Shown: piece by piece, positions 1-64,000 of the stretch | How positions within the stretch are numbered: position 1 is the first letter of the stretch | Layout: every line of letters starts with the position of its first letter | IMG/VR virus record: IMGVR_UViG_3300050147_000032 | Reading direction: 5' to 3' (one strand) | Length of the DNA stretch: 64,000 nt | From: a virus | Notes under the pieces: model-generated | What the model was told of the DNA's origin: nothing | Database searches by the model: none | What the model saw: only the letters and a program-made list of their open reading frames with translations | Made by a program: the position numbers and the translations under genes

Positions 1-232
1 GCTGTGTGTCCTTAGGCATCATTTTCCTTATAAAGATCCATCCCAATCTTCTTCACTGATAATATTGACTTCAACACTACCTTCTGCTATTTTAACAATC
101 TTCGTGCCATCCGGAGTCATCGACATAACCATCTTCAGAAGTTCTGGTTTTGCTTCTTGTCTGCTTTTTGCATACACATTCCCAATCCACCAGTGACCGG
201 TATATGGTTTCTCACAAGAACGATATAGCTTT

Positions 233-1342
233 TCATTGCTTCGATTTGCTTTCTTCGTAAGCACGAAGCTTGTTGATATAGAAATTCAATTTGTATCCTG
301 CAATTTCTCTACCAATAAGTCCATCAGGAATTTCGATAGGTTCAAATGCAAGTTCTTCAAAGATGTAATGAAATTGCCGACGTTCGATATCCGAAAGATT
401 ACAATCAATCAAATCCAGAAGATCTTTACGCTGTTCTACATTCTTTGTATGAAAAACTTTGTACTTGATGCAGAAATCAATCACATCAGTGTACGGGAAC
501 TTGAATCTTTCCATCGATTTACGAGCGCACCCAAGCCACTTCACGTTACTAGAAGCATTGCATTTATCAAAATTTCGACCGAGTCTATCAATAGACACAG
601 ACGCAATTATAACATCAACAGAAACATCTCTACCAATTGATTTGATATAATTTAGCGTATTCTTGATTTCAACAACATCCCATTCTCTAATCAAAACGCC
701 AAATACATCACCAATGAAATCGCAACGAAGAAAAGCATCAAAATCAAGAAGAACCTCAAAGAAGCGATATGCATAAGGTTCCTTCATAGCACGATTGATT
801 TCTTTCCAGAAACGATTAGAATCAATTGTATCAAGTTCTCCGGAAAGAACAATTTCTTTGCATAGTTCGACTGTTTCAGGTGCAATCTTGAAATCGTAAC
901 GAGCAGCGAATCGAGCAATACGAAGAACACGCATCGGATCTTCTTTGAAAGCATCGCTCACATGACGAAGGATACCGTTTTCGATATCAGACATCCCACC
1001 GAATGGGTCGATGATTTGATTATCATCACCAAGAGCCATTGCATTGATGGTCAGATCTCGTCGTTGGAGGTCCTGCTCAAGAGTTACGTCTTCTGTCTGA
1101 ACTTCAAATCCATTATATCCAATCCCAGTCTTCTTTTCTCGACGAGCAAGAGCATATTCTCCATTGAGGTCTGGATGCATATAGACAGGAAATGTAACAC
1201 CGACTTGATCATATCCGTTCTCGATCATCCATTCTGGATTTGCTCCAACAATGACATAATCCATATCTTTGGGATCAATGCCCATCGCCATGTCACGAAC
1301 AGCGCCGCCAACGAGATAAAATTCTGGATCAATGTGTTTCAT
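233..1342 (-). CDS. cca: CCA-adding enzyme (tRNA nucleotidyltransferase)
   Basis: Motifs YLVGGAVRD, PKDMDYV, EYALARREKK, DLQRRDLTINAMA, IDPFGG, EDPMRVLRIARFAAR are typical of class II CCA enzymes. Confidence 0.95.
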   Translation of the reverse strand: MKHIDPEFYLVGGAVRDMAMGIDPKDMDYVIVGANPEWMIENGYDQVGVTFPVYMHPDLNGEYALARREKKTGIGYNGFEVQTEDVTLEQDLQRRDLTINAMALGDDNQIIDPFGGMSDIENGILRHVSDAFKEDPMRVLRIARFAARYDFKIAPETVELCKEIVLSGELDTIDSNRFWKEINRAMKEPYAYRFFEVLLDFDAFLRCDFIGDVFGVLIREWDVVEIKNTLNYIKSIGRDVSVDVIIASVSIDRLGRNFDKCNASSNVKWLGCARKSMERFKFPYTDVIDFCIKYKVFHTKNVEQRKDLLDLIDCNLSDIERRQFHYIFEELAFEPIEIPDGLIGREIAGYKLNFYINKLRAYEESKSKQ

Positions 1343-1586
1343 AAAGAACTTTCTATGTCTTCAATAGATAGATTATACCATCACAGAAATAAACAATCAA
1401 CATCACCGCATGAAATGACGATTCATTTTCTTAATGAAAGATGATGCAATAAAAATCAATCCGATGAAAACGCCGAATATGATTCCAATCAAAAAAGATA
1501 ACATAATTTTCCTTACTTTAAGAGTAGTGTATAAATGCAAATCACAAGAACTAAAACAGAAATGGTCACGATAAAAATCAAATCCA

Positions 1587-2210
1587 TCATAGAATTTCCT
1601 CTCGTTTCAATTTTTCAATCAGCTTCCGACGAACAACCTTCTTGAACCCAGGATTGACTTGATTCACAAGAGGCATCATATCATGTCGAATAAGATTTCG
1701 TGTGAATTTCCGATCTTCGTTTGTTGGATCTTCAAACCATTGTACACCGATCTTCTGAAGGAAGTCAATACAATCTTGCTTCGTGTTCAAAAGAAACGGA
1801 CGAATGCAATTGTCACGTTGATATGGAATCAGATGACCTTCTCCGCATCGAATTGTGTAAAACAGAAATCCTTCTGCAACATCATCAAGTGTATGTCCCA
1901 GAAGAACGGTTCCATTCAGAGAACTTAGAAAAGCATAGCGCTTCTCTCGATAGAACTCTTTAGGTGACTTGCAATTTGGCTTCACTTCATGATTACTCAT
2001 CATGGTGAATTTGAAATTGTGTTCGATTATATGATTCATGAAGAAATGATGTTCATCTTTTTGTACATCATCTCCATGACCGAAGTATGCGATTTCTGGA
2101 TCTAGTCCTTGTGACCGAGCATAATGCAGAAGAGCCAAAGAATCAGCTCCTCCTGAACAAGCCACAAAGATTTTCCCAAGAGGAATATCACGTATGAATT
2201 TCAGATTCAT
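1587..2210 (-). CDS. tilS: tRNA(Ile)-lysidine synthetase, N-terminal catalytic domain only
   Basis: PP-loop ACSGGADS, LLGHTLDDVAEGFL, IRPFL, WFEDPTNED..TRNLIRH. Confidence 0.9.
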   Translation of the reverse strand: MNLKFIRDIPLGKIFVACSGGADSLALLHYARSQGLDPEIAYFGHGDDVQKDEHHFFMNHIIEHNFKFTMMSNHEVKPNCKSPKEFYREKRYAFLSSLNGTVLLGHTLDDVAEGFLFYTIRCGEGHLIPYQRDNCIRPFLLNTKQDCIDFLQKIGVQWFEDPTNEDRKFTRNLIRHDMMPLVNQVNPGFKKVVRRKLIEKLKREEIL

Positions 2211-2572
2211 ACGAACTTGCCATTCAACGAAACTCGAATTCCTGGTTCGATGCCAGCTGCCACGACGATACGATCAGTTTCATAACGGATAAGCACATTT
2301 CCGGCTACATGAACTCCATCATTATACATATCAACAGCATCTTTCAAAGAAAGATCAAGCCAGCATCGGAGTGTTTTAACGCCACTAAGCTTATATCCAG
2401 CCGGAATATGAAATTCCAGTATGTTGTTCTGAGTGATTCGACGCAACTTCAACAAACCAGACAGAAAATCAGTCGTACAATCTTCAATCTTCAAGTTAGA
2501 AAGAGCGTCATGCAAAGCACATGCTTCTTGCTTAGTCAAAGTGTTCATAATGTTCTCTCCAGTGTGTTTCAA
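2207..2572 (-). CDS. Hypothetical protein with a ribosomal L7/L12 C-terminal-like motif
   Basis: KLSGVKTLRCWLDLSLKDAVDM resembles the bL12 CTD pattern KI.VIK.VR..TGLGLKEAKDLV; judged by eye only. Confidence 0.35.
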   Translation of the reverse strand: MKHTGENIMNTLTKQEACALHDALSNLKIEDCTTDFLSGLLKLRRITQNNILEFHIPAGYKLSGVKTLRCWLDLSLKDAVDMYNDGVHVAGNVLIRYETDRIVVAAGIEPGIRVSLNGKFV

Positions 2573-2611
2573 TAAATCAATTATACAAAAACTTCTATGA
2601 AAAGTAAAGAC

Positions 2612-3736
2612 TTATTCGGCATTCTTCTGGAGATCGTTGAAGCCAAATTCTTTGTATTTGCGCTTCATGAAATCCTTATAATCATTGCTTCGACCGATGT
2701 AAAGATTCATCACCAAACCAAAAAGCAAGTCATTGATATCTGCCTTCATCTTGATAGCAAAGTCCTTACGAACAAGATGTTTGTTATCTTCGTATGCTTT
2801 TTCTACAGTATAGACAACATGATTGTAAAGAGTCGATACCTTCTCTTGCATATCATCGATTGTTTTCATTGCAAGAGCATCAGTAGCAAACATCGAACGC
2901 AGATCGTCAACACCTTCATCCAAGATACATTCATAAAGTCGACGAGGATTATTAATCGAATCCTTTGCATGATGCAGACTGATATATTTGTCAGTCTTGA
3001 TCTTCACTCGTTGACCATTTTTCATCACAAAGATGAAACCTTCGATATCATCGAGCATCGAAGGGACTTGCTCGATGAATTCCTTATGAGACAAACCGGA
3101 TTGCATGTTAACTAGTGCGTTCATCCATTCAGAAAACCACAAATCGATGTATCCTTTAAGATTCCAGTCAACTTGAATAACGTCAATAGAATTAAGAACA
3201 ATCAGACGTGGTTCCAAGTAGCCTAATACGATGCGATTCCAAGGAGCAACCCATTCCAAATTGACCGTATTACCGTGAACTTCGGCTGATTTAAGTTTCT
3301 TTTTCAAATCAGCATTTTCTGGTTGATCGAGCCACTTCATTGCATCAATAGCTTGCTCAGAGAACAGAGAACCTTTGCTCTTCAATCGAAGTTCACCGTT
3401 ATGCATGTAAGTCGACATCAATGAGCCATCAGACTTAACTTCAATCCAATCAATCTCATTCAGATCAAGATTCATCGTCATTGGATTCTCATTGATGTTG
3501 AAGAACTTTGGCATAGGCAAAGATGCCAAACGCACACAGTCGCCGTCCTTCGTAACTTCAAACATCGTACCACGACACCACAAAGCACCCGGCAACATGA
3601 AATCGGTATAAGTTGCCAGCCGATAGTTGAAGATCCAGTAGATCTTATCATCCAGCAAGAATTCTTGCTTATAGAAAGCTTCGGTTTCTTTCGTCAGCTT
3701 AACGAGTTGGTCAAACAATTCAATCTGCTTATTCAT
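2612..3736 (-). CDS. rnlA: RNA ligase 1 (T4 Rnl1/gp63-like)
   Basis: IFNYRLATY, CRGTMFE, MPKFFNINEN, motif I EVKSDGSL, EGFIF, KIKTDKY. Start moved to the ATG at 3736 behind a GGAG RBS. Confidence 0.92.
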   Translation of the reverse strand: MNKQIELFDQLVKLTKETEAFYKQEFLLDDKIYWIFNYRLATYTDFMLPGALWCRGTMFEVTKDGDCVRLASLPMPKFFNINENPMTMNLDLNEIDWIEVKSDGSLMSTYMHNGELRLKSKGSLFSEQAIDAMKWLDQPENADLKKKLKSAEVHGNTVNLEWVAPWNRIVLGYLEPRLIVLNSIDVIQVDWNLKGYIDLWFSEWMNALVNMQSGLSHKEFIEQVPSMLDDIEGFIFVMKNGQRVKIKTDKYISLHHAKDSINNPRRLYECILDEGVDDLRSMFATDALAMKTIDDMQEKVSTLYNHVVYTVEKAYEDNKHLVRKDFAIKMKADINDLLFGLVMNLYIGRSNDYKDFMKRKYKEFGFNDLQKNAE

Positions 3737-3769
3737 AACAATCTCCGTTATCACAATAAAGTGATTATA
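3734..3769 (-). promoter_or_regulatory. 36-bp promoter/leader/RBS cassette, copy 1
   Basis: On the minus strand TATAATCACTTTATTGTGATAACGGAGATTGTTATG; identical to 4809-4844. Confidence 0.8.
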
Positions 3770-3788
3770 AATGGATTTCTTAAAGAAG

Positions 3789-4085
3789 TCAATCTTCTTC
3801 GAAAATTTCAATCAATTCAGACGCTCGTTTCTTCGAGAATTCTTCTTCAATCCATCGATCTTGCTGTTTGATAAAGCTTGTATACTCATCTGCGAAAACG
3901 AAAATTGGAGTATCATTCGTCATCCAGTTATAATGAGCAAAGATCTTACCATAAAGAAGCAGAGAAGAATTTTCCGACAAAATCACTTCTGAAACGACAT
4001 GATTAGGAATACGAAGTACATCATTGAGTTGATGTAGGATACGTCCCAGAGAACGACCAGAATTTGCATATTGATAGTAGCTCAT
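3789..4085 (-). CDS. Hypothetical protein
   Basis: 98-aa ORF co-oriented with neighbouring genes. Confidence 0.6.
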   Translation of the reverse strand: MSYYQYANSGRSLGRILHQLNDVLRIPNHVVSEVILSENSSLLLYGKIFAHYNWMTNDTPIFVFADEYTSFIKQQDRWIEEEFSKKRASELIEIFEED

Positions 4086-4087
4086 GA

Positions 4088-4357
4088 TTATTCCAGTCCC
4101 AAGACAGCTCGATCTTCTTTGGACAACTTAGAAAGTGCCTTCAGTCGTTTTTGTTGATTCAAAAACATATCAACATCTTCTGGAGTCTCACAAATCAAAA
4201 GAGTCTTTGATGTGAATGAACTATCCAGATATGATGGACACTTGCTAACCCAATGATTAGCAGCATACATCGTTGAGCAGTAGCCAATCGTATAAGATGT
4301 GATGCCAACACCATCAGCTTCTTTGATTTCGCAGTATTCAAGTTTAATTTCTCGCAT
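4088..4357 (-). CDS. Hypothetical protein
   Basis: 89-aa ORF with GGAG RBS, tightly packed with neighbours. Confidence 0.65.
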   Translation of the reverse strand: MREIKLEYCEIKEADGVGITSYTIGYCSTMYAANHWVSKCPSYLDSSFTSKTLLICETPEDVDMFLNQQKRLKALSKLSKEDRAVLGLE

Positions 4358-4367
4358 AAAGATCTCC

Positions 4368-4811
4368 TTAAAATTTCATAAACATACCACAGATCGCATT
4401 CCCGCAATTAGCTGTCCCTGTCTTATTCAGACTCGAATTCCTGATCAAATCAAATATAAAAGACATAGCCGAACTATTATCTTTACACTGCATATCAAAC
4501 AAAGCTTTGTTCTCAGGAGTAACCAAAGATTTCATTTCTTCAAGTGTCAAAGTATTTTTGTTGATAACGGCAATATTTTTGTCGTATTGTTTCTGGCAAG
4601 CAAAACCAAATTCTTCTTCGGTCATTGGTTTGATATTTCTTTCCAATGCAATCGCAAAAGCAGCATTGAAAGCTTTCTTCGAAGAATATGCAAGCTTTGC
4701 ATAGCCAGAATGATATCCAACGAGATATTTTCCTTCTGTTTCTTTTGCAAAAGAAACGTGCTGAGCACCAGTCATTTCTTTTGCTGTCAATACAATAATA
4801 TGCTTGGCCAT
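4368..4811 (-). CDS. Hypothetical protein
   Basis: ORF starting at the ATG of the repeated promoter/RBS cassette. Confidence 0.65.
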   Translation of the reverse strand: MAKHIIVLTAKEMTGAQHVSFAKETEGKYLVGYHSGYAKLAYSSKKAFNAAFAIALERNIKPMTEEEFGFACQKQYDKNIAVINKNTLTLEEMKSLVTPENKALFDMQCKDNSSAMSFIFDLIRNSSLNKTGTANCGNAICGMFMKF

Positions 4812-4844
4812 AACAATCTCCGTTATCACAATAAAGTGATTATA
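4809..4844 (-). promoter_or_regulatory. 36-bp promoter/leader/RBS cassette, copy 2
   Basis: Identical to 3734-3769; contains TATAAT and GGAG. Confidence 0.8.
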
Positions 4845-4893
4845 CAATCAAAGATTCAAACAATCAACTAAAGACATTACATAGAACTAGGAA

Positions 4894-5631
4894 TTAAAGA
4901 AGTTCAGACCATCCATTGTTCGTTACATCTCCAGATTCTGTCGCATCCCAAGAGTGCATCTCAGAAAGCGTATCCATGGAAGAGCCAAGTTTGACTCTTG
5001 TATGAAGAATTGTGTTTCCACCTGTCTTAGCAGGACCAAGAAGTTCTGCTTTAGCAACGAATTCTAAGATGTATGTAACTGTTCTTTTTGTTTCAAAAGG
5101 ACCATCGTAGCTATCTTCCATCGAGACACCTTGAAGAACAAATGGAATGTCTTGATTGATTCCAACTTCAGGAAACATCTCTACGGTGACTGTATATCCA
5201 GGAGTAAAGAAAGGAAGAATCTGCTCAACAATCTGTAAAGCATCACCTTGTGTCTTTGAAACAACATACAATTTGAAAGACAAAGTATAAGGAACTGGTG
5301 AATATGCTGTTGTTATCTCATCAAGTTTTCCAGAAAGATTTCCAGAAAACTGTGTCATCGTCTGTAATTTTCTTGACGCATCATATTGAAACCCATCCAA
5401 CTCAAATCCAATTCTTGGAAGCGTGATTTGAGTCTTACCTGATAGGTTTGGATCTTCTTGTATTCTTGCTATCCATTTTTCCCTGGATCCAGGAGCAACA
5501 GGAACTTTGATAAGCTGAACTACATTTCCGCCCGAATCTTTACGCTCGAATTGAAGATCTGTAAAAAGACGACCGAAGGCGATTAAAATTGTTCGTATTG
5601 ATGAATGATAAAATGGCGATTCTGAAAGCAT
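4894..5631 (-). CDS. gp15: Tail sheath stabilizer / tail completion protein (T4 gp15-like)
   Basis: FYHSSIR...FGRLF, VPVAPGSREKW, TLPRIGFE, YSPVPY, LQIVEQILPFFTP match the T4 gp15 pattern. Confidence 0.88.
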   Translation of the reverse strand: MLSESPFYHSSIRTILIAFGRLFTDLQFERKDSGGNVVQLIKVPVAPGSREKWIARIQEDPNLSGKTQITLPRIGFELDGFQYDASRKLQTMTQFSGNLSGKLDEITTAYSPVPYTLSFKLYVVSKTQGDALQIVEQILPFFTPGYTVTVEMFPEVGINQDIPFVLQGVSMEDSYDGPFETKRTVTYILEFVAKAELLGPAKTGGNTILHTRVKLGSSMDTLSEMHSWDATESGDVTNNGWSELL

Positions 5632-5685
5632 AATAGGAAGTTCTCGTTTAAAGTAACTTCCTATTTAAAATTGAAAAGTGAGCTA

Positions 5686-6030
5686 TCAGAAGATAGGCAA
5701 CTTATATGCTTCTGTCATGAAGTAAAATCCAACAGTAACGATCGCCAATACAACCCACATCTTAGGTTTCACAAAACAAAAAATGATCAGAAGCCCATAT
5801 ACACAAGCAAAAACTTGAGAGAAGTGTTTCCAAATCATGTAATCAGTGAAAGCTGGGATCGAAAACAAAAGCATCAAGAAATAGTAGACAGATTGTCTCG
5901 TCTGAGATTGATCCGTTGAAATCAAACCATAGATTGGATTCTGTGTGAGATTAGCAGCAATGATGTCTGGATTTAGTGGGCTGTCTACTTCCACATAATC
6001 ATTGCCAACTTTCTTATAGACTTTTGCCAT
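5686..6030 (-). CDS. Hypothetical membrane protein
   Basis: Hydrophobic C-terminal half in a 114-aa ORF. Confidence 0.55.
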   Translation of the reverse strand: MAKVYKKVGNDYVEVDSPLNPDIIAANLTQNPIYGLISTDQSQTRQSVYYFLMLLFSIPAFTDYMIWKHFSQVFACVYGLLIIFCFVKPKMWVVLAIVTVGFYFMTEAYKLPIF

Positions 6031-6084
6031 TTCTGTCTCCTTGGACTTCCAATGATTGGAGTTTACAAGAAAGTTTCAAAGAAG

Positions 6085-7797
6085 TCAACTTAAATCTTCT
6101 AACCTCGAGAATCCATCCGATCTCTTATCTACATGATAGCAACGATCAAAATAAACAGGATCTGCTCCTCTGTGTGTGATGATCAGGGTGTTGGTTCCAT
6201 CTTGTTCACGGAGAATTTCAAGGAAACTTTGGATAGAATCATCATCCAAAGAACGATCGCAAGTTTCATCGAAGATCAAAAGATTTGTTGATACAGAATT
6301 CTTTCTTCGTGCAATGTCTCTCCATGTGAAAAGTATCGCGGTATCAATTCTTGCTTTTTCTCCCTCTGAGAAAGAGTCGTATGTAAATGCATCGCGATGT
6401 CTGCTCTTTATGGTTTCGCTGAAATTCTCATCCAATTCGAAGTTAACAAACAAATCAAAAGATTCCAGATAATGATTGATTCGATCATTTATCATGGGAA
6501 TGAACGTTGATATAATCTTAGATTTGATTCCTGTATCTTTAAGAATTGTAGCACAAACATTAATGTAATCCAGGTCTTCCAACAAAATAATCTTCTGAAC
6601 CATATTTGTTCTGAGTTCATCTGAAACTTGATTGCTTTGTTTGATCACCTTATCGGAATCATTCTCTCGGTTCAACTCTCGGTTCACGTTTGTCAGCAGC
6701 GATTCTTTTGCTCTGAGATCTGATTGTAGTTCAAGCAATTTGTTGGTTGCTTTATGCAATGCGTCTGCAAAAGAATCAAATTCTTCTATCTTTTTATTGA
6801 ATTCTTCTATCGTAGAATAAATTTCTTTGGAAAGTTTCATCGTATCTGAAACAATCTGTTTTTCTTTCGAAACAATCGAATGCTTATGATCAGCTGTAAT
6901 TTCTTGATTGCATGTTGAACACATGTCATTCGATTCGAAAAACTTCATCGTAGACTTCGACCTGGAAATTGTATCCAAATATCCTCGAAGTTCATTCTGA
7001 GAATCCAAATGAGATTTTCTAATCTTAGATTCATCTGCTGTTTTCTCGATCAACTGGGAGACAATCTTATTGTATTGATCAATCCGACTATTAATTTCAG
7101 TCTTCTCTTTTTCTAGCGAATCTATCTGATCTTTGAATTCTGTTTTCTTCCTTGATTCGGATTCTTGCATCTCGGATAGAATTTTATTCAGTCTCCCTAA
7201 TTCAGAATTCTTTGCATCAACAAGAGTAGAGATCAAATCAACATCTTTTTTCATCTTCTTCAGAAGTTCTTTTACTTTAAGATCCATTCTAGAGAAGACT
7301 GCGATATCAAGTAGTTCTTCAATCATGTTACGTCTTTCACTCGAACTAAGAGACATGAATTGTGTATATGCTGTTGATCCAATAACACAAACTTGCTTGA
7401 ATGTCTTATAACCAAAACCAAGAATAGATTCTTCTAAGAACTTTTGATAGTCTCTGGATGCTGCTTCTTCTGGTATCATCTCCCCATTCTTGTAAATTTC
7501 AAAGATAGCCGGTTTCATCCCTCTGATGACTTTGAATGTATCTTGATTGGATGTGAATGATATCGTTGTTAACATCCCTTTGCCATTGATAGAATTAATC
7601 AGCTGCGCTAACTTGATGTTTCTGTAAGGCTTACCAAAAAGACAATATGTCAATGCTTCAAGAATCGTTGACTTACCATTTCCAGATTTACCTCGCATCA
7701 TCGAAATTTGATTTTCTGATAGATCAATCTCAAATCCACCAGAACCAAAAGACATGATGTTCTTACCTGTTAAGACTCCAAAATTAAGCATTATCAT
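6085..7797 (-). CDS. gp46: Recombination endonuclease ATPase subunit (Rad50/SbcC-like, T4 gp46)
   Basis: KNIMSFG, Walker A GKSGNGKST, CSTC zinc hook in a coiled coil, signature FSEGEKARID, LLIFDE. Confidence 0.97.
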   Translation of the reverse strand: MIMLNFGVLTGKNIMSFGSGGFEIDLSENQISMMRGKSGNGKSTILEALTYCLFGKPYRNIKLAQLINSINGKGMLTTISFTSNQDTFKVIRGMKPAIFEIYKNGEMIPEEAASRDYQKFLEESILGFGYKTFKQVCVIGSTAYTQFMSLSSSERRNMIEELLDIAVFSRMDLKVKELLKKMKKDVDLISTLVDAKNSELGRLNKILSEMQESESRKKTEFKDQIDSLEKEKTEINSRIDQYNKIVSQLIEKTADESKIRKSHLDSQNELRGYLDTISRSKSTMKFFESNDMCSTCNQEITADHKHSIVSKEKQIVSDTMKLSKEIYSTIEEFNKKIEEFDSFADALHKATNKLLELQSDLRAKESLLTNVNRELNRENDSDKVIKQSNQVSDELRTNMVQKIILLEDLDYINVCATILKDTGIKSKIISTFIPMINDRINHYLESFDLFVNFELDENFSETIKSRHRDAFTYDSFSEGEKARIDTAILFTWRDIARRKNSVSTNLLIFDETCDRSLDDDSIQSFLEILREQDGTNTLIITHRGADPVYFDRCYHVDKRSDGFSRLEDLS

Positions 7798-8800
7798 CTC
7801 CCATCACAGCTTGATAGATACCAGACATGATGTTCTTCAATCTATCTTTATCAAGATTTGTTTCCGTTTCATCAATGAAATCGAAGATAAATTCTTCTGT
7901 AGATTTGATCTTATCCATGTTCACAGATGATGCATATGTTACTTGAGTCTTTTCTTGAAATTTTATATCATGTGGATTAAAAGCAAGGAGTTTTTCTTTC
8001 CAATTCTCGATAGCTTTTTTATCAGATAGATCTTCTATGATTCCTCTGATAAATTTCTTTGATACATCTCTTACTTCAGGAAACCGAATAAATTCATGAA
8101 AAGTATGGCTGTTCGGTTCAAACCGTATTGTATCTTCTCCAATGACATAAAATCCCTTTTCATCGTTAGCATCAATCCACGTTGTTTCATATGGTGTTCC
8201 TGTATAGATTACGTTGTCTTTCTCAGACTTTGTATGAAAATGTCCAGAGAAGATCTTCTTGAATTTTCCATAGCTAACATGGTCATGCTTTGTTTTTGCG
8301 ACAGATCCCTTATGCATGGGAAATCCATTGAATTCAAAGTGACCACATAGATATGAAGCTTTAGATTTCTTGATTGCCTTTTCTACATCTTCTTTATTTG
8401 ATTTTGCTATCCAAGGAACCAGAAGAAAGGTCTTACCATCAATAGCAACTTCTGTAGGTTTATCAATTACGTTGAATGTATCAGACCATTCAGATAAAAC
8501 TAGATTTGGCGTGTTCACTTCTAGTGATTCTCTATAGTGTATGTCATGATTCCCTATGATGACATGAACCAGAAGTTTTCTGTCAACACATTCTTTGACA
8601 AACTTTTCTTTGAACCATGAAAGACACCAAGTATCAACATGCTTACGCACATCAAACATGTCACCGAGTTGAATAAATTCACGAATGTCGTTATCATCTA
8701 CGAACTGAAAGAAATCTTTCAGCCAGAGAGAGAAATATTCATGATATAGCTTGTTGCCGGATCTTGCCCCGACATGCATATCTCCAACTATCGGGATCAT
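7784..8800 (-). CDS. gp47: Recombination endonuclease nuclease subunit (Mre11/SbcD-like, T4 gp47)
   Basis: GDMHVG, QLGDMFD, IGNHD, GHFE, SGHFH, YTGTPYE; adjacent to gp46. Confidence 0.96.
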   Translation of the reverse strand: MIPIVGDMHVGARSGNKLYHEYFSLWLKDFFQFVDDNDIREFIQLGDMFDVRKHVDTWCLSWFKEKFVKECVDRKLLVHVIIGNHDIHYRESLEVNTPNLVLSEWSDTFNVIDKPTEVAIDGKTFLLVPWIAKSNKEDVEKAIKKSKASYLCGHFEFNGFPMHKGSVAKTKHDHVSYGKFKKIFSGHFHTKSEKDNVIYTGTPYETTWIDANDEKGFYVIGEDTIRFEPNSHTFHEFIRFPEVRDVSKKFIRGIIEDLSDKKAIENWKEKLLAFNPHDIKFQEKTQVTYASSVNMDKIKSTEEFIFDFIDETETNLDKDRLKNIMSGIYQAVMGDDNA

Positions 8801-9381
8801 TCTTCTACGTCTTCTAAATCAAACGAATCAAAGATTTCATCCTCTTCGAGGAAATCGGACAATGGACCTCTTTGTTCCTTCAACTTCTTTTCTTTCTTTG
8901 TGTGAGAATTATCTATCCCATTCTTCTTTTCGTATTCGTCAACGTCAAAATATGGAACAGCAAATCCTTCAGATTGAACATCAACATCTTTATCATACTC
9001 CAGAGAGTCGAATGTTGCGGATGAATTATAGAAAGTTTTTGCTTTGATATAGCTTTGCTTTTCTTCTTCCTTGATGACGTTCAAGAACTCTCTCCAGATG
9101 ACTCTCGAGTAATACCCAAAGGGATTGTCTGACTTTGTTGGATCGAAGTAGTGAGCCTTCTTGATGCAAGAATAATTTGCTCTGGACTTCATTTCGTCCA
9201 AGAATGAGTAGCCATTGAAGTTAGGTCTTCGTGCTATTCCATCTGTTATCATCATGAACTTCTTCATCAATGAATTCGATAGAGATGGTTTATCTATTCC
9301 TTCCTCTTTTGCTTTCAAAACAGCTAGTCTGTACTCAAGAATTTCCGCTAACATTTCTTCTTTGTTGATGTAATCTGCCAT
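8797..9381 (-). CDS. gp55: Late-transcription sigma factor (T4 gp55)
   Basis: YINKEEML, IARRPNFNGYSFLDEM, FDPTKSDNPFGYYS; adjacent to gp47. Confidence 0.92.
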   Translation of the reverse strand: MADYINKEEMLAEILEYRLAVLKAKEEGIDKPSLSNSLMKKFMMITDGIARRPNFNGYSFLDEMKSRANYSCIKKAHYFDPTKSDNPFGYYSRVIWREFLNVIKEEEKQSYIKAKTFYNSSATFDSLEYDKDVDVQSEGFAVPYFDVDEYEKKNGIDNSHTKKEKKLKEQRGPLSDFLEEDEIFDSFDLEDVEE

Positions 9382-10044
9382 ACTTCCTCTACATTGTTAT
9401 TATTCTTATAAAACCATTCTACATTCATACATTCATCAAGTCAAGATCTTTTTACAAAATATTTTCATCTATCTTTACAGAAAGAGCTTGACATAGAAGA
9501 CACACTCATATAAACTATAAATCAAGGACTTCCTCCTTTAGTGAATGGACCACGTCTCGGTTGCTGGAAAGAAAAGAGATGATAGACAGATGATCAAAGT
9601 TCTGCAGAAGACATAAAATCTTCGCACCCTGTTCGAGAGTGAATGCAATACACTCTCACACGCACCCGCAGGAACAATCAGCTAATCTCTGATTGATGAA
9701 ACAGGCTCTATTGGTGATATTAGTCACAGTTGGCAATCTGTGTCCGCAAGGAATAAAAATGCGCCTGATAATGTGTTTAAAGCGATTCAAGAAAGTATCC
9801 ATAGAATAATAAGAACATCATGGCTTTCGTTTAATCATAACGATTTTTGCAACAATTCTATTCAGCATTTCTTTCTTCAGAAGGTCTTAAAGAACTTTTT
9901 CTTTTATTCCTTTAACGTTATAGGTGTCTTTATCACCATGACGGGTGCGTGCTATGGGAAATCTACTTATAAGAAAGATTAGCACTTGACAAAGAATGAT
10001 TATCAGTGTTAGAGTAGATGTAAGATTATTTCATAAGGAATGAT

Positions 10045-10341
10045 ATGCATGTTGGTATGTTGATGCCTATTCGTCAGAGTCTCTACAATTCTGTAATGAA
10101 AGAAGAACGACCAGAGACGAAACGTAAGATGAGTAGGCAAGCTAGATCAAGAGCAGCTGTTGATGCTTCTATTGCATCTGGTAAAGTTGTTCTTTCAGAT
10201 GAAGTTATTCTGGCTGTTCGTCGATCAAAAGAGATCGAAGGAAAGAAGAGAGCAGATATCATAGAAGAATTTAAGATTACGAAAGATCAATACAACACCA
10301 TCACACAATATGCAACTCGAAGTCACTTGGTTCCGGTTTAA
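10045..10341 (+). CDS. Hypothetical protein
   Basis: 98-aa ORF after TTGACA-type promoter and AAGGA RBS. Confidence 0.6.
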   Translation: MHVGMLMPIRQSLYNSVMKEERPETKRKMSRQARSRAAVDASIASGKVVLSDEVILAVRRSKEIEGKKRADIIEEFKITKDQYNTITQYATRSHLVPV

Positions 10342-10431
10342 TCTTTACCAGATCAACGTCAGTTGCATTTGTTTGGTTTGGATGTATCAATGTAGTCGAA
10401 TGCAGAAAATAACAATACAGAAAGGTTTATA

Positions 10432-11289
10432 ATGGATTTGAAATTTGGAGAAGTTCTTCGTATTGAGCATGAAGAGAATTTAGTCGGGAAAGATTACATT
10501 GTAGGAGATCTACATGGATCTGTTCATCTTCTGGAAAAGTTCATGAAAGAAGTTAGTTTTGATAAAGAAAAAGATCGTATGTTCTCTGTCGGAGATCTTG
10601 TCGATCGAGGCATCGATTCATTTGGGACACTGAAACTTATTCGAGAAAAGTGGTTTTTTCCTGTTCTAGGGAATCATGAACAAATGTTCTATTCATATGT
10701 GAAAAACAATCCAGATGGATATGGATATTCATTCTTGAACAATGGTGGTGATTGGATTCAACGATATGCTCATACAGATGACATGATGGAAATTCGAGAT
10801 TTGGCTGATGAACTCATAAGCCTTCCTCGTGTAAGAACTATCAAGGGTAAGAACAAAATTCATATTGTTCACGCAGAATTCAATGTCACGACTGGTATTG
10901 GTTTGACCGATGAAAACATCGAGAATGATGAAACGCTTAATCAACTCTGTAGAATTGCTAGATCAGATGGCGAAGATTTCTCTTTTTGGGGACGCAGTCT
11001 ATTCTATGACTTCTATGGGACAGATCCAAAGACGTGTAAAGTTTCCAAAGAAAAGTTCGATCGATACAATTCCGATGATCTTTCTTTGATCGTATCCGGT
11101 CACACTATCATGAACACTCCTGTGAAGATTGGCAAGTGTTTGAACATCGATACAGGAGCATTCAACAAATACAGAAGCTTGACCATTTATTCTGTAAAAT
11201 CAAAAGATCTGTTCAGCATCAATTTCGAAGATGTAACACAACAAATCGAACCTTTCGTTGTAATCCCAACAGAAGGAAATAAATCATGA
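10432..11289 (+). CDS. Ser/Thr protein phosphatase-like metallophosphoesterase
   Basis: GDLHG, GDLVDRG, LGNHE, VHAE, SGHT, IDTGA. Confidence 0.9.
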   Translation: MDLKFGEVLRIEHEENLVGKDYIVGDLHGSVHLLEKFMKEVSFDKEKDRMFSVGDLVDRGIDSFGTLKLIREKWFFPVLGNHEQMFYSYVKNNPDGYGYSFLNNGGDWIQRYAHTDDMMEIRDLADELISLPRVRTIKGKNKIHIVHAEFNVTTGIGLTDENIENDETLNQLCRIARSDGEDFSFWGRSLFYDFYGTDPKTCKVSKEKFDRYNSDDLSLIVSGHTIMNTPVKIGKCLNIDTGAFNKYRSLTIYSVKSKDLFSINFEDVTQQIEPFVVIPTEGNKS

Positions 11290-11478
11290 AATGTGTATGT
11301 GGATATGACGATTCGAAGGTAGAATACAAAGAGGATTGTCACGGATTTACCGTTGCTTCTGATCTTCTGCCATTTCAGATAGTCGAAGTAAAGATGGAGT
11401 ACAGTATTGGATGGAAATATTGGCAAGAAGTTTACCTTTGTCCTAAATGCGGAACATTAAAAATTGATAAGGAATAAC

Positions 11479-12420
11479 ATGAGTTTGATTGAAGATAGCA
11501 CAGAATATTTGTTTGTTGAAAAGTACCGTCCATCTGATATCAAGGATATCATCATGCCAGATCGGCTTCGTGATGAATGTACTTCGTATGTGAAGAATGG
11601 ACAGATTCCACATTTGCTCTTGACTGGTTCGGCCGGGATTGGGAAGACAACAGTTGCTAAAGCATTGGCAAAGATGCTCGATGCTGATCTGCTTTACATC
11701 AATGCATCGAATGAAAATGGCGTTGATACGATTCGAACGAAAGTATCGCAGTTTGCATCGACAGCTTCGATGGAAGGTAATTTGAAGATTGTTATGCTGG
11801 ATGAAGCAGATGGTATTTCGGATGCTGGGCAGAAAGCTCTGCGTGGTTTTATTGAAGAATTTAGCCAGAACACGCGATTTGTATTCACTGCAAACTTTAA
11901 GAATAAGATCATCGATGCTATTCAATCTCGATGTATTGCTATTGATTTCAGCACAACGAATGAAGAAAAGCAAGAGCTTACCATGAAAGCATGGAAGCGT
12001 TGCATGGAAATTCTGAAAGAAGAGAACATCGAATTTGACAAGAAAGCAGTTGCTACTATTGTTGCTCGATTCTTCCCTGATATGCGACGTGTCTTGAATG
12101 CTTTGCAAAAAGCAGGTGCTCGTGGAAATATCACTTCGGAATCTTTGGATGCTGCTATCCCAACGAATGCTCTTTATGAAGCTATGAAGAACAAGAAGTT
12201 CGGTGAAGTTCGAAAATGGGTTGCTCAGAATTCTGGAGATTACCAAGCAGTCTTCCGTGATATCTACGATCGTCTCCTGGATCTATTTGTTGGGCAATCT
12301 ATTCCTCAGATCGTTCTCCTTCTTGATACATATCAAGATCGAGTGACGCGAACAGCAGATGCTGAGATCACATTGATGGCTTGTATGACAGAAATCATGG
12401 CTACGGCTGAATGGAAGTGA
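11479..12420 (+). CDS. gp44: Clamp loader large subunit (T4 gp44)
   Basis: VEKYRP, GSAGIGKTT, INASNE, MLDEADG, QSRC, FPDMRR. Start moved to the ATG at 11479. Confidence 0.96.
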   Translation: MSLIEDSTEYLFVEKYRPSDIKDIIMPDRLRDECTSYVKNGQIPHLLLTGSAGIGKTTVAKALAKMLDADLLYINASNENGVDTIRTKVSQFASTASMEGNLKIVMLDEADGISDAGQKALRGFIEEFSQNTRFVFTANFKNKIIDAIQSRCIAIDFSTTNEEKQELTMKAWKRCMEILKEENIEFDKKAVATIVARFFPDMRRVLNALQKAGARGNITSESLDAAIPTNALYEAMKNKKFGEVRKWVAQNSGDYQAVFRDIYDRLLDLFVGQSIPQIVLLLDTYQDRVTRTADAEITLMACMTEIMATAEWK

Positions 12421-12423
12421 AAT

Positions 12424-12933
12424 ATGTACGATCCAAATGAATCATTTCAAATTTTGTCGATCATGCATTTGGATCGTACATTTGATCCATCTGTGATGAA
12501 TGTGATGCATTTCACAGAAACATTGAATAAATGTGGAAACTGGATTCATTCGTATGAATCAGATAATAAAACAGGTGTATCGTGCGTTCCTTCGATTACG
12601 ATGATGTTCATGTTTGATAACGATGAATCAAAGAGTCTCTACTCTTTTGTTATCACTCAGCCAAAAAGTTATTTTGAAAAGAAAGATGTAACATCTTTGG
12701 ATTTTAAATTCTTGGCTAACAACATTCATGTTCTGCTTTCGATGCTAGCTGAAGATAATGATGACGAAGGTCTCTATGATATCTTCGAATGGTTTGAAAA
12801 TAGTGCTCATGAATTCATGGGAAATGAATCTTATGTGCACTACATCATAAACGATGGTATACTAGAACCAGCATACATTCAAATGCCATATTGGATGACT
12901 AAGGAAGAAGCAGAGGCAAGCAGTGGAAGTTAA
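12424..12933 (+). CDS. Hypothetical protein inserted between the clamp loader genes
   Basis: 169-aa ORF abutting gp44 and overlapping gp62. Confidence 0.65.
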   Translation: MYDPNESFQILSIMHLDRTFDPSVMNVMHFTETLNKCGNWIHSYESDNKTGVSCVPSITMMFMFDNDESKSLYSFVITQPKSYFEKKDVTSLDFKFLANNIHVLLSMLAEDNDDEGLYDIFEWFENSAHEFMGNESYVHYIINDGILEPAYIQMPYWMTKEEAEASSGS

Positions 12934-13324
12934 ATCATTCTTTGACATAGCAAATAACATCAATTCTTCGTTCGAGCTTTTAACACAGCAACAAATCGAA
13001 GAAGTAAGTAATGCTTTCATGTTGAATAGAGCAATGTCAAATAATTTTGATACAGTCTTCTATTCAGATGAAGCAAATGGATTCAAGTACGTTGATCTGT
13101 ATTCGCAATATCTTTTCTACTTCTACTCTGTTAACAAGAAGAAGAGATATGGCAAGTGGGAAAAGAAGCAGGAAAAGACAGATCAGCTGCTGGATGTAAT
13201 GAAGTTCTACAATGTATCTGAAAAGAAAGCATTGGAGTACATTGAAATTCTTTCTGAAGAACAGCTTCAGAAAATTAAAGATTCTTTGTCAACAGGCGGC
13301 AAAGTAGGAAAGGCAAAGAAGTAG
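12923..13324 (+). CDS. gp62: Clamp loader small subunit (T4 gp62)
   Basis: FMLNRAMS, KKRYGKWEK, YNVSEKKALEYIEILS; sits between gp44 and regA. Confidence 0.85.
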   Translation: MEVKSFFDIANNINSSFELLTQQQIEEVSNAFMLNRAMSNNFDTVFYSDEANGFKYVDLYSQYLFYFYSVNKKKRYGKWEKKQEKTDQLLDVMKFYNVSEKKALEYIEILSEEQLQKIKDSLSTGGKVGKAKK

Positions 13325-13364
13325 GGCCTGATTTTTGTTTTGTAAAATAATAAGGAAGTACATC

Positions 13365-13838
13365 ATGACAGATAACACAATCATAGCATCTCCAGAATCG
13401 GTTCTTTATGACTGGAGCTTGGATAAGATGCTAGAAATAGATTTTAAAGGAGACGAAGAAGCCTTTCCTAAGATTCGAGAAACTTTGACTCGTATTGGGA
13501 TTCCTTCTAAGGGATCCAAGACATTGACACAGACATGTAACATTCTTCAGAAAGCTGGGAAGTATTACATCATTCATTTCAAAGAAATCTATTACTTGAA
13601 TAAGAAGCCATCTACGCTTACAATTGGTGATGTTGCTCGTCGAAATCGTATTGCTAATCTCTTGGAAGCATGGGGACTTTGCAAGATTGTGGATCCGTCA
13701 AAATATCAGAACATGGCTCCTATGGCTGATTTGAAGATTGTTCGGTCATCAGAGAAGAAAGATTGGGTGCTGGAATCTAAGCAGCAATTAGGAAACAAGT
13801 CACATCAAACGAAGGTAAATCATGCACCACGAATCTGA
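13365..13838 (+). CDS. regA: Translational repressor RegA
   Basis: FPKIRETLTRIGI, LTQTCNILQKAGKYYIIHFKE, RRNRIANLLEAWGL. Confidence 0.95.
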   Translation: MTDNTIIASPESVLYDWSLDKMLEIDFKGDEEAFPKIRETLTRIGIPSKGSKTLTQTCNILQKAGKYYIIHFKEIYYLNKKPSTLTIGDVARRNRIANLLEAWGLCKIVDPSKYQNMAPMADLKIVRSSEKKDWVLESKQQLGNKSHQTKVNHAPRI

Positions 13839-14605
13839 TATCAAATGGGTGCTTTCTTGCAAACAAGATGAAGTAAGAGAGATCTATATCAATTTGATCA
13901 CATTAAAATTTTGTCGAAGAATTAAGAAAAAGAGCTTTACATCCGATAAAAAATCTGTATAATTTGATTTTGTTAATAACTTTAGGAGATAGACATGCTG
14001 ACATATCGTTACATCGAACCGATCTCAAAGAAAGACTTCAAGGAAGAAGTTGCTCCTATGATCACTATTTCTGCTCGTACTACTTTCATGTTGAAAGAAC
14101 TGCGAGAGCTTTTCAAGCAAGACGAGTCTCCTGAAGTTGGTTGTTCTTTTGACCCGAAGAAGGATTGATTATGCAGAAAATTTCTCAAGAAACTAGATAT
14201 GAAGTATCTTTGACTGAAATCAAAGAAATGTATGCTGGAAGATTGAATGTTGACGAGGCAAAGATTACATTGATTCCCCATTACACATATCCAGATTATG
14301 ATGGTCCAGGTGTTTCTCAAAGAGATTTTGCTGGTTTTACTATTATTGTGAAGGAGGATTAAGCATGGCAACTGTACGTGATCCTAAGAGTGGAATGAAA
14401 AAGTTGACTATTCCTAATAAGGTAGCAATTAATATTTCCGAGACTTATGACGTGAAATGGACTCGAACCGATCGAGGCAATCTTGCTTTTGACATGCTAG
14501 AAGGCATTACAATCAAAGTTGGAATTATCACAGAATATGAACTATGCATCAATAAAGATGATTTAATTGTGATGGATTGAGCTTTACATCTGACAAGAAG
14601 ATTGT

Positions 14606-14632
14606 TATAATTGATTTATTGAAACTTAGGAG
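14606..14632 (+). promoter_or_regulatory. Repeated -10/leader/RBS cassette TATAATTGATTTATTGAAACTTAGGAG
   Basis: TTTACA-17-TATAAT; the same cassette recurs at 16544-16570 and, with one change, at 18048-18074. Confidence 0.8.
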
Positions 14633-14638
14633 TTTGTT

Positions 14639-15250
14639 ATGAACCATTTGACCAAAGATCATCTTCAGAGGATTAAATCTATTATGAGTTCCGAGTTGAC
14701 ATCTTTGTATGACGACAAGATTGATACAAAAACTACACGAAAACATTTCTATGGATTAGCAGACAAAGCTCATTCAGAAGAAACAAAATACTTTTATCTG
14801 ACAGCAAAGAGACTTTCTAATCGTCTGGGTGCTTTGAATCGGAAGATTTCAAAACTTGAAAGGACGATGCAAGCTCTGAATGATGAGTTGCATCAATCGC
14901 CGAGTTCTGGTAACTTTGTCGATTATGTTATTTCTGCATCATTTAAGATCGACAATTCTGAGATTGATGTTGAAGATGGTCTTGATCTCTTTAATCTTCC
15001 TAATTTGACAGGTTCAGTTGAATCTCGAGTAAAACAAATCATTGCTATGTATCTTGGTGTTGATACGAACAATATGAACGAATCAAATCGAATTATTGAA
15101 GATCTATACGCAGATTCTTTGGATGTTGTTGAGATCGTTATGGCGATTGAAGATGAATTTGGTATCGAAGTTAACGATACAGAAGTTAAAGAACAAGTAC
15201 GGACTGTTCAAGATGCGATTAATTTCGTTCATCGTTATTTGAACATGTAA
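14639..15250 (+). CDS. Coiled-coil protein with C-terminal acyl carrier protein domain
   Basis: C-terminus VKQIIAMYLGV...DLYADSLDVVEIVMAIEDEFGIEV...VRTVQDAINFV is ACP-like with the DSL serine intact. Confidence 0.85.
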   Translation: MNHLTKDHLQRIKSIMSSELTSLYDDKIDTKTTRKHFYGLADKAHSEETKYFYLTAKRLSNRLGALNRKISKLERTMQALNDELHQSPSSGNFVDYVISASFKIDNSEIDVEDGLDLFNLPNLTGSVESRVKQIIAMYLGVDTNNMNESNRIIEDLYADSLDVVEIVMAIEDEFGIEVNDTEVKEQVRTVQDAINFVHRYLNM

Positions 15251-15259
15251 GTACGAAAT

Positions 15260-15349
15260 GGAAGCGTGGCCGAGTGGTTTAAGGCTCTGGTCTTGAAAAC
15301 CAGCGTTCTCGAAAGAGGACCGTGAGTTCGAATCTCACCGCTTCCTCCA
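15260..15349 (+). tRNA. tRNA-Ser(UGA)
   Basis: GGAAGCG/CGCTTCC acceptor, loop CTTGAAA, long variable arm, CCA. Confidence 0.95.
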
Positions 15350-15355
15350 GAATGT

Positions 15356-15431
15356 TGGGGATTAGCTCAGTTGGTAGAGCAGTAGATTTTGATTCTACGT
15401 GTCATTGGTTCGAATCCAATATCCCTTGCCA
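15356..15431 (+). tRNA. tRNA-Gln(UUG)
   Basis: GTAGA-TTTTGAT-TCTAC anticodon arm, TTCGAAT T-loop, G73, CCA. Confidence 0.95.
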
Positions 15432-15436
15432 ATAAT

Positions 15437-15543
15437 GCGTCGTTAGCTCAGTTGGTAGAGCATCGGACTTACATCAAGTGCAGAGAAATACTGCACTTTA
15501 GTTAATCCGCAGGTCGCTGGTTCAAGTCCAGCACGACGCACCA
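15437..15543 (+). tRNA. tRNA-Lys(UUU)-like gene with a 31-nt insertion in the anticodon loop
   Basis: 107 nt minus 31 gives a canonical 76 nt. Body closely resembles enterobacterial tRNA-Lys. Removing 15471-15501 gives loop CT-TTT-AA. Confidence 0.8.
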
Positions 15544-15563
15544 ATTCAAAAAGAAAGATTATC

Positions 15564-15974
15564 ATGACAGAACTTGTTATCGTTCGTGGAATTCCTGGCT
15601 CTGGTAAGAGCACATATGCCAAGACTCTGGGCTATCTGAATTACGAAGCAGATCAATATTTTATTGATCCAGAAGGAAATTATCTTTTTGATGCAACTAA
15701 GCTTTATCAAGCTCATCGTTGGTGTCAGGAAAAGACTCGATCTGCTTTGAGCGATGGTCTTTCTGTTGTTGTGAGCAATACTTTCACAACTCGCAAAGAA
15801 ATGAAAGACTATCTTGAAATGGCGTATGAACTGCATATTCCGGTTCGCGTTGTCAAGGTTCTTGGGAATTTTCAGAATGTGCACGGTGTCCCAGAAGAAG
15901 CATTGGAACGTATGCGCAATCGTTGGCAAGACGTCGAAGGCGAATCAGTAGTCGACAATCGGATTATGATTTGA
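15564..15974 (+). CDS. P-loop kinase (polynucleotide-kinase-like, AAA_33 type)
   Basis: VIVRGIPGSGKST, EADQYF, VVVSNTF, NVHGVP. Confidence 0.85.
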   Translation: MTELVIVRGIPGSGKSTYAKTLGYLNYEADQYFIDPEGNYLFDATKLYQAHRWCQEKTRSALSDGLSVVVSNTFTTRKEMKDYLEMAYELHIPVRVVKVLGNFQNVHGVPEEALERMRNRWQDVEGESVVDNRIMI

Positions 15975-15975
15975 T

Positions 15976-16548
15976 ATGGCAAATATTTTCTTAATTTCAG
16001 ATCAACATTTTGGTCACAAGAATATCTTAAATTTCAAGCGTCGAGATGGGATCACGCCACTACGTTTGTTTGATTCGTCCGAAGAAATGGATGAACACAT
16101 GGTAGATTGTCATAATAAGGTCGTGAAGCCAAATGACAAAATCTACATGCTTGGTGATCTTGCGATGAACAAGAAATTTCTTCCTATTCTGGATCGTTTG
16201 AATGGTGAAAAGATTTTGATCAAAGGAAATCATGATCAAGATTCTTTGGCTGTATATGCAAAGTATTTCAAAGATGTTCGAGCATCACATCAACTTGCTG
16301 GTCATATCTTGACTCACATCCCAATTCATTCAAATTCTCTGAGTCGTTGGAAGAAGAATCTACATGGCCATCTACATGCAGATGTCGTTGGTGATCTTGA
16401 TACAGATGGTATTTGGCAACCAGATCATCGGTATGTCTGTCTCTCTGTCGAGCATACCAATTATTTTCCGATTGCACTCGAAGACATTGATACGTTTGCT
16501 AATGAACAGCACGATAAGGCTATACTTTCAACAAAGACTGTTGTATAA
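15976..16548 (+). CDS. Calcineurin-like metallophosphoesterase
   Basis: ISDQHFGH, LGDL, KGNHD, THIP, LHGHLH. Confidence 0.88.
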   Translation: MANIFLISDQHFGHKNILNFKRRDGITPLRLFDSSEEMDEHMVDCHNKVVKPNDKIYMLGDLAMNKKFLPILDRLNGEKILIKGNHDQDSLAVYAKYFKDVRASHQLAGHILTHIPIHSNSLSRWKKNLHGHLHADVVGDLDTDGIWQPDHRYVCLSVEHTNYFPIALEDIDTFANEQHDKAILSTKTVV

Positions 16549-17188
16549 TTGATTTATTGAAACTTAGGAGATTGATATGAAGCGAGTTGATTTTAAGAAG
16601 CCTTTGGTTTGCTCTAATGATGCATATGAAGTAATCGCCGTGTTGAATGTGAATTATTCAAATAGCATGTTTAAGCATTGTTGCCACATCAGGGATACGC
16701 GATCTGGCGAAGAGTTTACTCCATCTGTGAATGTATATGGAGAGATTTCGTCTGGTACTCCTCTTCATGGCGCGTTTGCAATTTGCAATCCAGAACCTGT
16801 TGTTATCAAGAAAATTTATACGCCTGTGTTGGCAAGTGGGTATGCCGCACCTTTCTGCTATGGTTCTTTTGAAGAAGCTATTGCAGTTAATCTGGTGAGT
16901 GAAACGATTGCACTTTTGCTCAGTAAGTATTATGACAATGGGAATGTAACAGTTGAATTGATCACTGATTTGACTGTTGGTCAATAAACATGATACAGAT
17001 CTTCGTCTTCAACGAAGATGCTATAAAATCTATGTTTAGTCGTGAACTTGGATTTCCTATAGAAAATATCAAACTGATTCCTGTTTATGCATACCAAGAA
17101 GATTTAGTTGATTGTCCTCAAGCAGCTTTACGTGGTAGGCATTTCGTTGGATATCATGTAGAAGCAGAATCTTAATTTGATTCTTACA

Positions 17189-17277
17189 GGGCGGGTAGCC
17201 GAATTGGTCTAGGCATCAGACTTAAAATCTGACTGAAGGTAACTTCACTGTGGGTTCGAGTCCCATCCCGCCCACCA
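17189..17277 (+). tRNA. tRNA-Leu(UAA)
   Basis: GGGCGGG/CCCGCCC, TCAGA-CTTAAAA-TCTGA, long variable arm, CCA. Confidence 0.95.
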
Positions 17278-17293
17278 TTCAAAGGAAGAATAA

Positions 17294-17695
17294 ATGAACA
17301 GTTCCACTATAACAATCTCAGAAGCAGAAGTATACAGAAAAAGCATGGCTTGTCTGAAAATATTGCATGCAGAACGAGTAACGCTAAAAAGAGAATTCTT
17401 AGATCAAGGGATTGCTCTTATCGAATCCCTACGGAATAAACCAAATCGTAGTTTCTTTTATTCAAAACTTCCAGATTATACAACTGACGAAAATGTAAAG
17501 AAATGGATGTATAAGAATGACATGCACGAATGTGCATATTATTGGTGGCGCGAAGAGGAATCGTTTCGTAGATTGATAGGTGCTATATCAGATCTTCCTA
17601 GAGATTCGACGAAAACAATGCAGCTATCAACAGAAGACGCTAATTTATTGAATACATGGATGAAAAAGGATCACAATGACACATCTAAAAGTTGA
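17294..17695 (+). CDS. Hypothetical protein
   Basis: 133-aa ORF with RBS. Confidence 0.65.
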   Translation: MNSSTITISEAEVYRKSMACLKILHAERVTLKREFLDQGIALIESLRNKPNRSFFYSKLPDYTTDENVKKWMYKNDMHECAYYWWREEESFRRLIGAISDLPRDSTKTMQLSTEDANLLNTWMKKDHNDTSKS

Positions 17696-18044
17696 ATCGT
17701 CCGATCGATCGCTTACTTTGAAAATTGATATCTTCGATTTGATCCACGAGAATCTAGATCCAGATCAACATGTCGAATTCGTCGAATCTCTGTCTTGTTC
17801 TGATAAAGTAATCGATCATGTCATGGAACAGATCTTTGATGGATATACATATAACGGATTTCGTGGAAATTTGTCCAGTAATCCAACATCAACTTACACT
17901 GCGCTTGATCGAGCGCGTAATCGCATTATCCAGCTTGCTGATAAAGAAGCGCAGGATAAAATCAAAGAGTTGTCAGATGCATATGATAAGTTACAAATTC
18001 GGTACAATGATTTGACCGAAAAGATGTACAAAACGGTTTATTGA
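17676..18044 (+). CDS. Hypothetical protein
   Basis: 122-aa ORF overlapping the upstream gene. Confidence 0.65.
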   Translation: MTHLKVESSDRSLTLKIDIFDLIHENLDPDQHVEFVESLSCSDKVIDHVMEQIFDGYTYNGFRGNLSSNPTSTYTALDRARNRIIQLADKEAQDKIKELSDAYDKLQIRYNDLTEKMYKTVY

Positions 18045-18080
18045 TGTTATACTTGATTTATTGAAACTTAGGAGATCGAT

Positions 18081-18275
18081 ATGAAGAAGCTTTTTATTGT
18101 TTGCGCTGTAACTTTTGCTTTGACTGGTTGCGGTAAGTTTGCTCAGTTGACGGCTCATTACACTGGCCAAGCTTCTGAAACATGTCATGATGGTATTGTG
18201 TATTTGCAGTGGACATCTGGCGCTACTGTAAAGATCGATAGCCATACGATGTTGCCAGAAAAGTGCCCTAAGTAA
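18081..18275 (+). CDS. Small lipoprotein
   Basis: Signal peptide with lipobox LTGC. Confidence 0.7.
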   Translation: MKKLFIVCAVTFALTGCGKFAQLTAHYTGQASETCHDGIVYLQWTSGATVKIDSHTMLPEKCPK

Positions 18276-18282
18276 ATCATAT

Positions 18283-18361
18283 TCCGCAGAATCCGAGCAA
18301 GGTGCATGGACGGGACTGTTAATCCCTGGTTAGACTGGATCGTTGCCAGTGTGCGGAGCCA
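18283..18361 (+). tRNA. tRNA-Asn(GUU) with atypical T-loop
   Basis: GGGA-CTGTTAA-TCCC, G73, CCA; T-loop reads ATCGTTG. Confidence 0.85.
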
Positions 18362-18368
18362 TATTTTA

Positions 18369-18438
18369 CGTTCCTATTCCAATGGCAGGATGCTGGATTC
18401 CAAATCCATGCGGTCAGGGTTCGAGTCCTTGGGAACGT
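18369..18438 (+). tRNA. tRNA-Trp(CCA), CCA end not encoded
   Basis: CGTTCCT/GGGAACG, TGGA-TTCCAAA-TCCA, TTCGAGT T-loop. Confidence 0.88.
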
Positions 18439-18440
18439 GC

Positions 18441-18518
18441 GCAGATATAGCTCAGTTGGTTTAGAGCAACGTGTTGATAACGCGTAGGTCCTTGGTTCAA
18501 ATCCAAGTGTCTGCACCA
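18441..18518 (+). tRNA. tRNA-Ile(GAU)
   Basis: GCAGATA/TGTCTGC, loop TTGATAA, CCA. Confidence 0.95.
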
Positions 18519-18627
18519 AAATATAATTCATCTAGTGACTGATTGAAGCGGTCGTATATTGTTTGGCTGGATGCCTGAGGTTCGATTCCTTAAACAATTA
18601 CTTCAAACTAGATGAATTATATTTTGG
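18516..18627 (+). ncRNA. Long-stem-closed RNA containing a T-arm
   Basis: 21-bp perfect terminal inverted repeat CCAAAATATAATTCATCTAGT/ACTAGATGAATTATATTTTGG; inner TTGAAG/CTTCAA, TTGTTT/AAACAA and AGG-TTCGATT-CCT. Confidence 0.75.
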
Positions 18628-18633
18628 TTCGTT

Positions 18634-18719
18634 GGAGCTGCGGCGCAGTGGGAGAGGCGCGAAAGACTGTAAATCTTTTCCTTCTAGGTGAGTAGATTCG
18701 AATTCTACTAGCTCCACCA
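18634..18719 (+). tRNA. tRNA-Tyr(GUA)
   Basis: AAAGA-CTGTAAA-TCTTT, long variable arm, CCA. Confidence 0.93.
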
Positions 18720-18726
18720 ATTTATA

Positions 18727-18815
18727 GGAAAGTTGGCAGAGTGGATTAATGCAACTGTTTGCTAAACAGTCGTTGCCCTATTGGGCGACCAAAGGTTCGA
18801 ATCCTTTACTTTCCA
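18727..18815 (+). tRNA. tRNA-Ser(GCU)
   Basis: GGAAAGT/ACTTTCC, ACTGT-TTGCTAA-ACAGT, long variable arm; CCA incomplete. Confidence 0.93.
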
Positions 18816-19165
18816 CAGATTTATTACGATGGTGGTCTGCATCCTTGTTATGATTGATTTTTGATTTCTTTAGAAAATGCTTGACCTGACCTTTGATCTT
18901 CGTTATAATTGATACATACCGAAACACAACGTAACCGGAGATTATTATGGAACAATACAAGCATTTGAAGTTTGGCGATAAGTTGGTTCTGAAGTCTGTG
19001 GATGATATCCCAGAAGAAAATGTGATCTTTGTTGAAGATTATGTTGGCACGGGTTGCTTTATCGCAGAAGCAGTAGACGGCGAACGATTTGATGTTCCGT
19101 ACGCTCAAATCAAGGTTGTTGTCTACGAGGAATGAAATCGAAGAATAATGAAGAGTAAGTAGAAT

Positions 19166-19216
19166 TAGGATATCTTTCAGCAACCATTAAACTCTTTTAC
19201 AGTTAATGATATCCTG
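19166..19216 (+). ncRNA. AGGAT/CAGCAA element copy 1, displaying a Lys(UUU)-like anticodon loop
   Basis: AGGATAT/ATATCCT basal stem, CTTTCAGCAAC bulge, upper stem closed by the 7-nt loop CT-TTT-AC. Confidence 0.75.
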
Positions 19217-19237
19217 TTAAAATGTTGGTGATAGTGT

Positions 19238-19311
19238 CAGAGCGTAGGCTAGTTGGTCAAGTCACTCGCTTTGGAAGCGAGAGATCGCAGGTTCGAGTCC
19301 TGCCGCTCTGA
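19238..19311 (+). tRNA. tRNA-Pro(UGG), CCA not encoded
   Basis: CAGAGCG/CGCTCTG, CTCGC-TTTGGAA-GCGAG. Confidence 0.93.
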
Positions 19312-19320
19312 CACTATCGC

Positions 19321-19458
19321 CCATTATCAAAGAGTTCTTTGTCTAAAATGACGGTCGAGTCAGCCGATTAATACATTTCTCACAAATTGATCATGTGACG
19401 AGTGTTAGGAAATGATAGATAGAGGATAGACTCTTTATCGGGAACTCTTTGATAATGG
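19321..19458 (+). ncRNA. 138-nt long-stem-closed RNA
   Basis: 17-bp perfect terminal inverted repeat CCATTATCAAAGAGTTC/GAACTCTTTGATAATGG between tRNA genes. Confidence 0.65.
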
Positions 19459-19464
19459 AATTTA

Positions 19465-19564
19465 TCGTCGAGAATAGAACGCGAAGTGGGCAGCGACTAC
19501 CCGGGAGGGAGGTATAGTAAAGTTCGAATCTTTACCTATTCAGCATAGACGTATGCATCGACGA
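19465..19564 (+). ncRNA. tRNA-like RNA without a canonical anticodon arm
   Basis: TCGTCGA/TCGACGA outer stem, GAATAG/CTATTC acceptor-like stem, D-like arm CGC..GCG, T-arm GTAAAG-TTCGAAT-CTTTAC. Confidence 0.7.
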
Positions 19565-19575
19565 ATTAGTTTTGT

Positions 19576-19652
19576 TGCGGGATAGAGCAGTCTGGTAGCT
19601 CGTCAGCCTCATAAGCTGAAGGTCGTGGGTTCGAATCCCACTCCCGCTACCA
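19576..19652 (+). tRNA. tRNA-Met(CAU), initiator-like
   Basis: 1:72 mismatch, body close to bacterial fMet tRNA, loop CTCATAA, CCA; anticodon stem lacks the three consecutive G-C pairs. Confidence 0.92.
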
Positions 19653-19654
19653 TC

Positions 19655-19730
19655 GGGGGTGTAGCTCAGTTGGTAGAGCAGGTGCTTTGCAAGCATCAGG
19701 TCGCAGGTTCAATTCCTGTCACCTCCACCA
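19655..19730 (+). tRNA. tRNA-Ala(UGC)
   Basis: G3:U70, loop TTTGCAA, CCA. Confidence 0.96.
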
Positions 19731-20010
19731 TTTTATTGTTATGAAGATAAATCCTTAGGATATATCATGAACATCGAATTTGTTTCAATTACGTCAAATA
19801 TGAATTCTAATCAATTGATAAATGATAGGATTCATTCTTTGTATTTGCATTGTCAAGAACACATGCAACGTCAGATTGATGGAGGCATTGCCGGTAAGCC
19901 AATCTCAGAATTGTACTCCGCTAGGCTCGAATTATGTCAGTATTCTAACTGGGTGATTGATGCAGAGGAAGACGACATGGATGAAGATGATCTTGACATC
20001 GATTTTTAGA

Positions 20011-20120
20011 GGGTGTGCTCTGGTGAGGTGTATGCATGGTGAGTAGCCATAGGAGCATTAACTGACATGTAGCCATACTGTTAGGGGGCAATTTGGGTTC
20101 GATTCCCAACATATCCACCA
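20011..20120 (+). ncRNA. 110-nt tRNA-like RNA with Ala identity elements (mini-tmRNA-like)
   Basis: GGGTGTG/CATATCC acceptor with G3:U70, A73, CCA; T-arm TTGGG-TTCGATT-CCCAA; no D stem or canonical anticodon arm. Confidence 0.7.
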
Positions 20121-20137
20121 TTTTAAACGAGGAAATA

Positions 20138-20467
20138 ATGAGCGAAAGAAAAACAGTTACTTCCAATGTTCATTTGTTTGGGACATATGAAAAATTCACA
20201 TTTGATGATCTTTTTGAACGTCTACAAACAGAAATCATAGATCGTCCTGAAATTGATCCTCAAACAATCAAATTTGGGATTGAAGAAGAACGATACGATT
20301 ATACTGATGGATCATATTTCTATTTCGCAATGTATTACGATCGTCCAGAGACAGATCAGGAATATCAAACCAGAATTGATCGAGAAAACAATAGGAAAGT
20401 TGATCAAGAAGAACGAGATCGTCGAGAATTTGAACGACTCCAAAAGAAATTTGGAGAAAAGGCTTGA
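20138..20467 (+). CDS. Hypothetical protein
   Basis: ATG at 20138 after a GAGGA RBS. Confidence 0.7.
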   Translation: MSERKTVTSNVHLFGTYEKFTFDDLFERLQTEIIDRPEIDPQTIKFGIEEERYDYTDGSYFYFAMYYDRPETDQEYQTRIDRENNRKVDQEERDRREFERLQKKFGEKA

Positions 20468-20500
20468 TCTTTCTTTGAAGTTGTTGTATAATTGATTTAT

Positions 20501-20577
20501 CGGTAGTTAGCTCAGTTGGTTAGAGCGGAGAACTCTAAATTCTTTGGTCATCGGTTCGAATCCGATACTACCGGCCA
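20501..20577 (+). tRNA. Amber suppressor tRNA (anticodon CUA)
   Basis: CGGTAGT/ACTACCG, canonical D and T arms, GAGAA-CTCTAAA-TTCTT, G73, CCA. Confidence 0.9.
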
Positions 20578-20584
20578 TGATTGA

Positions 20585-20724
20585 AAATTTTAGCGCAGAT
20601 GTTGGCAATTGGTTAGCCAGCTCTTGGGAGGTGGATGCAAGGTCCATCGAAGTGTCTTCTCGAAAGAGTGCCAAGTGCATAAGACATGATGTCAGTTCGA
20701 TTCTGGCCTTCTACGCTAAAATTT
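20585..20724 (+). ncRNA. Expanded tRNA-like RNA with a multibranched centre
   Basis: AAATTTTAGCG/CGCTAAAATTT outer stem, D-arm TGGC-AATTGGTTA-GCCA, T-arm GTCAG-TTCGATT-CTGGC, several internal hairpins. Confidence 0.7.
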
Positions 20725-21115
20725 CTTATTACGGAGATTGTAATGAAAACAAATCTTGAACTTGATACAAAGAAATTTCTGCTGAGCAGTTTGGGTCGAA
20801 TGATTCAGAGTTATGATTATGCTTATCCTAACAGTAGGCTAGATAAGGATCGAGCACATGTTGCATTATGTGCAATCAAAGCTCAGATTGATGTACTGCA
20901 GAATTTCTTGAATGCAATGAACGAGCAGAAGAATACGTCCTCCTCGGATTGAATCCTTAAGATTTAATGTGGATGCTTTACCAATCGAGTAAGGTAAAGA
21001 CGCAAAGAGTACGCGCTATAAAGAGGCTGTGGTAAGCCGCTAGTAACTCCAATGAAAGAAGTTCAAAAGAAGACTTTCTATGAAATTGCCCGATTTGTTA
21101 CCGTAAGTAACTTAT

Positions 21116-21190
21116 GCTTCCATCGTCTAAAGGTAGGACAGCGGATTTTCGATCCGCTAATTGCGAGTTCAATTCTCCATGGAAGTACCA
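21116..21190 (+). tRNA. tRNA-Glu(UUC)
   Basis: GCGGA-TTTTCGA-TCCGC, CCA; weak T stem. Confidence 0.88.
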
Positions 21191-21216
21191 TTTAACCATC
21201 AACAAAAGGAAAGAAA

Positions 21217-21558
21217 ATGCGATCGTAGATCAACAAAGAAAAGACTTGGGTGTATGTGTTTATTCGGAAGGATCTTCCAATAGAACAAATCATTGTGCAG
21301 ACAGCACATGCAGCCTTGGAGTCTGGAATCCATCTAAAACACGATAAAGAAAACGAACCATCTTCTCTGATTGTTCTTCAAGTGAAGAATCAAAAGGAAC
21401 TAGAAAAAGCTTATGAGAAGCTTAAAGATTCTGGAATCGAACTGATAAAGTTCTTTGAACCAGACTGGGATTATGGATTTACATCGTTTGCTTCTGAACC
21501 TGTAACACAAGAACACAGGAATAAATTCAAGAAGTATCGTCTTTTTAATGGAGGTTGA
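21217..21558 (+). CDS. Peptidyl-tRNA hydrolase (Pth2-like) with in-frame TAG at codon 4
   Basis: VFIRKDL...VQTAHAA...LIVLQVKNQKEL fits the PTH2 fold. AAGGA RBS precedes ATG CGA TCG TAG, in frame with the rest of the ORF. Confidence 0.75.
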
Positions 21559-21560
21559 TC

Positions 21561-22115
21561 ATGTATGCATAGACTTTTGATGATCTGATTGCAAAGATGC
21601 AATCGTGTTACCAATTTGAAAATATCAACATGTTGGATCATGGGAAGATGGTTGCTTCATCGTATGATGAATTGATCGATCAACTTGAATCTGGAACTCA
21701 TGAAATCCAATTGTTGAATGATTTATATGAACTACTGAAGAATAATCTTGTTGATTCTTTAGCAATCAGAAGATATCAAGTCTATCATGACTGTGGAAAA
21801 CCTTTCTGTGAACCTACAGAAGAACGGAAGTATCCAGATCATGCTAGACATTCTTCTGAACAATGGTTGACTCTTTTCCCTGAAGATGTTGACATTGCAG
21901 AGTTGATGAGGCTTGATATGGTCTTTCATGAAGGAGCTGATGAATCTTTTTATCATCATAGACTTGCTCCTACATTGTATTTGACTGCATGGGCGGAGAT
22001 CTATGCGAATTGTCAGATGTTTGGTGGAACGAATTCGACATCTTTCAAGATCAAGAAAAAGAAGTTGATTCAACAAGGTAAGAAATTCATTAAGCACTTG
22101 ACTAAACAAGAGTAA
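21561..22115 (+). CDS. HD-domain phosphohydrolase-like protein with in-frame TAG at codon 4
   Basis: LDHG...YHDCGKP...PDHA...DMVFH. GGAGG RBS precedes ATG TAT GCA TAG, in frame with the 21597 ORF. Confidence 0.7.
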
Positions 22116-22149
22116 CATGTTAAAATTGACACATACCGAAACATAATAG

Positions 22150-22392
22150 GTGAACATTATGAGCAAACAATTTACTGAAGATGACATCAAAGTTTGGAAA
22201 TCTATGATCGGCGAAAAGGTTTGGAAGAATCCAAAAACAACATCTAAATTTCAACCAAAGCCTTTCAAGTCTGGTTTGAAAGTGAATACGGTCAAAGATG
22301 TTGTTCAACATGATCATACTGTAAATCTTGCATTCGTGTTTCATGAAGATGAATCTCAGGTTGAATGTTGGCGTTGTAGCATTGCGCCATAA
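22150..22392 (+). CDS. Hypothetical protein
   Basis: 80-aa ORF. Confidence 0.6.
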   Translation: MNIMSKQFTEDDIKVWKSMIGEKVWKNPKTTSKFQPKPFKSGLKVNTVKDVVQHDHTVNLAFVFHEDESQVECWRCSIAP

Positions 22393-22398
22393 AGAATT

Positions 22399-22544
22399 TA
22401 GGATATTTGCAGCAAACAAAAAAGCTAATAGGACTTTCTGTCTCAATTGACGTGGTGGTTCGATTCCATCACTCCGGACCAATAAATCATATTTCGGAGT
22501 TGGCGAAACTGGTAGACGCGGAAAGAAGCAAAAAAGATATCCTG
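22399..22544 (+). tRNA. Circularly permuted tRNA-Leu(UAG) enclosed in AGGAT/CAGCAA element copy 2
   Basis: The 3' half (TAG GA CTTTC, variable arm, T-arm, ACTCCGG-A-CCA; 22429-22481) precedes the 5' half (TCGGAGT, Leu-type D-arm GCG-AAACTGGTAGA-CGC, GAAAG-AA; 22494-22527). Acceptor and anticodon stems are complementary across the halves. Confidence 0.82.
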
Positions 22545-22556
22545 TAAATATAAGAT

Positions 22557-22632
22557 GCCGATTTAGCTCAGTTGGTAGAGCAACTGCCTTGTAAGCAGTA
22601 GGTCGTCAGTTCGAGTCTGACAGTCGGCACCA
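22557..22632 (+). tRNA. tRNA-Thr(UGU)
   Basis: GCCGATT/AGTCGGC, ACTGC-CTTGTAA-GCAGT, CCA. Confidence 0.96.
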
Positions 22633-22641
22633 TGATTCAAT

Positions 22642-22719
22642 GGCTTTGATAGTTTGGAAAGATTTCCATCATGCAGGCTGATGGAAATTATTGTGGTTCG
22701 ATTCCACACGAAGTCACCA
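22642..22719 (+). ncRNA. D-stem-less tRNA-like RNA with a 10-bp central stem
   Basis: GGCTTTG/CGAAGTC-A-CCA, ATTTCCATCA-TGCAGGC-TGATGGAAAT, TGTGG-TTCGATT-CCACA. Confidence 0.7.
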
Positions 22720-22736
22720 ATAAAATAAAAGGCACT

Positions 22737-23870
22737 ATGAATTTTTTCAATAAGCTTTTCTCTTGTTTTCATAAGCAAGAACCTATAGAGTTCGATACAT
22801 CTGCTAGAATTCTGTTCATTCTGAAGTATCGTGAACCAGATGCTCTTTGGATTCCAGAAGATGAGAGTTATTCTTACTCAACAGGCCAATTGTCTTCTGG
22901 ACTTGCTAATTCTGCAGGATTTGCTAATGATTTCTTGAATCAGAATGGAATCAGTTCGAATCTTGTTCATGCAGTTGATAACAATTGCATCGATCGTCTG
23001 GTTAAAGAAAATAATCCAACTCATGTTATCATTGAAGCATATTGGGTTGTTCCAGAAAAATTTGAAGTTCTGACAAAGTTACATCCTAGTATCAAATGGA
23101 TCATTCGAAGTCATTCACATACACCATTCTTGGCAACTGAAGGTATTGCTTTTGATTGGTCGATGAAGTATATTTCATATCCTGGTGTATTCTTGGCGTG
23201 CAATCATCAAGAAGCATTCAAGGATATGAAGCATTTGGCTAGGGCAACATATCCTAGATGGAAGCAAAAAGATATCGATGCTAAAATTCTATATCTTCCA
23301 AATGTGTATCGACTTGATATCAGGACAAATCAAACAGAAGAGCCAACTACAGTTCTTAAGGTTTCGAGCTTTGGTGCTATTCGTCCATTGAAGAATCAAG
23401 TATCACAAGCAATTGCTGCCATTGCATATGCAGAAAAGCATGGATATTTCCTGGAATTCCACATCAACGGAACTCGCAAAGAAGGCAATGGAGAAGCTGT
23501 ATTGAAGAACATTCGTTCAATTTTCGCACATGCAAAGAATGCAAAGTTGATCGAACACGCTTGGTTGGATCATGAAGAATTCTTGAAACTTGTTGATACG
23601 ATGCACATTGGATTGCAAGTAACTTACACAGAGACGTTCAACATCGTTGCTGCAGATCTTGTTTCTGGTGGAGTTCCTGTTGTTGTATCGGATGCAATTG
23701 AGTGGGTTTCTGATGAACTGAAAGCCGATCCGAATAATGTTCGTGATATCATCAGAAAGATTGAACTTGCATTAAATGCTAGACATAAGCAAGATTTGTG
23801 TTACAATAACGTTGTTAGGTTGATAAAGACCGTCGAAAGCAACGGAAAATACTGGAAACGTTGGCCTTGA
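22737..23870 (+). CDS. Glycosyltransferase (GT-B-like)
   Basis: SSFGAIRPLKNQ, YTETFNIVAADLVSGGVPVVVS. Start moved to the ATG at 22737 because the track start lies inside an RNA gene. Confidence 0.75.
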   Translation: MNFFNKLFSCFHKQEPIEFDTSARILFILKYREPDALWIPEDESYSYSTGQLSSGLANSAGFANDFLNQNGISSNLVHAVDNNCIDRLVKENNPTHVIIEAYWVVPEKFEVLTKLHPSIKWIIRSHSHTPFLATEGIAFDWSMKYISYPGVFLACNHQEAFKDMKHLARATYPRWKQKDIDAKILYLPNVYRLDIRTNQTEEPTTVLKVSSFGAIRPLKNQVSQAIAAIAYAEKHGYFLEFHINGTRKEGNGEAVLKNIRSIFAHAKNAKLIEHAWLDHEEFLKLVDTMHIGLQVTYTETFNIVAADLVSGGVPVVVSDAIEWVSDELKADPNNVRDIIRKIELALNARHKQDLCYNNVVRLIKTVESNGKYWKRWP

Positions 23871-23888
23871 TAATTTGATTGGATCGAT

Positions 23889-24266
23889 ATGACAGTCTTG
23901 AGAAGTTCTAAATTTTTCGTTTCATATCGGAACAAATTGGATAGGTGGTTCAAGGAAAATAAAAATTCTTTGGATCTCAAGCATTGTAATGACCTCTACA
24001 TATCAGAACATGCATGCGAACGCATGTTAGAACGAGGTCTTGAAAAAGATAAGAATTTTGTTCTGGGAATCTCGAAATATTTTATGGAACATGTGTTCTA
24101 TGAAACGACATATAACACCAGAACTTATCAAATTTCTTTACGTGGTTTAAAGTGTATCTTTATGATTTGTCCAGGTGATGTTGGTGGCTCTAGGTTTGCT
24201 ATCTTGAAGACTGTTTTTGAATCTTCAGAAGATTATGATGTTGATGAAATGATCAACCTAAAGTAA
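23889..24266 (+). CDS. Hypothetical protein, possibly DUF4258-like
   Basis: ISEHACERMLERG motif. Confidence 0.4.
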   Translation: MTVLRSSKFFVSYRNKLDRWFKENKNSLDLKHCNDLYISEHACERMLERGLEKDKNFVLGISKYFMEHVFYETTYNTRTYQISLRGLKCIFMICPGDVGGSRFAILKTVFESSEDYDVDEMINLK

Positions 24267-24612
24267 ATAGAGCTTGACCAAGCAGCAGAACATAGTTATA
24301 ATTGATACATACCGAAACAACAAAGGTTAAACATTATGAACAAGACTACTGAAATTCGAAAGCTCGTTGAATCTGTTGGTTATCGTTGTGGTACAGTGTA
24401 TAACGATAAGCGGACAAATGGTCGTCGGATTAAGATCGTTGGTTCTTTTGATTCCAGTCTTTATCTTAAAGATGCCGAACGGATTGTCTATGAACGCTTC
24501 AAGAAAGAAGCGAAGAAATTGAATTTTGACATCACTGATTTTGGTTGGAAAGCAACAAAAAGTGATAATGGTTTTTACTACGATTACTTCTATGTAACGT
24601 ATTGATAAAGTT

Positions 24613-24670
24613 TAGGATGATTTCAGCAAACAATAAAACTTTTATTTGAAAAAGCAAAACAATCATCCTG
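24613..24670 (+). ncRNA. AGGAT/CAGCAA element copy 3
   Basis: AGGATGA/TCATCCT stem and TTTCAGCAA; AT-rich central hairpin with an ambiguous loop (AT-TTG-AA or CT-TTT-AT). Confidence 0.7.
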
Positions 24671-24974
24671 TTAATTTTTACAACAAACATCTGAAAAGAG
24701 AATATTATGATTACTGTTATTGACAAAACAATCCAAGAAGGTCTGAAATTCGAAGATCTGGTGCATAAACGTGCTTACAAGATCATCAGTGGAAAAAATA
24801 AGCTGGATCAAATCCACATCGGTTCTGTTGGAATTTTTCTTGAGCATAAGTTGCATACATTTGGTCATATTGTGTTTTTGAGCTGGACACAATCAGATGG
24901 TTCTGAATATGATATGCGATTTGTTGAAGTTGACATTGACATCATTGTGAAGAATAAGTAAAATTGATTTTAAT

Positions 24975-25060
24975 GCGGGGTTAGCTCAGTTGGTAGAGCA
25001 CTTGCCTTCCAAGCAAGAGGCGAATAGTTTACATCGGTTCGAGCCCGATACTCCGCTCCA
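24975..25060 (+). tRNA. tRNA-Gly(UCC) with a long variable region
   Basis: CTTGC-CTTCCAA-GCAAG, U73, CCA; 15-nt variable region. Confidence 0.9.
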
Positions 25061-25070
25061 ATTACAATTG

Positions 25071-25156
25071 GCATAGGTAGCCAAGTGGTCGAAGGCGATG
25101 GATTGCAAATCCAATGAAGAAATTCCACGTCAGTTCGAATCTGACCCTATGCTCCA
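25071..25156 (+). tRNA. tRNA-Cys(GCA) with a long variable region
   Basis: TGGA-TTGCAAA-TCCA, U73, CCA; 14-nt variable region. Confidence 0.9.
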
Positions 25157-25276
25157 TTGAAAGGTTTGATATGCAAGATTTTATCCACATTTTGAATACG
25201 TTGAATTATCCAGGAGCAATTGCAATCGTTGGTATTGCTGCAGCTGTTGCATATATTTCACGTTCTTAAAAAATGA

Positions 25277-25474
25277 TTTTAGTAGGAAGTTGGCTTAAAG
25301 GCAGCCATCTTTTAAAGAGTGAAGCGAAGTACCTAAGTGCTACAGAGATCAAACAGAAATACTAAGCGCATAGTTTTGTTTGATAGGGAGCGAGGACGCG
25401 ATACGGATAGTGACGAAGCACCCCGTAACTGGTAAGGCAGGCTCCTTCTTTGGCGTAGCAGCACACTACTAAAA
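25277..25474 (+). ncRNA. 23S rRNA L11-binding domain (GTPase-associated centre) mimic with an internal insertion
   Basis: AGTAG-GAAGTTGGCTTAAAGGCAGCCATCTTTTAAAGA...GCGTAGCAGCACA-CTACT aligns with E. coli 23S about 1051-1108 as recalled; closed by TTTTAGTAG/CTACTAAAA. Confidence 0.8.
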
Positions 25475-25478
25475 AGCG

Positions 25479-25664
25479 TATGTTTAGAGTTGATAGGGAC
25501 GGCAATCCCGTTGACAGTTGATACACGCAAAATCAGAATTCGTTGCCGCTGAATATTTGATATTTGCTACTTTGTCATCCAGTGGTTAGGATGGTCCCGC
25601 TGACAGGGAAGAACCTTGGTTCGAATCCAAGCAAAGTCATTAGGTGTTATCAACTCTAAACATA
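25479..25664 (+). ncRNA. Long-stem-closed bipartite RNA containing a degenerate tRNA (25568-25639)
   Basis: 17-bp perfect inverted repeat TATGTTTAGAGTTGATA/TATCAACTCTAAACATA; inner tRNA-like domain with loop GCTGACA. Confidence 0.7.
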
Positions 25665-25724
25665 TGATGCAACTCGGCGAGCAGCCCCTGAAAAGGGCAT
25701 CTGGTTCGATTCCAGAATTATATG
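25662..25724 (+). tRNA. Miniaturised 63-nt tRNA-Phe(GAA)-like gene
   Basis: ATATGAT/ATTATAT, GCCC-CTGAAAA-GGGC, TCTGG-TTCGATT-CCAGA; reduced D-arm, almost no variable loop, no CCA. Confidence 0.6.
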
Positions 25725-25749
25725 TTTCAAATTATGACTTCGTGTCATA

Positions 25750-25804
25750 TAGGATGATTTCAGCAACCTACTCTACAACCGTTAATTGTAAAAAGGTCAT
25801 CCTG
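25750..25804 (+). ncRNA. AGGAT/CAGCAA element copy 4, displaying an Asn(GUU)-like anticodon loop
   Basis: AGGATGA/TCATCCT stem; TACAA-CCGTTAA-TTGTA hairpin. Confidence 0.75.
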
Positions 25805-25889
25805 TTAAGCTAAAAATGCTTTACTTTTCTTTGAACTTTGTTATAATCAGATTTGGAATTTTCCAAATTAACCTTTGAAAGAGAATATT

Positions 25890-26597
25890 ATGATCGATTT
25901 TTCGGCTCTGAGCCTTGCTTCTATTGATTTCGCTGCTGTTGCCAAGATTATTGGCATCGATATCATGCTAGGTGGTGATAATGCTGTTGTCATTGCACTA
26001 GCATGTTCTGCTTTGCCTGTTGCTATGCGAAACAAAGGCATGTTCTTTGGCACTGCTGGTGCTGTAGTTATGCGAGGACTATTTCTTGCTATTGCAGGTC
26101 TTGTTCTTGGTATTCCTTTTGTCAAAGTCATCGCCGGTGCTTGGTTGTTCTGGATTGGCTATAGTCTACTGATTGCAAATGATGGAGATGAACACAACAT
26201 CACTCCAGCAGACAGTTTGCTTGGTGCAATCAAAACGATTATCATTGCAGATATCATGATGAGCGTTGATAATGTGATGGCAGTTGCATCTGCTGCAGAA
26301 TCTACTGGTGCTCATAGCACATTGTATGCAGTTGCTGGTATTTTGTTCAGTGTTCCTATCATTGTTCTTGGTGCTCAAGTTATCATGAAATTGATGGATC
26401 GATTCCCTGTCATTGTCTGGGGCGGAGCTGGTCTGCTGGGCTGGGTTGGTGCTGAGATGATTATTTCTGATCCCAATATGCACAACATCGTAAGTGATGA
26501 TCAACATCTGATTTTCAAGATTCTTGGTTTTGTTGTTGTGATTATTGCAGCTCTTGCTCAGAAAAAGTTCACCACAAAGCACGAAACTGCTGTATAA
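25890..26597 (+). CDS. terC: TerC/YjbE-family membrane protein
   Basis: IDIMLGGDNAVVIALAC, IIIADIMMSVDNVMAVA. Confidence 0.92.
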   Translation: MIDFSALSLASIDFAAVAKIIGIDIMLGGDNAVVIALACSALPVAMRNKGMFFGTAGAVVMRGLFLAIAGLVLGIPFVKVIAGAWLFWIGYSLLIANDGDEHNITPADSLLGAIKTIIIADIMMSVDNVMAVASAAESTGAHSTLYAVAGILFSVPIIVLGAQVIMKLMDRFPVIVWGGAGLLGWVGAEMIISDPNMHNIVSDDQHLIFKILGFVVVIIAALAQKKFTTKHETAV

Positions 26598-26621
26598 TTT
26601 GATTTTAACCGAAAAGGAAAT

Positions 26622-27263
26622 ATGATGACTAATCTTGTTTTGAATCTGACTAAGCCCAATGAAACTCCTGCTAAGTTGCAGTTGAATCTGAAGAAAGGTG
26701 AATCTTTTGTTGTTAAGCTATCCTGGGATGGCTCGACTGACTTGGATCTACATGCTATCTATTGTGTGAATACTGGTGCCGGAGCGAAGGTCAGTGCTCT
26801 CGAAGACATCTTGTCCACATATAATCTGAAGCGAACAATCCAAGGCCAAGAAGTTGGTACTTTGCCGAAGAATCCAGATGGTTCGTTCGAAATTCGTAAT
26901 GGTGCTTTGAAGCATTCTGCTGATGCTCTTGATGGTACTGCCGTTGGTGATGACGAATGGATTCGAATCGATCCATCGAAGCTGGTCGCATCAATTGGTT
27001 CGAATATCGAAATTCCTCTGATCGCCATGATCCACCCGCAATCTGCTGGTTTGAAGTTTGCTAATGTACAGAATGCGAAGGTCACTATCTTGAATGCAGA
27101 TAACGCAGTTTTGATGACAGCAACTCTTTCTTCGATGTTCGGTGAATTTGTTGGTGTTCAAATGGGATCCATTATCATCGAATCTGATGGGAAGTCTACA
27201 TTTGCTCAAGTTGGTGTCGGGTTCAATCTCGATTTCAATGGCGTTATCGCTAACTTTGCATAA
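26622..27263 (+). CDS. TerD-family stress protein
   Basis: LNLKKGE, LSWDGSTDLDLHA, HSAD...GDDEWIRID; adjacent to terC. Confidence 0.75.
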   Translation: MMTNLVLNLTKPNETPAKLQLNLKKGESFVVKLSWDGSTDLDLHAIYCVNTGAGAKVSALEDILSTYNLKRTIQGQEVGTLPKNPDGSFEIRNGALKHSADALDGTAVGDDEWIRIDPSKLVASIGSNIEIPLIAMIHPQSAGLKFANVQNAKVTILNADNAVLMTATLSSMFGEFVGVQMGSIIIESDGKSTFAQVGVGFNLDFNGVIANFA

Positions 27264-27272
27264 GGAATAATC

Positions 27273-28025
27273 ATGGCTCTGACACTTAATCTCCAAAAAT
27301 CCGAACAAACCTTGAAGCTGTGCCTTCAAAAGAAGGGTATTGCTACTCCACCTCCTGTTGACTTTGCTGTTCTTCTGGATGTATCTGGTTCATTTGAAGA
27401 TGAACATGCAAGCGGTATCACAAATGATCTGATTACTCGTCTTGTTCCATGGGGCATGACTTTTGATCCAGATCGAAAGCTTGATGTAATTACATTCAGT
27501 GATGGACAAGGACATGTCGAAAATGTTGGTTCCATCACCGAAGATAACTATCCTGGTTTTGTCAAGAAGTATGTAATCAACAAGGTTCGTGGCTGGTGCG
27601 GTGGTACAGACTACTCGTATGCTATCGAAGAAGCACTTCGTGTATTTGGTTGGCTATCGAGTGATTCTATCACAGAAAAGGCATCTGGATTCTTTGGTTC
27701 TCTGTTCGGTAAGAAGACTCCAGCAAAGGTAGAAGCACAACGACTTGCTGTTGCTTTCATTATCACAGATGGTCAGAACTATGACCAAACTCGTACTGAA
27801 CAAATCTTCCATGATTCAGAACTGCGTGGTGACAAAGTCTACTTCATGTTCATTGGTGTATCGAACAATCCAACAGAATTCCGTTTTGTTGATCAAATGG
27901 CCGATATGTTTTCGAATGTTGGTATTGTGAAGGTTCCGAACATTCGTAAATTTGTCGAGCAAACTGATGAACAATTGAATGAACAGTTTATCACCGATGA
28001 ATTTGTGAATTGGTTGAAGAATTGA
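27273..28025 (+). CDS. Ter-associated vWA domain protein
   Basis: MIDAS motif LLDVSGSF, GGTDY, FIITDG, FMFIGV. Confidence 0.85.
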   Translation: MALTLNLQKSEQTLKLCLQKKGIATPPPVDFAVLLDVSGSFEDEHASGITNDLITRLVPWGMTFDPDRKLDVITFSDGQGHVENVGSITEDNYPGFVKKYVINKVRGWCGGTDYSYAIEEALRVFGWLSSDSITEKASGFFGSLFGKKTPAKVEAQRLAVAFIITDGQNYDQTRTEQIFHDSELRGDKVYFMFIGVSNNPTEFRFVDQMADMFSNVGIVKVPNIRKFVEQTDEQLNEQFITDEFVNWLKN

Positions 28026-28092
28026 ACTTGACAGAATGATTGATACTTGTTATAATTGATACATGACAAAGATTAATAATTGATTGGTATAA

Positions 28093-28167
28093 CCCGATGG
28101 AGCACTACGGAAGTGCACCCTGCTCATAACGGGGAGGAAATTGGCTCGACACCAATCATCGGGACCA
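28093..28167 (+). tRNA. tRNA with CAU anticodon (elongator Met, or Ile2 after lysidylation)
   Basis: CCCGATG/CATCGGG-A-CCA, CCCTG-CTCATAA-CGGGG; atypical T-loop CTCGACA. Confidence 0.85.
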
Positions 28168-28174
28168 TAAAATT

Positions 28175-28230
28175 TAGGATGATTTCAGCAACCTACTCTT
28201 ACATTGATAAAGTAAAAAAAGGTCATCCTG
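28175..28230 (+). ncRNA. AGGAT/CAGCAA element copy 5, displaying an Ile(GAU)-like anticodon loop
   Basis: AGGATGATTTCAGCAACCTACTC identical to copy 4; TTAC-A-TTGATAA-A-GTAA hairpin; GGTCATCCTG. Confidence 0.75.
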
Positions 28231-28339
28231 CTAAAAGTTGATAGAAGAGTCGAATAAAATCAACGCCTTTCACATTGCTCTTTACGAACTCTTTTATCAA
28301 ATTATTTCTTCTGATTTCTTTCAAACAAAGGACTTTATT

Positions 28340-29743
28340 ATGACTCTCTATGCTGCTATTTCTACTGATCATTCTGGCTCGATGGACAACCGAACCAAGG
28401 CTGCGATGAATGACTTTAATCAAATTTTGAATTCGTTCAAGCAATCCGCGATCGATGATCATCAAGATATTCGTTTGACACACTTGCAGTGCTCGATTGA
28501 ACGAAATGGTAATAACCGTCTTGCCCAGAATGGTAAATCTGTACAATGTGTGCAAGAGTTGACATCCTACTCGTCTCCAGGTTGCTATACCCGACTGTAT
28601 GATTCTGTTGATACTATCATCAATAATCTCCATCAACTTTCTTTGGGAGATCAAAATCCAAAGTTCATTGTAATGGCCATCACAGACGGCGCAGACAATG
28701 CATCTAGTGTTTCGGCAATCAAGCTTGGTCAACGAATCAAGGAACTCCAGGCTACGGATCGTTGGACATTTGTTTTCCGTGTTCCTGTTGGTCATCGACA
28801 CAGTATCGCATCAAAGCTGAACATTCCAGTTGATAACATTCAAGAATGGGAACTGAGTTCTGCTGGTATGGAAAAGAGCTCGACGCAAACCCAAACCGCT
28901 CTGCGTGGTTATACGAAGAGTGTTGCTGCTGGTGCAACGTCTACAGACAAGTTCTATGCAAACTTGGACAACGTGAGTCAGAGTACAGTGAAAGCTGCTC
29001 TTCGTGATATTTCGCAAGAAGTTATGATTCTTCCTGTTTCTGGTGCAGAAGGTATGCAAATTCGTACATTTGTTCAAAATCGTACTGGCAAGACATACAA
29101 GAAGGGAGCAGCTTTCTACCAATTGACTAAGACGGAATCAGCTGTTCAAGATTACAAGAAGATCATCATTCGAGATAAGTCATCGAATGCAATTTATGAA
29201 GGAGCGGCTGCTCGTGATTTGCTTGGTGTTCCACATAATGGTAATATCCGTCTTGCTCCAGGTAAGCATGGTAACTACGATATCTTTATCCAATCAACAT
29301 CCGTAAATCGAAGCCTGGATAAGAACACTCAGGTGATCTATTGGGAAAATTTTAATGTGACGTATGTTGCTCCTATCCCTAACGTTCAGGCTTCACCGGC
29401 ACAATCCCCTGCTCCTGTGAATACATGGCCATTTGCTAATCTCCGTACCAAGAACGTCCAGCCTATTGCTCCGAAGACGCCTACGAAGAAGACAACTAAG
29501 CGTGTGCGCAATCGTAACACTGTTCAGGATCAACTTCGTAAGATTTTGGTTGCCAATTCTCGTAATCATGTTACGGTCAAGAATACAACCAACACCAAGA
29601 ATCTTGCAGATCACCTTGGATTCGATAAGATTGATCTGGTGAATCTTCATGGTACATTTGAATCGACATTCGGTAAGGCTGTGTCGCTGGCGAGTTGGCT
29701 GAAGGCATCGACTGTCGGTGATTTGATGAATTTCTTGAAGTAA
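28340..29743 (+). CDS. vWA domain protein with a C-terminal ACP-like domain
   Basis: STDHSGSM, TRLYDSV, MAITDGADNAS; C-terminus LADHLGFDKIDLVNL...TVGDLMNFL. Confidence 0.8.
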   Translation: MTLYAAISTDHSGSMDNRTKAAMNDFNQILNSFKQSAIDDHQDIRLTHLQCSIERNGNNRLAQNGKSVQCVQELTSYSSPGCYTRLYDSVDTIINNLHQLSLGDQNPKFIVMAITDGADNASSVSAIKLGQRIKELQATDRWTFVFRVPVGHRHSIASKLNIPVDNIQEWELSSAGMEKSSTQTQTALRGYTKSVAAGATSTDKFYANLDNVSQSTVKAALRDISQEVMILPVSGAEGMQIRTFVQNRTGKTYKKGAAFYQLTKTESAVQDYKKIIIRDKSSNAIYEGAAARDLLGVPHNGNIRLAPGKHGNYDIFIQSTSVNRSLDKNTQVIYWENFNVTYVAPIPNVQASPAQSPAPVNTWPFANLRTKNVQPIAPKTPTKKTTKRVRNRNTVQDQLRKILVANSRNHVTVKNTTNTKNLADHLGFDKIDLVNLHGTFESTFGKAVSLASWLKASTVGDLMNFLK

Positions 29744-29826
29744 GAAAACGATGGCTTAGAAAGTGCTTGACATAATCTAAGCCATCGTGTTAGAATAGTG
29801 AACAATAATAAAAACAGGGAGCAGAA

Positions 29827-30507
29827 TTGAGTACACAGTTACAACTACAAAAGATCAGGGAAGTTTTAGTTCTACAAGATAATTTCAACAAGATAGTGAA
29901 TCCGAACTGGCAGACAGCAGGATATCCATTTTATCGAGCTGTTTGGCTTGAACTTGGCGAGTTTGTAGACGGCATTGGAACGTGGAAGTGGTGGAAGAAA
30001 GCTGAGAGAGGTAATCGAGAACAATGTGTCTTGGAACTTGTTGATGTTTTTCACTTTGTTCTATCTGATGCGATTATACACCGAAGAAATGAAGATGTCA
30101 TCCAAGGATGTTACATTAAAGCATTGAAGGCAAAGAACACCAATGCAAAAGACAAAGATGAATATGTATTTGAAGAAGTTGAAACATTCATTGAATTCAT
30201 GTTATCGTCTGTCCGTCAAGGTTCTGGAATTCCGCTAAATTCTTTCTTTGATGTTCTGGTTTCATTTGATGTTACATTGGATGAACTACTTGAAAAGTAT
30301 GTTGGTAAGAACGTTCTGAATAAATTCCGTCAAGACTTTGGTTATAAGTCTGGTGGATATATCAAGAAATGGGATGCCGATAACAACGAAGACAATTTTT
30401 ATCTTGTGAAGTTCCGAGATGAACTAGGTGATTCGTTGACATTTGACCTTTTATACGACAAGCTTCGGGAGAAGTATCAAGAAGTCGTACTAAGCAAGAA
30501 AGGTTGA
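29827..30507 (+). CDS. Dimeric dUTPase/dCTPase
   Basis: ELGEFVD..GTWKWWK, LELVDVFHFVLS, YVGKNVLNKFRQDFGY. Confidence 0.9.
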   Translation: MSTQLQLQKIREVLVLQDNFNKIVNPNWQTAGYPFYRAVWLELGEFVDGIGTWKWWKKAERGNREQCVLELVDVFHFVLSDAIIHRRNEDVIQGCYIKALKAKNTNAKDKDEYVFEEVETFIEFMLSSVRQGSGIPLNSFFDVLVSFDVTLDELLEKYVGKNVLNKFRQDFGYKSGGYIKKWDADNNEDNFYLVKFRDELGDSLTFDLLYDKLREKYQEVVLSKKG

Positions 30508-30509
30508 AC

Positions 30510-30851
30510 ATGACAAGAATCCATACAGATCACAATGGCGTTTATGCTAATGCAATTTCTTCTCTAGCAGATGGAACAAATGTTGAAGGACATCAATATC
30601 ACATTGTAGCCGGAAAAGAAAGAGTTGATTTGAACTTCCAATTTGGAGGTGTTGCAAACAACGGAGTAAACGGAATTACGAACGAAGCACTGCTTGCTAT
30701 CTTGATTCATCGAATGCACTTCTTGAATCGACAATTCTGGTCCAGAGAAAACGAGCGAGTCATAACAAGTCTAGAAGATGCATTAGCTTTCCTGGAAGTT
30801 CGAACAGCCAGACGAATTTCTCGTGGCACTGAAGGTAAAGACGTTCTATGA
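30510..30851 (+). CDS. Tad1/Acb2-like immune signal sponge protein
   Basis: FQFGGVANNGVNGITNEALLAILIHRM...RENERVITSLEDALAFLEVRTARRISRGTEG matches the recalled Tad1-type pattern. Confidence 0.75.
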   Translation: MTRIHTDHNGVYANAISSLADGTNVEGHQYHIVAGKERVDLNFQFGGVANNGVNGITNEALLAILIHRMHFLNRQFWSRENERVITSLEDALAFLEVRTARRISRGTEGKDVL

Positions 30852-31315
30852 CAGCAACAGAATTGTACTTCCAAGATCAGATAGAAAACGAAAAGATTTT
30901 CTATTGGTTGCTAAAATTTGAAGAATACGAAAAAGAAGTAAAACAACTATCTATGAAGATTTTATCGATCACGAAAGAAGACATCGATTCTTATGTTCCG
31001 GAAAATCTCGTATTTGTATACAGAGGATCGTTGGATCCATTTCCTAGATTCTATCTGAAGACAGATGTTGATGCAGGGTATTTCCGAGTTCCAAAATGAA
31101 CATTGACATAAAAGTTATTTCAATTGGCCCACTTCTGTGGCATCCTGTATCGATAGATCTTTGGCGAGAAATTACGATTCAGTTTTATGACTGTTCCGTT
31201 ATGATGATGAATTACAAAGATTCTCCCTTGAAAAGATCTGTAATCGAGCAAGAAATAGGACATCAAATAATGTCTCAATTATTAAATGTAAACCAAGAAA
31301 AGGAAAATAATAAAA

Positions 31316-31969
31316 ATGAAGATCTCAGCACGCACAAAGCAAATTCTTAAGAACTTTGCATCAATTAATCAAAACGTACTTCTTTCGAAGGGTAACAAGA
31401 TTCGTACAATTTCGCCATCGCGTACAGTTTACGCCGAAGCAGAAGTTGAAGAAGAATTTCCATCGGAGTTTGGTATCTATGATCTGAACGAATTCCTGGG
31501 CGTCATTAGTTTATTCACAGACCCAGATGTTCTGTTTGATGATAATGTTCTAACAGTTGTTCAAGGAAAGAATTCTGTTCGATATCTCCCAGCAGATGCA
31601 TCTGTACTGATCGCACCAAAGAAAGCTCTTTCTCTGAAGGAAGAAACAACGAAGTTCGATCTGGAACTCGAAGCTCTGGGCTCTGCTCTGAAGGCAGCAG
31701 CAGTTTTGAAGAGTCCAATCGTTACTTTCCAAGGTAATGGAACATCGATTTCTTTGATTGCACATGATAAGACAAATGTGAACTCGAATAGCTTCTCTGT
31801 TGAAGTTGCAGACAATACGACAGAATTCGAATTCCATGTGAAGACAGAATTCCTCAGCAAGCTGCTTGCTGAAAAGTTCGAAGTGAAGATTCTTGAGAAC
31901 AAGATGCTTGTATTCCAAGGCGATGCAAAGCTCTACATCATTGCAGCAGAGTCTGACTCGACTATCTAA
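31316..31969 (+). CDS. gp45: Sliding clamp (T4 gp45)
   Basis: ILKNFASINQ, AEAEVEEEFPSEFGIYDLNEFL. Confidence 0.93.
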   Translation: MKISARTKQILKNFASINQNVLLSKGNKIRTISPSRTVYAEAEVEEEFPSEFGIYDLNEFLGVISLFTDPDVLFDDNVLTVVQGKNSVRYLPADASVLIAPKKALSLKEETTKFDLELEALGSALKAAAVLKSPIVTFQGNGTSISLIAHDKTNVNSNSFSVEVADNTTEFEFHVKTEFLSKLLAEKFEVKILENKMLVFQGDAKLYIIAAESDSTI

Positions 31970-31983
31970 AAATAATCGAAGAT

Positions 31984-32021
31984 AGACCCGTTAGATTTTA
32001 GGCGATCTAACGGGTCTTTTT
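31984..32021 (+). terminator. Rho-independent terminator
   Basis: AGACCCGTTAGAT/ATCTAACGGGTCT hairpin followed by a T-run. Confidence 0.85.
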
Positions 32022-32085
32022 GCTTTGGACATACAACGACACTAAAGATAGAAAATAATCGACGAGAGACGGTTTAAACAAGGAT

Positions 32086-34683
32086 ATGACAGTAAAAAAC
32101 AACTATTCGATCTATACATCTGTATCCAGAGAAGGAAACAACATCCTTTTCATGGGATACAACAATGAAGGAGCACCAGTAAAGGAAAAGATTCGATTTG
32201 CACCAGAACTTTTCATCGAACGTGCAGGAGGTGAATTTCATACACTGAAAAAGACATCATGCGTTCGTAAAGAATTTGATACGATGAATGATTGTTATGA
32301 TTTTGTAAAAACTCATAAAGATGTCTATAACTTGTACGGATGTTCAGACTTTGTTCGTCAATTCACAGGACGACATTTTCGTGGAGAACTGAAGCCACGC
32401 AATGATTTGATTCAAGTCTGGTTCTTTGACATCGAGACAAAGATTGGCGGAGGAGCTACTGGAGAAATTGACGAAGAAGGAAATGACATTCTTTCTAAAG
32501 GAGGTTTCCCGGATCCAAAATCTGCAGCAGAATCAATTTCTTTGATTACGATGTATAATCGTTCAAAGAAACAGATCACCACATGGGGACTATATGCAAT
32601 TGATGCCCCTGATGTAAATTCTAAACAAACAGAAGAACAGATCCAAGAAGACATCGATTGGATTCGCAGCAAGAATGTCGATTATCGCATGTTCTCTGAT
32701 GAAACATCCATGCTCAAAGATTTTTTGATGTTCGTGAAGACAAACCGTTTAGATATTCTTTCTGGATGGAATTCGGAATTCTTTGACGTCCCATATCTCT
32801 ACAATAGATTGGTGAATCTTCTTGGAGAAGCACTAGCTGCACATCTTTCACCCTGGAAGATTGTCAATGAACATAAAAAGTTCGTAAATGATAAAGAGAA
32901 GTTGACATATGAGATTGTTGGTGTTGGTCATGTTGATTTGCTTGATCTGTATAAGAAGTTCAATCCAGGATCTAAAGAATCTTTCGCACTTGGATTCATT
33001 GCAGATGTTGAACTTGGAGTTACAAAGGTAGAACTGCCAGGGGAAGATTTCAAGGATTCTTATGAGAATTATTGGTCTACATTTGTAAAGTACAACATTG
33101 TAGACGTGCTTCTTTTGGATGATCTTGACAAGAAGAAACAGATTGTTGATCTTTGTATGTCTATTGCATACATGGCAAAGTGTAATTACGAAGATGTCGT
33201 CTCAGCCATGCGTACATGGGAATCTCTGATTTATAATCATTTCTTGGATTTAGATATTGTTGAAGACTGGACTAAGCCTCATTCTAAGAAGTTGCCGTTG
33301 GAAGGAGCATATGTTCATGTTCCTAAGCCAGGAGCATATCGATGGGTTGTTTCTGTAGATGCAACATCAATGTATCCTTCTATCATGATGCAGAATAATC
33401 TTTCCCCAGAAACAATCCAATACAAGATCGACTATACCGTTCAAGATGTATTGGATGGTAAGATTCCAGAATTGAAATCGAATGAAATTCTTTCATGCAA
33501 TGGTCTTGTTACGCGATCTGACATCAGCGGATTTATTCCTATCTTGACGAAGCAAGTTTTCGATGGACGTAAAGAAGCGAAAAACAAGATGTTGGATCTA
33601 AAGAAAATTGTTAAGTCTATTGAAAATGCTCTAGAAAAATCTAGCACAGAATCTGATATTTCTGCATTGAACATGAAGCAAAATGTGCTGAAGGTGTTAG
33701 GTAACAGTCTGTATGGCGTTTGCAGTTTGCAGCACTTCCGTTATTACAATCATTACATTGCAGAAGCAATTACGTTATCTGGACAAGCGTATCTGAAGCT
33801 GACGATGAAGATCATAAACGATGTTTTGAATAAGCTATGTGGAACTGTTGGTAAGGAATATGCTTTCTACGGTGATACAGATTCGATCTTTTTTACTGCT
33901 GATGCGATGGTCAAGAAGATGTGGTCGAACAAGACAGATGATGAAATTGTCGCTGCTCTGGAAAAGTTTGTTATGAAAGTTCTGCAACCAGAAATCAATG
34001 ATAAGCTGTCTGTTTTGACTAAGAAAATGGGAGCTCCGGAAAATTACATGTTCTTCAAGTTGGAAGGTATTTCCAAGAATGCAATCTGGTTAGCTAAGAA
34101 AAGATACATTGCTGCACTTCGTTATAATGAAGGTGTCTGGTATAATCCACCAGAAATGAAGATCATGGGAATGGAAATTGTCCGATCATCTACACCGAAG
34201 TTCATCAAAGAGCAACTTCGTAAAGCTGTTCAGATTTGCATTGATGGCGAAGAATCTGATCTTCAGAAGTTCGTATCTGTTTGTAAGTCTGATTTCATTA
34301 AGAAAGATGTAGAAGATATCAGTTTTCCTCGTGGATGTAATGGACTGGGAGTTTATTCTGATGAAAAGACAATCTATAAATCTGGAACACCAATCCACGT
34401 TCGAGCTGCTCTGATGCACAATCATATTATTCACGAAAAGAATCTATCAACAAAGATTCAAGCAATTGGCGACGGAGATAAGATTAAATTTGTTCATTTG
34501 AAGATGCCGAATCCAATTCACGAGAACATCATTGGATATACATCTAAGCTTCCTGTTGAATTTGGTCTTCACAAATACGTAGACAAGAACATGATGTTTG
34601 AAAAGGGATTTGTCGGACCTCTTGAAGGTGTACTGAAGGCGATTGGATGGACCTCAGAAGAGCAGAATACGTTGGACTTTTGA
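32086..34683 (+). CDS. gp43: Family B DNA polymerase (T4 gp43)
   Basis: Exonuclease FDIET, GWNSEFFD, YNIVD; polymerase DATSMYPS, KVLGNSLYG, YGDTDS, KKRY. Confidence 0.98.
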   Translation: MTVKNNYSIYTSVSREGNNILFMGYNNEGAPVKEKIRFAPELFIERAGGEFHTLKKTSCVRKEFDTMNDCYDFVKTHKDVYNLYGCSDFVRQFTGRHFRGELKPRNDLIQVWFFDIETKIGGGATGEIDEEGNDILSKGGFPDPKSAAESISLITMYNRSKKQITTWGLYAIDAPDVNSKQTEEQIQEDIDWIRSKNVDYRMFSDETSMLKDFLMFVKTNRLDILSGWNSEFFDVPYLYNRLVNLLGEALAAHLSPWKIVNEHKKFVNDKEKLTYEIVGVGHVDLLDLYKKFNPGSKESFALGFIADVELGVTKVELPGEDFKDSYENYWSTFVKYNIVDVLLLDDLDKKKQIVDLCMSIAYMAKCNYEDVVSAMRTWESLIYNHFLDLDIVEDWTKPHSKKLPLEGAYVHVPKPGAYRWVVSVDATSMYPSIMMQNNLSPETIQYKIDYTVQDVLDGKIPELKSNEILSCNGLVTRSDISGFIPILTKQVFDGRKEAKNKMLDLKKIVKSIENALEKSSTESDISALNMKQNVLKVLGNSLYGVCSLQHFRYYNHYIAEAITLSGQAYLKLTMKIINDVLNKLCGTVGKEYAFYGDTDSIFFTADAMVKKMWSNKTDDEIVAALEKFVMKVLQPEINDKLSVLTKKMGAPENYMFFKLEGISKNAIWLAKKRYIAALRYNEGVWYNPPEMKIMGMEIVRSSTPKFIKEQLRKAVQICIDGEESDLQKFVSVCKSDFIKKDVEDISFPRGCNGLGVYSDEKTIYKSGTPIHVRAALMHNHIIHEKNLSTKIQAIGDGDKIKFVHLKMPNPIHENIIGYTSKLPVEFGLHKYVDKNMMFEKGFVGPLEGVLKAIGWTSEEQNTLDF

Positions 34684-34744
34684 TATGACTTGACACCACG
34701 ATCTCTTTGTCGTACAATTGAACCATTGTAATAAGGAGATCGTT

Positions 34745-35149
34745 ATGAAAATGAATCCAACTATCAAGCAACTTTGGTGCGAACATCTTCGATCTGATTG
34801 GTACGATCAGAATTTCCAACGAGATTCTGGTGGATACATTCCGCTTCGTACAGAAGATAACAAGTGGAATGCCTTTGGTGTTCTTTGCAACATTCATGCT
34901 CAAACTTTCCCAGATGTTGCAGTAGATGAAACACGAATTGATGAATATCTTGAATACGAATATATCATTCCAAACGATGTTGCTGCATGGGCTGGCCTCA
35001 AGTCTCATGGTGTTGATGCTAAATACAAATCTGTTCTACCTATCAAAGAAACTGAAATTTTTGGTTTCTTCTACAATTCGATCGAGTCTCTTTTCTTGAA
35101 TGGCATTCCATTCTTCATGATTGCAGACATCATCGATATCAATTTTTAA
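34745..35149 (+). CDS. Hypothetical protein
   Basis: ATG after an AAGGAG RBS. Confidence 0.65.
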   Translation: MKMNPTIKQLWCEHLRSDWYDQNFQRDSGGYIPLRTEDNKWNAFGVLCNIHAQTFPDVAVDETRIDEYLEYEYIIPNDVAAWAGLKSHGVDAKYKSVLPIKETEIFGFFYNSIESLFLNGIPFFMIADIIDINF

Positions 35150-35159
35150 AAGGAAATAA

Positions 35160-36020
35160 ATGATAAAGATCTCTGAGATTTTTGGAGGAACTGGAGGATC
35201 ATCTCCTACTCTGCAAGGAGAAGGCAAGTATGCTGGGGTTCCTTCTATCTTCATTCGAACATTTGGATGCAATCATCGCTGTCCAGGATTCGGTCTTCCT
35301 GCTGGGACGACTGAGAATGAAGAAGTGAAGGAATACATCAAGAACATTCCAATTTACAAGAACATTCTTGAAATGCCAATTGCAAAGACTGGATGTGACA
35401 CCTATATGGCAGTCTATCCAGAATTTAAGAACTTTGCTCCGAAGATGTCAATTGATGAAATCGTTGCAGATGTTGTTGGTCGAGTAAATCCGAATGCATA
35501 CGAACGTCCTCATATCGTCATTACTGGCGGTGAACCTTTGCTTCCAGGTTGGCAGAAAGAATTCCATGATCTCATCATTCGTTTGATGGTGTCGGAGGTT
35601 GGATTTACAGATTTTACATTCGAGACAAATGCAACTCAAGTTCTTAATCATGATATGTATGAATTTGTCAAAGAATTTACTTCTATCGGGACTAATATCC
35701 TTTTCTCGATGTCACCGAAGCTATCTTGTTCCGGAGAAAATCCAGAAGCAGCAATCAAGCCAGATGTGATCAATTCTTACTTTGAAATTGCTAGAAATTC
35801 TTATCTGAAGTTTGTTGTCGGGAATCAAGCTGATGTTGATGAAGTTTTTGACGTTCTAAAGAAAATCAACAATCGAGCAATTCCAGTTTATCTGATGCCA
35901 GTAGGTGGTGCTTCTGTTGAATTGACAGAAAAAGATGTATATGATCTTGCTAGATTGAATGGTTTCCGTTTCAGTCCTCGTTTGCAAGTTTCCATTGCTG
36001 GAAACGGAGCAGGTGTATGA
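35160..36020 (+). CDS. queE: 7-carboxy-7-deazaguanine synthase (radical SAM)
   Basis: LQGEG, IFIRTFGCNHRC...CDT, ITGGEPLL, FETNAT, SPKL, KFVV, FSPRLQ. Confidence 0.92.
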   Translation: MIKISEIFGGTGGSSPTLQGEGKYAGVPSIFIRTFGCNHRCPGFGLPAGTTENEEVKEYIKNIPIYKNILEMPIAKTGCDTYMAVYPEFKNFAPKMSIDEIVADVVGRVNPNAYERPHIVITGGEPLLPGWQKEFHDLIIRLMVSEVGFTDFTFETNATQVLNHDMYEFVKEFTSIGTNILFSMSPKLSCSGENPEAAIKPDVINSYFEIARNSYLKFVVGNQADVDEVFDVLKKINNRAIPVYLMPVGGASVELTEKDVYDLARLNGFRFSPRLQVSIAGNGAGV

Positions 36021-36532
36021 TTCCAGTTGCATATAAGTACACATCAACAAAAGAATGGGTGGATGCTTTCCCATGTGCATATCGACAATGGCGAGCAGAT
36101 GACAAACCAGATGGGCGTCCAGGATGTAACCGAATCCACGGCTACGCATTTTCGATCAAAGTCTACTTCGGTACAGACAATCTAGATGCACGAAACTGGT
36201 GCGTTGATTACGGATCGCTCAGAGATCTAAAGACAACGCTAGAAGATCAATTTGATCATACACTCATTGTTGCTCAAGATGACCCGCATCTTGCTTGGTA
36301 CGAAGAAGCAAATCGTCTAGGAATTGCAAAGGTCGTTGTTCTTCCAAAGCTAGGATGTGAATGTCTTGCTGATATGATCTACAAATATATTAACAGCGTT
36401 TTTATTCCTGATCAATGGGGAACAGGCGAAGCAGAACGGATCTGGTGCTATCGTGTTGAAGTCAGAGAGACTCAATCAAATATGGCTTTCCGAGAAGGTC
36501 ATCGAGAATGGAAAGAGGACTTGATTGAATGA
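36017..36532 (+). CDS. queD: 6-carboxytetrahydropterin synthase
   Basis: CNRIHGY, VDYGSL, QFDHTL, GCECLA, VEVRET. Confidence 0.9.
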   Translation: MIPVAYKYTSTKEWVDAFPCAYRQWRADDKPDGRPGCNRIHGYAFSIKVYFGTDNLDARNWCVDYGSLRDLKTTLEDQFDHTLIVAQDDPHLAWYEEANRLGIAKVVVLPKLGCECLADMIYKYINSVFIPDQWGTGEAERIWCYRVEVRETQSNMAFREGHREWKEDLIE

Positions 36533-36577
36533 ATTGATCATGGTATAATGCAAACAGAATAATAAGAAAAGGAAGAC

Positions 36578-37270
36578 ATGAGTAAAAATTTGAGTCAAGC
36601 TCTTCGCGAGAAGATGCATTTAGATGGTAAGCGTTTCTGGGCTGGCGATAACATCTCAGAATACATTGATGAAAAAACCAAGAACAAGTTAATTGATGAA
36701 GCCGAGAAGGCTTTTGAAAAGGTTCTGGATTCGTTGCTGATCGATCGAGAAAATGATCCAAACAGCAAGGGAACTGCTCGTCGTTTGGCGAAGATGTACT
36801 TCAACGAGATCATGAGTGGTCGCTACGACAAAGCACCAGATGCTACTGCATTTCCAAATGATTCTTCTGATCGTTATGATGGAATGCTTGTTGTTCGTAG
36901 CGAACTCAAGAGCATGTGTTCCCATCACCATCAACCAGTGACTGGCGTTGCTTATATTGGCATCATCGCAGCACAAAAGTTGATTGGTCTTTCGAAATAT
37001 ACACGCATTGCCCAATGGTGTGCTCGTCGAGGAACCCTGCAAGAAGAACTTGCAAATGATATTCTTCGAGAAATTAGCAAAGCAACTGAAGCAAAAGATG
37101 TCGGTGTTTACATTCAGGCAGTTCATGGGTGTTGCGAAAACCGCGGTATTATGGCTCATAGCTCTCTAACTCAAACTACTGTTCTAACTGGTTCGTTCAA
37201 GACAGATCCAGATACGAAGAAGGAATTCTTCGATAACATCAAGCTACAACAGGAGTTTGCTCCACGATGA
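36578..37270 (+). CDS. folE: GTP cyclohydrolase I
   Basis: GTARRLAKMY, SMCSHHHQP, GLSKYTR, LQEEL, HGCCENRG. Confidence 0.96.
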   Translation: MSKNLSQALREKMHLDGKRFWAGDNISEYIDEKTKNKLIDEAEKAFEKVLDSLLIDRENDPNSKGTARRLAKMYFNEIMSGRYDKAPDATAFPNDSSDRYDGMLVVRSELKSMCSHHHQPVTGVAYIGIIAAQKLIGLSKYTRIAQWCARRGTLQEELANDILREISKATEAKDVGVYIQAVHGCCENRGIMAHSSLTQTTVLTGSFKTDPDTKKEFFDNIKLQQEFAPR

Positions 37271-37785
37271 AAAGAACATATGATGTGGGTGTTTCATCCG
37301 AAGTAAATATTTTCATAGGTAACGAAGTTGAATCTTCAAAAGCATATGAACTAAAAACATTGTTTATTGTACCAGAAAACATTGTTGATATCATAGAAGT
37401 TATCAAGAAATATGAAGATCAAGTAGAGCATATCTATTTGAATGCAAATCATACAATCATTGAATCAGATGTTCTTGCCGGAAAGTATTACGATGTTTTG
37501 AACTATATCGAACAATCTGATAAAATCAAGCATGTAACTCTGGAAATTTTCTTCTATGAGCCAACGCATCTGGAACTTTTACATGCTTATCCAAAACTTC
37601 TATTGAATATCTCTATTCAGATTCCTCGTGTTGACAAAATTTCTAGTAGAATCGCAATCAAGATTGATGATGTCGATTTTGATGCAACAAATGCAGGAGT
37701 ATGGACATCAAGAGTAGATGATCTTCTGAATAAAAAGATGAGATTCACTCCATGGATTTCTTATACGAAGGATGAAATTCAATGA
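37267..37785 (+). CDS. Hypothetical protein in the deazaguanine cluster
   Basis: Translationally coupled between folE and the TGT-like gene. Confidence 0.7.
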   Translation: MKRTYDVGVSSEVNIFIGNEVESSKAYELKTLFIVPENIVDIIEVIKKYEDQVEHIYLNANHTIIESDVLAGKYYDVLNYIEQSDKIKHVTLEIFFYEPTHLELLHAYPKLLLNISIQIPRVDKISSRIAIKIDDVDFDATNAGVWTSRVDDLLNKKMRFTPWISYTKDEIQ

Positions 37786-39059
37786 ATAAAACAAACGGAA
37801 ATTATTTTGAATACGTTCTATCTGGGCCTTCATATACTCGTATCACGTATCAAGAATGCGTAGAAGATCCAGCATTGAATGAATGGATTCATCGAACACT
37901 GAACAAGATGAATACGGAAACAAATCACAAGTTTTCCTTTCTATACAATGCTTGGACCGAAAAAGAGTTTGGATCTACTCTTGCAGATTACAAGAAATCG
38001 ACAAATTCACTTTATACAGACTCTGGCGGTCTTCAAATTGTTACACGAGGAATGACAGCAACTCCAGAAATCAAGAAGGAAGTTTATGTTGATCAAGCTA
38101 AGTTTTCTGACCTAGCGATGTCTTTTGATGAAATTCCTGTTTCTATTGCTGGTGAAAAATCAACTAGACTAGATACTTCAAATCGTTGGTTTGACAAGAC
38201 AAAGTTTGAAGAGTGCGCCAGACAAACAGGAAGAAACATCGATCAACAAATCGAACATTTCTTAGAAAGCAAGTCCGATACAAAACCTGTAGCAATTGTG
38301 CAGGGTAATTGTTACGACACTTATATGAAATGGTGCGAATACATGATTTCAGAGATTGCTCCAAGCAGACGAGATTACATCGGCGGCATTGCTATGGGAG
38401 CAGCTTCTTTCGGACATGGATTCCTAGAAGACATCCAACGAGCGTACTACTTCACGCAACTGCCATTCAAAACAACAGAAAGTCATTGTCACTTTCTTGC
38501 TGTTGGATCTATTGAACGAATTCTTCCTGCTGTGATCTTTGCTCAAACAGGAGTCTATTCCGATACAAGAATTTCTTATGATTCGACATCACATGCTTCT
38601 GCAATGTTGTATGGTCGAATGTTCTTGCCATCTTCAAAGGGAAATTATGTAAATTTCACTCGTGTATACGACAAGACAGTGTATACTATGATGTATGATG
38701 CAATCGACAAAGAATTTGATCTGGGATTTTCTGTCGATGATTTCCACTACTTCTTGAATAATCCATCAGGCAAAGTCAAAGAAGCAAGAGGAGATCGAAT
38801 CAATCAAATCAAGACATTCGTAGCTGGATCTATGATGTCCGTTATATGCTTCATGAGAGAATTGGATCGGTTAGTTCTTGCAGATCACGATCAAGTAATC
38901 AAGAAAATGGGTAAATCTGGAAAGGCAAACGTATTTTCTTCTTTGTATGAAATCAAGACATTTGATGATTTCAAGCATTGGGATAAGCACTTCTCCAGAT
39001 ATATCCCAAGCGAACGTATTCCATCTTCTTTAGTTCATCCTAACATATTAGATCTATGA
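37782..39059 (+). CDS. TGT-fold transglycosylase (DpdA-like, DNA 7-deazaguanine insertion)
   Basis: TDSGGLQ, MSFDEIP, AIVQG, GGIAMG, HFLAVG, SYDSTSH; downstream of queE-queD-folE. Confidence 0.75.
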   Translation: MNKTNGNYFEYVLSGPSYTRITYQECVEDPALNEWIHRTLNKMNTETNHKFSFLYNAWTEKEFGSTLADYKKSTNSLYTDSGGLQIVTRGMTATPEIKKEVYVDQAKFSDLAMSFDEIPVSIAGEKSTRLDTSNRWFDKTKFEECARQTGRNIDQQIEHFLESKSDTKPVAIVQGNCYDTYMKWCEYMISEIAPSRRDYIGGIAMGAASFGHGFLEDIQRAYYFTQLPFKTTESHCHFLAVGSIERILPAVIFAQTGVYSDTRISYDSTSHASAMLYGRMFLPSSKGNYVNFTRVYDKTVYTMMYDAIDKEFDLGFSVDDFHYFLNNPSGKVKEARGDRINQIKTFVAGSMMSVICFMRELDRLVLADHDQVIKKMGKSGKANVFSSLYEIKTFDDFKHWDKHFSRYIPSERIPSSLVHPNILDL

Positions 39060-39439
39060 AAACAAAAAGCCAAATTAATAACAGAACACAATCATATATT
39101 CGAGTTCGAACAGAATTTGAAGGATTTCATTGCTATCCAGAAGCATCAAAGATTGATCCACGTATCAAGTTCCTTGAAGATGTGCATCGACATATTTTCA
39201 AAGTTGAAGTGAAGATTTCTGTAACACATGATGACAGGGAACTTGAATTCTTTTTGGTAAAATGGGATCTCAATGAATTCATCAAAGGTGGGGATATGAA
39301 TAGGAAGTCGTGTGAAATGATGGCAACCGATATCTTGTATCATCTTCTGTTCAAGTATGGTGATGATCGCTACTATGAAATTACAGTTTCTGAAGATGGC
39401 GAATCCGATGGTATTGTTGAATACATTCCAACTCTATGA
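39056..39439 (+). CDS. Small tunnelling-fold (QueD-like) protein
   Basis: EGFHCYP, HRHIFKV, SCEMMA, VSEDGE. Confidence 0.55.
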   Translation: MKTKSQINNRTQSYIRVRTEFEGFHCYPEASKIDPRIKFLEDVHRHIFKVEVKISVTHDDRELEFFLVKWDLNEFIKGGDMNRKSCEMMATDILYHLLFKYGDDRYYEITVSEDGESDGIVEYIPTL

Positions 39440-40503
39440 AAAAACTTTACATTGTAGACCTCGAATATATCGAGAGTCGATACACTGCTCAATGGAAGAC
39501 AGAACTTCCGAAATATCTTCGAGATAAGTTGAAGACATATGAGGTTGTCGTCATCGATGGAAATGATGTTCCTCAAATGACGACGCCAGGAGCATTCTTG
39601 AATTTTGGCGGAACAACAGTATACAAAGCTCAACAAATTGAAAAGATTGGGCGTATGTTTTGTTCTGATCAAATTCAAGAAGGCGATGAATTCTTGTTTA
39701 CGGACTTCTGGCATCCTGGAATTATCTTCGTGAAGTACATGAGTACTCTTCTGAACAAAAAAGTCATTACACATGGTTTAATTCATGCTGGGAGCTATGA
39801 TCCGCATGACTTCTTAGGCAGAGTAGAGCCAAATAAATGGCTCAGACAAACAGAGATGGCTATGTTTGAATCTTTTGATCATGTTTACTTTGCTACATTT
39901 TTTCATTACACTTTGTTCTGTGAGACATATGGTGAAGACATTTTTAGAATGAAATCTAAAGTTCGTTTTACAGGCTGGCCATTCGATTTCATGAAAGATA
40001 AGATCGAAAAAGACATCTATCATATTTCCGAAAAAAAGAACATTGTTGTTTTCCCTCATAGACTTGCACCAGAAAAACAACACTGGACATTTCTTAGATT
40101 GAAAGAAGCACTTCCAGAATTTGAATTTGTTACATGTCAAGATAGGAATCTGACAAAGAAAGAATATCACGAACTGCTTGGATCAGCTAAAGTTGTTTGG
40201 TCTGCAGCATTACAAGAAACTCTTGGTATCTCTACTTGTATCGAAGGCCCATTGGCTGGCTGTATTCCTATTTGTCCGAATTCTCTGTCATATGCTGAGA
40301 TTTTCAGAGGCAGACCGTTTGTTTACAATGCAGCATTTGTATCTTCTGAGCAATCATTTGAAGACAACATACCTTTCTTCAAAACATTGATACAATCATG
40401 CATGTACGACTATCCATTGTGGAAGAAATCTATTGATCTATATGTGGAAGAAAGACTTCATCTGTATTCTTCTTTTGATTCTTTTGTTGATTACCTAGAA
40501 TAA
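39436..40503 (+). CDS. Glycosyltransferase (GT-B)
   Basis: VVFPHRLAPEKQ, SAALQETLGIS..EG, PICPNSLSYAE. Confidence 0.8.
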   Translation: MKKLYIVDLEYIESRYTAQWKTELPKYLRDKLKTYEVVVIDGNDVPQMTTPGAFLNFGGTTVYKAQQIEKIGRMFCSDQIQEGDEFLFTDFWHPGIIFVKYMSTLLNKKVITHGLIHAGSYDPHDFLGRVEPNKWLRQTEMAMFESFDHVYFATFFHYTLFCETYGEDIFRMKSKVRFTGWPFDFMKDKIEKDIYHISEKKNIVVFPHRLAPEKQHWTFLRLKEALPEFEFVTCQDRNLTKKEYHELLGSAKVVWSAALQETLGISTCIEGPLAGCIPICPNSLSYAEIFRGRPFVYNAAFVSSEQSFEDNIPFFKTLIQSCMYDYPLWKKSIDLYVEERLHLYSSFDSFVDYLE

Positions 40504-41284
40504 CCATACATAGAAGTAGGTCATTTCTTGACTAGATGGTTCAACGATCCTACAATAAGAACTGTTGAAACTTACTAAGGATTTTGAAAATGAACAATCT
40601 TATGATCTTCTTTGTGATCCAGAATTTCTTGCTGGGTTTTGTCTGGACACGAAGCAACTGGTTCAATGTGTTCATCAAGTTCACTCTGTTTGCTACGGCG
40701 TCTGCCGGTGCTTTTCATGTTCTGCAATCTCTTGGTTATGTTGTGAAAGGCTAAAATGAAAGTTCCTGTCTATACAATTCGGATTGTCCATAAAAGTGGG
40801 TATGTTCACGAATTCGATGCTTACTATTTCAAGAAGACACCCGATGGGTTTTCTTGGGAAAGTGTTTCTTCAGGTAATCATCCAACGCATCTTGATGTTG
40901 ATTCTATCGAAGCAATCTATCAAGTAGGTACGCGCATGGAAGAAAAGAATGAGGAAGAAGATGCAGAATGAAATCGATGTTGGTAGAATTTACTTCAATG
41001 AAAGTGGTCATCTTGTTCAGATCAAATCATATGATAAAATCTATGATTTTTACGACGGAGAAATGATCAAGTCTAAAGAAATTTTCTGGTTTCATCCAAC
41101 AGGCGTTGCATGTGGGAATATCACTAATTCAGAATTTGATTTGGTACGAGAACATTCTTCTTTTCATGATCTTGTTGCTCAATGCATCCAGTTTGATTCT
41201 CTCTGGAAGCTGAACTAATTCTTCTTGACACCATCTATGAATGATGGTAAAATTTAATCACTGAAACTTTATAAGGATAATTTT

Positions 41285-41902
41285 ATGACTATTTCTAATG
41301 AACTGATCAAGGCTGTTGCTCGGAACATCAACGAACAACCTGATCAAAATCCAAACGATCGAGTGAAGTACATTCATATTCGGAAGGATGTTCTCTTGAA
41401 TGATTTTGATGTTTCTTTGGATGGTAAGACTTTCAATGGTCGTGATCATATGAAAGCAAAGTTCTTTCCGATGCTTCGTGATTCGGATGGGAATGTAAAA
41501 CTCAACACTGTCACATTCAACTTTGATGCTTTTACATTTGCATACAAGCAAAATGATAATGGTGATTTGGACGTTGCTATTGTCTTCAAGTCTCCTAAAG
41601 ATGAATACCGAAAGCGAATTGGTGCAGAACTTGCAAATACAGTCTTGCAAAGGTATCTGAACAGCAACAAGAAAGCATACGAAGTGCACTACACCGATGT
41701 ATGTGGATATCATGCCTTTGTCTACACCATCGAGACTGCTGATATTGTCCGGAATAACTTCATTCTTCCGGAGTCGTATACACGAAAGTTGAGTGTATCT
41801 GATCTGAAGAACTCGCTTGTCCTTGGTATCCTGAAGGACAATGCACATCAGCTTTTGAAAGGTATCAACATTGATAGTAAAGTCGAAACTTTTACCTTTT
41901 GA
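41285..41902 (+). CDS. Hypothetical protein
   Basis: 205-aa ORF with RBS. Confidence 0.7.
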   Translation: MTISNELIKAVARNINEQPDQNPNDRVKYIHIRKDVLLNDFDVSLDGKTFNGRDHMKAKFFPMLRDSDGNVKLNTVTFNFDAFTFAYKQNDNGDLDVAIVFKSPKDEYRKRIGAELANTVLQRYLNSNKKAYEVHYTDVCGYHAFVYTIETADIVRNNFILPESYTRKLSVSDLKNSLVLGILKDNAHQLLKGINIDSKVETFTF

Positions 41903-42132
41903 TCATGAAAAATAAAGGTCAAAAATTCTTGAAGTCTCTTCAAACAGGCAAGAAGATTTCACGTAAACAAGCAACTGCTCGTTGGAAAATGGGCAATCCA
42001 TCTGCCTGGATCAAGATCTATCAAGAAAATGGAATCAAGATCAGCCGCCAATATAAGTCAAAGGTGACAAATGGTGTAAATACTCGAACAGTTTCGTACA
42101 CATTAATTCAAGATCCTGCTTGACGAAACACA

Positions 42133-42165
42133 AATAAGAGGCTATCATTGGCCTCTTATTCTTTT
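42133..42165 (+). terminator. Rho-independent terminator
   Basis: AATAAGAGGC/GCCTCTTATT hairpin followed by CTTTT. Confidence 0.7.
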
Positions 42166-42189
42166 ACAATCTAAACGAAAGGAAAAGAG

Positions 42190-42612
42190 ATGCGATTTTT
42201 TCGATATCTAATTCTTTGTGTTTTTGTTCTTTTTTCTGTAAGTTCGAATGCGCAAAACCTAACAACCCAAGACAAAGAATGTCTTACGAAGGCTCTGTAT
42301 CACGAAGCCCGTGGCGAACCTCATAAAGGAATCGTTGCTGTTGCATCTGTTATTCTTAATAGAATCGAAGCAGATGGATATCCAGATAGCGTATGTGGTG
42401 TGATTGAACAGAAGGGTCAATTCACATATGACAAACGTAAGAAGATGACAGAAGAATCTTCTGTTGCTAAGATCAAATACGTCGTTGCTTCGATCGAAGA
42501 TAATTTGATCCCGAAGTATCCATTCTTGTATTTTCATCGTGTAGATGTTCCGGGACCCTGTTCAAATAAGAAGAATCGGGTTGTCATTGGTAATCATTTT
42601 TTCTGTAGGTGA
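42190..42612 (+). CDS. SleB-like cell wall hydrolase (Hydrolase_2)
   Basis: Signal peptide, CLTKALYHEARGE, VASVILNR, YPDSVCGVI.QKGQF, IGNHFF. Confidence 0.92.
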   Translation: MRFFRYLILCVFVLFSVSSNAQNLTTQDKECLTKALYHEARGEPHKGIVAVASVILNRIEADGYPDSVCGVIEQKGQFTYDKRKKMTEESSVAKIKYVVASIEDNLIPKYPFLYFHRVDVPGPCSNKKNRVVIGNHFFCR

Positions 42613-42615
42613 TAG

Positions 42616-43218
42616 ATGAAACTTCCTATTCTCGTTGATTTGGATGGTGTTCTCTTTGATTTTGTTGATGGATTTTATTCCATCGCAATGGAGAAATATC
42701 CAAATCTTTATGCGATTCTTCCTGACATTGTAACAACATTTTACATCGAAGAATCAATCGATCAAACTTTGCTGACCAGAGAACTTCGTCGTCAAGCATA
42801 TGCAATTGTCGATGATAAAGATCTATTTCGTCGATTGTCATTGATTGAAAATGCTGTAGCTGGGATCAACTATCTGAAAGAATTATCTGGAAGAGAAGTA
42901 AAGTTTGTCTCTGCACCACACTGTTCTAACTTCAATTCTTATAGTCAGAAAGCCGAAAGCATTCATGATAAGTTCGGGAGACAATGGGTTGATAATTTAA
43001 TCTTGACACGAGATAAATCTTTGGTTTCAGGAATTGTTCTTATTGATGATAAGCCATTGCCAATGGGATCATATAAAGAAAATTGGGAACACATCGTATT
43101 CGATCGATCATATAACATGACTCAATCGGAAGTTAAAGGCAAATATCGTATGTTCGGATGGAGCAATTCAGAAGTAGAACGTCTAGTGGAATATATCAAT
43201 CAGAAAGGTGATAAATGA
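42616..43218 (+). CDS. 5'(3')-deoxyribonucleotidase (HAD)
   Basis: LVDLDGVLFDF, LTRDKSLV, LIDDKP. Confidence 0.88.
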   Translation: MKLPILVDLDGVLFDFVDGFYSIAMEKYPNLYAILPDIVTTFYIEESIDQTLLTRELRRQAYAIVDDKDLFRRLSLIENAVAGINYLKELSGREVKFVSAPHCSNFNSYSQKAESIHDKFGRQWVDNLILTRDKSLVSGIVLIDDKPLPMGSYKENWEHIVFDRSYNMTQSEVKGKYRMFGWSNSEVERLVEYINQKGDK

Positions 43219-43715
43219 AATTGCTTATCGTCGGACATGGACGACATGGAAAAGATACCGTATCAGCGTACTTGAAAGAAAAGTATACTCTTGATTTTTT
43301 ATCAAGTTCAGAATTTTGTGCAGAGAATGTAATCTTTCCGGTACTATCCGAAAAGTACAGCTATAAAACTGTTCAAGAATGTTTCGATGATCGTCATAAT
43401 CATCGAACAGAATGGTATAATTTGATTCATGCTTACAATGAAATCGATCATGCAAGACTTGGACGTGAGATTTTTTCCAAATACGATATCTACTGTGGAC
43501 TTCGGAACGCCAAAGAAATGATTGCAATGAAAGATCAACATGTTTATGATCATGCAATCTGGGTTGATCGATCGGAACATCTCCCTTCAGAAGATATTTC
43601 GTCTATGACGATTTCTAAAGATATGTGTGATATCGTCATTGATAACAATGGAACATTGGATGAATTGTATGAAAAAATCGATGACATGATGAAGATCTTC
43701 TTGACTTCTGACTAG
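43215..43715 (+). CDS. Deoxynucleoside monophosphate kinase-like P-loop protein
   Basis: IVGHGRHGKDTV, GLRNAKE, DIVIDNNGTL. Confidence 0.75.
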   Translation: MKLLIVGHGRHGKDTVSAYLKEKYTLDFLSSSEFCAENVIFPVLSEKYSYKTVQECFDDRHNHRTEWYNLIHAYNEIDHARLGREIFSKYDIYCGLRNAKEMIAMKDQHVYDHAIWVDRSEHLPSEDISSMTISKDMCDIVIDNNGTLDELYEKIDDMMKIFLTSD

Positions 43716-44133
43716 GAAGATGATACAATAGAAACACATTGAACATGGAGATTGTTATGGCAAAGAATTTTGAAACTCTTGAAGTTGGCAAGTCTTACAA
43801 AAATGGTGCTGGCCTGATCGTTAAAATTATTAAATTCGAAATTGAATACAACGGCGATGAATGGCCTTATTGTGGCGATGATTTATCATTCTATAGAAAA
43901 GATGGTTTTTATGACAATGAAAACCCATCATCAAGAGATCTTGTCGAACTGATTGAAGATAATCTAGTCTCGAACGAAACATTGTTCTTGATTGAGCAAA
44001 ACAATACACTTGTCTTGGTGAAAGATCTTCCGATTGGAAAGTCTATTAAGGTTTTTCAAGTAAATGCAACTCCTCGAGATCTTGATACTGCTTTCAATGT
44101 TTATCAAGCTATAAACTTCACTTGGATCACGCG

Positions 44134-45408
44134 ATGATCAAAATCGAATCAACAAATCCAAAGTTTTCTTGGATTCTCAGGAAAAATCCTGAGACACAAC
44201 GAACAAAGAATGAGCCATTCTCAAAAGCATTGCGTAAAGGAATGTCGTATGGATGGTTCACAACGGATCAACAATTCAATCTTTTGTTCATCGATTCGAA
44301 GACAGAGACATCCTTCAATACGATTGGCGACTTCGAATATCTCGATCGGACACGCTACTGTTCGCCATATCTTCCGATTGCATTGATTGCTAATCTTTTG
44401 GCATCTGCACAAAAAGAAGATGTTCCGGAAGATACAGCTGACTTTCAAACGACTATCGAGTTCATTTCAGAATTTTCTGATCCAAAACTTGCACATCGAG
44501 TCATCAAAACAGTAACAGATGCAAAGATTGAGCTTGTGCAGATGCAACACCATCTATACAATGTGAAAATCAGTGCAACCGGAGTTCGAAAAGCTCTGAA
44601 TTGGACTATTGCTTTCTTGATCACACAAGCTGTCTTGGATCCGATGATTTACATTCCCATGGATGATGAATCTGTGAAGAAGTACATCAATGCACTGAAT
44701 ATCGTTGACGCGCCGTATTACATGCGTTACATCACAGCAAACAAATGCATTAAATCTCCTGTTGTTTTTGACACGGTGAAGAATTCTCTGGAAAACGAAA
44801 AGTTCCAGATGAACTTTGGAGATTCACAGAATCATCGTTGGCTTGCTATTGAGAAGCATTTGAATGGTGGCGCTGCTCTTTTTGATATTGGTTGCGGTGA
44901 GTTGTATTATACTCGTCGTCTATACAATCGATATGAGAAGTTCTTTGCTTTTGATGCAGATGAAAAGATCCAAGATCGAAATAAACATCTAGTAAATCTA
45001 CGTTGTCAAGATAAGATTGATCTACTGGGGAAATTTGATTCGACGTATGCAGATGGAAGTATCACAGATAAAGATGATGTTCTATTGACAGAAGTGTTGG
45101 AACACATGCCCAAGGAAACTGCTGTGGAACTACTGGATCAGGTTCTACGTGGTGATTTCCGTCGAGTTGTTGTCACTGTACCTAATGTTGATTTTAATCG
45201 ATTTTACGGCCTCTACGGCGATGATAAACGACATCCAGATCATCATTACGAACCGACTCAAACAGAATTCGAAACTTGGATGAAAAATGCAGCATCAAAA
45301 GTTGGATGTGGTGTTGAATTCTTCAATGTTGGAGATGGAGTAATTGTAAATGGACAATCGATCTATGCTTCACTTGGAGCAACTTTTAAAAAGGAAAAGA
45401 ATGAGTAA
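44134..45408 (+). CDS. hen1: Hen1 RNA 2'-O-methyltransferase (bacterial type: N-terminal ligase-activating domain plus C-terminal MTase)
   Basis: FDIGCGE, LTEVLEH, TVPNVDFN, RHPDHHYE.T..EF..W, F..VG are Hen1 MTase motifs. Confidence 0.85.
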   Translation: MIKIESTNPKFSWILRKNPETQRTKNEPFSKALRKGMSYGWFTTDQQFNLLFIDSKTETSFNTIGDFEYLDRTRYCSPYLPIALIANLLASAQKEDVPEDTADFQTTIEFISEFSDPKLAHRVIKTVTDAKIELVQMQHHLYNVKISATGVRKALNWTIAFLITQAVLDPMIYIPMDDESVKKYINALNIVDAPYYMRYITANKCIKSPVVFDTVKNSLENEKFQMNFGDSQNHRWLAIEKHLNGGAALFDIGCGELYYTRRLYNRYEKFFAFDADEKIQDRNKHLVNLRCQDKIDLLGKFDSTYADGSITDKDDVLLTEVLEHMPKETAVELLDQVLRGDFRRVVVTVPNVDFNRFYGLYGDDKRHPDHHYEPTQTEFETWMKNAASKVGCGVEFFNVGDGVIVNGQSIYASLGATFKKEKNE

Positions 45409-46411
45409 TTTCACTTTGGCTAACAATGTGATGCTCGAGATCCAAGATATCTCAGAGTTGCGTTTTGTTAATTTCATCAATGATCTAGCAAAGAAGAATC
45501 TTTCGACGCTAATGCGAAAGTTTAACTTCATGAAGAATACTGATTTTTCATTCCATCGTTTTGCAACACTTCATGGATTCGTTGTGATTGAAGGCGAGGA
45601 TCGTTATTCTTCTGATACGAACTATGTGATGATCAATGAGAATGAGAACGTTGCTATCAAAGTGGAAACAAAGTCTGCATTTCTTCCATTCAAGTTCTAT
45701 GGAGAAAGCTCGAAGGTGAATCATTACATTTCTTTCTTCAAGGAACATTTCACAGAAACAGGACCGATGATTCGCTGGGTATATGATGAACATGGAAGTT
45801 ATACAAACGTTCCTCTTGTTTCTCGTGGTCTTGTGAAATCTGCATATCCATTCATCGAAGGAAATGTATCAGATTACATTGATGACTATATCAATTCGGA
45901 TGCCTCGATCATTGTTTTTATTGGGCCACCTGGAACAGGAAAGACATCTTTGATCAAAGAAATCATTTCTAGATCAACTCGTCCTGCTCATGTTTCATAT
46001 GACATGAAGGTCATGAATGGCGAATCTCTTTTTACAGAATTTATGACATCTGATTCGATGTTCTTGGTTATGGAAGATGCAGACGCTTTCCTTGCTTCGC
46101 GCAAAGAAGGTAACACTATGATGCATCGATTTTTGAATGTTGGTGACGGTTTGATTTCAACGAAAGGTAAGAAGATCATCTTTTCGACGAATCTTCCGAA
46201 CATCGAAGAAATTGATCCTGCTTTGCTTCGTCCTGGGCGTTGTTTTGATGTAATGAGTTCCAGAGAACTGACTCGTTCAGAAGCAGAAGCAGTACGTGAA
46301 GAATTGAAGATTCCTTTTGAACTCGAAGATAAAGAATCGTTCTCTCTTGCAGAAATCACGAACAAGATGCGCACACATAAACAAAAAACAAGAACAGTAG
46401 GATTTTATTGA
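45401..46411 (+). CDS. AAA+ ATPase
   Basis: GPPGTGKT, LVMEDAD, FLNVGDG, FSTN, IDPALLRPGRCFD. Confidence 0.9.
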   Translation: MSNFTLANNVMLEIQDISELRFVNFINDLAKKNLSTLMRKFNFMKNTDFSFHRFATLHGFVVIEGEDRYSSDTNYVMINENENVAIKVETKSAFLPFKFYGESSKVNHYISFFKEHFTETGPMIRWVYDEHGSYTNVPLVSRGLVKSAYPFIEGNVSDYIDDYINSDASIIVFIGPPGTGKTSLIKEIISRSTRPAHVSYDMKVMNGESLFTEFMTSDSMFLVMEDADAFLASRKEGNTMMHRFLNVGDGLISTKGKKIIFSTNLPNIEEIDPALLRPGRCFDVMSSRELTRSEAEAVREELKIPFELEDKESFSLAEITNKMRTHKQKTRTVGFY

Positions 46412-46755
46412 TGGAAAAGATTTTACAACTAGATGTTCCAACTAAAAATGGAACCACATATACAACTGAATGTATCTCAGCAATGTTGAAAACCATTAAA
46501 CCTGAAATATTCGGTCAAATTGGAATGGCTACATTCGTAGATTTAGAGAAAGTGTCGCATGTTTGCACAAATTTCAAAATTGAAGACGGATGGCTACAAT
46601 GTGATATCAAAGTTCTAGATACGCCATGCGGTAAGATTTTGAAAGATATGAATGGTGGCAATTTTGCTGCTTCTGGAATAGGAAATATTGATACAGATAA
46701 AATTGTCTCAAACTACGAGTTGACAGGCGTGCATTATGTCATGAATAGATCATGA
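46408..46755 (+). CDS. Short prohead-protease-like (gp21-like) protein
   Basis: DVPTKNG..Y, VDLEKVSH, IKVLDTPCGKIL resemble T4 gp21 segments. Confidence 0.5.
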   Translation: MMEKILQLDVPTKNGTTYTTECISAMLKTIKPEIFGQIGMATFVDLEKVSHVCTNFKIEDGWLQCDIKVLDTPCGKILKDMNGGNFAASGIGNIDTDKIVSNYELTGVHYVMNRS

Positions 46756-47174
46756 CTCATTGGGATAAACGATATCTTGATCTAGCAAAGCATATCTCGA
46801 CATGGAGCAAAGATCCAAGCACGAAAGTCGGAGCTGTGATAACAAAGAACAACAAAGAGATTGCTCTGGGGTTCAATGGAATTCCATCTGGTCTTGATGA
46901 TGGGAAATATCTAGGATCCAGAGATATCAAAATCGCTTGCGTTCTTCACGCAGAGATCAATGCAATCTTCAGTACATCTCAAGATCTGGAAGGAGCAACG
47001 ATGTATACTTCATCTGCGCCTTGTTCAAATTGTGCTGCTGCTATTGTTCAGAAAAAGTTTGCTCGTGTTGTCATGCCACCTGTTGATTTTGAACTTGCAA
47101 AGAGATGGAACTATCATCTGTCAAAGCAGATGTTTGATGAAGTTGGAATTGAAGTAGTTGAGATCGAGGATTGA
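46752..47174 (+). CDS. dCMP deaminase
   Basis: WSKDPSTKVGAV, LGFNG, HAEINAI, PCSNCAAAIVQ. Confidence 0.93.
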   Translation: MTHWDKRYLDLAKHISTWSKDPSTKVGAVITKNNKEIALGFNGIPSGLDDGKYLGSRDIKIACVLHAEINAIFSTSQDLEGATMYTSSAPCSNCAAAIVQKKFARVVMPPVDFELAKRWNYHLSKQMFDEVGIEVVEIED

Positions 47175-48890
47175 ATGTCAAATTATCGTAAAATTGTTCG
47201 TCAGCAAATTTCACACCAGACATCATCTGGAATAAATGTAGCTTTCTATCCAAAGACAAATATTATCGAGATTGATGGCTTCTACGATTCATGTGTTCAT
47301 ATCGAAGGTAACGTCTTTCGGCTAAGAGAATTCTTTGATTTGATGAACATAACTATGGAAGACTGTGAAGAAGCATTCGGTAAGAAATCTTCAAAAGTTC
47401 TATGAAATCTGCTTGACTCGTTGGTTGGATCATCATACAATAGAGACATGTTGAAACAAACGAAAGAACATTATGATTCACGATCTGACTACTAAAACTA
47501 TCCAGATGACTCAACAAGAAGCAATTGATATGATTACTCTTCTTTCTTTGGCTCTGACGGATTCTAATTCATTGGATCGTGGAGTCTTTGCTAAAAACGT
47601 TGTTGCAGAATCCACTGACAAGCAATTTGCATCGAAGATTATTTTTGTTGTTAATAAGGAATAATCATGGAAAATCCATTCTTTATCAAAAGAAATTCAG
47701 ATGATATGATCACTGTCTTCCTTGGAAATCCAGATGAAATTGGTGCAGAAGCAGAACATATCATGACTATTAACAATTTCTGGTTGAAGATGTTCCAAGA
47801 AAAGTTACAAGATCATATCAAGGAGACTAATCATGTGTGATTGTTACAAAATCGGCGGACCTTGGATTGCCGAAGATCCAGAATGTCCAATTCATGGTCA
47901 GCGAGCTCAAAAAAATGAAAAAGAACAAGCAGAACGAGATACACAGTATCAAGAGAAGATCGAATCATTGGAAGCGAGAGTTCTTGATCTGGAAGAGAAG
48001 TTGACTTTCATTGTTCTTTTGCAATCTATGATATCTGTATCAGATAATCCTTGATTTCTTTTGATCAATCTGGTAAAATTTTAAATCCTAACATTTTGGA
48101 GATTATTATGGACGATAACGTTGTTCACTTGTTGATGAAAAAATATGAGAGAAAAGAAGAAGAAGCTCGTGCACAGGCTAATGCGTATGCAGTTTCTTAC
48201 ACAAAGACACTTGATGCAAAACATCGTGTTTGTTATGAAATTTATGAAAGCAAAGCCGAGTTGTGGAAGGAAGCCGGTCGTCTTCTCAGAACTGCTCGTT
48301 TTAGTTCAACTGTTGATTAATTGGAGATTATCATGAGTTCTGTAAAAATTGGTGATTTCATTCGTGTGAGTTCTGATGTTATTGATTCATATTCACATCT
48401 GGCAGGAGAAGAATTTGAAGTTGTGAAGGTTGTTCCTTCTGCTATTATTGTTGTTAAATATTCTATTCGGTATGTTCTTTTGGATGGTGAATATGAATTG
48501 ATCGATAAAAATATTGTAGAAGAAAAGATCGAACAGAAGGTTAGCCAAATCAGTCAATCTTCTTTGGATATTTCAATCAACGCACTTAAATTGTCATTAC
48601 GTCTTCTCGAAGAAGAATTCCGGAAAAACAAGCGATTGATTCGTGATATCAAGAAATCTGAATGGTGGGATGCTGTTTGTCAAGAAGCAAAGAACGCAAT
48701 CAACAAAGATCATGCTCGTTTCTTTTCTAAGAATCGTGAAGATCGCAAGAAGATTGCGATTGCTCTGAAAGAAATCAAGAATGCTAAGACTTTCAAGTGA
48801 AATCTGCTTGACTCTCTGAAGAATCAATCATATAATTGAGACATGTTGTGATAGACAACAAAACTTTTAACCTGATTGGAGATTATTATG

Positions 48891-49856
48891 GCCCACGAAT
48901 TGACACAACGAAAGAACGGTTTCATCGAATTTGCTGCTCTTGGCGAACGTAAGAATGTCTGGCACAAGCTTGGTCAATACCTTGAAGAAGGTGCTTCCAT
49001 TGAAACTTGGAAGGAACAAGCTGGTATGGAATGGATGGTGAATTCTTCTCCTTTGATGTACAGCGGTAAGGCAGACATCATTGTTGATGATTCGAAGCAA
49101 ATCTTGCATCGTTCAGATACCGAAGAACTCCTGGGCATTGTTTCGAAGGATTACAAGATTGTTCATCCTGGCGAAGTTCTGGAATTCTTCCGTGACCTGA
49201 CGGAACAGAATCAAATGAAGCTGTCTGCAGCTGGCACGTTGTTCGGTGGCAAGCGTTTCTGGGCTACTGCAGAAATGGGCAAGTCTGCTCATATTGTTGA
49301 TGGTGATCGAATCGATGGTTTCCTTCTGTTGACTAGCTCGGCAGATGGTTCTGCTTCGACTACAGCAAAGTTCGTTTCTACTCGTGTGGTTTGCAATAAT
49401 ACGCTGCAGATTGCAATGAACGAAAAGGCCCGTAACGCTATCAAGATCACACACGCAAGCACATTTGATCCCAAGGAAGTCAAGATTGATTTGGGTCTTC
49501 TGGATGTTGCATGGGATAGCTTTATCGGCAACCTGAAGACGCTGGCTTCGAAGAAGGTTTCTGATGATCTGGCTCAACAATTCTTTGCCAAGCTGATCAC
49601 ACCTGATAACTCTGCTATTGATATGGAACTGTTGAAGACTCAACGTCATGTTGATGCTCTGATGCATTTTTACCGTTCAGGTGCGGGTGCTGAGTTCAGC
49701 TATGGTACGCAGTATGGTCTGCTCAACGCAGCTACTGAACTGTGGACTCATGGTACGGGCAAGACCGATGCATCCAAGCAGTTCGAAAGTTCCGAATTCA
49801 AGGATGGTTCGAAGATGAAGACTTTGGCTATGAACCGTCTGCTGGCTTTGGTATAA
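48891..49856 (+). CDS. DUF932-family protein
   Basis: WHKLG, RSDT.ELLGIVSKDYKIVHP, AGTLFGGKRFW, SADGS, RVVCNNTL, KITH. Confidence 0.85.
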   Translation, partial: AHELTQRKNGFIEFAALGERKNVWHKLGQYLEEGASIETWKEQAGMEWMVNSSPLMYSGKADIIVDDSKQILHRSDTEELLGIVSKDYKIVHPGEVLEFFRDLTEQNQMKLSAAGTLFGGKRFWATAEMGKSAHIVDGDRIDGFLLLTSSADGSASTTAKFVSTRVVCNNTLQIAMNEKARNAIKITHASTFDPKEVKIDLGLLDVAWDSFIGNLKTLASKKVSDDLAQQFFAKLITPDNSAIDMELLKTQRHVDALMHFYRSGAGAEFSYGTQYGLLNAATELWTHGTGKTDASKQFESSEFKDGSKMKTLAMNRLLALV

Positions 49857-51265
49857 GAATAGAGGGGACTTCTTTCAAAGTTCCCCAATTTCGTATTGAT
49901 TCTTTTGGAAAACTTCTGTATAATCAATTTATTGGTTAACGAAGAGGAGATTGAGATGACATACGTTAAAGCTGAAGAAGGCAATACATTCACAAAGAAT
50001 GATCGACAATTTGTCTTCTTGATGATTGCCAATGATACACTGAAAATCTTTTCTGTTGGTTCTTACAATCGTTACAGCGACGTAGAATATCGTCTGTTCC
50101 AGATGGTCGACATCGATGCTCTCTTCAACACAAAATGAAAGAATTGAAAATGATCAAAATCACAAACTATCCAGGCAAATTTACTCGAGAATTTTTGCTG
50201 AAATCACAAAAAGATCTTGGTGAGATTTTCCTTTATGAAGGAACATCTGGCACTATGGGATTTTATCATATATACAGCATCCATCATTCCAAAATCGGTG
50301 CATTCGACAAATACGTGAAAGAAAATATGAAGATCCCACATCCACATGCTGATCTGATGATCGCTTTTGCCAAAGATTCTTCTTTGGAATTTGAAAATTC
50401 TATCGATGGCCGTCGTTGGACACTTTGTAAGAATCCTTCTTGGCTTCCAGGTACGAAATATCGTATCAAGAAGAATTATGTGAAACATTATCAGGTTGTT
50501 TTGTTCAATACATCAACTCAACATGCATTCATTTCAGATGATCGATTTATTTCTTTGGAAGTTGCTCGAAAATTTTACGAAGATCATATTAAGGTTCTAT
50601 ATCTTATTGAAGAATCCGGTTTCGATGTTGAGGTGTAATCATGAAACTCTATTGCATTGTATGTGAAATTGAAGTACTCAATCAAACAGCAGGATGTCCT
50701 GAATGTGGTCGTCTTTCGACAACATCAGTTAAGCCAATAGATGTGACGCGTCAAGAATCTAATTTGTATGCAATTCGAGCGTCGAAGGATTATGTTCCAG
50801 AATTTCCACCAAGTCGACTGATTGATGATTCTGTTGAAGGATGTGTTAGCGCATATAACGCTATAAGGAGATGGTGATATGTCACTGGATGATTCGATCA
50901 AAGATGCATTCAAATACGCTTTTGAAGAGGGATACTTCTCAAAATCAACATACAACGATGTAGATGTTGGTTCGTGTGAAGAGTCTTGGGAATCATCTGA
51001 AGCAAAAGAAAAATCCGATAGAATGAAAGTCTTCGGATGGGCGATAGTTGATAAGGATGGATCGGAATACAAAATTCGTCCAAAAATCCATAACTTCTTT
51101 GGTGCTGTAATGGAAAGAGAGTCTTATACTTCAGAAGACATCAAGAAAGCTAATCAAGAATTTCCTGGATGTGCTCCTCATAAAATTATCACACTCTACA
51201 CAGATAGTTGACTTTACATCTTCTGTAGATCATTGTATAATCAATAAATTGAACATGGATACAAA

Positions 51266-53632
51266 ATGAAACAACATACAATCGTTCTACTCGTTGGTCC
51301 TTCTTGTTGCGGAAAGACAACGTTTGCCAAGAAGATCCAAGCAGCAATCGTCGAAGAAAATCTGAAATGTGTGATCATTTCATCAGATGACATTCGACGT
51401 GATCTGCTTTGCGACAATGAGATTCATAAGCTCGATGCATCGATGTCTTCTGTATCAGCCGAAGCCCATCATATCCTGAAGACAAAGGTTGATTTTCACT
51501 CGAAGTTTCCTATCAATACGGATGTCATCATCGTTGATACGACTGGATTGTCTGCTCATTTCCGTGAAGAAATGATCGAGATTGCAAAGAAGAATCATTA
51601 CAACATTGATATGTTCGTGTTTGATTATCCTCGTTCTGATCTCGAAGGATTTGTTGCTTTGAATCACGGCGACATGTATGTTACTGGTCATCAAATGAAA
51701 CGCCTCCGCGAAGAGGTTATGCCCAATCTAAATCGCAAGGCATATGGAATGGTTCAAATTTTCAAGAAGCCAGAAGATGCTGTTGCTTGGATTCCTACTA
51801 TCGAGAATCGTGATGTTGTCATTCAAGCAAATGAAGATGATAAGATCGTCGTCATCGGAGATGTGCATGAATGTGTCGATGAGCTAGTTGCTCTGTTTGA
51901 TAAAATTCCAACTAACGTCAATCATATCGCTCTTCTAGGGGATATCGTTGATAAAGCTGAAGACACAGAACGTCTGATCAACTTGATTTTTGATATGACA
52001 AAGAGTCAGAAGAATTACGATTTCTTCTTGATTCGAGGAAATCATGAACGATATGTTTACAAGCGACTGAAGGGGATTCTTGCTCCCAACGAAAAGCTTG
52101 ACAATGAATTCTTCCAATCATTCAAAGTGCTTTCTGTAGATGAAAATCTTCGAGAAAAGTTCTTCTTCCTGTATGAAAATGTGATGGTGGATCATCTGAA
52201 GTTTATTCGTGGACGAGAAAAAGCTATTATTCTGACTCATGCTCCTTGCTCCAATGTTCATCTGGGAAAGCATGACAGCAAGTCATCTGGTAAACAGATC
52301 AACTTCTACTTCACTTCTCGTGATCAAGAAAAGATGCTCGATGAACTGAAATTCATCGAAGATGAAGCAGATAGCAATCATCCTTGGCATCTGTTTGGTC
52401 ATGTTGCTCATGATGGTCGTCAACCTAAGATGATCAAGAACAAGATCTTCATGGATACTGGCTGTGTTCATGGCGGGAAACTGTCTGCCGCAGTATTCAA
52501 TGGTCGTCATGTTGATTTCATCACAGTTGATTCCAAACGTGAAGTTCATGGTTTGATTTCTCTGGAAAAGAAAGAAACGAAACTGGAGAAGATTGTTCGT
52601 TCTGATATCAATCTTTCCGAAGAAGATCAACGATCGGTAGATAAAATTGCAAAGAGCGGAGCGAAGTTCATTTCCGGGACAATGGCTCCTGCTCCTTCAA
52701 AAGATATGGATATCGAGTCTCTGGAAGCTGCTGTTTCATATTTCAAGGAACGAGTGACAGATGTTGTAATTCAACCGAAATATATGGGATCTCGTTGTCA
52801 ATTTTATCTCTACAAGGATCGAGCAAAGAACTTTGCAACTTCCAGGAATGGATTCAAAATCAAGATTGATAAACTTCAAGAATACATGGATGTGTATCAA
52901 ACATGGATCGAGAAGTCTATCAAATTTGAAGATGAGTTGATTTTGGATGGAGAACTTCTTCCTTGGTCAGCACTCGGTAAAGGTCTGATTGATGGTGCTT
53001 TTGGTCAATATCAAAGCGCTATCAGTTGGACTCTAGATAACCTGAGTCTCGATGAAACTTTTGCTGGATTTGATATTTGCAAGAAACTGAACATCACAGA
53101 GCAACAAAACAATCTTGTTCAGTTTCAGGAACAGCTTGCTCTATATGGCCAAGATCGTCATCTGGAATATAAAGCATTCGACATCCTTTCTATTGATGGG
53201 AAGATTGTTGCTGGTAAGCAAAATGATACGAGCTTCTTTGTGTTGAATTCAGATAAGACTTTGAAGATTAATCTGAACGAACCAGATGCACTTTTCCGTA
53301 TTCAGAATTTCTTTGATGTGCTTGTTTTTGATAAGGGATTTGAAGGTATTGTGATCAAGCCTGTTTCTTATGATTCGAGCAAGAATTGTGTTCCTTACAT
53401 GAAAGTCCGCAACAAAGAATATCTGCGTCTTGTGTATGGTTTCAACTATGCATCGCGCTTGTCCGAACTATGCAAGCAAAAGAATACTCGTGGAAAGATG
53501 AACTTGTCGATTGATGAATTTGAACTTGGTCAGGCTATTCTTGCTGAGAAGGATGATGTAAAGCGTAAGCATCTGATTTCTGCGATGTTCGGTAAGATCG
53601 CTAAAGAACGCACTTTGGATCCACGTCTGTGA
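51266..53632 (+). CDS. pnkp: Polynucleotide kinase-phosphatase Pnkp (kinase, phosphoesterase and ligase domains)
   Basis: GPSCCGKT, SSDDIR; GDVHE, GDIVD, RGNHE, FGH, DTGCVHGGKLSA; ISGTMAP, KYMGSR, DGELLPWS, EGIVIKP, KVRNKEYLRLVYG; ends DPRL. Confidence 0.9.
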   Translation: MKQHTIVLLVGPSCCGKTTFAKKIQAAIVEENLKCVIISSDDIRRDLLCDNEIHKLDASMSSVSAEAHHILKTKVDFHSKFPINTDVIIVDTTGLSAHFREEMIEIAKKNHYNIDMFVFDYPRSDLEGFVALNHGDMYVTGHQMKRLREEVMPNLNRKAYGMVQIFKKPEDAVAWIPTIENRDVVIQANEDDKIVVIGDVHECVDELVALFDKIPTNVNHIALLGDIVDKAEDTERLINLIFDMTKSQKNYDFFLIRGNHERYVYKRLKGILAPNEKLDNEFFQSFKVLSVDENLREKFFFLYENVMVDHLKFIRGREKAIILTHAPCSNVHLGKHDSKSSGKQINFYFTSRDQEKMLDELKFIEDEADSNHPWHLFGHVAHDGRQPKMIKNKIFMDTGCVHGGKLSAAVFNGRHVDFITVDSKREVHGLISLEKKETKLEKIVRSDINLSEEDQRSVDKIAKSGAKFISGTMAPAPSKDMDIESLEAAVSYFKERVTDVVIQPKYMGSRCQFYLYKDRAKNFATSRNGFKIKIDKLQEYMDVYQTWIEKSIKFEDELILDGELLPWSALGKGLIDGAFGQYQSAISWTLDNLSLDETFAGFDICKKLNITEQQNNLVQFQEQLALYGQDRHLEYKAFDILSIDGKIVAGKQNDTSFFVLNSDKTLKINLNEPDALFRIQNFFDVLVFDKGFEGIVIKPVSYDSSKNCVPYMKVRNKEYLRLVYGFNYASRLSELCKQKNTRGKMNLSIDEFELGQAILAEKDDVKRKHLISAMFGKIAKERTLDPRL

Positions 53633-53956
53633 AGGAACTTTTATGATTTATTTTTATGGAATTTTATACATCATCTTTGCTATTAGTTGTTCTATAGCAA
53701 CGTATGGAATGCTTTATGCTTATTGGACTAGCTTTGCGCAATATGATTATGATCTAACATACATCAAGGCTGTTTGTGTATGGATGGCTTTTGTAATTTT
53801 GGTCGCACCAATTTTGATTATTCTTCCTATAGTAGAAACAGAATTCGTAAAATACGGTTTTAAATACAAATGAATACACAGATACCAATTCTGTGAAACA
53901 ATTGAACCTAGAAGGTTCTCGTAAGTCCTAGAAGTACAATAATAAGAAGGAACTAC

Positions 53957-55453
53957 ATGGAATGTAATCACTGTGGAAGCACGAACATTAGATCAGCTGG
54001 TGTTCTTATCAGAGGCAAGGACCTCGTTCGTTATCGTCAATATGTTTGTTCGGACTGCGGTCGCCGAGATGAGTATGCAGAAGGCGTGAAGAATGTAGGG
54101 CATTCGGTTCAGGGTAAGAAATCGCGATATGTCGTGACTTCCGCTTTGAATAACAAGTCGATTGATAAGAATTTCTTGAAAGTTCTGGAATCATACTGCA
54201 AAGCTATCAATGCTACTCTTCTTGTCATTCCTGTTCGTTACATCAACGAGATGCAAGGCGAAGAGGTTTGGTATCCAGAAGAAATCCATGATTATTTGAT
54301 CGAAGATAATTTGACAATCCCAGATGCAAAATGTAAGATTTTAGGTGGACTTCGGATTTCTGCAACTGCTGAAAATCCTCTTTCTGGAATTGATCCAATG
54401 TCCAAAGGAGATTCTCTTATCATTGGACATCCTCAGGTTCAGATGAGAACACTTCCGGTTATCTCTGGAAATGCTCCTATTCTCTGGACAACAGGAACAG
54501 TTTCTGAAAGTGCTTATTCGGATACAAAGTTAGGATATAAAGCAACATTTAATCACTCGCAATCTGCTCTTTTCGTTGATTTTTCTGATGGAACGCTTCA
54601 TATCCGAAATCTAAACTATGATGGAAAAGGTTTCAATGATCTGGGCTGGCGATATGAATCCGCCATCCTAGCTAAACAAGAAAATATTCATGCTCTAGTA
54701 ACAGGAGATGAACATGCAATGTTTGCAGACAATGGAGTAAAGAATGCAACGTATCTTGATTGGCATTCGATCGTAAAAATTCTGAAGCCATCGTATATCG
54801 TTCGACATGATGTCTTAGATTCATACTCTATCAGTCATCATGATAAAGGGAACTTCATCAATCGTTTTAGAAAGCATGTAACTGGATTTGATAGCTTGAC
54901 AGATGAGCTAGAGATCACAAGAAAGCATATCGAAGAAACAACTCCGTTCGGAGCTATCAATGTAATCGTATCAAGCAACCATAACGATCATCTCATCAAA
55001 TGGTTGAACGAATGCGATCCAAAGCAAGATCCAGAAAATGCAATTCTTTATCATGAACTGATGTATCATGTTCTTTGCTTAATTCGAGATGGAGCAGGAA
55101 CAGTTGATCCATTCCAAATCTGGATGAAGTTGAATTCTAGCTTGAATGATGTGATTTATACACATCGAGAATCAATCAAGATATTTGATATCGAAATCGG
55201 ATTGCATGGCGATAAAGGATCAAATGGAAGTCGAGGTACTAGATCATCGTTTGCTAAGCTTCCAGAAAAATGTATCGTTGGCCATAGCCATTCTCCTGGG
55301 TGGGAAAAGGGATGTGTTCAAGTAGGAACTTCTGGAATTCTTGATGTTGGCTATGCCAAAGGTTCTCCGTCATCGTGGCGTCATTGTCATTGTATCATTC
55401 ACAAGAATGGAAAGCGACAGATCGTTTTTGTAACAGATGGTAAGTGGAGATAA
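53957..55453 (+). CDS. T5 A1-like metallophosphoesterase with an N-terminal Zn ribbon
   Basis: CNHC/CSDC; YVVTSALNN, ATAENPLSG, GHPQ, TTG, GDEH, SNHND, HGDKG, GHSHSP. Confidence 0.65.
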   Translation: MECNHCGSTNIRSAGVLIRGKDLVRYRQYVCSDCGRRDEYAEGVKNVGHSVQGKKSRYVVTSALNNKSIDKNFLKVLESYCKAINATLLVIPVRYINEMQGEEVWYPEEIHDYLIEDNLTIPDAKCKILGGLRISATAENPLSGIDPMSKGDSLIIGHPQVQMRTLPVISGNAPILWTTGTVSESAYSDTKLGYKATFNHSQSALFVDFSDGTLHIRNLNYDGKGFNDLGWRYESAILAKQENIHALVTGDEHAMFADNGVKNATYLDWHSIVKILKPSYIVRHDVLDSYSISHHDKGNFINRFRKHVTGFDSLTDELEITRKHIEETTPFGAINVIVSSNHNDHLIKWLNECDPKQDPENAILYHELMYHVLCLIRDGAGTVDPFQIWMKLNSSLNDVIYTHRESIKIFDIEIGLHGDKGSNGSRGTRSSFAKLPEKCIVGHSHSPGWEKGCVQVGTSGILDVGYAKGSPSSWRHCHCIIHKNGKRQIVFVTDGKWR

Positions 55454-55466
55454 CCAACTAATCTAC

Positions 55467-55495
55467 AAGGGCTTCGAAAGAAGCCTTTACTTTTT
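55467..55495 (+). terminator. Rho-independent terminator
   Basis: GGCTTC-GAAA-GAAGCC hairpin followed by TTTACTTTTT. Confidence 0.8.
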
Positions 55496-56380
55496 GTTGA
55501 ATTGATGTCATAATAGAGATGTTGTGAAAATGATTGTAAACAAACCTTACTTTTGGAGATTATTATGAAGAATCAACGTGGTTATGCTACCGAATTGATT
55601 GTCGTTACCATTTGGCTTGCTTTTGTTGGTGGTTGGATTGCAAACATCTATAAGCTTGCTAGTTCGAATTTTGAATTTGTTCATATGACACTGTTTCAAC
55701 TTCTTCGAATCATTGGTATCTGTGTTGCTCCTCTTGGTGCTGTTCTTGGTTTCATGTAAGGATTTATATCATGCTTCCAATCTTTTCCGTTATCACATGT
55801 TTGAGTTCTGGAATTCTTTTTGATACAAAATATCACAATACAGCAATTGCTTTTGCTGTAATAACAGGAGTTACTTTGTTCTGGATGGCTCTTTGTTATT
55901 TGAACAATGAAAAATTTGACGGTACTCCTAAAAATCGATAATTGAAGGAAATATCATGCAATATTGGAAAGTATATCTAGCAAAAGCTTTTGAAGAAGCA
56001 AACATCAATAAAAACGACAGTCTTCCTATTGTTCGAGAGTCCTACCGAGCAATGACAAAATCTGGAGATGTTCTTAATACAGATGTGAAAACTGAAGCAG
56101 ATAAGTTTGCAGGCAGAGCAGGGTTTGTTGCTACCATCAAAAATGAAGAAGACAAAAAGGCACTTCAAGAATATTGGGATGTTCGTACACATGCTGAAGT
56201 TAAAGCGCAAATTGCTTGGTATGAAGATCTTCGGGAAGAAAACAAACATTATAACGAAGGTATTTTCAATCTGATCTATAGTCGAGCATATGACAGAGGC
56301 CATAGTTCTGGTTATGATGCTGTTGCTATTGAATTTGACGATATCGCAAATTTTGCCTATGACATCCTGGCTGCAGCAAA

Positions 56381-56755
56381 ATGAAAATTCTTATTTTATT
56401 TGCATTGTTCGTTACAAAGCATTTTATTGTTGATTTTGTTCTTCAGAAGCCATATCAATGGATGAACAAAGGAAATTATGGACATCCAGGTGGAATTCTT
56501 CATGCTGTCCTTCATGGCATCGGAACATGGGCTATCTTGAATTCTTCGCACATTCCGGTTGATCTTATCATAGAGTTGTGCTGTATGGATATCATTGTCC
56601 ATTATCACATCGACTGGGCAAAGATGAACATCAACAAGAAAATGGGATGGGCATCGAACACGCACGAAGAATTTTGGATTTTGACTGGATTTGATCAATT
56701 CTTGCATTACATGACATACATCTTGATTTTGTATTTTGTCATTGACAAGATTTGA
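56381..56755 (+). CDS. DUF3307-like membrane protein
   Basis: KHFIVDFVLQ, HAVLHG, HYHIDWAK, GFDQFLH. Confidence 0.8.
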   Translation: MKILILFALFVTKHFIVDFVLQKPYQWMNKGNYGHPGGILHAVLHGIGTWAILNSSHIPVDLIIELCCMDIIVHYHIDWAKMNINKKMGWASNTHEEFWILTGFDQFLHYMTYILILYFVIDKI

Positions 56756-56792
56756 CATTGTTTGTATAATCTGTTCATAGAGGAGATTAACT

Positions 56793-57110
56793 ATGACGTA
56801 TAAACTTTTTATCGATGACGAAAGATTTCCAGTTGATGATTCTTGGGTAATTGTTCGAACTTCTGAAGAAGCGATCCAACACGTCAAAGAAAACGGAATG
56901 CCAATCTACATCTCGTTCGATCACGATTTAGGTGGAGATGATACATCAGTGAAATTCATTTGGTGGATGATTGATTTATTTCTAGATGGCAACATTGAGA
57001 TATCAAAAGATTTCGATTTCTATGTTCATTCTCAAAATCCAATTGGTGCTGAAAATATTCGGAAGCTTATGCAAGGCTTTTTAATGCATTATTGTAAGGA
57101 AATATCATGA
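56793..57110 (+). CDS. Cyclic-phosphate-processing receiver domain protein
   Basis: KLFIDDERFP, VRTSEEAI, ISFDHDLG, HSQNPIG. Confidence 0.75.
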   Translation: MTYKLFIDDERFPVDDSWVIVRTSEEAIQHVKENGMPIYISFDHDLGGDDTSVKFIWWMIDLFLDGNIEISKDFDFYVHSQNPIGAENIRKLMQGFLMHYCKEIS

Positions 57111-57306
57111 AATGTCCACATTGTGAATATAAGAACGGCTGGTCTCCAGAAAAATTAGATGTTGTTCGAGGAGAACACGGCGAATTCTATGAAGTGAGCA
57201 ACGATATAAAGATGGAACGAGAAGATAAAGGATCGTATCATCGAAGAACAGAAACTCGCAGTTTAATTGGATGTCCATCATGTAATAAGATTTTCATGGG
57301 CGAGTC

Positions 57307-57549
57307 ATGCTAAATTGTCCATTTTGTGGTAAAATTCCATACATGGAAGGCGATGATACTCTTTATCCGACATCTCGTTGGAGAGAAGATCGCGGATTTC
57401 GCCATTACATTCTTCCAGATGATCAAAGAGAAGAACACGGAAGGCATTGGACTATGCATTGTCCGACTGTTTATGGTGGATGTGGTGCTGAAGTCGGAGG
57501 CGATTCCAAAGAAGAAGCAATTGCTGCTTGGAATCGAAGATCAATCTAA
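57307..57549 (+). CDS. Lar-family (restriction alleviation) Zn-finger protein
   Basis: CPFCG...C....CGAE...EEAIAAWNRR. Confidence 0.7.
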   Translation: MLNCPFCGKIPYMEGDDTLYPTSRWREDRGFRHYILPDDQREEHGRHWTMHCPTVYGGCGAEVGGDSKEEAIAAWNRRSI

Positions 57550-58033
57550 AGAAAGAATTTCGTGGTTTATATCTTACTGTTTCTGTATGCTTTTCCAGCA
57601 ATTGTCAATGCAATCTTTATCTATTTTGAGATCAGAAAGACTGGATTGAAATTATCCGATGCATGGGTTCCTCTAGCTGTAATTCCGATCCCATTCTTGA
57701 ATATTATCTGTATGTTCGTTATGCTGAATGAATATGCTGAAAACAACGATCGCATGATCATCAAACCATGGAGCAAGAAATGACATTCTATCTTTTTTAT
57801 CTTTTTTATCTTTTCCCTGCACTTGTTATTGCAATTTTGCACATCAATCTTTTCTATCAAAGTAAATCAATGTCGGTCGAGTGTGGTAAGTTCAGTACGT
57901 TCAAAGTAACGCCATTGATAGCAGCAATTGCATCGCTTACTCCGATTGTCAACATTGCTACGACAGTTGCTATCTTGACAATTGCGATTAAACAATGGTA
58001 CAATAAGAAATAAACCAAACGAAGGAATACAAA

Positions 58034-58564
58034 ATGATTCAACTCAAGACTCAACAAGAACTTATCGATTTCTTGACAAACTTCAAGTCCACAAAGACTG
58101 CAACTATTGTTTCGAAGACTTCTTTGAAGATGAACAAGAAGGATATCGCAACAAAGACGATCAAGAATCCTTATGAAAATATCTCGAAGGTTGCTCTGTT
58201 CGAAGCAGAAGTCAACTTCAATTACGAAGACAAGGTAAACGATGCTCTGCTTATGGAAGGCAAGCCACAAGAATTCGAAGCACAAGCTTCTAAGTGGGGA
58301 GAATATGTTTCGAAGTCTCTGACAAAGAAGGATGATACATATTACATCAAGCTCATTCCTCAGAAGTCTCTAACCAAGACGACATACGAAAACGAAGCTG
58401 GTGCAAGCATTGACTATGAAGAACTGAAGCCGTACACGCCTCAACCAAGTGGTACTGCTAGCGCAAATCAAAATCTGGAGAAGGCTGTTCCTTTCCGCAC
58501 TTTCAAGCTGGAATCGATCATTCACTTCAAGATTCCAGATGTTGTTGAATACACTCAGGAGTAA
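58034..58564 (+). CDS. Hypothetical protein
   Basis: 176-aa ORF with AAGGA RBS. Confidence 0.7.
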   Translation: MIQLKTQQELIDFLTNFKSTKTATIVSKTSLKMNKKDIATKTIKNPYENISKVALFEAEVNFNYEDKVNDALLMEGKPQEFEAQASKWGEYVSKSLTKKDDTYYIKLIPQKSLTKTTYENEAGASIDYEELKPYTPQPSGTASANQNLEKAVPFRTFKLESIIHFKIPDVVEYTQE

Positions 58565-58927
58565 GAAAATGTCAAACGACAAGAAAGAAACATTCGAAGA
58601 AACTGCTGGTATTCAAAATGAACTGATGACTTTTTGCGCAACAGGACAAGATACAGAATCAAAGCTTCTCTTTCGTGCTGCTGTTGAACTGATTACTCTT
58701 CGTTTGGCTTTGGAACAGACACAAGAATATGCATTGAATACGATTCCTTCTTTGACTATTGATTCCGATCGTTGGAAGAAAGTTGAATCAATCATTTCTG
58801 CGGAAACTATGTCTGGTGGAACTCAGCGATTTGTGTTCAATATGTTGCATCCAATTCCTGATACAGATATTATGCGAGGTTCTGTTTCGGAACATTTTCG
58901 TAATGCTGTTGATTCTTATCAGATTCG

Positions 58928-59701
58928 ATGATATCAAGTCCATTACCATCTTTTGATGATATGTATAAGAATGTATCATCAAAACTAACATATCCAGCAA
59001 CTAAGATATCAATTCCATCTTTGCCAATTCTTCCATCTCCGATGATTCCAGGATTTAAGATTCCAAATTTTGAAATCGTACATTTTGTGTCCGAGTTACA
59101 AAGTCTACAAATACTGACAACATCATTGGCTATGATCTTTCCACTGGCTTCGTTTCTGAATCAAAACATCAATTCGATTATCCCAAAAATATCAGGATCT
59201 TCGATTGGTTTAGTAGAACTATTGAACGGAAATCCAGCAAGTTTAAAATCTTTGGCCATACAAAATAGTTCGATTCCATATGTTCCTAATCAACTATACC
59301 AGAGCTTGAAAATTCCAGAGATCGATATTCTGCAAAAAATGTCAATTGCTGTCAAAGGATATCTTATCTTGATTCCTTCTTTGATTTTTAGTCTGATCAG
59401 TCAAGTCACATCAAATCTACATATTTCAAACATACAAAGTCCACCTACAATCCCAGATCAAACTACGATCATGAATGCTGTAAAGAACAAAAGTCAACTT
59501 TCAGGATTCCCAGGTATGCCAACATTTCCAACAAATTTATTTCCTTCTTTTGCTATGCCAGAGATAGAACTCATAGAAATGTATGGTATCGTTATGAACT
59601 ATCTGACAACATATTGTTTAGGGCTTCTGATGACATTTTGCACTGGTGCGCTCAGTCATTACATTGGATTTTCTTTTCCAATTCTTCCAATAAAAATCTA
59701 A
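58928..59701 (+). CDS. Pro/Ser/Ile-rich hypothetical protein
   Basis: 257-aa ORF with low-complexity P-x-x-P repeats. Confidence 0.6.
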   Translation: MISSPLPSFDDMYKNVSSKLTYPATKISIPSLPILPSPMIPGFKIPNFEIVHFVSELQSLQILTTSLAMIFPLASFLNQNINSIIPKISGSSIGLVELLNGNPASLKSLAIQNSSIPYVPNQLYQSLKIPEIDILQKMSIAVKGYLILIPSLIFSLISQVTSNLHISNIQSPPTIPDQTTIMNAVKNKSQLSGFPGMPTFPTNLFPSFAMPEIELIEMYGIVMNYLTTYCLGLLMTFCTGALSHYIGFSFPILPIKI

Positions 59702-59703
59702 AA

Positions 59704-61002
59704 ATGAATCAAATTAAACGCATTGGAATTCTTGTTCTAGGCAGACATATTTCTAGTCTAGGTGGGATTGGATTCTATATCGATTCTTTCATTGCTGCAT
59801 CAAAAGGTCGTTACATATGCGATATCATAGTCGATCGACCAATCAAGAAGACAGACATCCCATTTCAAAATATCAAAGCCTGCGATATCATATGCTCGAA
59901 TGAATCTGTTTCGTACGGGAAATCTTCGGAATTCTTCATGTTCTATGGTGAGAAATCATTCTTTGAGCTAGGTATCAACATTATTGCTTCGATCAAAGAA
60001 GCATATAAGACTAGAATTTATGATTGTCTCTTTGTAAACAGCCATGAGATCGGAACTTACATGGCGCATGTCGGTTTCAATGATTTTGTTCCGACTGTTG
60101 CATATACACATCATAACATATTTTATCGAGGATATCCAGAAAGCATCGATGAATGTGGAGCAATCAATCTTGGTCTTCTAGAATTGCCTCATATCACCCA
60201 AGCGCCAGGAAAAAGATTTGACTTTATCAAGGAACTGTATCATGTTCCGATGGTAACATCTGAATACGATCTATTCGTAAAGACATATCCTAAGCCAGAA
60301 CCGAACACTGTATTCTACAATGGAACATTTCGAGACATCAAGCGTCCCAAAGATTTCTTAGAGCTTTGCATCAAGTTCAAGAAGAAAGGGTTGATCATTA
60401 CAAACAGCAAAGGCAAGGATTTCTTCGAAAAAGAATTCGCAAAAGCTGGTCTAGAATGTGAAATTAGAACTAGCATTTTTGGTCAAGAGAAGGTAGACTT
60501 TATATCAAGAGGCGAAGTGATGTTTCATCCTGCAAAGAACGAAATGATGAGTCTAGCTGTTCTTGAAGCATTGTTCTTTATGCCGGTCTTCGTGTATCAA
60601 GAGAATTGGGTTGATATGTGTCCACCCGGAATACTTACTGTTTTGGATAACATGGATCACTTTGAGTTCAGAAAACCAGAAGTGATGGATCGACGAGCAT
60701 GGGTTACATCATATTTTGATCCAGAATGGAATATGAAATTGTTCGACGATGTGCTGCTTGATTTAGATCGATTGACACCAAAAACAACATCTTCAACTTT
60801 GCAAGATGTTCAGACAGAAATTGAAAATTTTGGTGGAGTTTCTGTTGAAAATTATTGGGGAAAAATCAAGAACAGATCAAGCATTACGCTGGCTGATCTT
60901 GTTACGTTCTATAAAATTTCAAAGAATGTGAAAGTTACACATACCGAACACGAATCATTCTTTGGAGATCAAGTCAAAACAGGATTGGATTCTTTATTTT
61001 GA
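59704..61002 (+). CDS. Glycosyltransferase (GT-B), possibly DNA-modifying
   Basis: YNGTFRDIKRP, FHPAKNEMMSLAVLEAL. Confidence 0.7.
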   Translation: MNQIKRIGILVLGRHISSLGGIGFYIDSFIAASKGRYICDIIVDRPIKKTDIPFQNIKACDIICSNESVSYGKSSEFFMFYGEKSFFELGINIIASIKEAYKTRIYDCLFVNSHEIGTYMAHVGFNDFVPTVAYTHHNIFYRGYPESIDECGAINLGLLELPHITQAPGKRFDFIKELYHVPMVTSEYDLFVKTYPKPEPNTVFYNGTFRDIKRPKDFLELCIKFKKKGLIITNSKGKDFFEKEFAKAGLECEIRTSIFGQEKVDFISRGEVMFHPAKNEMMSLAVLEALFFMPVFVYQENWVDMCPPGILTVLDNMDHFEFRKPEVMDRRAWVTSYFDPEWNMKLFDDVLLDLDRLTPKTTSSTLQDVQTEIENFGGVSVENYWGKIKNRSSITLADLVTFYKISKNVKVTHTEHESFFGDQVKTGLDSLF

Positions 61003-61148
61003 TGGATATCTGCTAGAGTCATTCAAATAAATCATACAAAGACAAAGGGTCTTTCATTAGATTTCTTTGTCTTTTCTTTCATCTAATGTATAATCACTTT
61101 ATTGGTTAGGTTGTTAAACATTTTAATTTTGATATTGAAGGATACGAT

Positions 61149-62174
61149 ATGCGCCAACAAACTCTTTCCCAGATGATTACTTTGATCGCAGCTCTGCGTG
61201 ATATGTTCAAGAAGGATGTTGTTACTACCATCGAAGTACAGAGCTTCCGTGGCAATCGCCCAGATGTATATATCCCTAACGCGTTCTGGCATATTTGCCG
61301 CGCAGAACGTGGCACAGCAGATATGAAGAAGTTTGACTCGTTCTTGAAGGCAAATGGACAAGCGATCGAATCGTCTGTTACTGATGTTCAGATCGCAGTC
61401 GAAGAAATCATCAAGATTGAAGAAACAGATGAAGAAATCGAAGCTCGTATCAATCTGCGATTTGATGTGATGGACATGATGGCACGTGCTGCAGTCCAAG
61501 GCGATTGCCGTTCGATGATTGTGTCTGGTTCTGCTGGCATTGGTAAGTCGTTTACTGTGTTGTCTTCTGCATCCGAGTTGCCTGAAGAACGTTGCTCGAT
61601 CCTGAAGGGTAAAATTACTCCAACAGGCTTGTTCCGTACTCTTTGGAAGCATCGTTTTAATAACCATCTGATTGTAATGGACGATGCTGATAGCGTTTTT
61701 GACAACGAGACATCTTTGAACTTCTTGAAGGCTGCTTGTGATTCTTCTGACGAACGGTTCATTACTTGGGCTTCGAATGCTCAGCAAATTGACGAAGACG
61801 GTGATGAAATTCCAACTACATTTGAATTCCGTGGTGCTTTGGTGTTCATCACCAATAAGGATTTCAAGGCAGAAATTGCTCGCGAAACTCGTTTGTCTGT
61901 TCACTTTGAAGCAATGATTAGCCGTTCGCATTACATCGATTTGGCTATCAAGACTGAACGCGAATACATGGTGCGTATTCGTTCTGTTGTCTACAAGTCT
62001 GGTATGCTTGATGAATATGGTGATCGTATGCGCGATGAAATTGTCCAGTTCATCGACATGAACAAGACTTCTATGTCCGAACTGAGCCTGCGTATTGTGA
62101 AGAAGATTGCAGACCTGACCCGTATCTCTCCTGACAACTGGCGTCAGATTGCTTCTGTAACTTGCATGAAGTAA
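61149..62174 (+). CDS. AAA+ ATPase
   Basis: VSGSAGIGKS, VMDDADSVF, FEFRGALVFITN, SRSH. Confidence 0.85.
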   Translation: MRQQTLSQMITLIAALRDMFKKDVVTTIEVQSFRGNRPDVYIPNAFWHICRAERGTADMKKFDSFLKANGQAIESSVTDVQIAVEEIIKIEETDEEIEARINLRFDVMDMMARAAVQGDCRSMIVSGSAGIGKSFTVLSSASELPEERCSILKGKITPTGLFRTLWKHRFNNHLIVMDDADSVFDNETSLNFLKAACDSSDERFITWASNAQQIDEDGDEIPTTFEFRGALVFITNKDFKAEIARETRLSVHFEAMISRSHYIDLAIKTEREYMVRIRSVVYKSGMLDEYGDRMRDEIVQFIDMNKTSMSELSLRIVKKIADLTRISPDNWRQIASVTCMK

Positions 62175-62642
62175 AGGAGACTTGACGGATATGATTCCGT
62201 CAAGTATAATCAAATTTTTTATAATGAACTGTCAATTATGCAAAAAATTTACAGAGTTGAATGTGAAGAAGGCAAAGGTCCGTTTGTAAGATATAACGAA
62301 GCTTTAAGCGATCATCCAAACTGGAATGAGTTGTATTACAACAATCAAACAACTCATCCAACTCCAAAAAACGACGAACTACTCAAGGCAATTTGGGGAG
62401 AATGTCGAAGAGATAGTTTGAATTCTTGGATCTTCGGATTTGAATCAATGGCAAGTCTAGATCGTTGGTTTGATGTTGATGCACATGTCCATGCTTTGAG
62501 TGTGTCTGGCTTCAGTATTTCTGTCTACGAAGTTGAACATAGATGGTATCATATCGGAGAAAGACAAGTGATTTTTGTCAAAAATTACAGCAGAAAAATT
62601 CAGCAAATCAGTCTTTTGACTTTACTTTCAGAATAAGTTCTC

Positions 62643-62681
62643 GTATAATCCATTTATTGAAACACACTGGAGAACATTATG
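62643..62681 (+). promoter_or_regulatory. Repeated promoter/leader/RBS cassette
   Basis: GTATAATCCATTTATTGAAACACAYTGGAGAACATTATG; near-identical copy at 63009-63047. Confidence 0.8.
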
Positions 62682-63395
62682 GGCTATCGTACTGTTGTTA
62701 TCTTGAGCAATGATCAAATGCATGAATGGGAAAATGATCCAATGCTTGGCACAAAGATTGCTAATGCTTCTGGCAAATTCCTCACATTTCACGATTGTAA
62801 GAATTTCCAATATGGTTCTATCGTAGAAACAGTTCATGCTGATCGTCAAAGTCTTGTTGTTCTGGATTCTTTGTCTTCGGATAAGATTACTTTTGATAAT
62901 TGGTCTCGTTTTGATACCAAGGAAAGCGTTCGCCTGAAGTTGCTCCAACGTGCGGCAGAAGAACTTGGATATAAACTCGTAAAGAATTGACATTTCATCG
63001 AAGTTCTTGTATAATCCATTTATTGAAACACATTGGAGAACATTATGAGCAAGTTTAAAGTTGGAGATCGTGTTCGTGTTGTTAACATCTCTTCTAGCGC
63101 AAGTGCCGCTTTGCAGTCTATGAGAGGGACTGAAGGAGTCATCGAAGCCATTCGATCAGCAGGAGTTTGCACGATCAAAGGTCGAGTCTTCTATGAAGAA
63201 GAACTTCAGTTGATCACAGATGTAAAGACTGAATATTGCATTGCTCTGCATACATCTAATGGTGATGTTCGAACATGTTATCCATTCTCGATGGAAAAAG
63301 AAGTTTTCGACTTGATGAAATTTTATCGAGAATCAGGTAAGAATTTTACTGTAACAATCGAGTGACACTCGATAACAATTGAAAAAGGAAATATC

Positions 63396-64000
63396 ATGAA
63401 TCAGAATGTTGAAAAGTATTTGAAATATGGTCTGGGTGCTGCAGCAATTGGCGTAGGTGGCTTTGCTGCGTTATTCCTTATCAAGAGCATTATTGCGCTG
63501 GCGATTGTTGGTTTTGGTGGGCTTGCCATTGTGAACTTTCTTCCTGTGTTTGCTCAGTGGGCAGCACAAATGAAGATCAAGGCCATCAAGTTCAATTCTT
63601 CTCGAAATCCGGTTGAAGATCTTCAGCTGCTGTATGCAAAGAAGACACAAGAACTCACAAAGTCTGCAGAAGCAATTGCTCAGTTTTCCACTGAAGTGAA
63701 AGATTATCGAGACAAGTTGAATGAATTCAAGCAGCGACGTCCGCAAAAGGCAGTTGAATTCCAAGATACATATGACAAGATGAATCATGTTCTATCTGTT
63801 CGAACTGCAAAGTTGAAGCAAGCAAAGGAAAAGCTTGGTGAGTTCAACCAGATCATTGTCGAGGCGCAAGATATCTGGGATATGACTCAAGCTGCAATGA
63901 AGGCCAATCGAGCAATGAAGAAGTTCGATAACATTGATCCGATGGATGAGATTCGACAGAAGACTGCTCTGGATTCCGTAACATCTTCTTTGAATGAAGT
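63396..64000 (+). CDS. Membrane-anchored coiled-coil protein (possibly PspA-like), truncated by the window end
   Basis: AAGGA RBS, ATG at 63396, two hydrophobic segments then a long heptad-rich region open to 64000. Confidence 0.6.
   Translation, partial: MNQNVEKYLKYGLGAAAIGVGGFAALFLIKSIIALAIVGFGGLAIVNFLPVFAQWAAQMKIKAIKFNSSRNPVEDLQLLYAKKTQELTKSAEAIAQFSTEVKDYRDKLNEFKQRRPQKAVEFQDTYDKMNHVLSVRTAKLKQAKEKLGEFNQIIVEAQDIWDMTQAAMKANRAMKKFDNIDPMDEIRQKTALDSVTSSLNE

What the first reader, a model, noticed from the sequence alone, without database searches (positions are those of the whole stretch)
233..57110. Candidate integrated tRNA build, repair and decoy system
Seen in sequence: CCA-adding enzyme, TilS, Rnl1, Pnkp, Hen1, a Pth2-like hydrolase, a stand-alone P-loop kinase next to a metallophosphoesterase (15564-16548), an HD protein and a cyclic-phosphate receiver co-occur with about 20 tRNAs. 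Several of those tRNAs lack an encoded CCA (Trp, Pro, Ser-GCU, mini-Phe), two are discontinuous in the anticodon loop, and there are at least ten non-canonical RNAs. No canonical Arg, Asp, His, Val or Lys tRNA was found in this window. Inference: one coordinated strategy to keep translation running when host defences destroy tRNA and rRNA.
Basis: inference. Interest (0 to 1): 0.75.

Follow-up and report, generated by a model that had tools for sequence, protein, structure and literature searches.

The report
Phage tRNA supply, repair, mimic RNAs
A divergent T4-like phage from leaf litter carries about 20 tRNA genes, two RNA-break repair pathways, tRNA-finishing enzymes and a widespread, undescribed family of about 60-nt tRNA-like RNAs; these look like parallel modules for keeping translation running, not one integrated system.

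Summary
All named genes are present with intact catalytic motifs, except that the HD protein rests on a motif only. There are 18 ARAGORN tRNAs, and at least 13 further tRNA-like RNAs.

The enzyme and tRNA repertoire is already described for jumbo and T4-like phages (XacN1; Iyer 2021). The genes lie in at least four loci with several promoters. They vary independently among the nearest relatives and among 20 other phages that carry the same RNA family.

New here:
- A roughly 60-nt RNA family: a covarying 7-bp terminal helix, UUUCAGCAA, then a hairpin that in many copies mimics an anticodon arm. It has 5 copies here, 2 upstream on the contig, 48 matches in 29 IMG/VR contigs and 2 unannotated copies in cultured Aeromonas phage Aeh1. 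Most lie in tRNA arrays (21 of 29 contigs).
- Long copies that carry a permuted tRNA-like body, as Y RNAs do.
- A tRNA-Lys/Asn with a 31-nt hairpin at the wobble position. One jumbo-phage counterpart exists, and it also encodes Rnl1.
- Pth2-like and HD-like genes, each with TAG at codon 4, downstream of a tRNA(CUA).
- Hen1 and Pnkp kept about 6 kb apart in two clade members.

Decoy and splicing roles are untested. The scan's earlier notes all concern this same window.

The parts
233..1342 (-). Class II CCA-adding enzyme (head and neck only, no HD domain)
   Evidence: PF01743 at 74.6 bits and PF12627; GGAVRD, RRD and EDPMR motifs; NF008137 aligned over positions 3-221 of 409, below the full-length cut-off. 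The same CCA...Rnl1 order on one strand is seen in Aeromonas phage Aeh1.
1587..2210 (-). TilS-like lysidine synthetase, N-terminal catalytic domain only (207 aa)
   Evidence: PF01171 at 84 bits; TIGR02432 at 96.8 against a cut-off of 93.6; SGGADS PP-loop.
2612..3811 (-). T4 RnlA-family RNA ligase 1
   Evidence: PF09511 and PF20819; TIGR02308 at 289.5 against 242; KSDG nucleotidyl-lysine motif. The true start is probably downstream of the TTG.
15260..28167 (+). tRNA array. Called tRNAs: Ser-UGA, Gln, interrupted Lys/Asn, Leu-UAA, Trp, Ile-GAU, Tyr, Ser-GCU, Pro, CAU, Ala, CUA suppressor, Glu, Thr, 'Leu-CAG', Gly-UCC, Cys, CAU. Small ORFs and tRNA-like RNAs are interspersed.
   Evidence: ARAGORN and Rfam. 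Promoter-like sites scoring 11-12 of 12 lie at 13936, 14583, 18881, 24274, 24936 and 28028.
15437..15543 (+). tRNA with a Lys-like body (A73) and an Asn-like anticodon stem, interrupted by a 31-nt hairpin at nt 33-35
   Evidence: ARAGORN intron (35,31); Rfam tRNA at 62 bits. Removing 31 nt in one register gives UUU; in the neighbouring register it gives GUU. A counterpart tRNA-Asn (G73) with a 32-nt insert lies in a 349,660-nt phage contig.
15564..15974 (+). Stand-alone polynucleotide-kinase-like P-loop kinase
   Evidence: PF13671; PHROG 2071 and 505; GIPGSGKS.
15976..16548 (+). Metallophosphoesterase, adjacent to the kinase (1-nt gap between the ORFs)
   Evidence: PHROG 547 at E 2e-46; DxH, GD, GNHD and HGHLH motifs; no Pfam hit.
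19164..19219 (+). Scaffold RNA (model R1), short copy; 7-nt loop CUUUUAC
   Evidence: cmsearch at 54.6 bits; helix covariation; loop.
20011..20120 (+). About 110-nt tRNA-like RNA with a long acceptor-like stem, a T-arm and a CCA-like end
   Evidence: T-arm at 20093-20109 and fold. Not examined further.
20501..20577 (+). Amber suppressor tRNA(CUA), canonical cloverleaf, G73
   Evidence: ARAGORN; Rfam at 69 bits.
21217..21558 (+). Pth2-like peptidyl-tRNA hydrolase; Shine-Dalgarno plus ATG with TAG as codon 4
   Evidence: PF01981 at 29.1 bits when TAG is read through; sequence; genome-wide scan.
21561..22115 (+). HD-motif protein (PHROG 14850); GGAGG plus ATG with TAG as codon 4
   Evidence: No HD family hit. 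A remnant in L084 has TAG where this protein has Gln.
22397..22548 (+). Scaffold RNA, long copy. Inside the scaffold helix lie, in order: a Leu-type variable arm, a T-arm, an acceptor stem closed by a 16-nt loop that holds ACCA, and a D-arm.
   Evidence: cmsearch at 31 bits; sequence. Five analogous long copies exist: two upstream on the contig, two in L083 and one in L086.
22642..22719 (+). tRNA-like RNA that ARAGORN calls Leu-CAG: 11-bp hairpin, G33, no Rfam support
24611..24674 (+). Scaffold RNA, short copy
   Evidence: 66.3 bits.
24975..25156 (+). tRNA-Gly(UCC) and tRNA-Cys(GCA), each 86 nt with a long variable region and U73
   Evidence: The Gly form is 91% identical to tRNA-Gly of the Yersinia, Erwinia and Serratia jumbo phages, and an 85-nt form is present in L083.
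25283..25335 (+). Stretch resembling 23S rRNA helices 43-44 (the GTPase-associated centre)
   Evidence: Rfam LSU model positions 1094-1147, 16.7 bits, E 0.003 in a 311-nt search. Weak.
25568..25725 (+). Two tRNA-like RNAs: 25568-25639 (loop GCUGACA) and the 'mini-Phe' at 25659-25725 (8-bp acceptor stem, GAA loop, T-arm, no D-arm, no CCA)
   Evidence: Rfam tRNA at 36.3 bits; sequence.
25748..25808 (+). Scaffold RNA, short copy; loop CCGUUAA
   Evidence: 65.7 bits.
28173..28234 (+). Scaffold RNA, short copy, 6 nt after the tRNA(CAU) at 28093-28167
   Evidence: 69.7 bits.
44122..45408 (+). Hen1 RNA 3'-terminal 2'-O-methyltransferase
   Evidence: PF22032 at 149 bits. The best PDB match is Hen1 of the Capnocytophaga Pnkp1-Rnl-Hen1 complex (4XRP_C, E 2e-31). 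DIGCGE, EVLEH and HPDHH motifs are present.
51266..53632 (+). Pnkp: kinase, 2',3'-phosphatase and ligase in one chain
   Evidence: PF13671, PF00149 and PF16542; GPSCCGKT, GDVH, GNHE and KYMGS motifs. The ligase part is closest to Rnl of 4XRU (E 6e-29).
56381..57110 (+). DUF3307 protein and cyclic-phosphate-processing receiver (cREC)
   Evidence: PF11750 at 39.8 bits; PF20274 at 79.4 bits.

Best explanation
The window belongs to a divergent T4-like phage. Its DNA polymerase is at most 38% identical to cultured phages, the contig is 97 kb and about 44% complete, and it comes from leaf litter. It carries a modular, separately inherited toolkit that keeps phage translation running. There is no evidence for one integrated machine.

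Module 1, tRNA supply: about 20 tRNAs, mostly with U34, that match the phage's preferred A-ending codons. They can also stand in for host tRNAs that are depleted or cut.

Module 2, tRNA finishing: a CCA-adding enzyme would complete the three or more tRNAs that lack an encoded CCA and repair trimmed 3' ends. A one-domain TilS would convert one of the two CAU tRNAs to Ile-decoding.

Module 3, break repair by two routes. The first is T4-type healing and sealing, using the stand-alone kinase, the metallophosphoesterase and Rnl1. The second is a bacterial-type Pnkp with Hen1, which seals the break and 2'-O-methylates the junction so that it cannot be cut again.

Module 4, clean-up: a Pth2-like hydrolase, an HD-motif protein and cREC. 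The first two are probably made only when the phage tRNA(CUA) reads through a TAG at codon 4.

Module 5, small RNAs inside the tRNA array. These belong to a widespread family. Its 7-bp terminal helix followed by a conserved G resembles an acceptor stem with a discriminator base. In many copies the central 4-5 bp stem with a 7-nt loop of the form CU-NNN-AA resembles an anticodon arm. Both side arms are replaced by conserved linkers, UUUCAGCAA on the 5' side and AAAAAG on the 3' side. I read them as tRNA mimics that bind tRNA-recognising proteins, either host anticodon nucleases or tRNA enzymes.

Shown: the genes, motifs, RNA structures, their conservation and their distribution. Inferred: all enzymatic roles in vivo, the amber gating, and what the mimic RNAs do.
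For: Genes and motifs.

T4-like backbone: gp15, gp46/47, gp44/62, RegA, gp45 and gp43.

Codon match: GCA 0.41, GAA 0.83, GGA 0.42, CCA 0.49, CAA 0.72, ACA 0.47.

Known precedent: XacN1 combines 56 tRNAs with a CCA enzyme, PNKP, Hen1 and Pth (PMC5852040). Iyer et al. describe tRNAs, RNA ligases, kinases, phosphoesterases, cRec, CCA enzymes and Ter genes together as a counter-defence repertoire (PMC7824862).

Modularity:
- The parts lie in separate loci with several 11-12/12 promoter-like sites.
- L083 has 6 tRNAs and 6 scaffold RNAs, but no kinase, phosphoesterase, Pth2, HD-like or Ter genes between RegA and the dUTPase gene.
- L086 has an Rnl2-type ligase after the polymerase gene.
- L210 keeps Hen1 and Pnkp about 6.8 kb apart but has no cREC at the syntenic place.
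- Of 20 other scaffold-bearing records, 2 have Rnl1 and 4 have a CCA enzyme.

Hen1 and Pnkp as a pair: Hen1 occurs in only 5 of 50,697 phage records, each time next to a Pnkp-ligase homologue.

Amber gating: in 97 kb, only two cases have a ribosome-binding site, an ATG, a TAG within 12 codons and then a long open frame. They are adjacent, both have the TAG at codon 4, and both lie 0.6-1 kb downstream of the tRNA(CUA). TAG ends only about 10 of 170 ORFs.

Scaffold RNA family:
- 11 copies from 3 phages are 100% paired in the terminal helix, with 4 of 7 pairs showing compensatory changes; 0 of 500 shuffles reach this.
- 48 further matches in 29 contigs are 99.7% paired, with 6 of 7 pairs compensatory. 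Shifting the 3' partner by 1-3 columns drops pairing to 32-46%.
- In 21 of the 29 loci tRNA genes, often large arrays, lie within the fetched stretch; where checked the matches share the strand and lie 3-8 nt from the neighbouring tRNA.
- Among the 32 of 44 copies where a stem of 4 bp or more with a 7-nt loop was found, 15 loops read like canonical anticodon loops (CUUUUAA, CUUGUAA, CUUCUAA, CUGAAAA, CUGCAAA, CUGUAAC and similar).
- Two unannotated copies lie ahead of the tRNA array in Aeromonas phage Aeh1.
Against: Some links between modules exist, so 'independent' is not absolute.
- The suppressor tRNA appears coupled to two enzyme genes.
- The only other phage found with the same kind of interrupted tRNA also encodes Rnl1.
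- The CCA-less tRNAs and the scaffold RNAs (no encoded CCA) fit the presence of a phage CCA enzyme.

Limits of the evidence:
- The relatives are fragments of 21-38 kb. Absences hold only for the syntenic intervals seen.
- Most scaffold-bearing records are under 70% complete.
- No RNA data exist for this phage, and the host is unknown.
- A third or more of the scaffold hairpins do not show a canonical U33/R37 loop.
- Binding to nucleases or tRNA enzymes is pure inference.
Confidence: 0.6

Rival explanations
1. One reading: one coordinated system. The phage builds its own tRNAs (some need splicing or CCA addition by phage enzymes), repairs cut ones, and expresses decoy RNAs, all as an integrated and co-selected island.
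For: - All parts lie within 57 kb, and the + strand parts are co-oriented.
- Two genes are amber-gated next to the suppressor tRNA.
- An interrupted tRNA co-occurs with Rnl1 in 2 of 2 phages.
- CCA-less tRNAs occur together with a CCA enzyme.
- The Hen1 and Pnkp arrangement is conserved.
Against: - The parts are interleaved with replication, nucleotide-metabolism and 7-deazaguanine genes.
- There are several promoters.
- Gene content differs between L083, L084/L210 and L086.
- Scaffold RNAs occur in phages without Rnl1 or a CCA enzyme, including a record that is 90% complete.
- A phage with CAGCAA-type tRNA inserts has no RNA ligase at 92% completeness.
Confidence: 0.12
2. The ordinary reading. 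The tRNAs only compensate for codon usage. The repair genes are generic accessories. The odd RNAs are decaying tRNA pseudogenes, spacers or processing signals with no function of their own.
For: - The tRNA set matches the preferred codons.
- The region behaves like a hyperplastic T4 region, with very different content in relatives.
- Several elements look degenerate, for example 'Leu-CAG' and the element at 25568.
- T4 itself has stable RNAs C and D of unknown function in its tRNA cluster.
Against: - Covariation in 55 distinct copies across more than 30 phages, conserved linkers and a conserved G after the helix are not expected of pseudogenes.
- Canonical anticodon-like loops recur.
- The insert in the interrupted tRNA has a structured counterpart at the same site in an unrelated jumbo phage.
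- A processing-signal role remains possible and is not excluded.
Confidence: 0.18
3. The RNA-maturation reading. The interrupted tRNA is a true intron-bearing gene, and the long scaffold copy is a true permuted gene. Their exons would be joined by the phage's own healing and sealing enzymes after cleavage by an unidentified or host nuclease. That would be tRNA splicing in a bacterial virus.
For: - Removing 31 nt restores a perfect cloverleaf.
- The counterpart in contig G001 restores tRNA-Asn(GUU), and that phage has Rnl1.
- The window's long copy has a 7-bp acceptor stem followed by ACCA.
- From my own knowledge, T4 Pnkp and Rnl1 can replace yeast tRNA ligase.
Against: - By inspection there is no bulge-helix-bulge motif at the junctions, and the insert is not at position 37/38.
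- The contig has no splicing endonuclease and no RtcB.
- The five other long copies have acceptor stems closed by 5-8 nt loops without CCA, and lack an anticodon loop. They cannot yield normal tRNAs.
- The loop rebuilt from the window copy would have A33.
Confidence: 0.1

Closest known systems
tRNA and RNA-repair repertoire of jumbo phages (Xanthomonas phage XacN1, PMC5852040; survey by Iyer et al. 2021, PMC7824862)
   Same: Many tRNAs together with a CCA-adding enzyme, Pnkp and Hen1, a peptidyl-tRNA hydrolase, Rnl-type ligases, kinases, phosphoesterases, cRec and Ter genes. All are interpreted as countering host attacks on translation.
   Different: Here the backbone is T4-like. Hen1 and Pnkp are about 6 kb apart, whereas they are adjacent in all five GenBank phages that have them. 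A T4-type Rnl1 route and a one-domain TilS are present as well. The structured RNAs are not part of those descriptions.
T4 Pnkp and Rnl1 repairing tRNA-Lys cut by PrrC (established knowledge)
   Same: An RnlA-family ligase passes its curated cut-off. A kinase and a phosphoesterase are available for end healing.
   Different: The kinase and phosphatase are separate proteins, and the phosphatase is a metallophosphoesterase, not a HAD enzyme. No host nuclease is known. The Lys-type tRNA of this phage is itself interrupted at the PrrC cleavage position.
Bacterial Pnkp1-Rnl-Hen1 and Pnkp-Hen1 repair complexes (PMC4411300; PDB 4XRU, 4XRP)
   Same: The ligase domain and Hen1 are most similar to these chains (E 6e-29 and 2e-31). 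The catalytic motifs are intact.
   Different: Kinase, phosphatase and an Rnl-like ligase are fused in one chain. The TIGR04075 and TIGR04074 equivalog cut-offs are not reached. The genes are not adjacent.
Bacterial and phage Y RNAs of the YrlA type (PMC4201824)
   Same: The long scaffold copies have the same connectivity. A stem formed by the 5' and 3' ends is followed by a variable arm, a T-arm, an acceptor-like stem-loop and a D-arm. M. smegmatis YrlA, which has a 7-bp acceptor stem, is cut by RNase P and receives CCA.
   Different: There is no Rfam YrlA match. The contig has no Ro60/TROVE gene. The GNCGAA motif is absent. The terminal helix and the UUUCAGCAA linker are specific to this family.
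T4 stable RNAs C and D (species 1 and 2) in the T4 tRNA cluster
   Same: Small stable RNAs of unknown function that sit in the phage's tRNA cluster. rnaC has a T-arm and a tRNA-like 3' end.
   Different: They do not match model R1; the best T4 score is 14 bits at E 0.08, inside an ORF. They are 119-139 nt long with a different architecture.
Armless mitochondrial tRNAs of nematodes (recalled from my own knowledge; not tested here)
   Same: An acceptor stem and an anticodon arm joined by short linkers in place of the D and T arms, about 45-60 nt in all.
   Different: Those are true decoders that work with specialised partners. Here the linkers are conserved in sequence, no CCA is encoded, many loops are not canonical, and decoding is unlikely in a bacterial host.
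Pseudo-ToxI of phage PhiTE, an RNA mimic that neutralises the ToxN nuclease (PMC3475682)
   Same: It is a precedent for a phage-encoded small RNA that works as a decoy against a host ribonuclease.
   Different: No sequence or family relation could be shown. Rfam gives no ToxI match on the tRNA insert. The resemblance I recalled is from memory only.

Membership tests
T4 RnlA-family RNA ligase 1 | Curated equivalog score, Rnl1 C-terminal domain, KxDG lysine | tested here: met
   TIGR02308 at 289.5 against 242.25; PF20819 at 65.9 bits; KSDG at residue 126.
TilS (tRNA-Ile lysidine synthetase) | PP-loop N-terminal catalytic domain | tested here: met
   TIGR02432 at 96.8 against 93.6; SGGADS.
TilS (tRNA-Ile lysidine synthetase) | C-terminal tRNA-binding domains of the full-length enzyme | tested here: not met
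   The protein is 207 aa. NF007942 scores 52.8 against 606 and aligns only to positions 18-216 of 439.
TilS (tRNA-Ile lysidine synthetase) | A CAU-anticodon tRNA-Ile2 substrate | tested here: inconclusive
   Two CAU tRNAs exist, at 19576-19652 and 28093-28167. Which of them, if either, is Ile2 cannot be told from sequence.
Class II CCA-adding enzyme | Head-domain motifs GGxVRD, DxD, RRD and EDxxR | tested here: met
   PF01743 at 74.6 bits; GGAVRD, DMD, RRDLTINA and EDPMR. CCA-adding versus A-adding or poly(A) activity cannot be decided from sequence.
Bacterial Pnkp | Kinase P-loop, binuclear phosphatase motifs and a ligase lysine in one chain | tested here: met
   GPSCCGKT; GDVH, GDIVDK and GNHE; KYMGS; PF16542 at 87 bits against 28.2.
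Bacterial Pnkp | Curated equivalog score (TIGR04075) | tested here: not met
   164.7 against 750; only positions 8-429 of 851 align.
Bacterial Hen1 | Hen1 N-terminal domain plus a methyltransferase with metal-binding His and Asp residues | tested here: met
   PF22032 at 149 bits; DIGCGE, EVLEH and HPDHH aligned to 4XRP_C and 3JWG.
Bacterial Hen1 | Gene adjacent to pnkp (operon) | tested here: not met
   The genes are 5.9 kb apart here and 6.8 kb apart in L210. They are adjacent in 5 of 5 GenBank phages.
PTH2 peptidyl-tRNA hydrolase | Pfam gathering score | tested here: met
   PF01981 at 29.1 against 23, but only positions 3-76 of 115 align.
HD phosphohydrolase | Match to an HD-domain family | tested here: not met
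   No Pfam or NCBIfam hit. Only an H...HD motif and PHROG 14850 of unknown function.
cREC receiver | Pfam gathering score and conserved Asp residues | tested here: met
   PF20274 at 79.4 against 27; DD and DHD present.
YrlA / Y RNA | Rfam RF02553 match | tested here: not met
   No hit at 22380-22560 even at E up to 10.
YrlA / Y RNA | Ro60 (TROVE) gene nearby | tested here: not met
   PF05731 is absent from the 97-kb contig. The contig is only about 44% complete, and the host was not examined.
YrlA / Y RNA | Permuted tRNA-like domain (T-arm, acceptor stem-loop, D-arm) on a stem formed by the two ends | tested here: met
   Six long copies were read by eye and folded.
Archaeal/eukaryal-type tRNA intron | Position 37/38, or a bulge-helix-bulge motif at the junctions | tested here: not met
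   The insert lies at nt 33-35 and no bulge-helix-bulge motif can be drawn. By contrast, most interrupted tRNAs in giant-virus contigs are at 37-39.
Archaeal/eukaryal-type tRNA intron | Splicing endonuclease or RtcB encoded | tested here: not met
   PF01974 and PF01139 are absent from the contig.
Canonical tRNA (for the scaffold RNAs) | Cloverleaf with D and T arms; Rfam or ARAGORN call | tested here: not met
   Neither tool calls the short copies. They keep only a 7-bp terminal helix and one hairpin.

The most novel reading that the evidence does not exclude
The roughly 60-nt scaffold RNAs are a new, widespread class of phage-encoded armless tRNA mimics. They present an acceptor-like helix and an anticodon arm (Lys-UUU, Thr-UGU, Arg-UCU, Phe, Cys, Tyr and others). 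Their proposed role is to soak up or misdirect host anticodon nucleases or other tRNA-recognising defence proteins. In the same phages, tRNAs interrupted at the wobble position would be matured, or kept uncleavable, with the help of phage Rnl1 and kinase/phosphatase. That would make RNA decoys a general arm of phage counter-defence, encoded inside tRNA arrays.
Probability: 0.25. Interest if true: 0.9.

Novelty: new variant of a known kind. Interest (0 to 1): 0.7.

Why it matters
The combination of tRNA supply and RNA repair is a known phage strategy, so the gene list alone is not new.

What matters is that the tRNA arrays of many large phages hold a conserved and strongly covarying small RNA. 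Rfam, the GenBank annotation of Aeh1 and the searched literature do not describe it. Here it sits beside rare repair enzymes, an interrupted tRNA and amber-gated genes.

Because copies exist in cultured Aeromonas phage Aeh1, the question of what phage tRNA-like RNAs do becomes testable at the bench. T4 RNAs C and D have posed that question for decades.

If the RNAs are nuclease decoys or processing platforms, they would add an RNA layer to phage counter-defence. They would also change how phage tRNA arrays are annotated.

Tried and rejected
- **Close relatives.** No near-identical DNA in GenBank phages; only tRNAs match. Pnkp peptide patterns found nothing in IMG/VR. IMG/VR polymerase relatives are at most 42% identical. 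Assembly loci could not be opened as whole records.
- **Expression.** No RNA holder was listed among 24 leaf-litter runs.
- **Ro60 idea.** The conserved 501-aa neighbour at 28238-29743 is not TROVE. It has a C-terminal ACP-like domain and weak vWA-like features.
- **Scaffold as a known RNA.** There are no Rfam hits. It is not an intrinsic terminator and does not coincide with promoter predictions. It does not match T4 rnaC or rnaD.
- **Stop-codon recoding.** Reading TAG through does not lengthen the longest ORFs.
- **ToxI.** The likeness of the tRNA insert to ToxI is a memory only. There is no Rfam hit, the sequence is not in the papers read, and the plasmid record is not held.
- **More interrupted tRNAs of this type.** A specific pattern found only one true case, L198.
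- **Not run.** Complex prediction for Pnkp with Hen1 was left out, because a pass would rest on likeness to 4XRU/4XRP. No structure predictions were run.

Full report
**What the window is**

The window is bases 19264-83263 of a 96,962-nt IMG/VR virus record, estimated to be 44% complete. The same sequence is held in 24 leaf-litter metagenome runs.

Its backbone is T4-like. It has gp15, gp46/gp47, the gp44/gp62 clamp loader, RegA, the gp45 clamp and gp43 polymerase. The polymerase is at most 38% identical to any GenBank phage. No phage record matches the DNA apart from single tRNAs.

Metagenome assemblies hold relatives whose polymerase is 67% (L083), 60% (L086) and 56% (L084/L210) identical.

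**Checking the observation**

- The CCA-adding enzyme, TilS N-domain, Rnl1, Pnkp, Hen1 and cREC all have family matches and intact catalytic motifs.
- The stand-alone kinase at 15564-15974 is polynucleotide-kinase-like.
- Its neighbour at 15976-16548 has no Pfam hit. It matches a phage phosphoesterase family at E 2e-46 and has the metallophosphoesterase motifs.
- The Pth2-like gene reaches the Pfam cut-off when read from the upstream ATG through a TAG.
- The HD protein is the weak item. It has only an H...HD motif and no family match.

ARAGORN finds 17 tRNAs plus one with a 31-nt insert, and Rfam agrees for 16 to 17 of them. Trp, Ser-GCU and Pro lack an encoded CCA. The window has no canonical Arg, Asp, His, Val, Lys or Asn tRNA. 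Arg-UCU and Leu-AAG lie just upstream on the contig.

Seven further perfect T-arms lie outside the called tRNAs. All are on the + strand between 18.5 and 25.7 kb.

**What is already known**

Xanthomonas phage XacN1 combines 56 tRNAs with a CCA enzyme, an adjacent PNKP and Hen1, and a peptidyl-tRNA hydrolase. Iyer and colleagues describe tRNAs, Rnl1/Rnl2/RtcB ligases, kinases, phosphoesterases, cRec, CCA enzymes, Pth and Ter genes as a jumbo-phage answer to host attacks on translation.

So the gene repertoire, and the idea behind it, are a known kind.

Hen1 is nevertheless rare. Only 5 of 50,697 phage records have it, each time next to a Pnkp-ligase homologue.

In this phage the two genes are 5.9 kb apart. 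The same split arrangement (Hen1, AAA protein, dCMP deaminase, DUF932, then Pnkp) is kept in L210. This supports a functional pair even though the genes are not in an operon.

Both proteins are most similar to the Capnocytophaga Pnkp1-Rnl-Hen1 complex. They fall below the curated equivalog cut-offs.

The CCA...Rnl1 order on one strand recurs in Aeromonas phage Aeh1.

**Is it one system?**

The parts lie in at least four places:
- 233-3811 on the minus strand;
- the tRNA region at 15.2-28.2 kb;
- Hen1 at 44 kb;
- Pnkp at 51 kb and cREC at 57 kb.

Replication genes, a 7-deazaguanine cluster and nucleotide-metabolism genes lie between them. Seven promoter-like sites scoring 11-12 of 12 lie on the + strand across 13.8-29.8 kb.

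The relatives differ in content.
- In L083 the interval from RegA to the dUTPase gene is about 3 kb. It holds six tRNAs and six scaffold RNAs. It has none of the kinase, phosphoesterase, Pth2, HD-like, glycosyltransferase or Ter genes.
- L086 has an Rnl2-type ligase after the polymerase gene.
- L210 has no cREC where this phage has one.

As far as fragments allow, that is what is seen.

**A real link: amber gating**

Both the Pth2-like gene and the HD-motif gene have a strong ribosome-binding site, an ATG, two codons and then TAG. After the TAG the frame stays open for 110 and 181 codons.

A scan of all six frames of the 97-kb contig finds only five cases with a ribosome-binding site, an ATG, a stop within 12 codons and then a long open frame. 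The only two with TAG are these adjacent genes, which lie 0.6-1 kb downstream of the tRNA(CUA). TAG ends only about 10 of 170 ORFs. Reading TAG through does not otherwise lengthen ORFs.

A remnant of the HD-motif gene in L084 has TAG where this protein has Gln.

**The scaffold RNA family**

Copies share a 7-bp terminal helix, a 5' linker UUUCAGCAA, a variable centre, a 3' linker ending AAAAAG, and a G after the helix.

The evidence for a real structured family is as follows.
- Across 11 short copies from three phages the helix is paired in all 76 cells. Four of seven pairs show compensatory changes, and no shuffle out of 500 matches this.
- A covariance model built on these copies also finds long copies in the window, two on the contig upstream (next to Leu-AAG and Arg-UCU), and others in L083 and L086. 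It finds none in more distant T4-like loci.
- A DNA pattern then found 29 IMG/VR contigs, many of 100-320 kb. The model finds 48 matches in them.
- In that independent set the helix is 99.7% paired, with six of seven pairs compensatory. Pairing falls to 32-46% when the 3' partner is shifted by 1-3 columns.
- In 21 of the 29 loci tRNA genes, often large arrays, lie within the fetched stretch. In the cases checked the matches share the tRNAs' strand and lie 3-8 nt from the flanking tRNAs, as if they occupied a tRNA slot.
- A 7-nt loop on a stem of at least 4 bp was found in 9 of the 11 clade copies, and on a stem of at least 3 bp in none of the rest. It was found in 32 of 44 distinct copies in the wider set. 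Of those 32, 15 read CU-NNN-A(A/C), like anticodon loops: for example Lys-UUU, Thr-UGU, Arg-UCU, Phe-GAA, Cys-GCA and Tyr-GUA. The others are not canonical.
- Two copies lie ahead of the tRNA array in cultured Aeromonas phage Aeh1, in a stretch with no annotation.
- Rfam has no match. T4 rnaC and rnaD do not fit the model. Full-text searches found no description.

I read the short form as an armless tRNA mimic. It has an acceptor-like helix with a discriminator-like G and an anticodon arm, and the D and T arms are replaced by conserved linkers.

**Long copies**

In six long copies the central hairpin is replaced by a variable arm, a T-arm, an acceptor-like stem closed by a loop, a D-arm and a short stem.

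This is the connectivity of YrlA-type Y RNAs. However, there is no Rfam YrlA match and no TROVE gene on the contig.

Only the window copy has ACCA in the closing loop. The other five have loops of 5-8 nt and no anticodon loop. I therefore do not read them as permuted genes for ordinary tRNAs.

**The interrupted tRNA**

The gene at 15437-15543 has a Lys-like acceptor stem, T-arm and A73. Its anticodon stem resembles that of tRNA-Asn. A 31-nt hairpin splits the anticodon. One excision register gives UUU and the neighbouring one gives GUU.

A broad pattern search found 119 or more interrupted class I tRNAs in IMG/VR. Many have eukaryote-style introns at 37-39, and a large share of those lie in giant-virus contigs.

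One 349,660-nt phage contig has a tRNA-Asn (G73) with a 32-nt hairpin at the same site, the same anticodon stem and the same flanks. That phage also encodes Rnl1 and Rnl2-type ligases, but no RtcB.

By inspection there is no bulge-helix-bulge motif. No splicing endonuclease or RtcB is encoded here. Splicing, decoy and pseudogene readings all stay open.

Several other phage tRNAs carry inserts made of a hairpin followed by ACAGCAA just before the anticodon. This echoes the scaffold linker.

**Other points**

- The tRNA set matches the phage's preferred A-ending codons. Codon compensation therefore remains a sufficient reason for the canonical tRNAs.
- tRNA-Gly(UCC) and tRNA-Cys(GCA) are 86 nt long with long variable regions, yet keep the U73 identity elements. 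The Gly form recurs in unrelated jumbo phages.
- The stretch at 25283-25335 resembles 23S helices 43-44, but weakly.

**Verdict**

The functions converge on tRNA integrity, and two sub-links are credible: Hen1 with Pnkp, and the suppressor tRNA with its two gated genes. A single integrated system is not supported by gene order, transcription signals or distribution. The decoy role is an inference.

The repertoire is a new variant of a known kind. The widespread scaffold RNA family is the most novel and most testable element.

Noticed in passing
NC_005260 (Aeromonas phage Aeh1) 111333-111402 and 111457-111518, minus strand; locus L252: Two copies of the scaffold RNA lie just ahead of the Aeh1 tRNA array, in a stretch with no annotated feature. 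A second cultured-type record of 225,268 nt (G026) also has two copies.
   Followed up: partly
L142, L147, L184, L126, L153, L118, L209, L112 (IMG/VR phage contigs): These contigs hold tRNAs with normal acceptor, D and T arms. Their anticodon arm is replaced by a short outer stem, a 7-bp hairpin, ACAGCAA and about 20 nt that contain an anticodon-like triplet. The CAGCAA motif is the same as in the scaffold RNAs.
   Followed up: partly
window 30504-30851: A 115-aa protein whose counterpart in the near-identical contig, and homologue in L084, carry a precomputed Acb2/Tad1-hairpin hit (weak in the former). It may be a sponge for cyclic-nucleotide defence signals.
   Followed up: no
window 35160-40503: A QueE-like radical SAM gene, QueD, FolE, three unknown ORFs and a glycosyltransferase form a tight 7-deazaguanine-type cluster with no QueC in view. 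The cluster is present in L083 and L086 but absent from L084.
   Followed up: partly
window 25875-29743 and 14639-15250: TerC, TerD and vWA-TerF-like genes are followed by a conserved 501-aa protein with vWA-like features and a C-terminal ACP-like domain. A second protein with a C-terminal ACP-like domain lies at 14639-15250. In three phages the 501-aa gene directly follows a scaffold RNA.
   Followed up: partly
window 25283-25335: This stretch aligns to positions 1094-1147 of the bacterial 23S model (the L11 / GTPase-associated centre) at 16.7 bits. The helix 43 part is well kept, and the rest diverges.
   Followed up: partly
window 24975-25156: tRNA-Gly(UCC) and tRNA-Cys(GCA) are each 86 nt with 14-15 nt variable regions, which is unusual for these class I tRNAs. 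The Gly form is about 91% identical to tRNA-Gly of the Yersinia, Erwinia and Serratia jumbo phages.
   Followed up: partly
L083 1084-2463: The gp44 clamp-loader gene of this relative carries an intein (459 aa against 318 aa here).
   Followed up: no
window 25171-25269: A short ORF for a 32-aa hydrophobic peptide lies between tRNA-Cys and the rRNA-like stretch.
   Followed up: no
   Followed up: no
L225 3711-4068 and L231 2019-2343: ARAGORN calls tmRNA-like genes with tag peptides ending in ALAA inside or near phage tRNA arrays that also carry scaffold RNAs.
   Followed up: no

Follow-up and report, generated by a model that had tools for sequence, protein, structure and literature searches.

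Transfer RNA introns of bacteria and of their viruses are, to our knowledge, thought to be removed by self-splicing only; short tRNA inserts that do not self-splice have, as far as we know, been mentioned once, for megaphages, and were left unexplained. In archaea and eukaryotes, tRNA introns are cut out by the EndA/Sen endonuclease, which acts on a bulge-helix-bulge (BHB) motif, a 4-bp helix between two 3-nt bulges located at the splice sites, or by a ruler, and the halves are ligated by RtcB or Trl1. We know of no splicing endonuclease of the EndA/Sen kind in bacteria. The megaphage inserts are those of the Lak phages, for which Devoto et al. (2019, Nat Microbiol, PMC6784885) describe 'enigmatic' short tRNA introns whose mechanism is unexplained. 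According to the same report (PMC6784885), these introns are present in some and absent from other related phages, are highly conserved where present and belong to no known ribozyme class; splicing is, as far as we know, not demonstrated there.

How does the locus described here compare with these systems? The window that we analysed, a stretch of 64,000 nucleotides, belongs to an IMG/VR record of 96,962 bases that is 44% complete. It comes from a large T4-like soil phage. Like the Lak introns, the sequence that concerns us is short and interrupts a phage tRNA gene in its anticodon region. Unlike the Lak tRNA-Thr example, whose insert is described by Devoto et al. as resembling a tRNA itself, it is a plain 8-bp hairpin with short linkers; and unlike the Lak phages, which in that account exceed 540 kb and have a Prevotella host, the phage is T4-like, and the insert lies in tRNA-Lys between nt 34 and 35 (34/35), beside end-healing genes. 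With the archaeal and eukaryal introns the insert shares its small size, its structure and its place in the anticodon loop, the lack of self-splicing, and a pre-tRNA that keeps the mature cloverleaf; protein cutting and re-joining is the only plausible route of removal in both, and a ruler-type choice of cut sites would fit insert ends that show no consensus. Unlike those introns, it permits no BHB to be drawn, it lies at 34/35 and not at the canonical 37/38, and the 97-kb record, itself 44% complete, contains neither EndA/Sen (no PF01974 match at E up to 1, in searches in which archaeal controls matched) nor an RtcB gene.

Results

The Rfam tRNA model RF00005 matches positions 15437-15540 with 62.2 bits (E 4.5e-11, threshold 29); all 71 model positions are matched, and the anticodon loop has about 32 nt in excess. 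When introns are allowed, ARAGORN calls a tRNA-Lys(ttt) with a 31-nt intron at 15471-15501, the removal of which leaves 76 nt. The gene is divided as follows:

15437..15470, + strand: 5' exon of tRNA-Lys(UUU), tRNA nt 1-34 (acceptor 5' strand, D arm, anticodon stem 5' strand, C32, U33 and U34), based on the Rfam alignment, ARAGORN, 97% identity to phage tRNA-Lys and alignment with uninterrupted genes
15471..15501, + strand: intervening sequence of 31 nt, a gap against uninterrupted tRNA-Lys genes, which folds
15502..15543, + strand: 3' exon of tRNA-Lys, tRNA nt 35-76 (U35, U36, A37, A38, anticodon stem 3' strand, variable loop, T arm, acceptor 3' strand, A73 and encoded CCA), based on Rfam, ARAGORN and the alignment

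The exons are undamaged, with 7/7 pairs in the acceptor stem, 4/4 in the D stem, 5/5 in the T stem and 4/5 in the anticodon stem, and with A73 and CCA in place. Over its full 34 nt, the 5' exon shares 97% identity with tRNA-Lys genes annotated in phages; the annotated matches among the top 40 are all tRNA-Lys. The 3' exon matches the 3' halves of phage tRNA genes; among the best-covering matches are integration-site copies in cluster-N-type mycobacteriophages, which we take to derive from a host tRNA-Lys. Alignment with the uninterrupted tRNA-Lys genes of Aeromonas phage 4_4572 and Salmonella phage Munch leaves a clean 31-nt gap (...CTT / TTAA...), and the spliced anticodon arm is identical to that of the Aeromonas phage gene. 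Thus, both the Lys(UUU) identity and the U34/U35 site are fixed by homology and not by a choice of register. The three marks of a tRNA-Lys(UUU), a homologous body, A73 and a UUU anticodon once the insert is removed, are all present. An earlier note on this DNA had called a tRNA-Lys-like gene, with a Lys-like body and A73, that carries a 31-nt insert in its anticodon and returns to a 76-nt tRNA without it; the Rfam match and its alignment, which includes A73, the ARAGORN intron and the homology of the exons bear out the whole of this description. The same note had seen no uninterrupted tRNA-Lys in the window, and this extends to the record, in which the interrupted gene is the single tRNA-Lys; the genome may have an intact tRNA-Lys outside this record, which is 44% complete.

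Could the transcript be spliced in another register? The four anticodons that had been read from the sequence (UUU, GUU, UAU and UAC) are all correct readings, and each register leaves a 7-nt loop with U33 and A37, so that a tRNA-Asn(GUU), tRNA-Ile(UAU) or tRNA-Val(UAC), or several products, can be imagined. The record contains no Asn, Val or other Lys tRNA; the anticodon stem presumably equals that of E. coli tRNA-Asn and the T arm that of E. coli tRNA-Ile2; and a contig that skips the 31 nt, considered as an intron-less allele and rejected, is a bacterial tRNA-Asn from another organism that aligns across the gap. We nevertheless regard any such register as very improbable, given that the 97% identity of the 5' exon to phage tRNA-Lys genes includes U34, that the arm equals the Aeromonas phage tRNA-Lys arm, that the discriminator is A73 where tRNA-Asn is identified by G73, and that the comparable insert in the tRNA-Leu of sister phages (see below) is workable in one register only, which is also 34/35. 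Typing by nearest neighbour, with the tRNA body compared with 200-245 phage tRNAs, gave too much noise to be of use, and short-exon BLAST against E. coli genomes was uninformative. Finally, the interruption is not an assembly error: contigs from four independent leaf-litter runs carry the stretch, two of them in one piece, and no differences from it are listed. No RNA run is listed among those that carry the stretch.

The insert consists of a 5-nt linker, ACAUC (15471-15475), an 8-bp hairpin (15476-15498) and a 3-nt linker, UAG (15499-15501). The hairpin is perfect, AAGTGCAG / AGAAATA / CTGCACTT, with the 7-nt loop AGAAAUA in the RNA. Between the anticodon stem and the insert lie 3 nt on the 5' side and 4 nt on the 3' side. 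The predicted fold of the whole 107-nt RNA (-39.2 kcal/mol, z -4.5, 0/200 shuffles as good) is a cloverleaf in which the anticodon arm is longer than usual: beyond the anticodon stem come an internal loop of 3x3, 2 bp, a 3x2 loop and the 8 bp. This predicted extension of the arm means that there would be no anticodon loop until the insert is removed. The perfect hairpin at 15476-15498 had been noticed before, and two exclusions made at the time also hold: the predicted fold contains no BHB, the sole BHB-like alternative, drawn by hand, needing G-U, G-U, A-U and C-C pairs, and the 31 nt, which match no Rfam intron family even at E up to 1, are too short for a group I (or group II) self-splicing intron. 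The group I introns of tRNA-Leu(UAA) and tRNA-fMet do resemble inserts of the present kind in their anticodon-loop site, in their presence or absence among relatives and in an apparent mobility with exchange of the flanking exons; they differ in that they have about 200 nt or more and a P1-P9 core.

Several other explanations of the structure were considered and rejected. No Rfam match points to a small self-cleaving ribozyme. An acceptor/T-arm minihelix bordered by RNase P and RNase Z sites would have a T-loop motif, a 12-bp stack and CCA, and the insert has none of these. Excision by RNase III would require cuts, placed by hand, that leave 5' overhangs and not 2-nt 3' overhangs, and the insert hairpin is not flagged as an intrinsic terminator. 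A weak match to the YrlA family (RF02553) at 15400-15461, 19.9 bits against a cut-off of 69, covers the T arm of the preceding tRNA-Gln and the D arm of tRNA-Lys only. Like the YrlA-type Y RNAs, the window RNA combines a tRNA shape that lacks an anticodon loop at the tip of the anticodon arm with a genome rich in RNA-repair genes; unlike them, it has normal topology, A73, CCA and exons near-identical to real tRNA-Lys genes, where YrlA is circularly permuted, ends in a stem that replaces the anticodon arm and has a closed acceptor end.

Is the gene instead a young pseudogene, a tRNA-Lys knocked out by a small palindromic mobile element that is useless to the phage? We consider this unlikely. 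The insert can be viewed as an imperfect inverted repeat of 12-13 nt, like those of miniature palindromic elements, and it has no sequenced relative by which it could be dated: exact and gapped DNA patterns in IMG/VR and BLAST against GenBank phages found no close relatives, and IMG/VR contains no exact copy. Such an element would however have no second copy in the window, where none was found at up to 3 mismatches, and it would have left the tRNA-Lys exons intact.

What surrounds the gene? The following features lie around it or elsewhere in the window:

15260..15431, + strand: tRNA-Ser(UGA) and tRNA-Gln(UUG) (ARAGORN, Rfam), 5-6 nt from each other and from tRNA-Lys
15564..15974, + strand: P-loop kinase, 136 aa, candidate polynucleotide 5'-kinase, with its start codon 21 nt after the tRNA CCA
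15976..16548, + strand: metallophosphoesterase, 190 aa, candidate 2',3'-phosphate end-healing enzyme (PHROG 547 'phosphoesterase', 1.8e-46)
2612..3811, - strand: T4 Rnl1-type RNA ligase, candidate sealing enzyme (PF09511, 54.7 bits, at 2984-3577 minus)
44122..45408, + strand: Hen1, with an N-terminal ligase-activating domain and a C-terminal methyltransferase (Hen1_N, 1.5e-43)
51266..53632, + strand: Pnkp, with kinase, metallophosphatase and ligase in one 788-aa protein (AAA_33 2.8e-11, Metallophos 2.3e-13, PNKP_ligase 2.1e-24)

The tRNA-Ser, tRNA-Gln and interrupted tRNA-Lys probably form one tRNA transcript. The kinase matches Pfam AAA_33 (5.3e-13), PHROG 2071 (2.3e-36) and PHROG 505 'polynucleotide kinase' (4.1e-10), and its homologues adjoin RNA ligase genes in several phages. 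Kinase and phosphoesterase genes are also adjacent in three related contigs (L119, L133 and L135), and in no relative found by synteny through these two genes does a tRNA-Lys precede the kinase. Pnkp and Hen1 have the domains of the bacterial type, with the Hen1 motifs GCGE (SAM) and EVLEH/HDDH invariant in an alignment of 38 homologues; their genes are about 6 kb apart and not adjacent. The earlier note had named Rnl1, Pnkp and Hen1, and the phage does encode all three, together with the separate kinase/phosphoesterase pair. Neither the neighbouring nor the other open reading frames include a candidate splicing endonuclease, no nuclease being found among them by Pfam, PHROG or Atlas.

The tRNA-Lys(UUU) of the host is broken by PrrC and repaired by T4 Pnk and Rnl1. 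Bacterial Pnkp-Hen1 likewise repairs broken RNA, with 2'-O-methylation of the junction (Chan et al. 2009; PMC3675462, PMC4411300). The window resembles both systems in the tRNA concerned (Lys UUU), in the region beside the wobble base and in the enzymes encoded, the known task of which is to seal a break in the anticodon loop. It differs from PrrC repair in that there a host toxin cuts an intact tRNA once, whereas here the structure of the gene itself would call for two cuts, and in that PrrC cuts 5' of U34, whereas the border of the insert is 3' of U34. Across phages, the presence of Hen1 or Rnl1 does not track that of interrupted tRNA-like genes. Hen1 was found in 0/23 other viral contigs with such genes, and Rnl1 in 3/23, 10 of the 23 contigs being at least 90% complete; conversely, the 14 Hen1-bearing IMG/VR contigs, of which 13 have tRNAs (180 in all), contain no convincing interrupted tRNA. 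Two GenBank phages with Hen1, XacN1 and RAS14, do not establish the link: XacN1 has, at 30282-30387 of AP018399.1, a 106-nt interrupted tRNA with the insert at 32/33, redundant with an intact tRNA-Trp, and the insert in the 134-nt tRNA of RAS14 does not fold well.

A comparable insert occurs in sister phages. In L117, L118 and L119, the phosphoesterase of which is 69-73% identical to that of the window, a class II tRNA contains a 34-nt insert. Its 10-bp hairpin, of the form RAG...YUU, closes a 6-nt A/U loop; a 5-nt linker, the last base of which is C, precedes the hairpin, and a linker of 3 nt follows it. The sole register that gives a Leu anticodon (UAA) places the insert at 34/35. The flanks are CUU | AAAA in Leu and CUU | UUAA in Lys, with nothing lost or duplicated at either. 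The window contains the uninterrupted counterpart:

17189..17277, + strand: uninterrupted tRNA-Leu(UAA), counterpart of the split gene in L117, L118 and L119

The syntenic tRNA-Leu(UAA) is uninterrupted in L120, L132, L133, L135 and L138 as well, and it is truncated in L134, L136 and L137, which indicates that such tRNA genes can be lost. The upstream flanks of split and intact loci are 90-94% identical in all three pairs compared, as is the downstream flank for L119 and L132, and the tRNA-Leu exons between such flanks are only 60-74% identical. Between L117 and L119, 28/34 intron positions are identical (82%), the loop and linkers being conserved along with the hairpin, against 23/35 and 31/52 in the exons (60-66%). 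A covariation test, made on two sequences only, covers 15 pairs in the anticodon stem and the insert hairpin; every pair is kept, three of them by double changes, and 63/500 shuffles do as well. The acceptor stems, read from the sequences, are perfect in both diverged copies through compensatory change. The hairpin sequence of the Leu insert is also found outside any tRNA in another viral contig. DUF4884, which adjoins the split tRNA-Leu, is a small lipoprotein that also adjoins intact tRNA-Leu genes and is therefore not a splicing factor.

The Leu insert thus lies in the anticodon region, is present in some relatives and absent from others, and is conserved, which are the marks of a short phage tRNA intron; the Lys insert, which has no sequenced relative, shares with such introns only its location in a phage tRNA anticodon. 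The comparison favours an intron that is maintained and probably mobile, and selection on the Lys insert is argued by analogy with the Leu insert and from the intact exons. The question of whether relatives conserve the insertion site, which the earlier note had raised, receives a divided answer: the same 34/35 site is used in the tRNA-Leu(UAA) of sister phages, but the Lys insert itself has no relative. For the pseudogene explanation, the presence or absence of the insert among tRNA-Leu orthologues can be read as events of insertion or loss, and the truncated copies are in keeping with it. A dead gene would not be expected, however, to keep its insert through about 35-40% exon divergence with compensatory changes in both the exon stems and the hairpin.

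How widespread are such genes? L067, an unrelated phage contig, has a tRNA-Lys split at 34/35, the sole Lys among 13 tRNAs, although this case and L068 came from a search pattern that forced CTT...TTAA flanks. Similarly, G015, a 342-kb phage that is 92% complete, has a tRNA-Thr(UGU) split at 34/35 or 35/36, the sole Thr among 28 tRNAs. No proteins are common to the window and L067 or L103. The insert sites in other phage tRNAs range from 34/35 to 36-38. A pattern scan of metagenomes gave seven matches, five of which were dropped, two as adjacent tRNAs and three as archaeal (L065, L066 and L069): L065 carries Topo VI and RIO1 genes, L066 and L069 carry the 3' motif of its insert, and a near-identical gene occurs in a Bathyarchaeia genome. 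The true archaeal matches (these three and L129) differ from the phage insert in their features and are surrounded by archaeal genes. No bacterial chromosomal example of the pattern was found in 185,579 species genomes, the matches being an Erwinia tRNA fragment, the Bathyarchaeia gene, a chance match and a 26-nt duplication. In the literature we found no description of hairpin-type inserts at 34/35. The Lys insert belongs to a sparse set of short, non-ribozyme anticodon inserts of phage tRNAs, repeatedly located at 34/35, and such inserts are probably mobile.

The same survey bears on a further explanation, that the RNA functions without ever being spliced. It would then be a tRNA-Lys look-alike with a hairpin for an anticodon, acting as a decoy, sponge or inhibitor of a host enzyme that binds the tRNA-Lys body, be it an anticodon nuclease (PrrC, RloC or PARIS AriB) or a modification enzyme, or serving as partner to an RNA-binding protein of the phage. 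In IMG/VR, many of the tRNA-like genes that have inserts in the anticodon arm do resemble non-coding RNAs from which no canonical anticodon loop can be recovered; Hen1 and Rnl1 fail to co-occur with interrupted genes even in complete genomes; and XacN1 keeps an intact tRNA-Trp beside its interrupted copy. Likewise, the greater conservation of the L117/L119 insert than of its exons, loop and linkers included, is what a protein-binding site would show, and the occurrence of the Leu hairpin outside any tRNA also counts in favour of this explanation. We hold this explanation to be rather unlikely all the same. The flanks at both loci are exactly those that a clean insertion into a working loop leaves; the syntenic tRNA-Leu locus has either the split or the intact form; the A73 and CCA end required for charging are retained; and the interrupted gene replaces the tRNA of that anticodon in the window, in L067 and in the 92%-complete G015. 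This last observation, of a sole tRNA of its kind in three independent tRNA sets, equally argues against a pseudogene.

Discussion

What is the 31-nt hairpin? We lean, with somewhat better than even confidence, towards a protein-spliced, mobile mini-intron in a working tRNA-Lys(UUU) gene. Since the insert has neither self-splicing ability nor a BHB, a protein endonuclease, of phage or host origin, would have to cut on both sides of it; and since the intron ends show no sequence consensus, the hairpin, or the distance from the anticodon stem, would probably determine the cut sites. The ends would then be healed and sealed by phage RNA-repair enzymes, whether the neighbouring kinase and phosphoesterase, Rnl1, or Pnkp with Hen1. 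Until then, the RNA would be invisible to enzymes that read the anticodon loop of tRNA-Lys.

A more specific version of this proposal, which we judge distinctly unlikely, is that the insert is a built-in break point that routes the tRNA through the phage Pnkp-Hen1. Excision would make U34 the 3' end of the 5' half, Hen1 would methylate its 2'-OH, and Pnkp would then seal the loop. The resulting Um34 would guard the tRNA-Lys, pre-immunised in this way, against transesterifying nucleases that cut 3' of the wobble base, as it would the tRNA-Leu(UAA) of sister phages, and the precursor would be unreadable to anticodon nucleases before splicing. Were this true, a Pnkp-Hen1 system would at last have its long-sought natural substrate, and a tRNA splicing pathway that depends on proteins would be known for the first time from the bacterial world. 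The suggestion of the earlier note, of a protein-spliced phage intron, fares unevenly: the Leu insert of sister phages, maintained and probably mobile, speaks for it, but a link to Pnkp-Hen1 finds no support in co-occurrence, with Hen1 in none of the 23 other contigs.

Finally, what would the finding mean for such phages? The case in the window is minimal, a single hairpin, and homology pins its site down to one phosphodiester bond (34/35). In sister phages, an insert of the same design interrupts another tRNA at that bond and shows signs of selection and of mobility, and the phage of the window has every enzyme required for healing and sealing a break in the anticodon loop. Splicing of the insert would imply an endonuclease still to be discovered and, in phage-infected bacteria, a tRNA splicing pathway based on proteins, with a probable tie to the arms race over tRNA-Lys (PrrC, PARIS and RloC); if the insert is not spliced, the RNA would be a tRNA decoy of a new kind. 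In both cases, the tRNA genes of such phages behave as fast-swapping cassettes, which bears on their escape from tRNA-directed defence.

The interrupted tRNA-Lys gene and its anticodon

What is the structure of the interrupted gene, and which tRNA does it encode? The window belongs to an IMG/VR virus record of 96,962 bases with a completeness rating of 44%. The phage is distantly T4-like: it encodes RegA, gp62 of the clamp loader, a DNA polymerase of family B, gp45, and gp15. The stretch is present in at least 24 leaf-litter sequencing runs, and the contigs compared, from four of these, show no differences. The features considered here are the following.

15437-15543, + strand: tRNA-Lys gene with insert (Rfam tRNA model, ARAGORN)
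Starting 21 nt 3' of tRNA-Lys: P-loop kinase (AAA_33; PHROG 'polynucleotide kinase')
With the P-loop kinase, 3' of tRNA-Lys: metallophosphoesterase (profile matches)
Elsewhere in the window: Rnl1-type ligase
Elsewhere in the window: three-domain Pnkp
Elsewhere in the window: Hen1, with methyltransferase residues conserved

The Rfam tRNA model matches 15437-15540 with 62.2 bits over 71 of 71 model positions, with about 32 additional bases within the anticodon loop. Run so as to permit introns, ARAGORN reports a tRNA-Lys(ttt) whose intron takes up 31 nt (15471-15501) and whose mature length is 76 nt. These two results confirm the earlier note's description of a tRNA-Lys gene with a 31-nt structured insert in its anticodon. 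The exons are undamaged: the acceptor (7/7), D (4/4), and T (5/5) stems are fully paired, the anticodon stem is paired at 4/5 positions (mismatch U27-C43), and A73 is followed by an encoded CCA. The insert runs from ACAUC through the hairpin AAGUGCAG-AGAAAUA-CUGCACUU to UAG. The 107-nt RNA is predicted to form a cloverleaf (-39.2 kcal/mol, z -4.5) in which the anticodon arm is extended, first by a 3x3 internal loop, then by 2 bp and a 3x2 loop, and finally by the 8-bp hairpin. tRNA-Ser and tRNA-Gln precede the gene, at spacings of 5-6 nt, and it is the only tRNA-Lys among the 20 tRNA genes of the record, which bears out the claim that the window holds no intact copy.

The 5' exon, including C32, U33, and U34, is 97% identical across all 34 nt to annotated phage tRNA-Lys genes (Aeromonas, Salmonella, and others), and the annotated matches among its top 40 are all tRNA-Lys. 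Alignment with the intact tRNA-Lys of Aeromonas phage 4_4572 and Salmonella phage Munch opens a single clean 31-nt gap (...GGACTT / TTAATCC...), and the anticodon arm after splicing would equal that of 4_4572. Because of this homology and this gap, comparison with intact genes places the insert between U34 and U35 of the Lys(UUU) anticodon, with no base lost or duplicated. The anticodon does depend on the excision register, as the earlier note stated, and the homology fixes that register to give UUU; splicing in another register, to yield an Asn, Ile, or Val anticodon, is therefore most improbable.

Several neighbors of the gene may be recorded. Directly 5' of the tRNA cluster lies a 203-aa protein (14639-15250) whose C-terminal 70 residues form an acyl-carrier (phosphopantetheine-binding) domain, and within the phage tRNA region lies a trio of tellurite-resistance-type stress genes, TerC, TerD, and vWA-TerF-like (25875-28025). 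tRNA-Gly(UCC) (24975-25060) and tRNA-Cys(GCA) (25071-25156) are each 86 nt long with a variable region of about 15 nt, unusual for class I; over-long Gly, Cys, Lys(CUU), Thr, and Asn tRNAs also occur in Xanthomonas phage XacN1.

A similar insert in tRNA-Leu(UAA) of sister phages

Searches of IMG/VR with exact and gapped DNA patterns found no relatives of the window's own insert. Three sister-phage contigs (L117, L118, and L119), all with the kinase and phosphoesterase genes and with a phosphoesterase 69-73% identical to the window's, encode, two genes further on, a class II tRNA interrupted by an insert of 34 nt. At this syntenic place the window (17189-17277) and five relatives (L120, L132, L133, L135, and L138) have a tRNA-Leu(UAA) of ordinary form. 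In L117 and L119 a Leu anticodon (UAA) arises in a single register, CUU / insert / AAAA, which again puts the insert between nucleotides 34 and 35 (34/35), a site imposed by no search pattern. The tRNA-Leu and tRNA-Lys inserts are alike in design: in each, a 5-nt linker with C as its last base leads into a hairpin of the form RAG...YUU, whose loop of 6-7 nt is rich in A/U, and a linker of 3 nt follows.

The tRNA-Leu insert shows signs of selection when L117 and L119 are compared. It is identical at 28/34 positions, and the exons at 23/35 and 31/52. All 15 pairs of the anticodon stem and hairpin are kept, three through two-sided changes, in what is a statistically weak comparison of two sequences. 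The acceptor stems differ at most positions and pair perfectly in both. Exon divergence of this extent would have cost a dead gene its stems, which contradicts a pseudogene reading for the sister phages; that the window's own tRNA-Lys copy is a young pseudogene is quite improbable. The insert is conserved in sequence beyond structure, and its hairpin, CCCATGATTAAATTCGTGGG, also occurs outside any tRNA at about 2550-2567 of an unrelated 104-kb viral contig (L125, IMGVR_UViG_3300032516_000011). Both observations are points for an unspliced functional RNA, either a decoy or a protein-binding RNA, which we regard as a serious, if rather unlikely, alternative to splicing.

L117, L119, and L132, which lacks the insert, share 90-93% identity in the DNA 5' of tRNA-Leu, and 3' of it L119 and L132 are 94% identical. 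Inside these 90-94% identical flanks the exons are just 60-74% identical (L117:1018-1135 and L119:2783-2903 versus L132:3322-3415). Because the exons diverge far more than the flanks, the gene seems to behave as a hypervariable, exchangeable cassette, with which the insert would come and go. In three further contigs (L134, L136, and L137) the syntenic tRNA-Leu, just 3' of a DUF4884 gene, breaks off behind the D arm and an ORF of 113 aa or more comes next, a pattern suggestive of replacement or insertion within the gene.

Other interrupted tRNAs

A metagenome pattern scan found an unrelated phage contig (L067, IMG/VR L103) whose 13 tRNAs include a single tRNA-Lys, interrupted at 34/35 by an unlike insert of 39 nt, and a 1.1-kb contig (L068, Ga0172363_10274773) with tandem interrupted tRNAs (563-666 and 672-781) in a six-tRNA array. 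The scan pattern forced the flanks, and thus the 34/35 site in these contigs is not independent evidence. The second L068 gene carries a 35-nt, nearly perfect long hairpin, with candidate registers Lys 36/37, Gln 35/36, or other. The three most family-like matches (L065, L066, and L069) were archaeal and were discarded. Across 185,579 species genomes, the Lys pattern occurred in no bacterial chromosome.

An unbiased IMG/VR scan, requiring one common D-arm and an over-long anticodon arm, gave 46 loci, among them giant-virus tRNA-Tyr introns of eukaryote type. A few resolve as tRNAs, and their inserts lie at 34/35 (Lys), at 34/35 or 35/36 (Thr), and at 36-38; the split tRNA-Thr(UGU) is the only tRNA-Thr among the 28 tRNAs of a 342-kb, 92%-complete phage. 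The loci also include a separate tRNA-like family (L075, L078, L079 in two copies, L083, L085, L088, L093, and L113) with an anticodon arm that contains a variable hairpin, then ACAGCA and about 8 nt ahead of an anticodon-like triplet, the nominal anticodon stem being unpaired in most of its genes. Stenotrophomonas phage RAS14 carries a 134-nt tRNA-like gene (296018-296151, equivalent to L028:519-652, minus strand; Rfam 39 bits); its anticodon arm contains about 57-70 extra nt, and it is predicted to fold poorly (z +0.6). Permuted, two-piece tmRNA genes occur in Hen1-bearing phages (L059:6027-6231, minus strand, and L139:7702-8122), as judged by a match of 81.5 bits to Rfam tmRNA_permuted in the IMG/VR contig G011 and, in XacN1, by ARAGORN.

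Discussion

We lean towards reading the insert as a spliced intron. The interrupted genes replace, rather than accompany, a tRNA of the same anticodon. Two endonucleolytic cuts would free the insert from the RNA, and the tRNA halves would then be healed and sealed. Intron ends lack a consensus (first base A, A, U, C, or C; last base G, G, A, A, or A), which makes it probable that they are recognized by structure, through their distance from the anticodon stem or the hairpin. As the earlier note held, no BHB (bulge-helix-bulge) motif can be drawn at the tRNA-Lys insert. Among candidate excising enzymes, RNase III is unfit because the required cuts would leave 5' overhangs, and RNase P and RNase Z are unfit because the insert is not minihelix-like. 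Neither EndA nor RtcB was found in the 96,962-base, 44%-complete record.

The phage encodes the complete enzyme set for healing and sealing, and homologues of its kinase adjoin RNA ligase genes in other phages. It is attractive, if unsupported, to propose that Pnkp-Hen1 closes the loop and leaves U34 2'-O-methylated. Of 23 further viral contigs that carry interrupted tRNA-like genes, none has Hen1 and 3 have Rnl1, and the 180 tRNAs of 13 Hen1-bearing viral contigs include no convincing interrupted tRNA. XacN1, which has Hen1 and an interrupted tRNA, carries its insert at 32/33 and retains an intact tRNA-Trp. These counts speak against a tight link between inserts and phage repair genes. The earlier proposal of a protein-spliced intron or nuclease decoy is supported in part, by the clean structured insert, the design and site shared with sister phages, and the healing and sealing enzymes.

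The Lak megaphage study (Devoto et al. 2019, PMC6784885) describes "enigmatic" short tRNA introns, one of them tRNA-shaped, which are conserved, present or absent by strain, and of unknown mechanism, and its authors state that they are aware of no prior report. Pnkp, Hen1, and a single tRNA pseudogene are named in the XacN1 paper, which lists no intron, a jumbo-phage RNA-repair survey leaves tRNA introns unmentioned, and our literature search yielded nothing on hairpin-type inserts at 34/35 or their splicing. As a hairpin-type insert at 34/35 of a tRNA-Lys in a T4-like soil phage, the present case is a new form of a kind of interrupted tRNA gene barely described before.

Follow-up and report, generated by a model that had tools for sequence, protein, structure and literature searches.

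The 110-nt RNA gene at positions 20011-20120 on the plus strand of the window (the whole 64,000-nt stretch of viral DNA that was analysed, from IMG/VR record IMGVR_UViG_3300050147_000032) lies within a tRNA array and, judged from its sequence, can best be classed as a long and atypical variant of the phage tag-less mini-tmRNAs, a known class. Direct reading of the sequence confirmed the original observation of a tRNA-like gene with alanine identity and no anticodon. That the element is a functional phage tRNA-like RNA of this tag-less (CDS-less) mini-tmRNA kind, acting as a mimic in trans-translation, is a reading to which we give about an even chance; its most likely role would be, by analogy, that of a mimic binding AlaRS and SmpB and thereby modulating trans-translation in the host.

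The tRNA-like domain (TLD) of tmRNA is defined by an alanine acceptor stem, A73 and CCA, a T arm, a stemless D loop with GG and the absence of an anticodon arm. A 'TLD only' tmRNA was listed for mycobacteriophage DS6A by Hudson et al. 2014 (PMC4131195), entered on the tmRNA Website as Phage__Mycobacterium.9; this phage precedent goes unmentioned in the initial annotation, and DS6A is the only example discussed in the literature examined. According to the account of their work in PMC4131195, Mao et al. 2009 found that a similar molecule, a DS6A-like construct, is a strong inhibitor of tmRNA in E. coli irrespective of whether it can be charged, and the same account gives titration of SmpB as a possible cause. 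The 2025 tmRNA database paper repeats the DS6A case and adds CDS-less plastid and mitochondrial forms (PMC11915505).

Structure of the RNA gene

RNA position n corresponds to window position 20010+n. From 5' to 3', the RNA reads GGGUGUG, CU, CUGGUGAGGU (with no D stem) and a 63-nt interior, followed by the T arm UUGGG-UUCGAUU-CCCAA, then CAUAUCC, A and CCA. The acceptor stem joins 1-GGGUGUG-7 (20011-20017), which supplies the G3 of G3:U70, to 100-CAUAUCC-106 (20110-20116) in 7/7 pairs including two wobbles, G3:U70 and G5:U68, and the 3' strand with its U70 runs on to 20120 through the discriminator A107 (A73) and the encoded C108-C109-A110. The T arm, 83-UUGGG/UUCGAUU/CCCAA-99 (20093-20109), is perfect, with 5 bp, a 7-nt loop and base-pair probabilities of 0.68-0.89. 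RNA positions 10-13 have no partner close by with which to form a 4-bp D stem, and the element contains no 5-bp stem closed by a 7-nt anticodon loop. These readings bear out the initial annotation, which had described an acceptor stem with G3:U70, A73 and encoded CCA, a perfect T arm, and neither a D stem nor an anticodon arm. A pattern describing the whole architecture matched only the element in the window and none of 100 dinucleotide shuffles.

The stemless D-loop-like segment CUCUGGUGAGGU (20018-20029) contains UGGUG and a GG whose residues are candidate partners of the T loop. Its UGGUG motif is common to phage mini-tmRNAs, and UGGUG(AG) also occurs in L161, L166, L162 and L179. CUCUGGUGAGGU contains neither the UUCGAC conserved in the D loops of tmRNA nor the UCGA(C/U) of DS6A-like D loops.

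The interior of 72 nt holds no tag frame. One tiny frame inside the element, GCC AUA GGA GCA UUA ACU GAC AUG UAG, was considered and rejected, as it has no tag-like C-terminus; its stop falls in the helix-2 bulge described below, and a tRNA of the phage itself suppresses UAG. The gene is closely framed by its neighbours, with a 1-nt spacer to the upstream ORF (19767-20009) and a 17-nt spacer to the downstream ORF (20138-20467), which has an AGGA ribosome-binding site, and all genes and tRNAs around it lie on the same strand. An antisense ORF of 73 aa (19945-20166) matched no PHROG family.

Searches with tRNA and tmRNA models

The element was called neither by ARAGORN nor by Rfam at gathering thresholds. 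With the tRNA model RF00005 it obtained 17.3 bits for a partial match (20063-20117), compared with 36-76 bits for the real tRNAs of the phage, and a canonical tRNA was rejected on this score (29 bits are required) together with the missing D stem and anticodon stem-loop. The Infernal search with the tmRNA model RF00023, proposed as a check in the initial annotation, gave 29.3 bits in glocal mode, a better fit than to the tRNA model and yet below the 47-bit cut-off, and 15.4 bits in a local search. The ordinary tRNA-Ala of the same phage reaches 34.4 bits on RF00023, which is above the 29.3 bits of the element; the order of the two models is nevertheless reversed, the element scoring higher as tmRNA than as tRNA (29.3 versus 17.3 bits) and the tRNA-Ala far higher as tRNA (72 versus 34.4 bits). 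Taken with the anatomy, a helix-2 motif and the tmRNA-bearing relatives described below, this score ratio makes it reasonable to place the element with the tRNA-like domains of tmRNA type. The class originally proposed, an alanine-identity tmRNA-type domain without a message, is thus a reasonable one for a sequence that lies below the Rfam tmRNA cut-off.

Other forms of tmRNA were also considered. A full tmRNA was rejected for the element on account of the missing tag frame and pseudoknots PK1-PK4, the score below cut-off and a negative ARAGORN tmRNA search, and none was found elsewhere in the 97-kb record to which the window belongs. A split tmRNA is not apparent either, no tag-like frame (...[LVAIF][AV]A-stop) being present in the non-coding DNA of that record. 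The parallel with jakobid mitochondrial tmRNA, which had been drawn initially along with a search by the mt-tmRNA model, did not hold up, RF02544 giving no match at E <= 1. The other Rfam families, for example YrlA, did not match the element.

A tRNA with a mini-intron, which would decode after its excision, is a very improbable explanation. It is suggested by the tRNA at 15437-15543 of the same phage, which has an insert of 31-32 nt in its anticodon loop, by the ~50-nt inserts in tRNAs of relatives, and by ARAGORN at a lowered threshold, which proposes a 'tRNA-Tyr with intron' here. Default ARAGORN with introns, however, was negative for the element and positive for 15437-15543 used as a control, and when all single-segment deletions of the element were made, a tRNA was called in only four adjacent variants, as an implausible 95-nt 'tRNA-Thr(AGU)'. 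The absence of a D stem and the low, partial RF00005 score also speak against a hidden tRNA.

Interior fold and helix-2-like motif

The MFE structure computed with ViennaRNA contains two hairpins, at RNA 26-30/36-40 and 52-57/69-74, which are the same as the alternative hairpins of the initial annotation, and has a cloverleaf-like shape with arms at RNA 18-48 and 52-74. The MFE of the whole element was no better than that of shuffled sequences (z = +0.29).

The alignment to RF00023 places AACUG-ACAUGUAG (RNA 50-62) on the conserved GACUAAGCAUGUAG of tmRNA with high posterior probability. The interior thereby carries a helix-2 signature of tmRNA, AACUGACAUGUAG, and its complementary 5' strand is present as well, GUAUGCAUG (RNA 20-28) being able to pair with CAUG-[UAGC]-CAUAC (56-68) in the layout of tmRNA helix 2, where a helix of 5 bp is interrupted by an AGN bulge on the 3' side and then continues. 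In window coordinates, the candidate 5' strand GUAUG-CAUG lies at 20030-20038 and is complementary to 20066-20078 around the UAGC bulge, while the 3' strand recognised in the RF00023 alignment, AACUGACAUGUAGCCAUAC, extends over 20060-20078; the strands are ~27 nt apart. By our own arithmetic, ~1 in 1000 random interiors would contain an exact CAUGUAG spaced roughly correctly from the T arm. A long helix 2 with the conserved GCAUGUAG as 3' strand reaches 9 bp at most, with helix 2a missing.

A 9-nt direct repeat, GUAGCCAUA, occurs at RNA 33-41 (20043-20051, within the first MFE hairpin) and at 59-67, where the second copy forms part of AACUGACAUGUAGCCAUAC, and either copy is able to pair with the 5' strand. 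In the ViennaRNA calculation, the two local hairpins (-31.2 kcal/mol) are favoured by 7 kcal/mol over the helix-2-like pairing (-24.3 kcal/mol), to which a probability of about zero is assigned. When the interior was aligned pairwise with nine tmRNAs from phages and bacteria, the result was significant for that of L159 only (z = 3.1).

Distribution and conservation

No orthologue of the element was found by DNA patterns in the viral, metagenome and genome collections or through the flanking and nearby proteins. With blastn, the locus had no match among 50,697 phage records, the flanking small ORFs had no relatives in the viral contigs, nhmmer with the element found nothing in 33 related loci, and three architecture or motif patterns yielded nothing, or a single chance match (L069), in the viral contigs. 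A pattern with a longer gap added no 7/7 elements in the viral contigs beyond L159 and L170, and the contigs that encode homologues of the downstream 109-aa ORF are short and leave no gap upstream of it. When the architecture or motif pattern was applied to metagenome contigs, 44 matches were obtained and rejected, all of them being 3' parts of ordinary tmRNAs; among six run through ARAGORN, five were called tmRNA, and the sole match whose acceptor stem pairs 7/7 was one of these. In other samples, contigs of the same phage, up to 212 kb in length, are 100% identical over 6.3 kb including the element. Since no orthologue was found, covariation says nothing on either the interior or the ends, and because the element stands alone we infer its interior fold and its function.

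Relatives of the phage were found through a neighbouring glycosyltransferase-like protein (37-54% identity), and in several of them a complete tmRNA gene occurs within or close to the tRNA array, of the standard type in G016, G018, G027 and G028 and of the permuted type in L007 and L013. As standard or permuted tmRNA genes thus occur in relatives, a tmRNA ancestry of the element would be natural.

Phage RNAs consisting of a tRNA-like domain only

The DS6A element was located at L124:28478-28560, where RF00023 scores 43.2 bits. A search pattern for its family, GGG-N7-UGGUG ... GUUCGANUC-N8-UCCA, matched only DS6A and the candidate in the first 125 loci, while in IMG/VR it matched 76 viral contigs (L126-L201), 62 of them with a 7/7 acceptor stem, corresponding to about 42 unique sequences; examples are L135:5273-5352(-), L133:5683-5762(+) and L181:7312-7391(+), the last being DS6A itself. 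The family consensus is GGGNNNN-AAAUGGUGUCGAUU-H2a-AAAGCCNC..GG-H2a'-AAGAC-T arm. Among 34 unique members of 78-80 nt, compensatory changes on both sides were found in 14 of the 18 pairs of the acceptor stem, H2a and T arm. ARAGORN misses the family members, with the exception of one called tRNA-Gln and one inside a permuted-tmRNA call, and in bacterial genome contigs two of 120 among the matches listed are perfect mini-tmRNAs. From this covariation, the ARAGORN non-calls and the few perfect bacterial matches it follows, at the level of sequence comparison, that the class of TLD-only mini-tmRNAs is real, selected and enriched in phages.

The element shares the general features of this class, being a phage-encoded, alanine-identity TLD with no tag frame. 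Its 110 nt do not match the DS6A-type size of ~62-90 nt with a single covarying H2a hairpin, and of the DS6A-type D loop, (A)AUGGUG(UCGAUU), it has UGGUG and lacks UCGA, with a linker that reads CAAU, not GAC/AAC. The UCGA is also absent in a minority of the family, L161, L162 and L166 reading UGGUGAG. A family model (R1) gave its best score in the window to the element (35.8 bits, E = 1.4e-7); as ordinary tRNAs elsewhere reach 35.5 bits, and as the model skips 54 nt of the interior as an insertion and has invariant columns identical to the search pattern, this score is no independent support for family membership.

Descent from a tmRNA has to be weighed here also as decay, in which the element would be a functionless remnant of a phage tmRNA after internal deletion of pseudoknot 1, the tag frame and pseudoknots 2-4, with ends still awaiting decay. 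Full tmRNAs are present in the relatives and none is present in the 97-kb record, the interior keeps a helix-2-like fragment only and folds no better than shuffled sequences, the element is a singleton for which no orthologue was found, and the UCGAC of the D loop and the GAC linker are missing, all of which speaks for such a remnant. The acceptor stem and T arm nevertheless retain their full set of 12 base pairs, A73 and CCA are intact, two ORFs bound the element exactly in a compact phage genome, and the 9-nt repeat and 72-nt interior are unlike a simple deletion product of a standard tmRNA. Since many phages carry tag-less TLD RNAs as a class under selection, the RNA need not have lost its function along with the message, and we regard the decayed remnant as unlikely.

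Four RNAs of ~100-110 nt with alanine identity and a TLD-like form were observed at L159:5374-5483(-), L170:5751-5857(+), L179:9974-10075(+) and L192:6501-6599(-). Inside each of them lie another T arm and an acceptor-like helix (GGGCUG/CGGUCC) in a loop-capped 'double-elbow', and they are covered by no Rfam family. The L159 RNA begins 6 nt after a full-length tmRNA at L159:5489-5882(-) (113 bits), and its 3' 29 nt differ from those of the candidate by one base, with a compensatory 4:69 change. The contig L192 also has a GOLLD RNA in its tRNA array, at L192:8272-8707(-) (RF02032, 176.7 bits).

Genomic neighbourhood

The window is part of a 97-kb IMG/VR record of a large soil phage, the record being about 44% complete. 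Between 14 and 29 kb of the window, about 20 tRNA genes with small ORFs among them form an array on a single strand, in which the ordinary tRNA-Ala(UGC) is found at 19655-19730 on the plus strand (RF00005, 72 bits), as had been indicated initially for position 19655. An amber suppressor tRNA(CUA) is located at 20501-20577 (+), 381 nt downstream of the element, and a Pth2-like gene for a peptidyl-tRNA hydrolase of archaeal/eukaryotic type follows at 21256-21558 (+), ~1.1 kb downstream of the element (PF01981, 27.1 bits versus a cut-off of 23); a Pth2-like gene is also found beside the 161-aa protein in L337, L338 and L340. SmpB (PF01668) was not found in the 97-kb record, which represents ~44% of the genome.

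Several further unusual genes were observed in this phage and its relatives. The sequence at window 25568-25639 (G000:C1:44831-44902) scores 36.3 bits with RF00005, above the cut-off, in a search of its own genome, is absent from the window-wide gathering list and was not called by ARAGORN; it may be an unusual tRNA or a tRNA-like gene. Related jumbo phages have tRNAs with ~45-55-nt inserts after the anticodon region (L020:1539-1666, L020:1937-2064, L053 and L022:17157-17272), among which L053 (G016:C1:112148-112269, minus strand) combines a D arm with a G3:U70 acceptor stem, and several of those in the G016 record (L020, L053) share CUUGACCGGCAACGGUACG. In the tRNA array of a related phage, L345:7754-7794(+) is a 41-nt 'minihelix' consisting of an acceptor stem and T arm only, GGGGGUG...GGUGG-UUCGAAU-CCACC-CAACCCC-A. 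In L337, a relative with 70% identity in the 161-aa protein, a release-factor-like protein with PCRF and RF-1 domains, apparently in two pieces, is encoded at L337:2903-3574(+) directly upstream of the Pth2-like gene, adding a further gene of termination and rescue to this neighbourhood.

The search for orthologues through the 161-aa protein gave a single lead, contig L341, which encodes a 169-aa protein 59% identical to the 161-aa protein at window 21630-22112. Its order, tRNA-Met ... tRNA-like element (1365-1456) - ORF - tRNA(CUA), is that of the window, and the intervening ORFs of the two are unrelated. The tRNA-like element, L341:1365-1456(+), has a T arm with UUCGAUU, no anticodon loop and an MFE z of -2.4; its acceptor stem is ambiguous, reading as 7/7 pairs with A3-U70 or as 5/7 with G3:U70, and it has no Rfam match. 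The position of this element upstream of the suppressor tRNA hints that the linkage of suppressor and element is inherited. A general link is counted against by the DS6A-type family, where none of 240 tRNAs neighbouring the 76 matches is a suppressor.

The syntenic tRNA-like element of L341 would also be compatible with a tRNA-shaped RNA acting outside trans-translation, folded as a four-way junction of the acceptor stem, two enlarged arms and the T arm. Such an RNA could be a decoy for AlaRS, for an anticodon nuclease or another tRNA-directed defence, for the CCA-adding or repair enzymes encoded by this phage or for a Ro60-like protein, or alternatively an RNase P punctuation site in a polycistronic transcript. 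The cloverleaf-like MFE fold agrees with this possibility, and stable tRNA-like RNAs, rnaC and rnaD, are known from the tRNA cluster of T4. The combination of G3:U70 with A73, CCA and the helix-2 heptamer, however, is specific to tmRNA and tRNA-Ala and would be needless for punctuation, rnaC and rnaD are unlike the element beyond the T arm, and there is no Rfam match of YrlA type, so that a decoy or processing element of this sort seems to us a rather doubtful alternative.

Proposed role and significance

As a tag-less mini-tmRNA, the element would be transcribed together with the tRNA array and cut at its 5' end by RNase P, the 3' end already carrying CCA; the acceptor stem and T arm should permit both RNase P processing and binding of EF-Tu. 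The host AlaRS would be expected to charge it via G3:U70 and A73, and the product could then, on the DS6A-type precedent, compete for SmpB with the tmRNA of the host, perhaps also for EF-Tu and stalled ribosomes. As a net result, tagging by tmRNA would be damped or stalled ribosomes would be released untagged, and the leading hypotheses for the function are the two of the initial annotation, a minimal rescue RNA or a decoy of SmpB and AlaRS. Such expression, charging, SmpB binding and effect on the host we infer by analogy.

Suppressor read-through is a source of trans-translation substrates (Ueda et al. 2002, as cited in PMC3985003). Because stop-codon read-through feeds trans-translation, damped tagging or untagged release may matter for a phage that carries a suppressor. 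It is conceivable, though quite improbable, that the three neighbouring genes form a module in which the amber suppressor drives read-through, the alanine TLD RNA rescues ribosomes untagged or blocks tmRNA-SmpB, and the Pth2-like hydrolase would release the peptide from dropped-off peptidyl-RNA. If true, this would constitute a suppressor-coupled, tag-free pathway of ribosome rescue. The suppressor tRNA and peptidyl-tRNA hydrolase as neighbours suggest a testable link from stop-codon suppression to the control of trans-translation.

Many phages seem to use tag-less mimics of tmRNA to manipulate the ribosome rescue of bacteria, and these mimics are mostly missing from annotation. If the element belongs with them, the class extends to T4-like jumbo phages, in an elongated form retaining a part of helix 2. 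As a single unconserved sequence, the element is of value as a lead and not as a discovery.

Comparison with known RNAs

The element resembles tmRNA (SsrA, RF00023) in the anatomy of the TLD and in having AACUGACAUGUAG where the conserved GACUAAGCAUGUAG sits, with a 3' bulge. It differs in that tmRNA has a resume codon, a tag frame and pseudoknots, none of which is present in the element, and about 250 nt between the helix-2 strands where the element has ~27 nt, with helix 2a essentially missing. Like the element, the jakobid mt-tmRNA and the ~65-bp plastid forms (PMC11915505) have an alanine-accepting TLD without a tag frame, whereas these organellar message-less tmRNAs differ in gene organisation, size and lineage, and RF02544 does not match the element.

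The small RNAs species 1 and 2 of T4 (rnaC and rnaD) are similarly situated inside a tRNA cluster, and rnaC ends in a hairpin like a T arm. Unlike the element, they have no acceptor stem of alanine identity, and homology with them was rejected, as nothing is alike beyond the T arm and the interior gave z < 1.

With respect to the DS6A family, the element is longer (110 nt versus 78-83 nt), where the family has a single short H2a hairpin it has a 72-nt interior with two possible hairpins or a helix-2-like pairing, and its UGGUG is not followed by the UCGA(C/U) of most members and of tmRNAs. Its linker before the T stem is 14 nt long and ends in CAAU, compared with 3-7 nt ending in GAC/AAC, and its CCA is encoded, whereas most members of the family are without CCA. 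In common with that family, the element is phage-encoded and combines an acceptor stem of 7 bp containing G3:U70 with A73, a T arm of 5 bp with UUCGAUU and a stemless D loop with UGGUG, has neither an anticodon arm nor a tag frame, and is overlooked by the standard tRNA and tmRNA finders.
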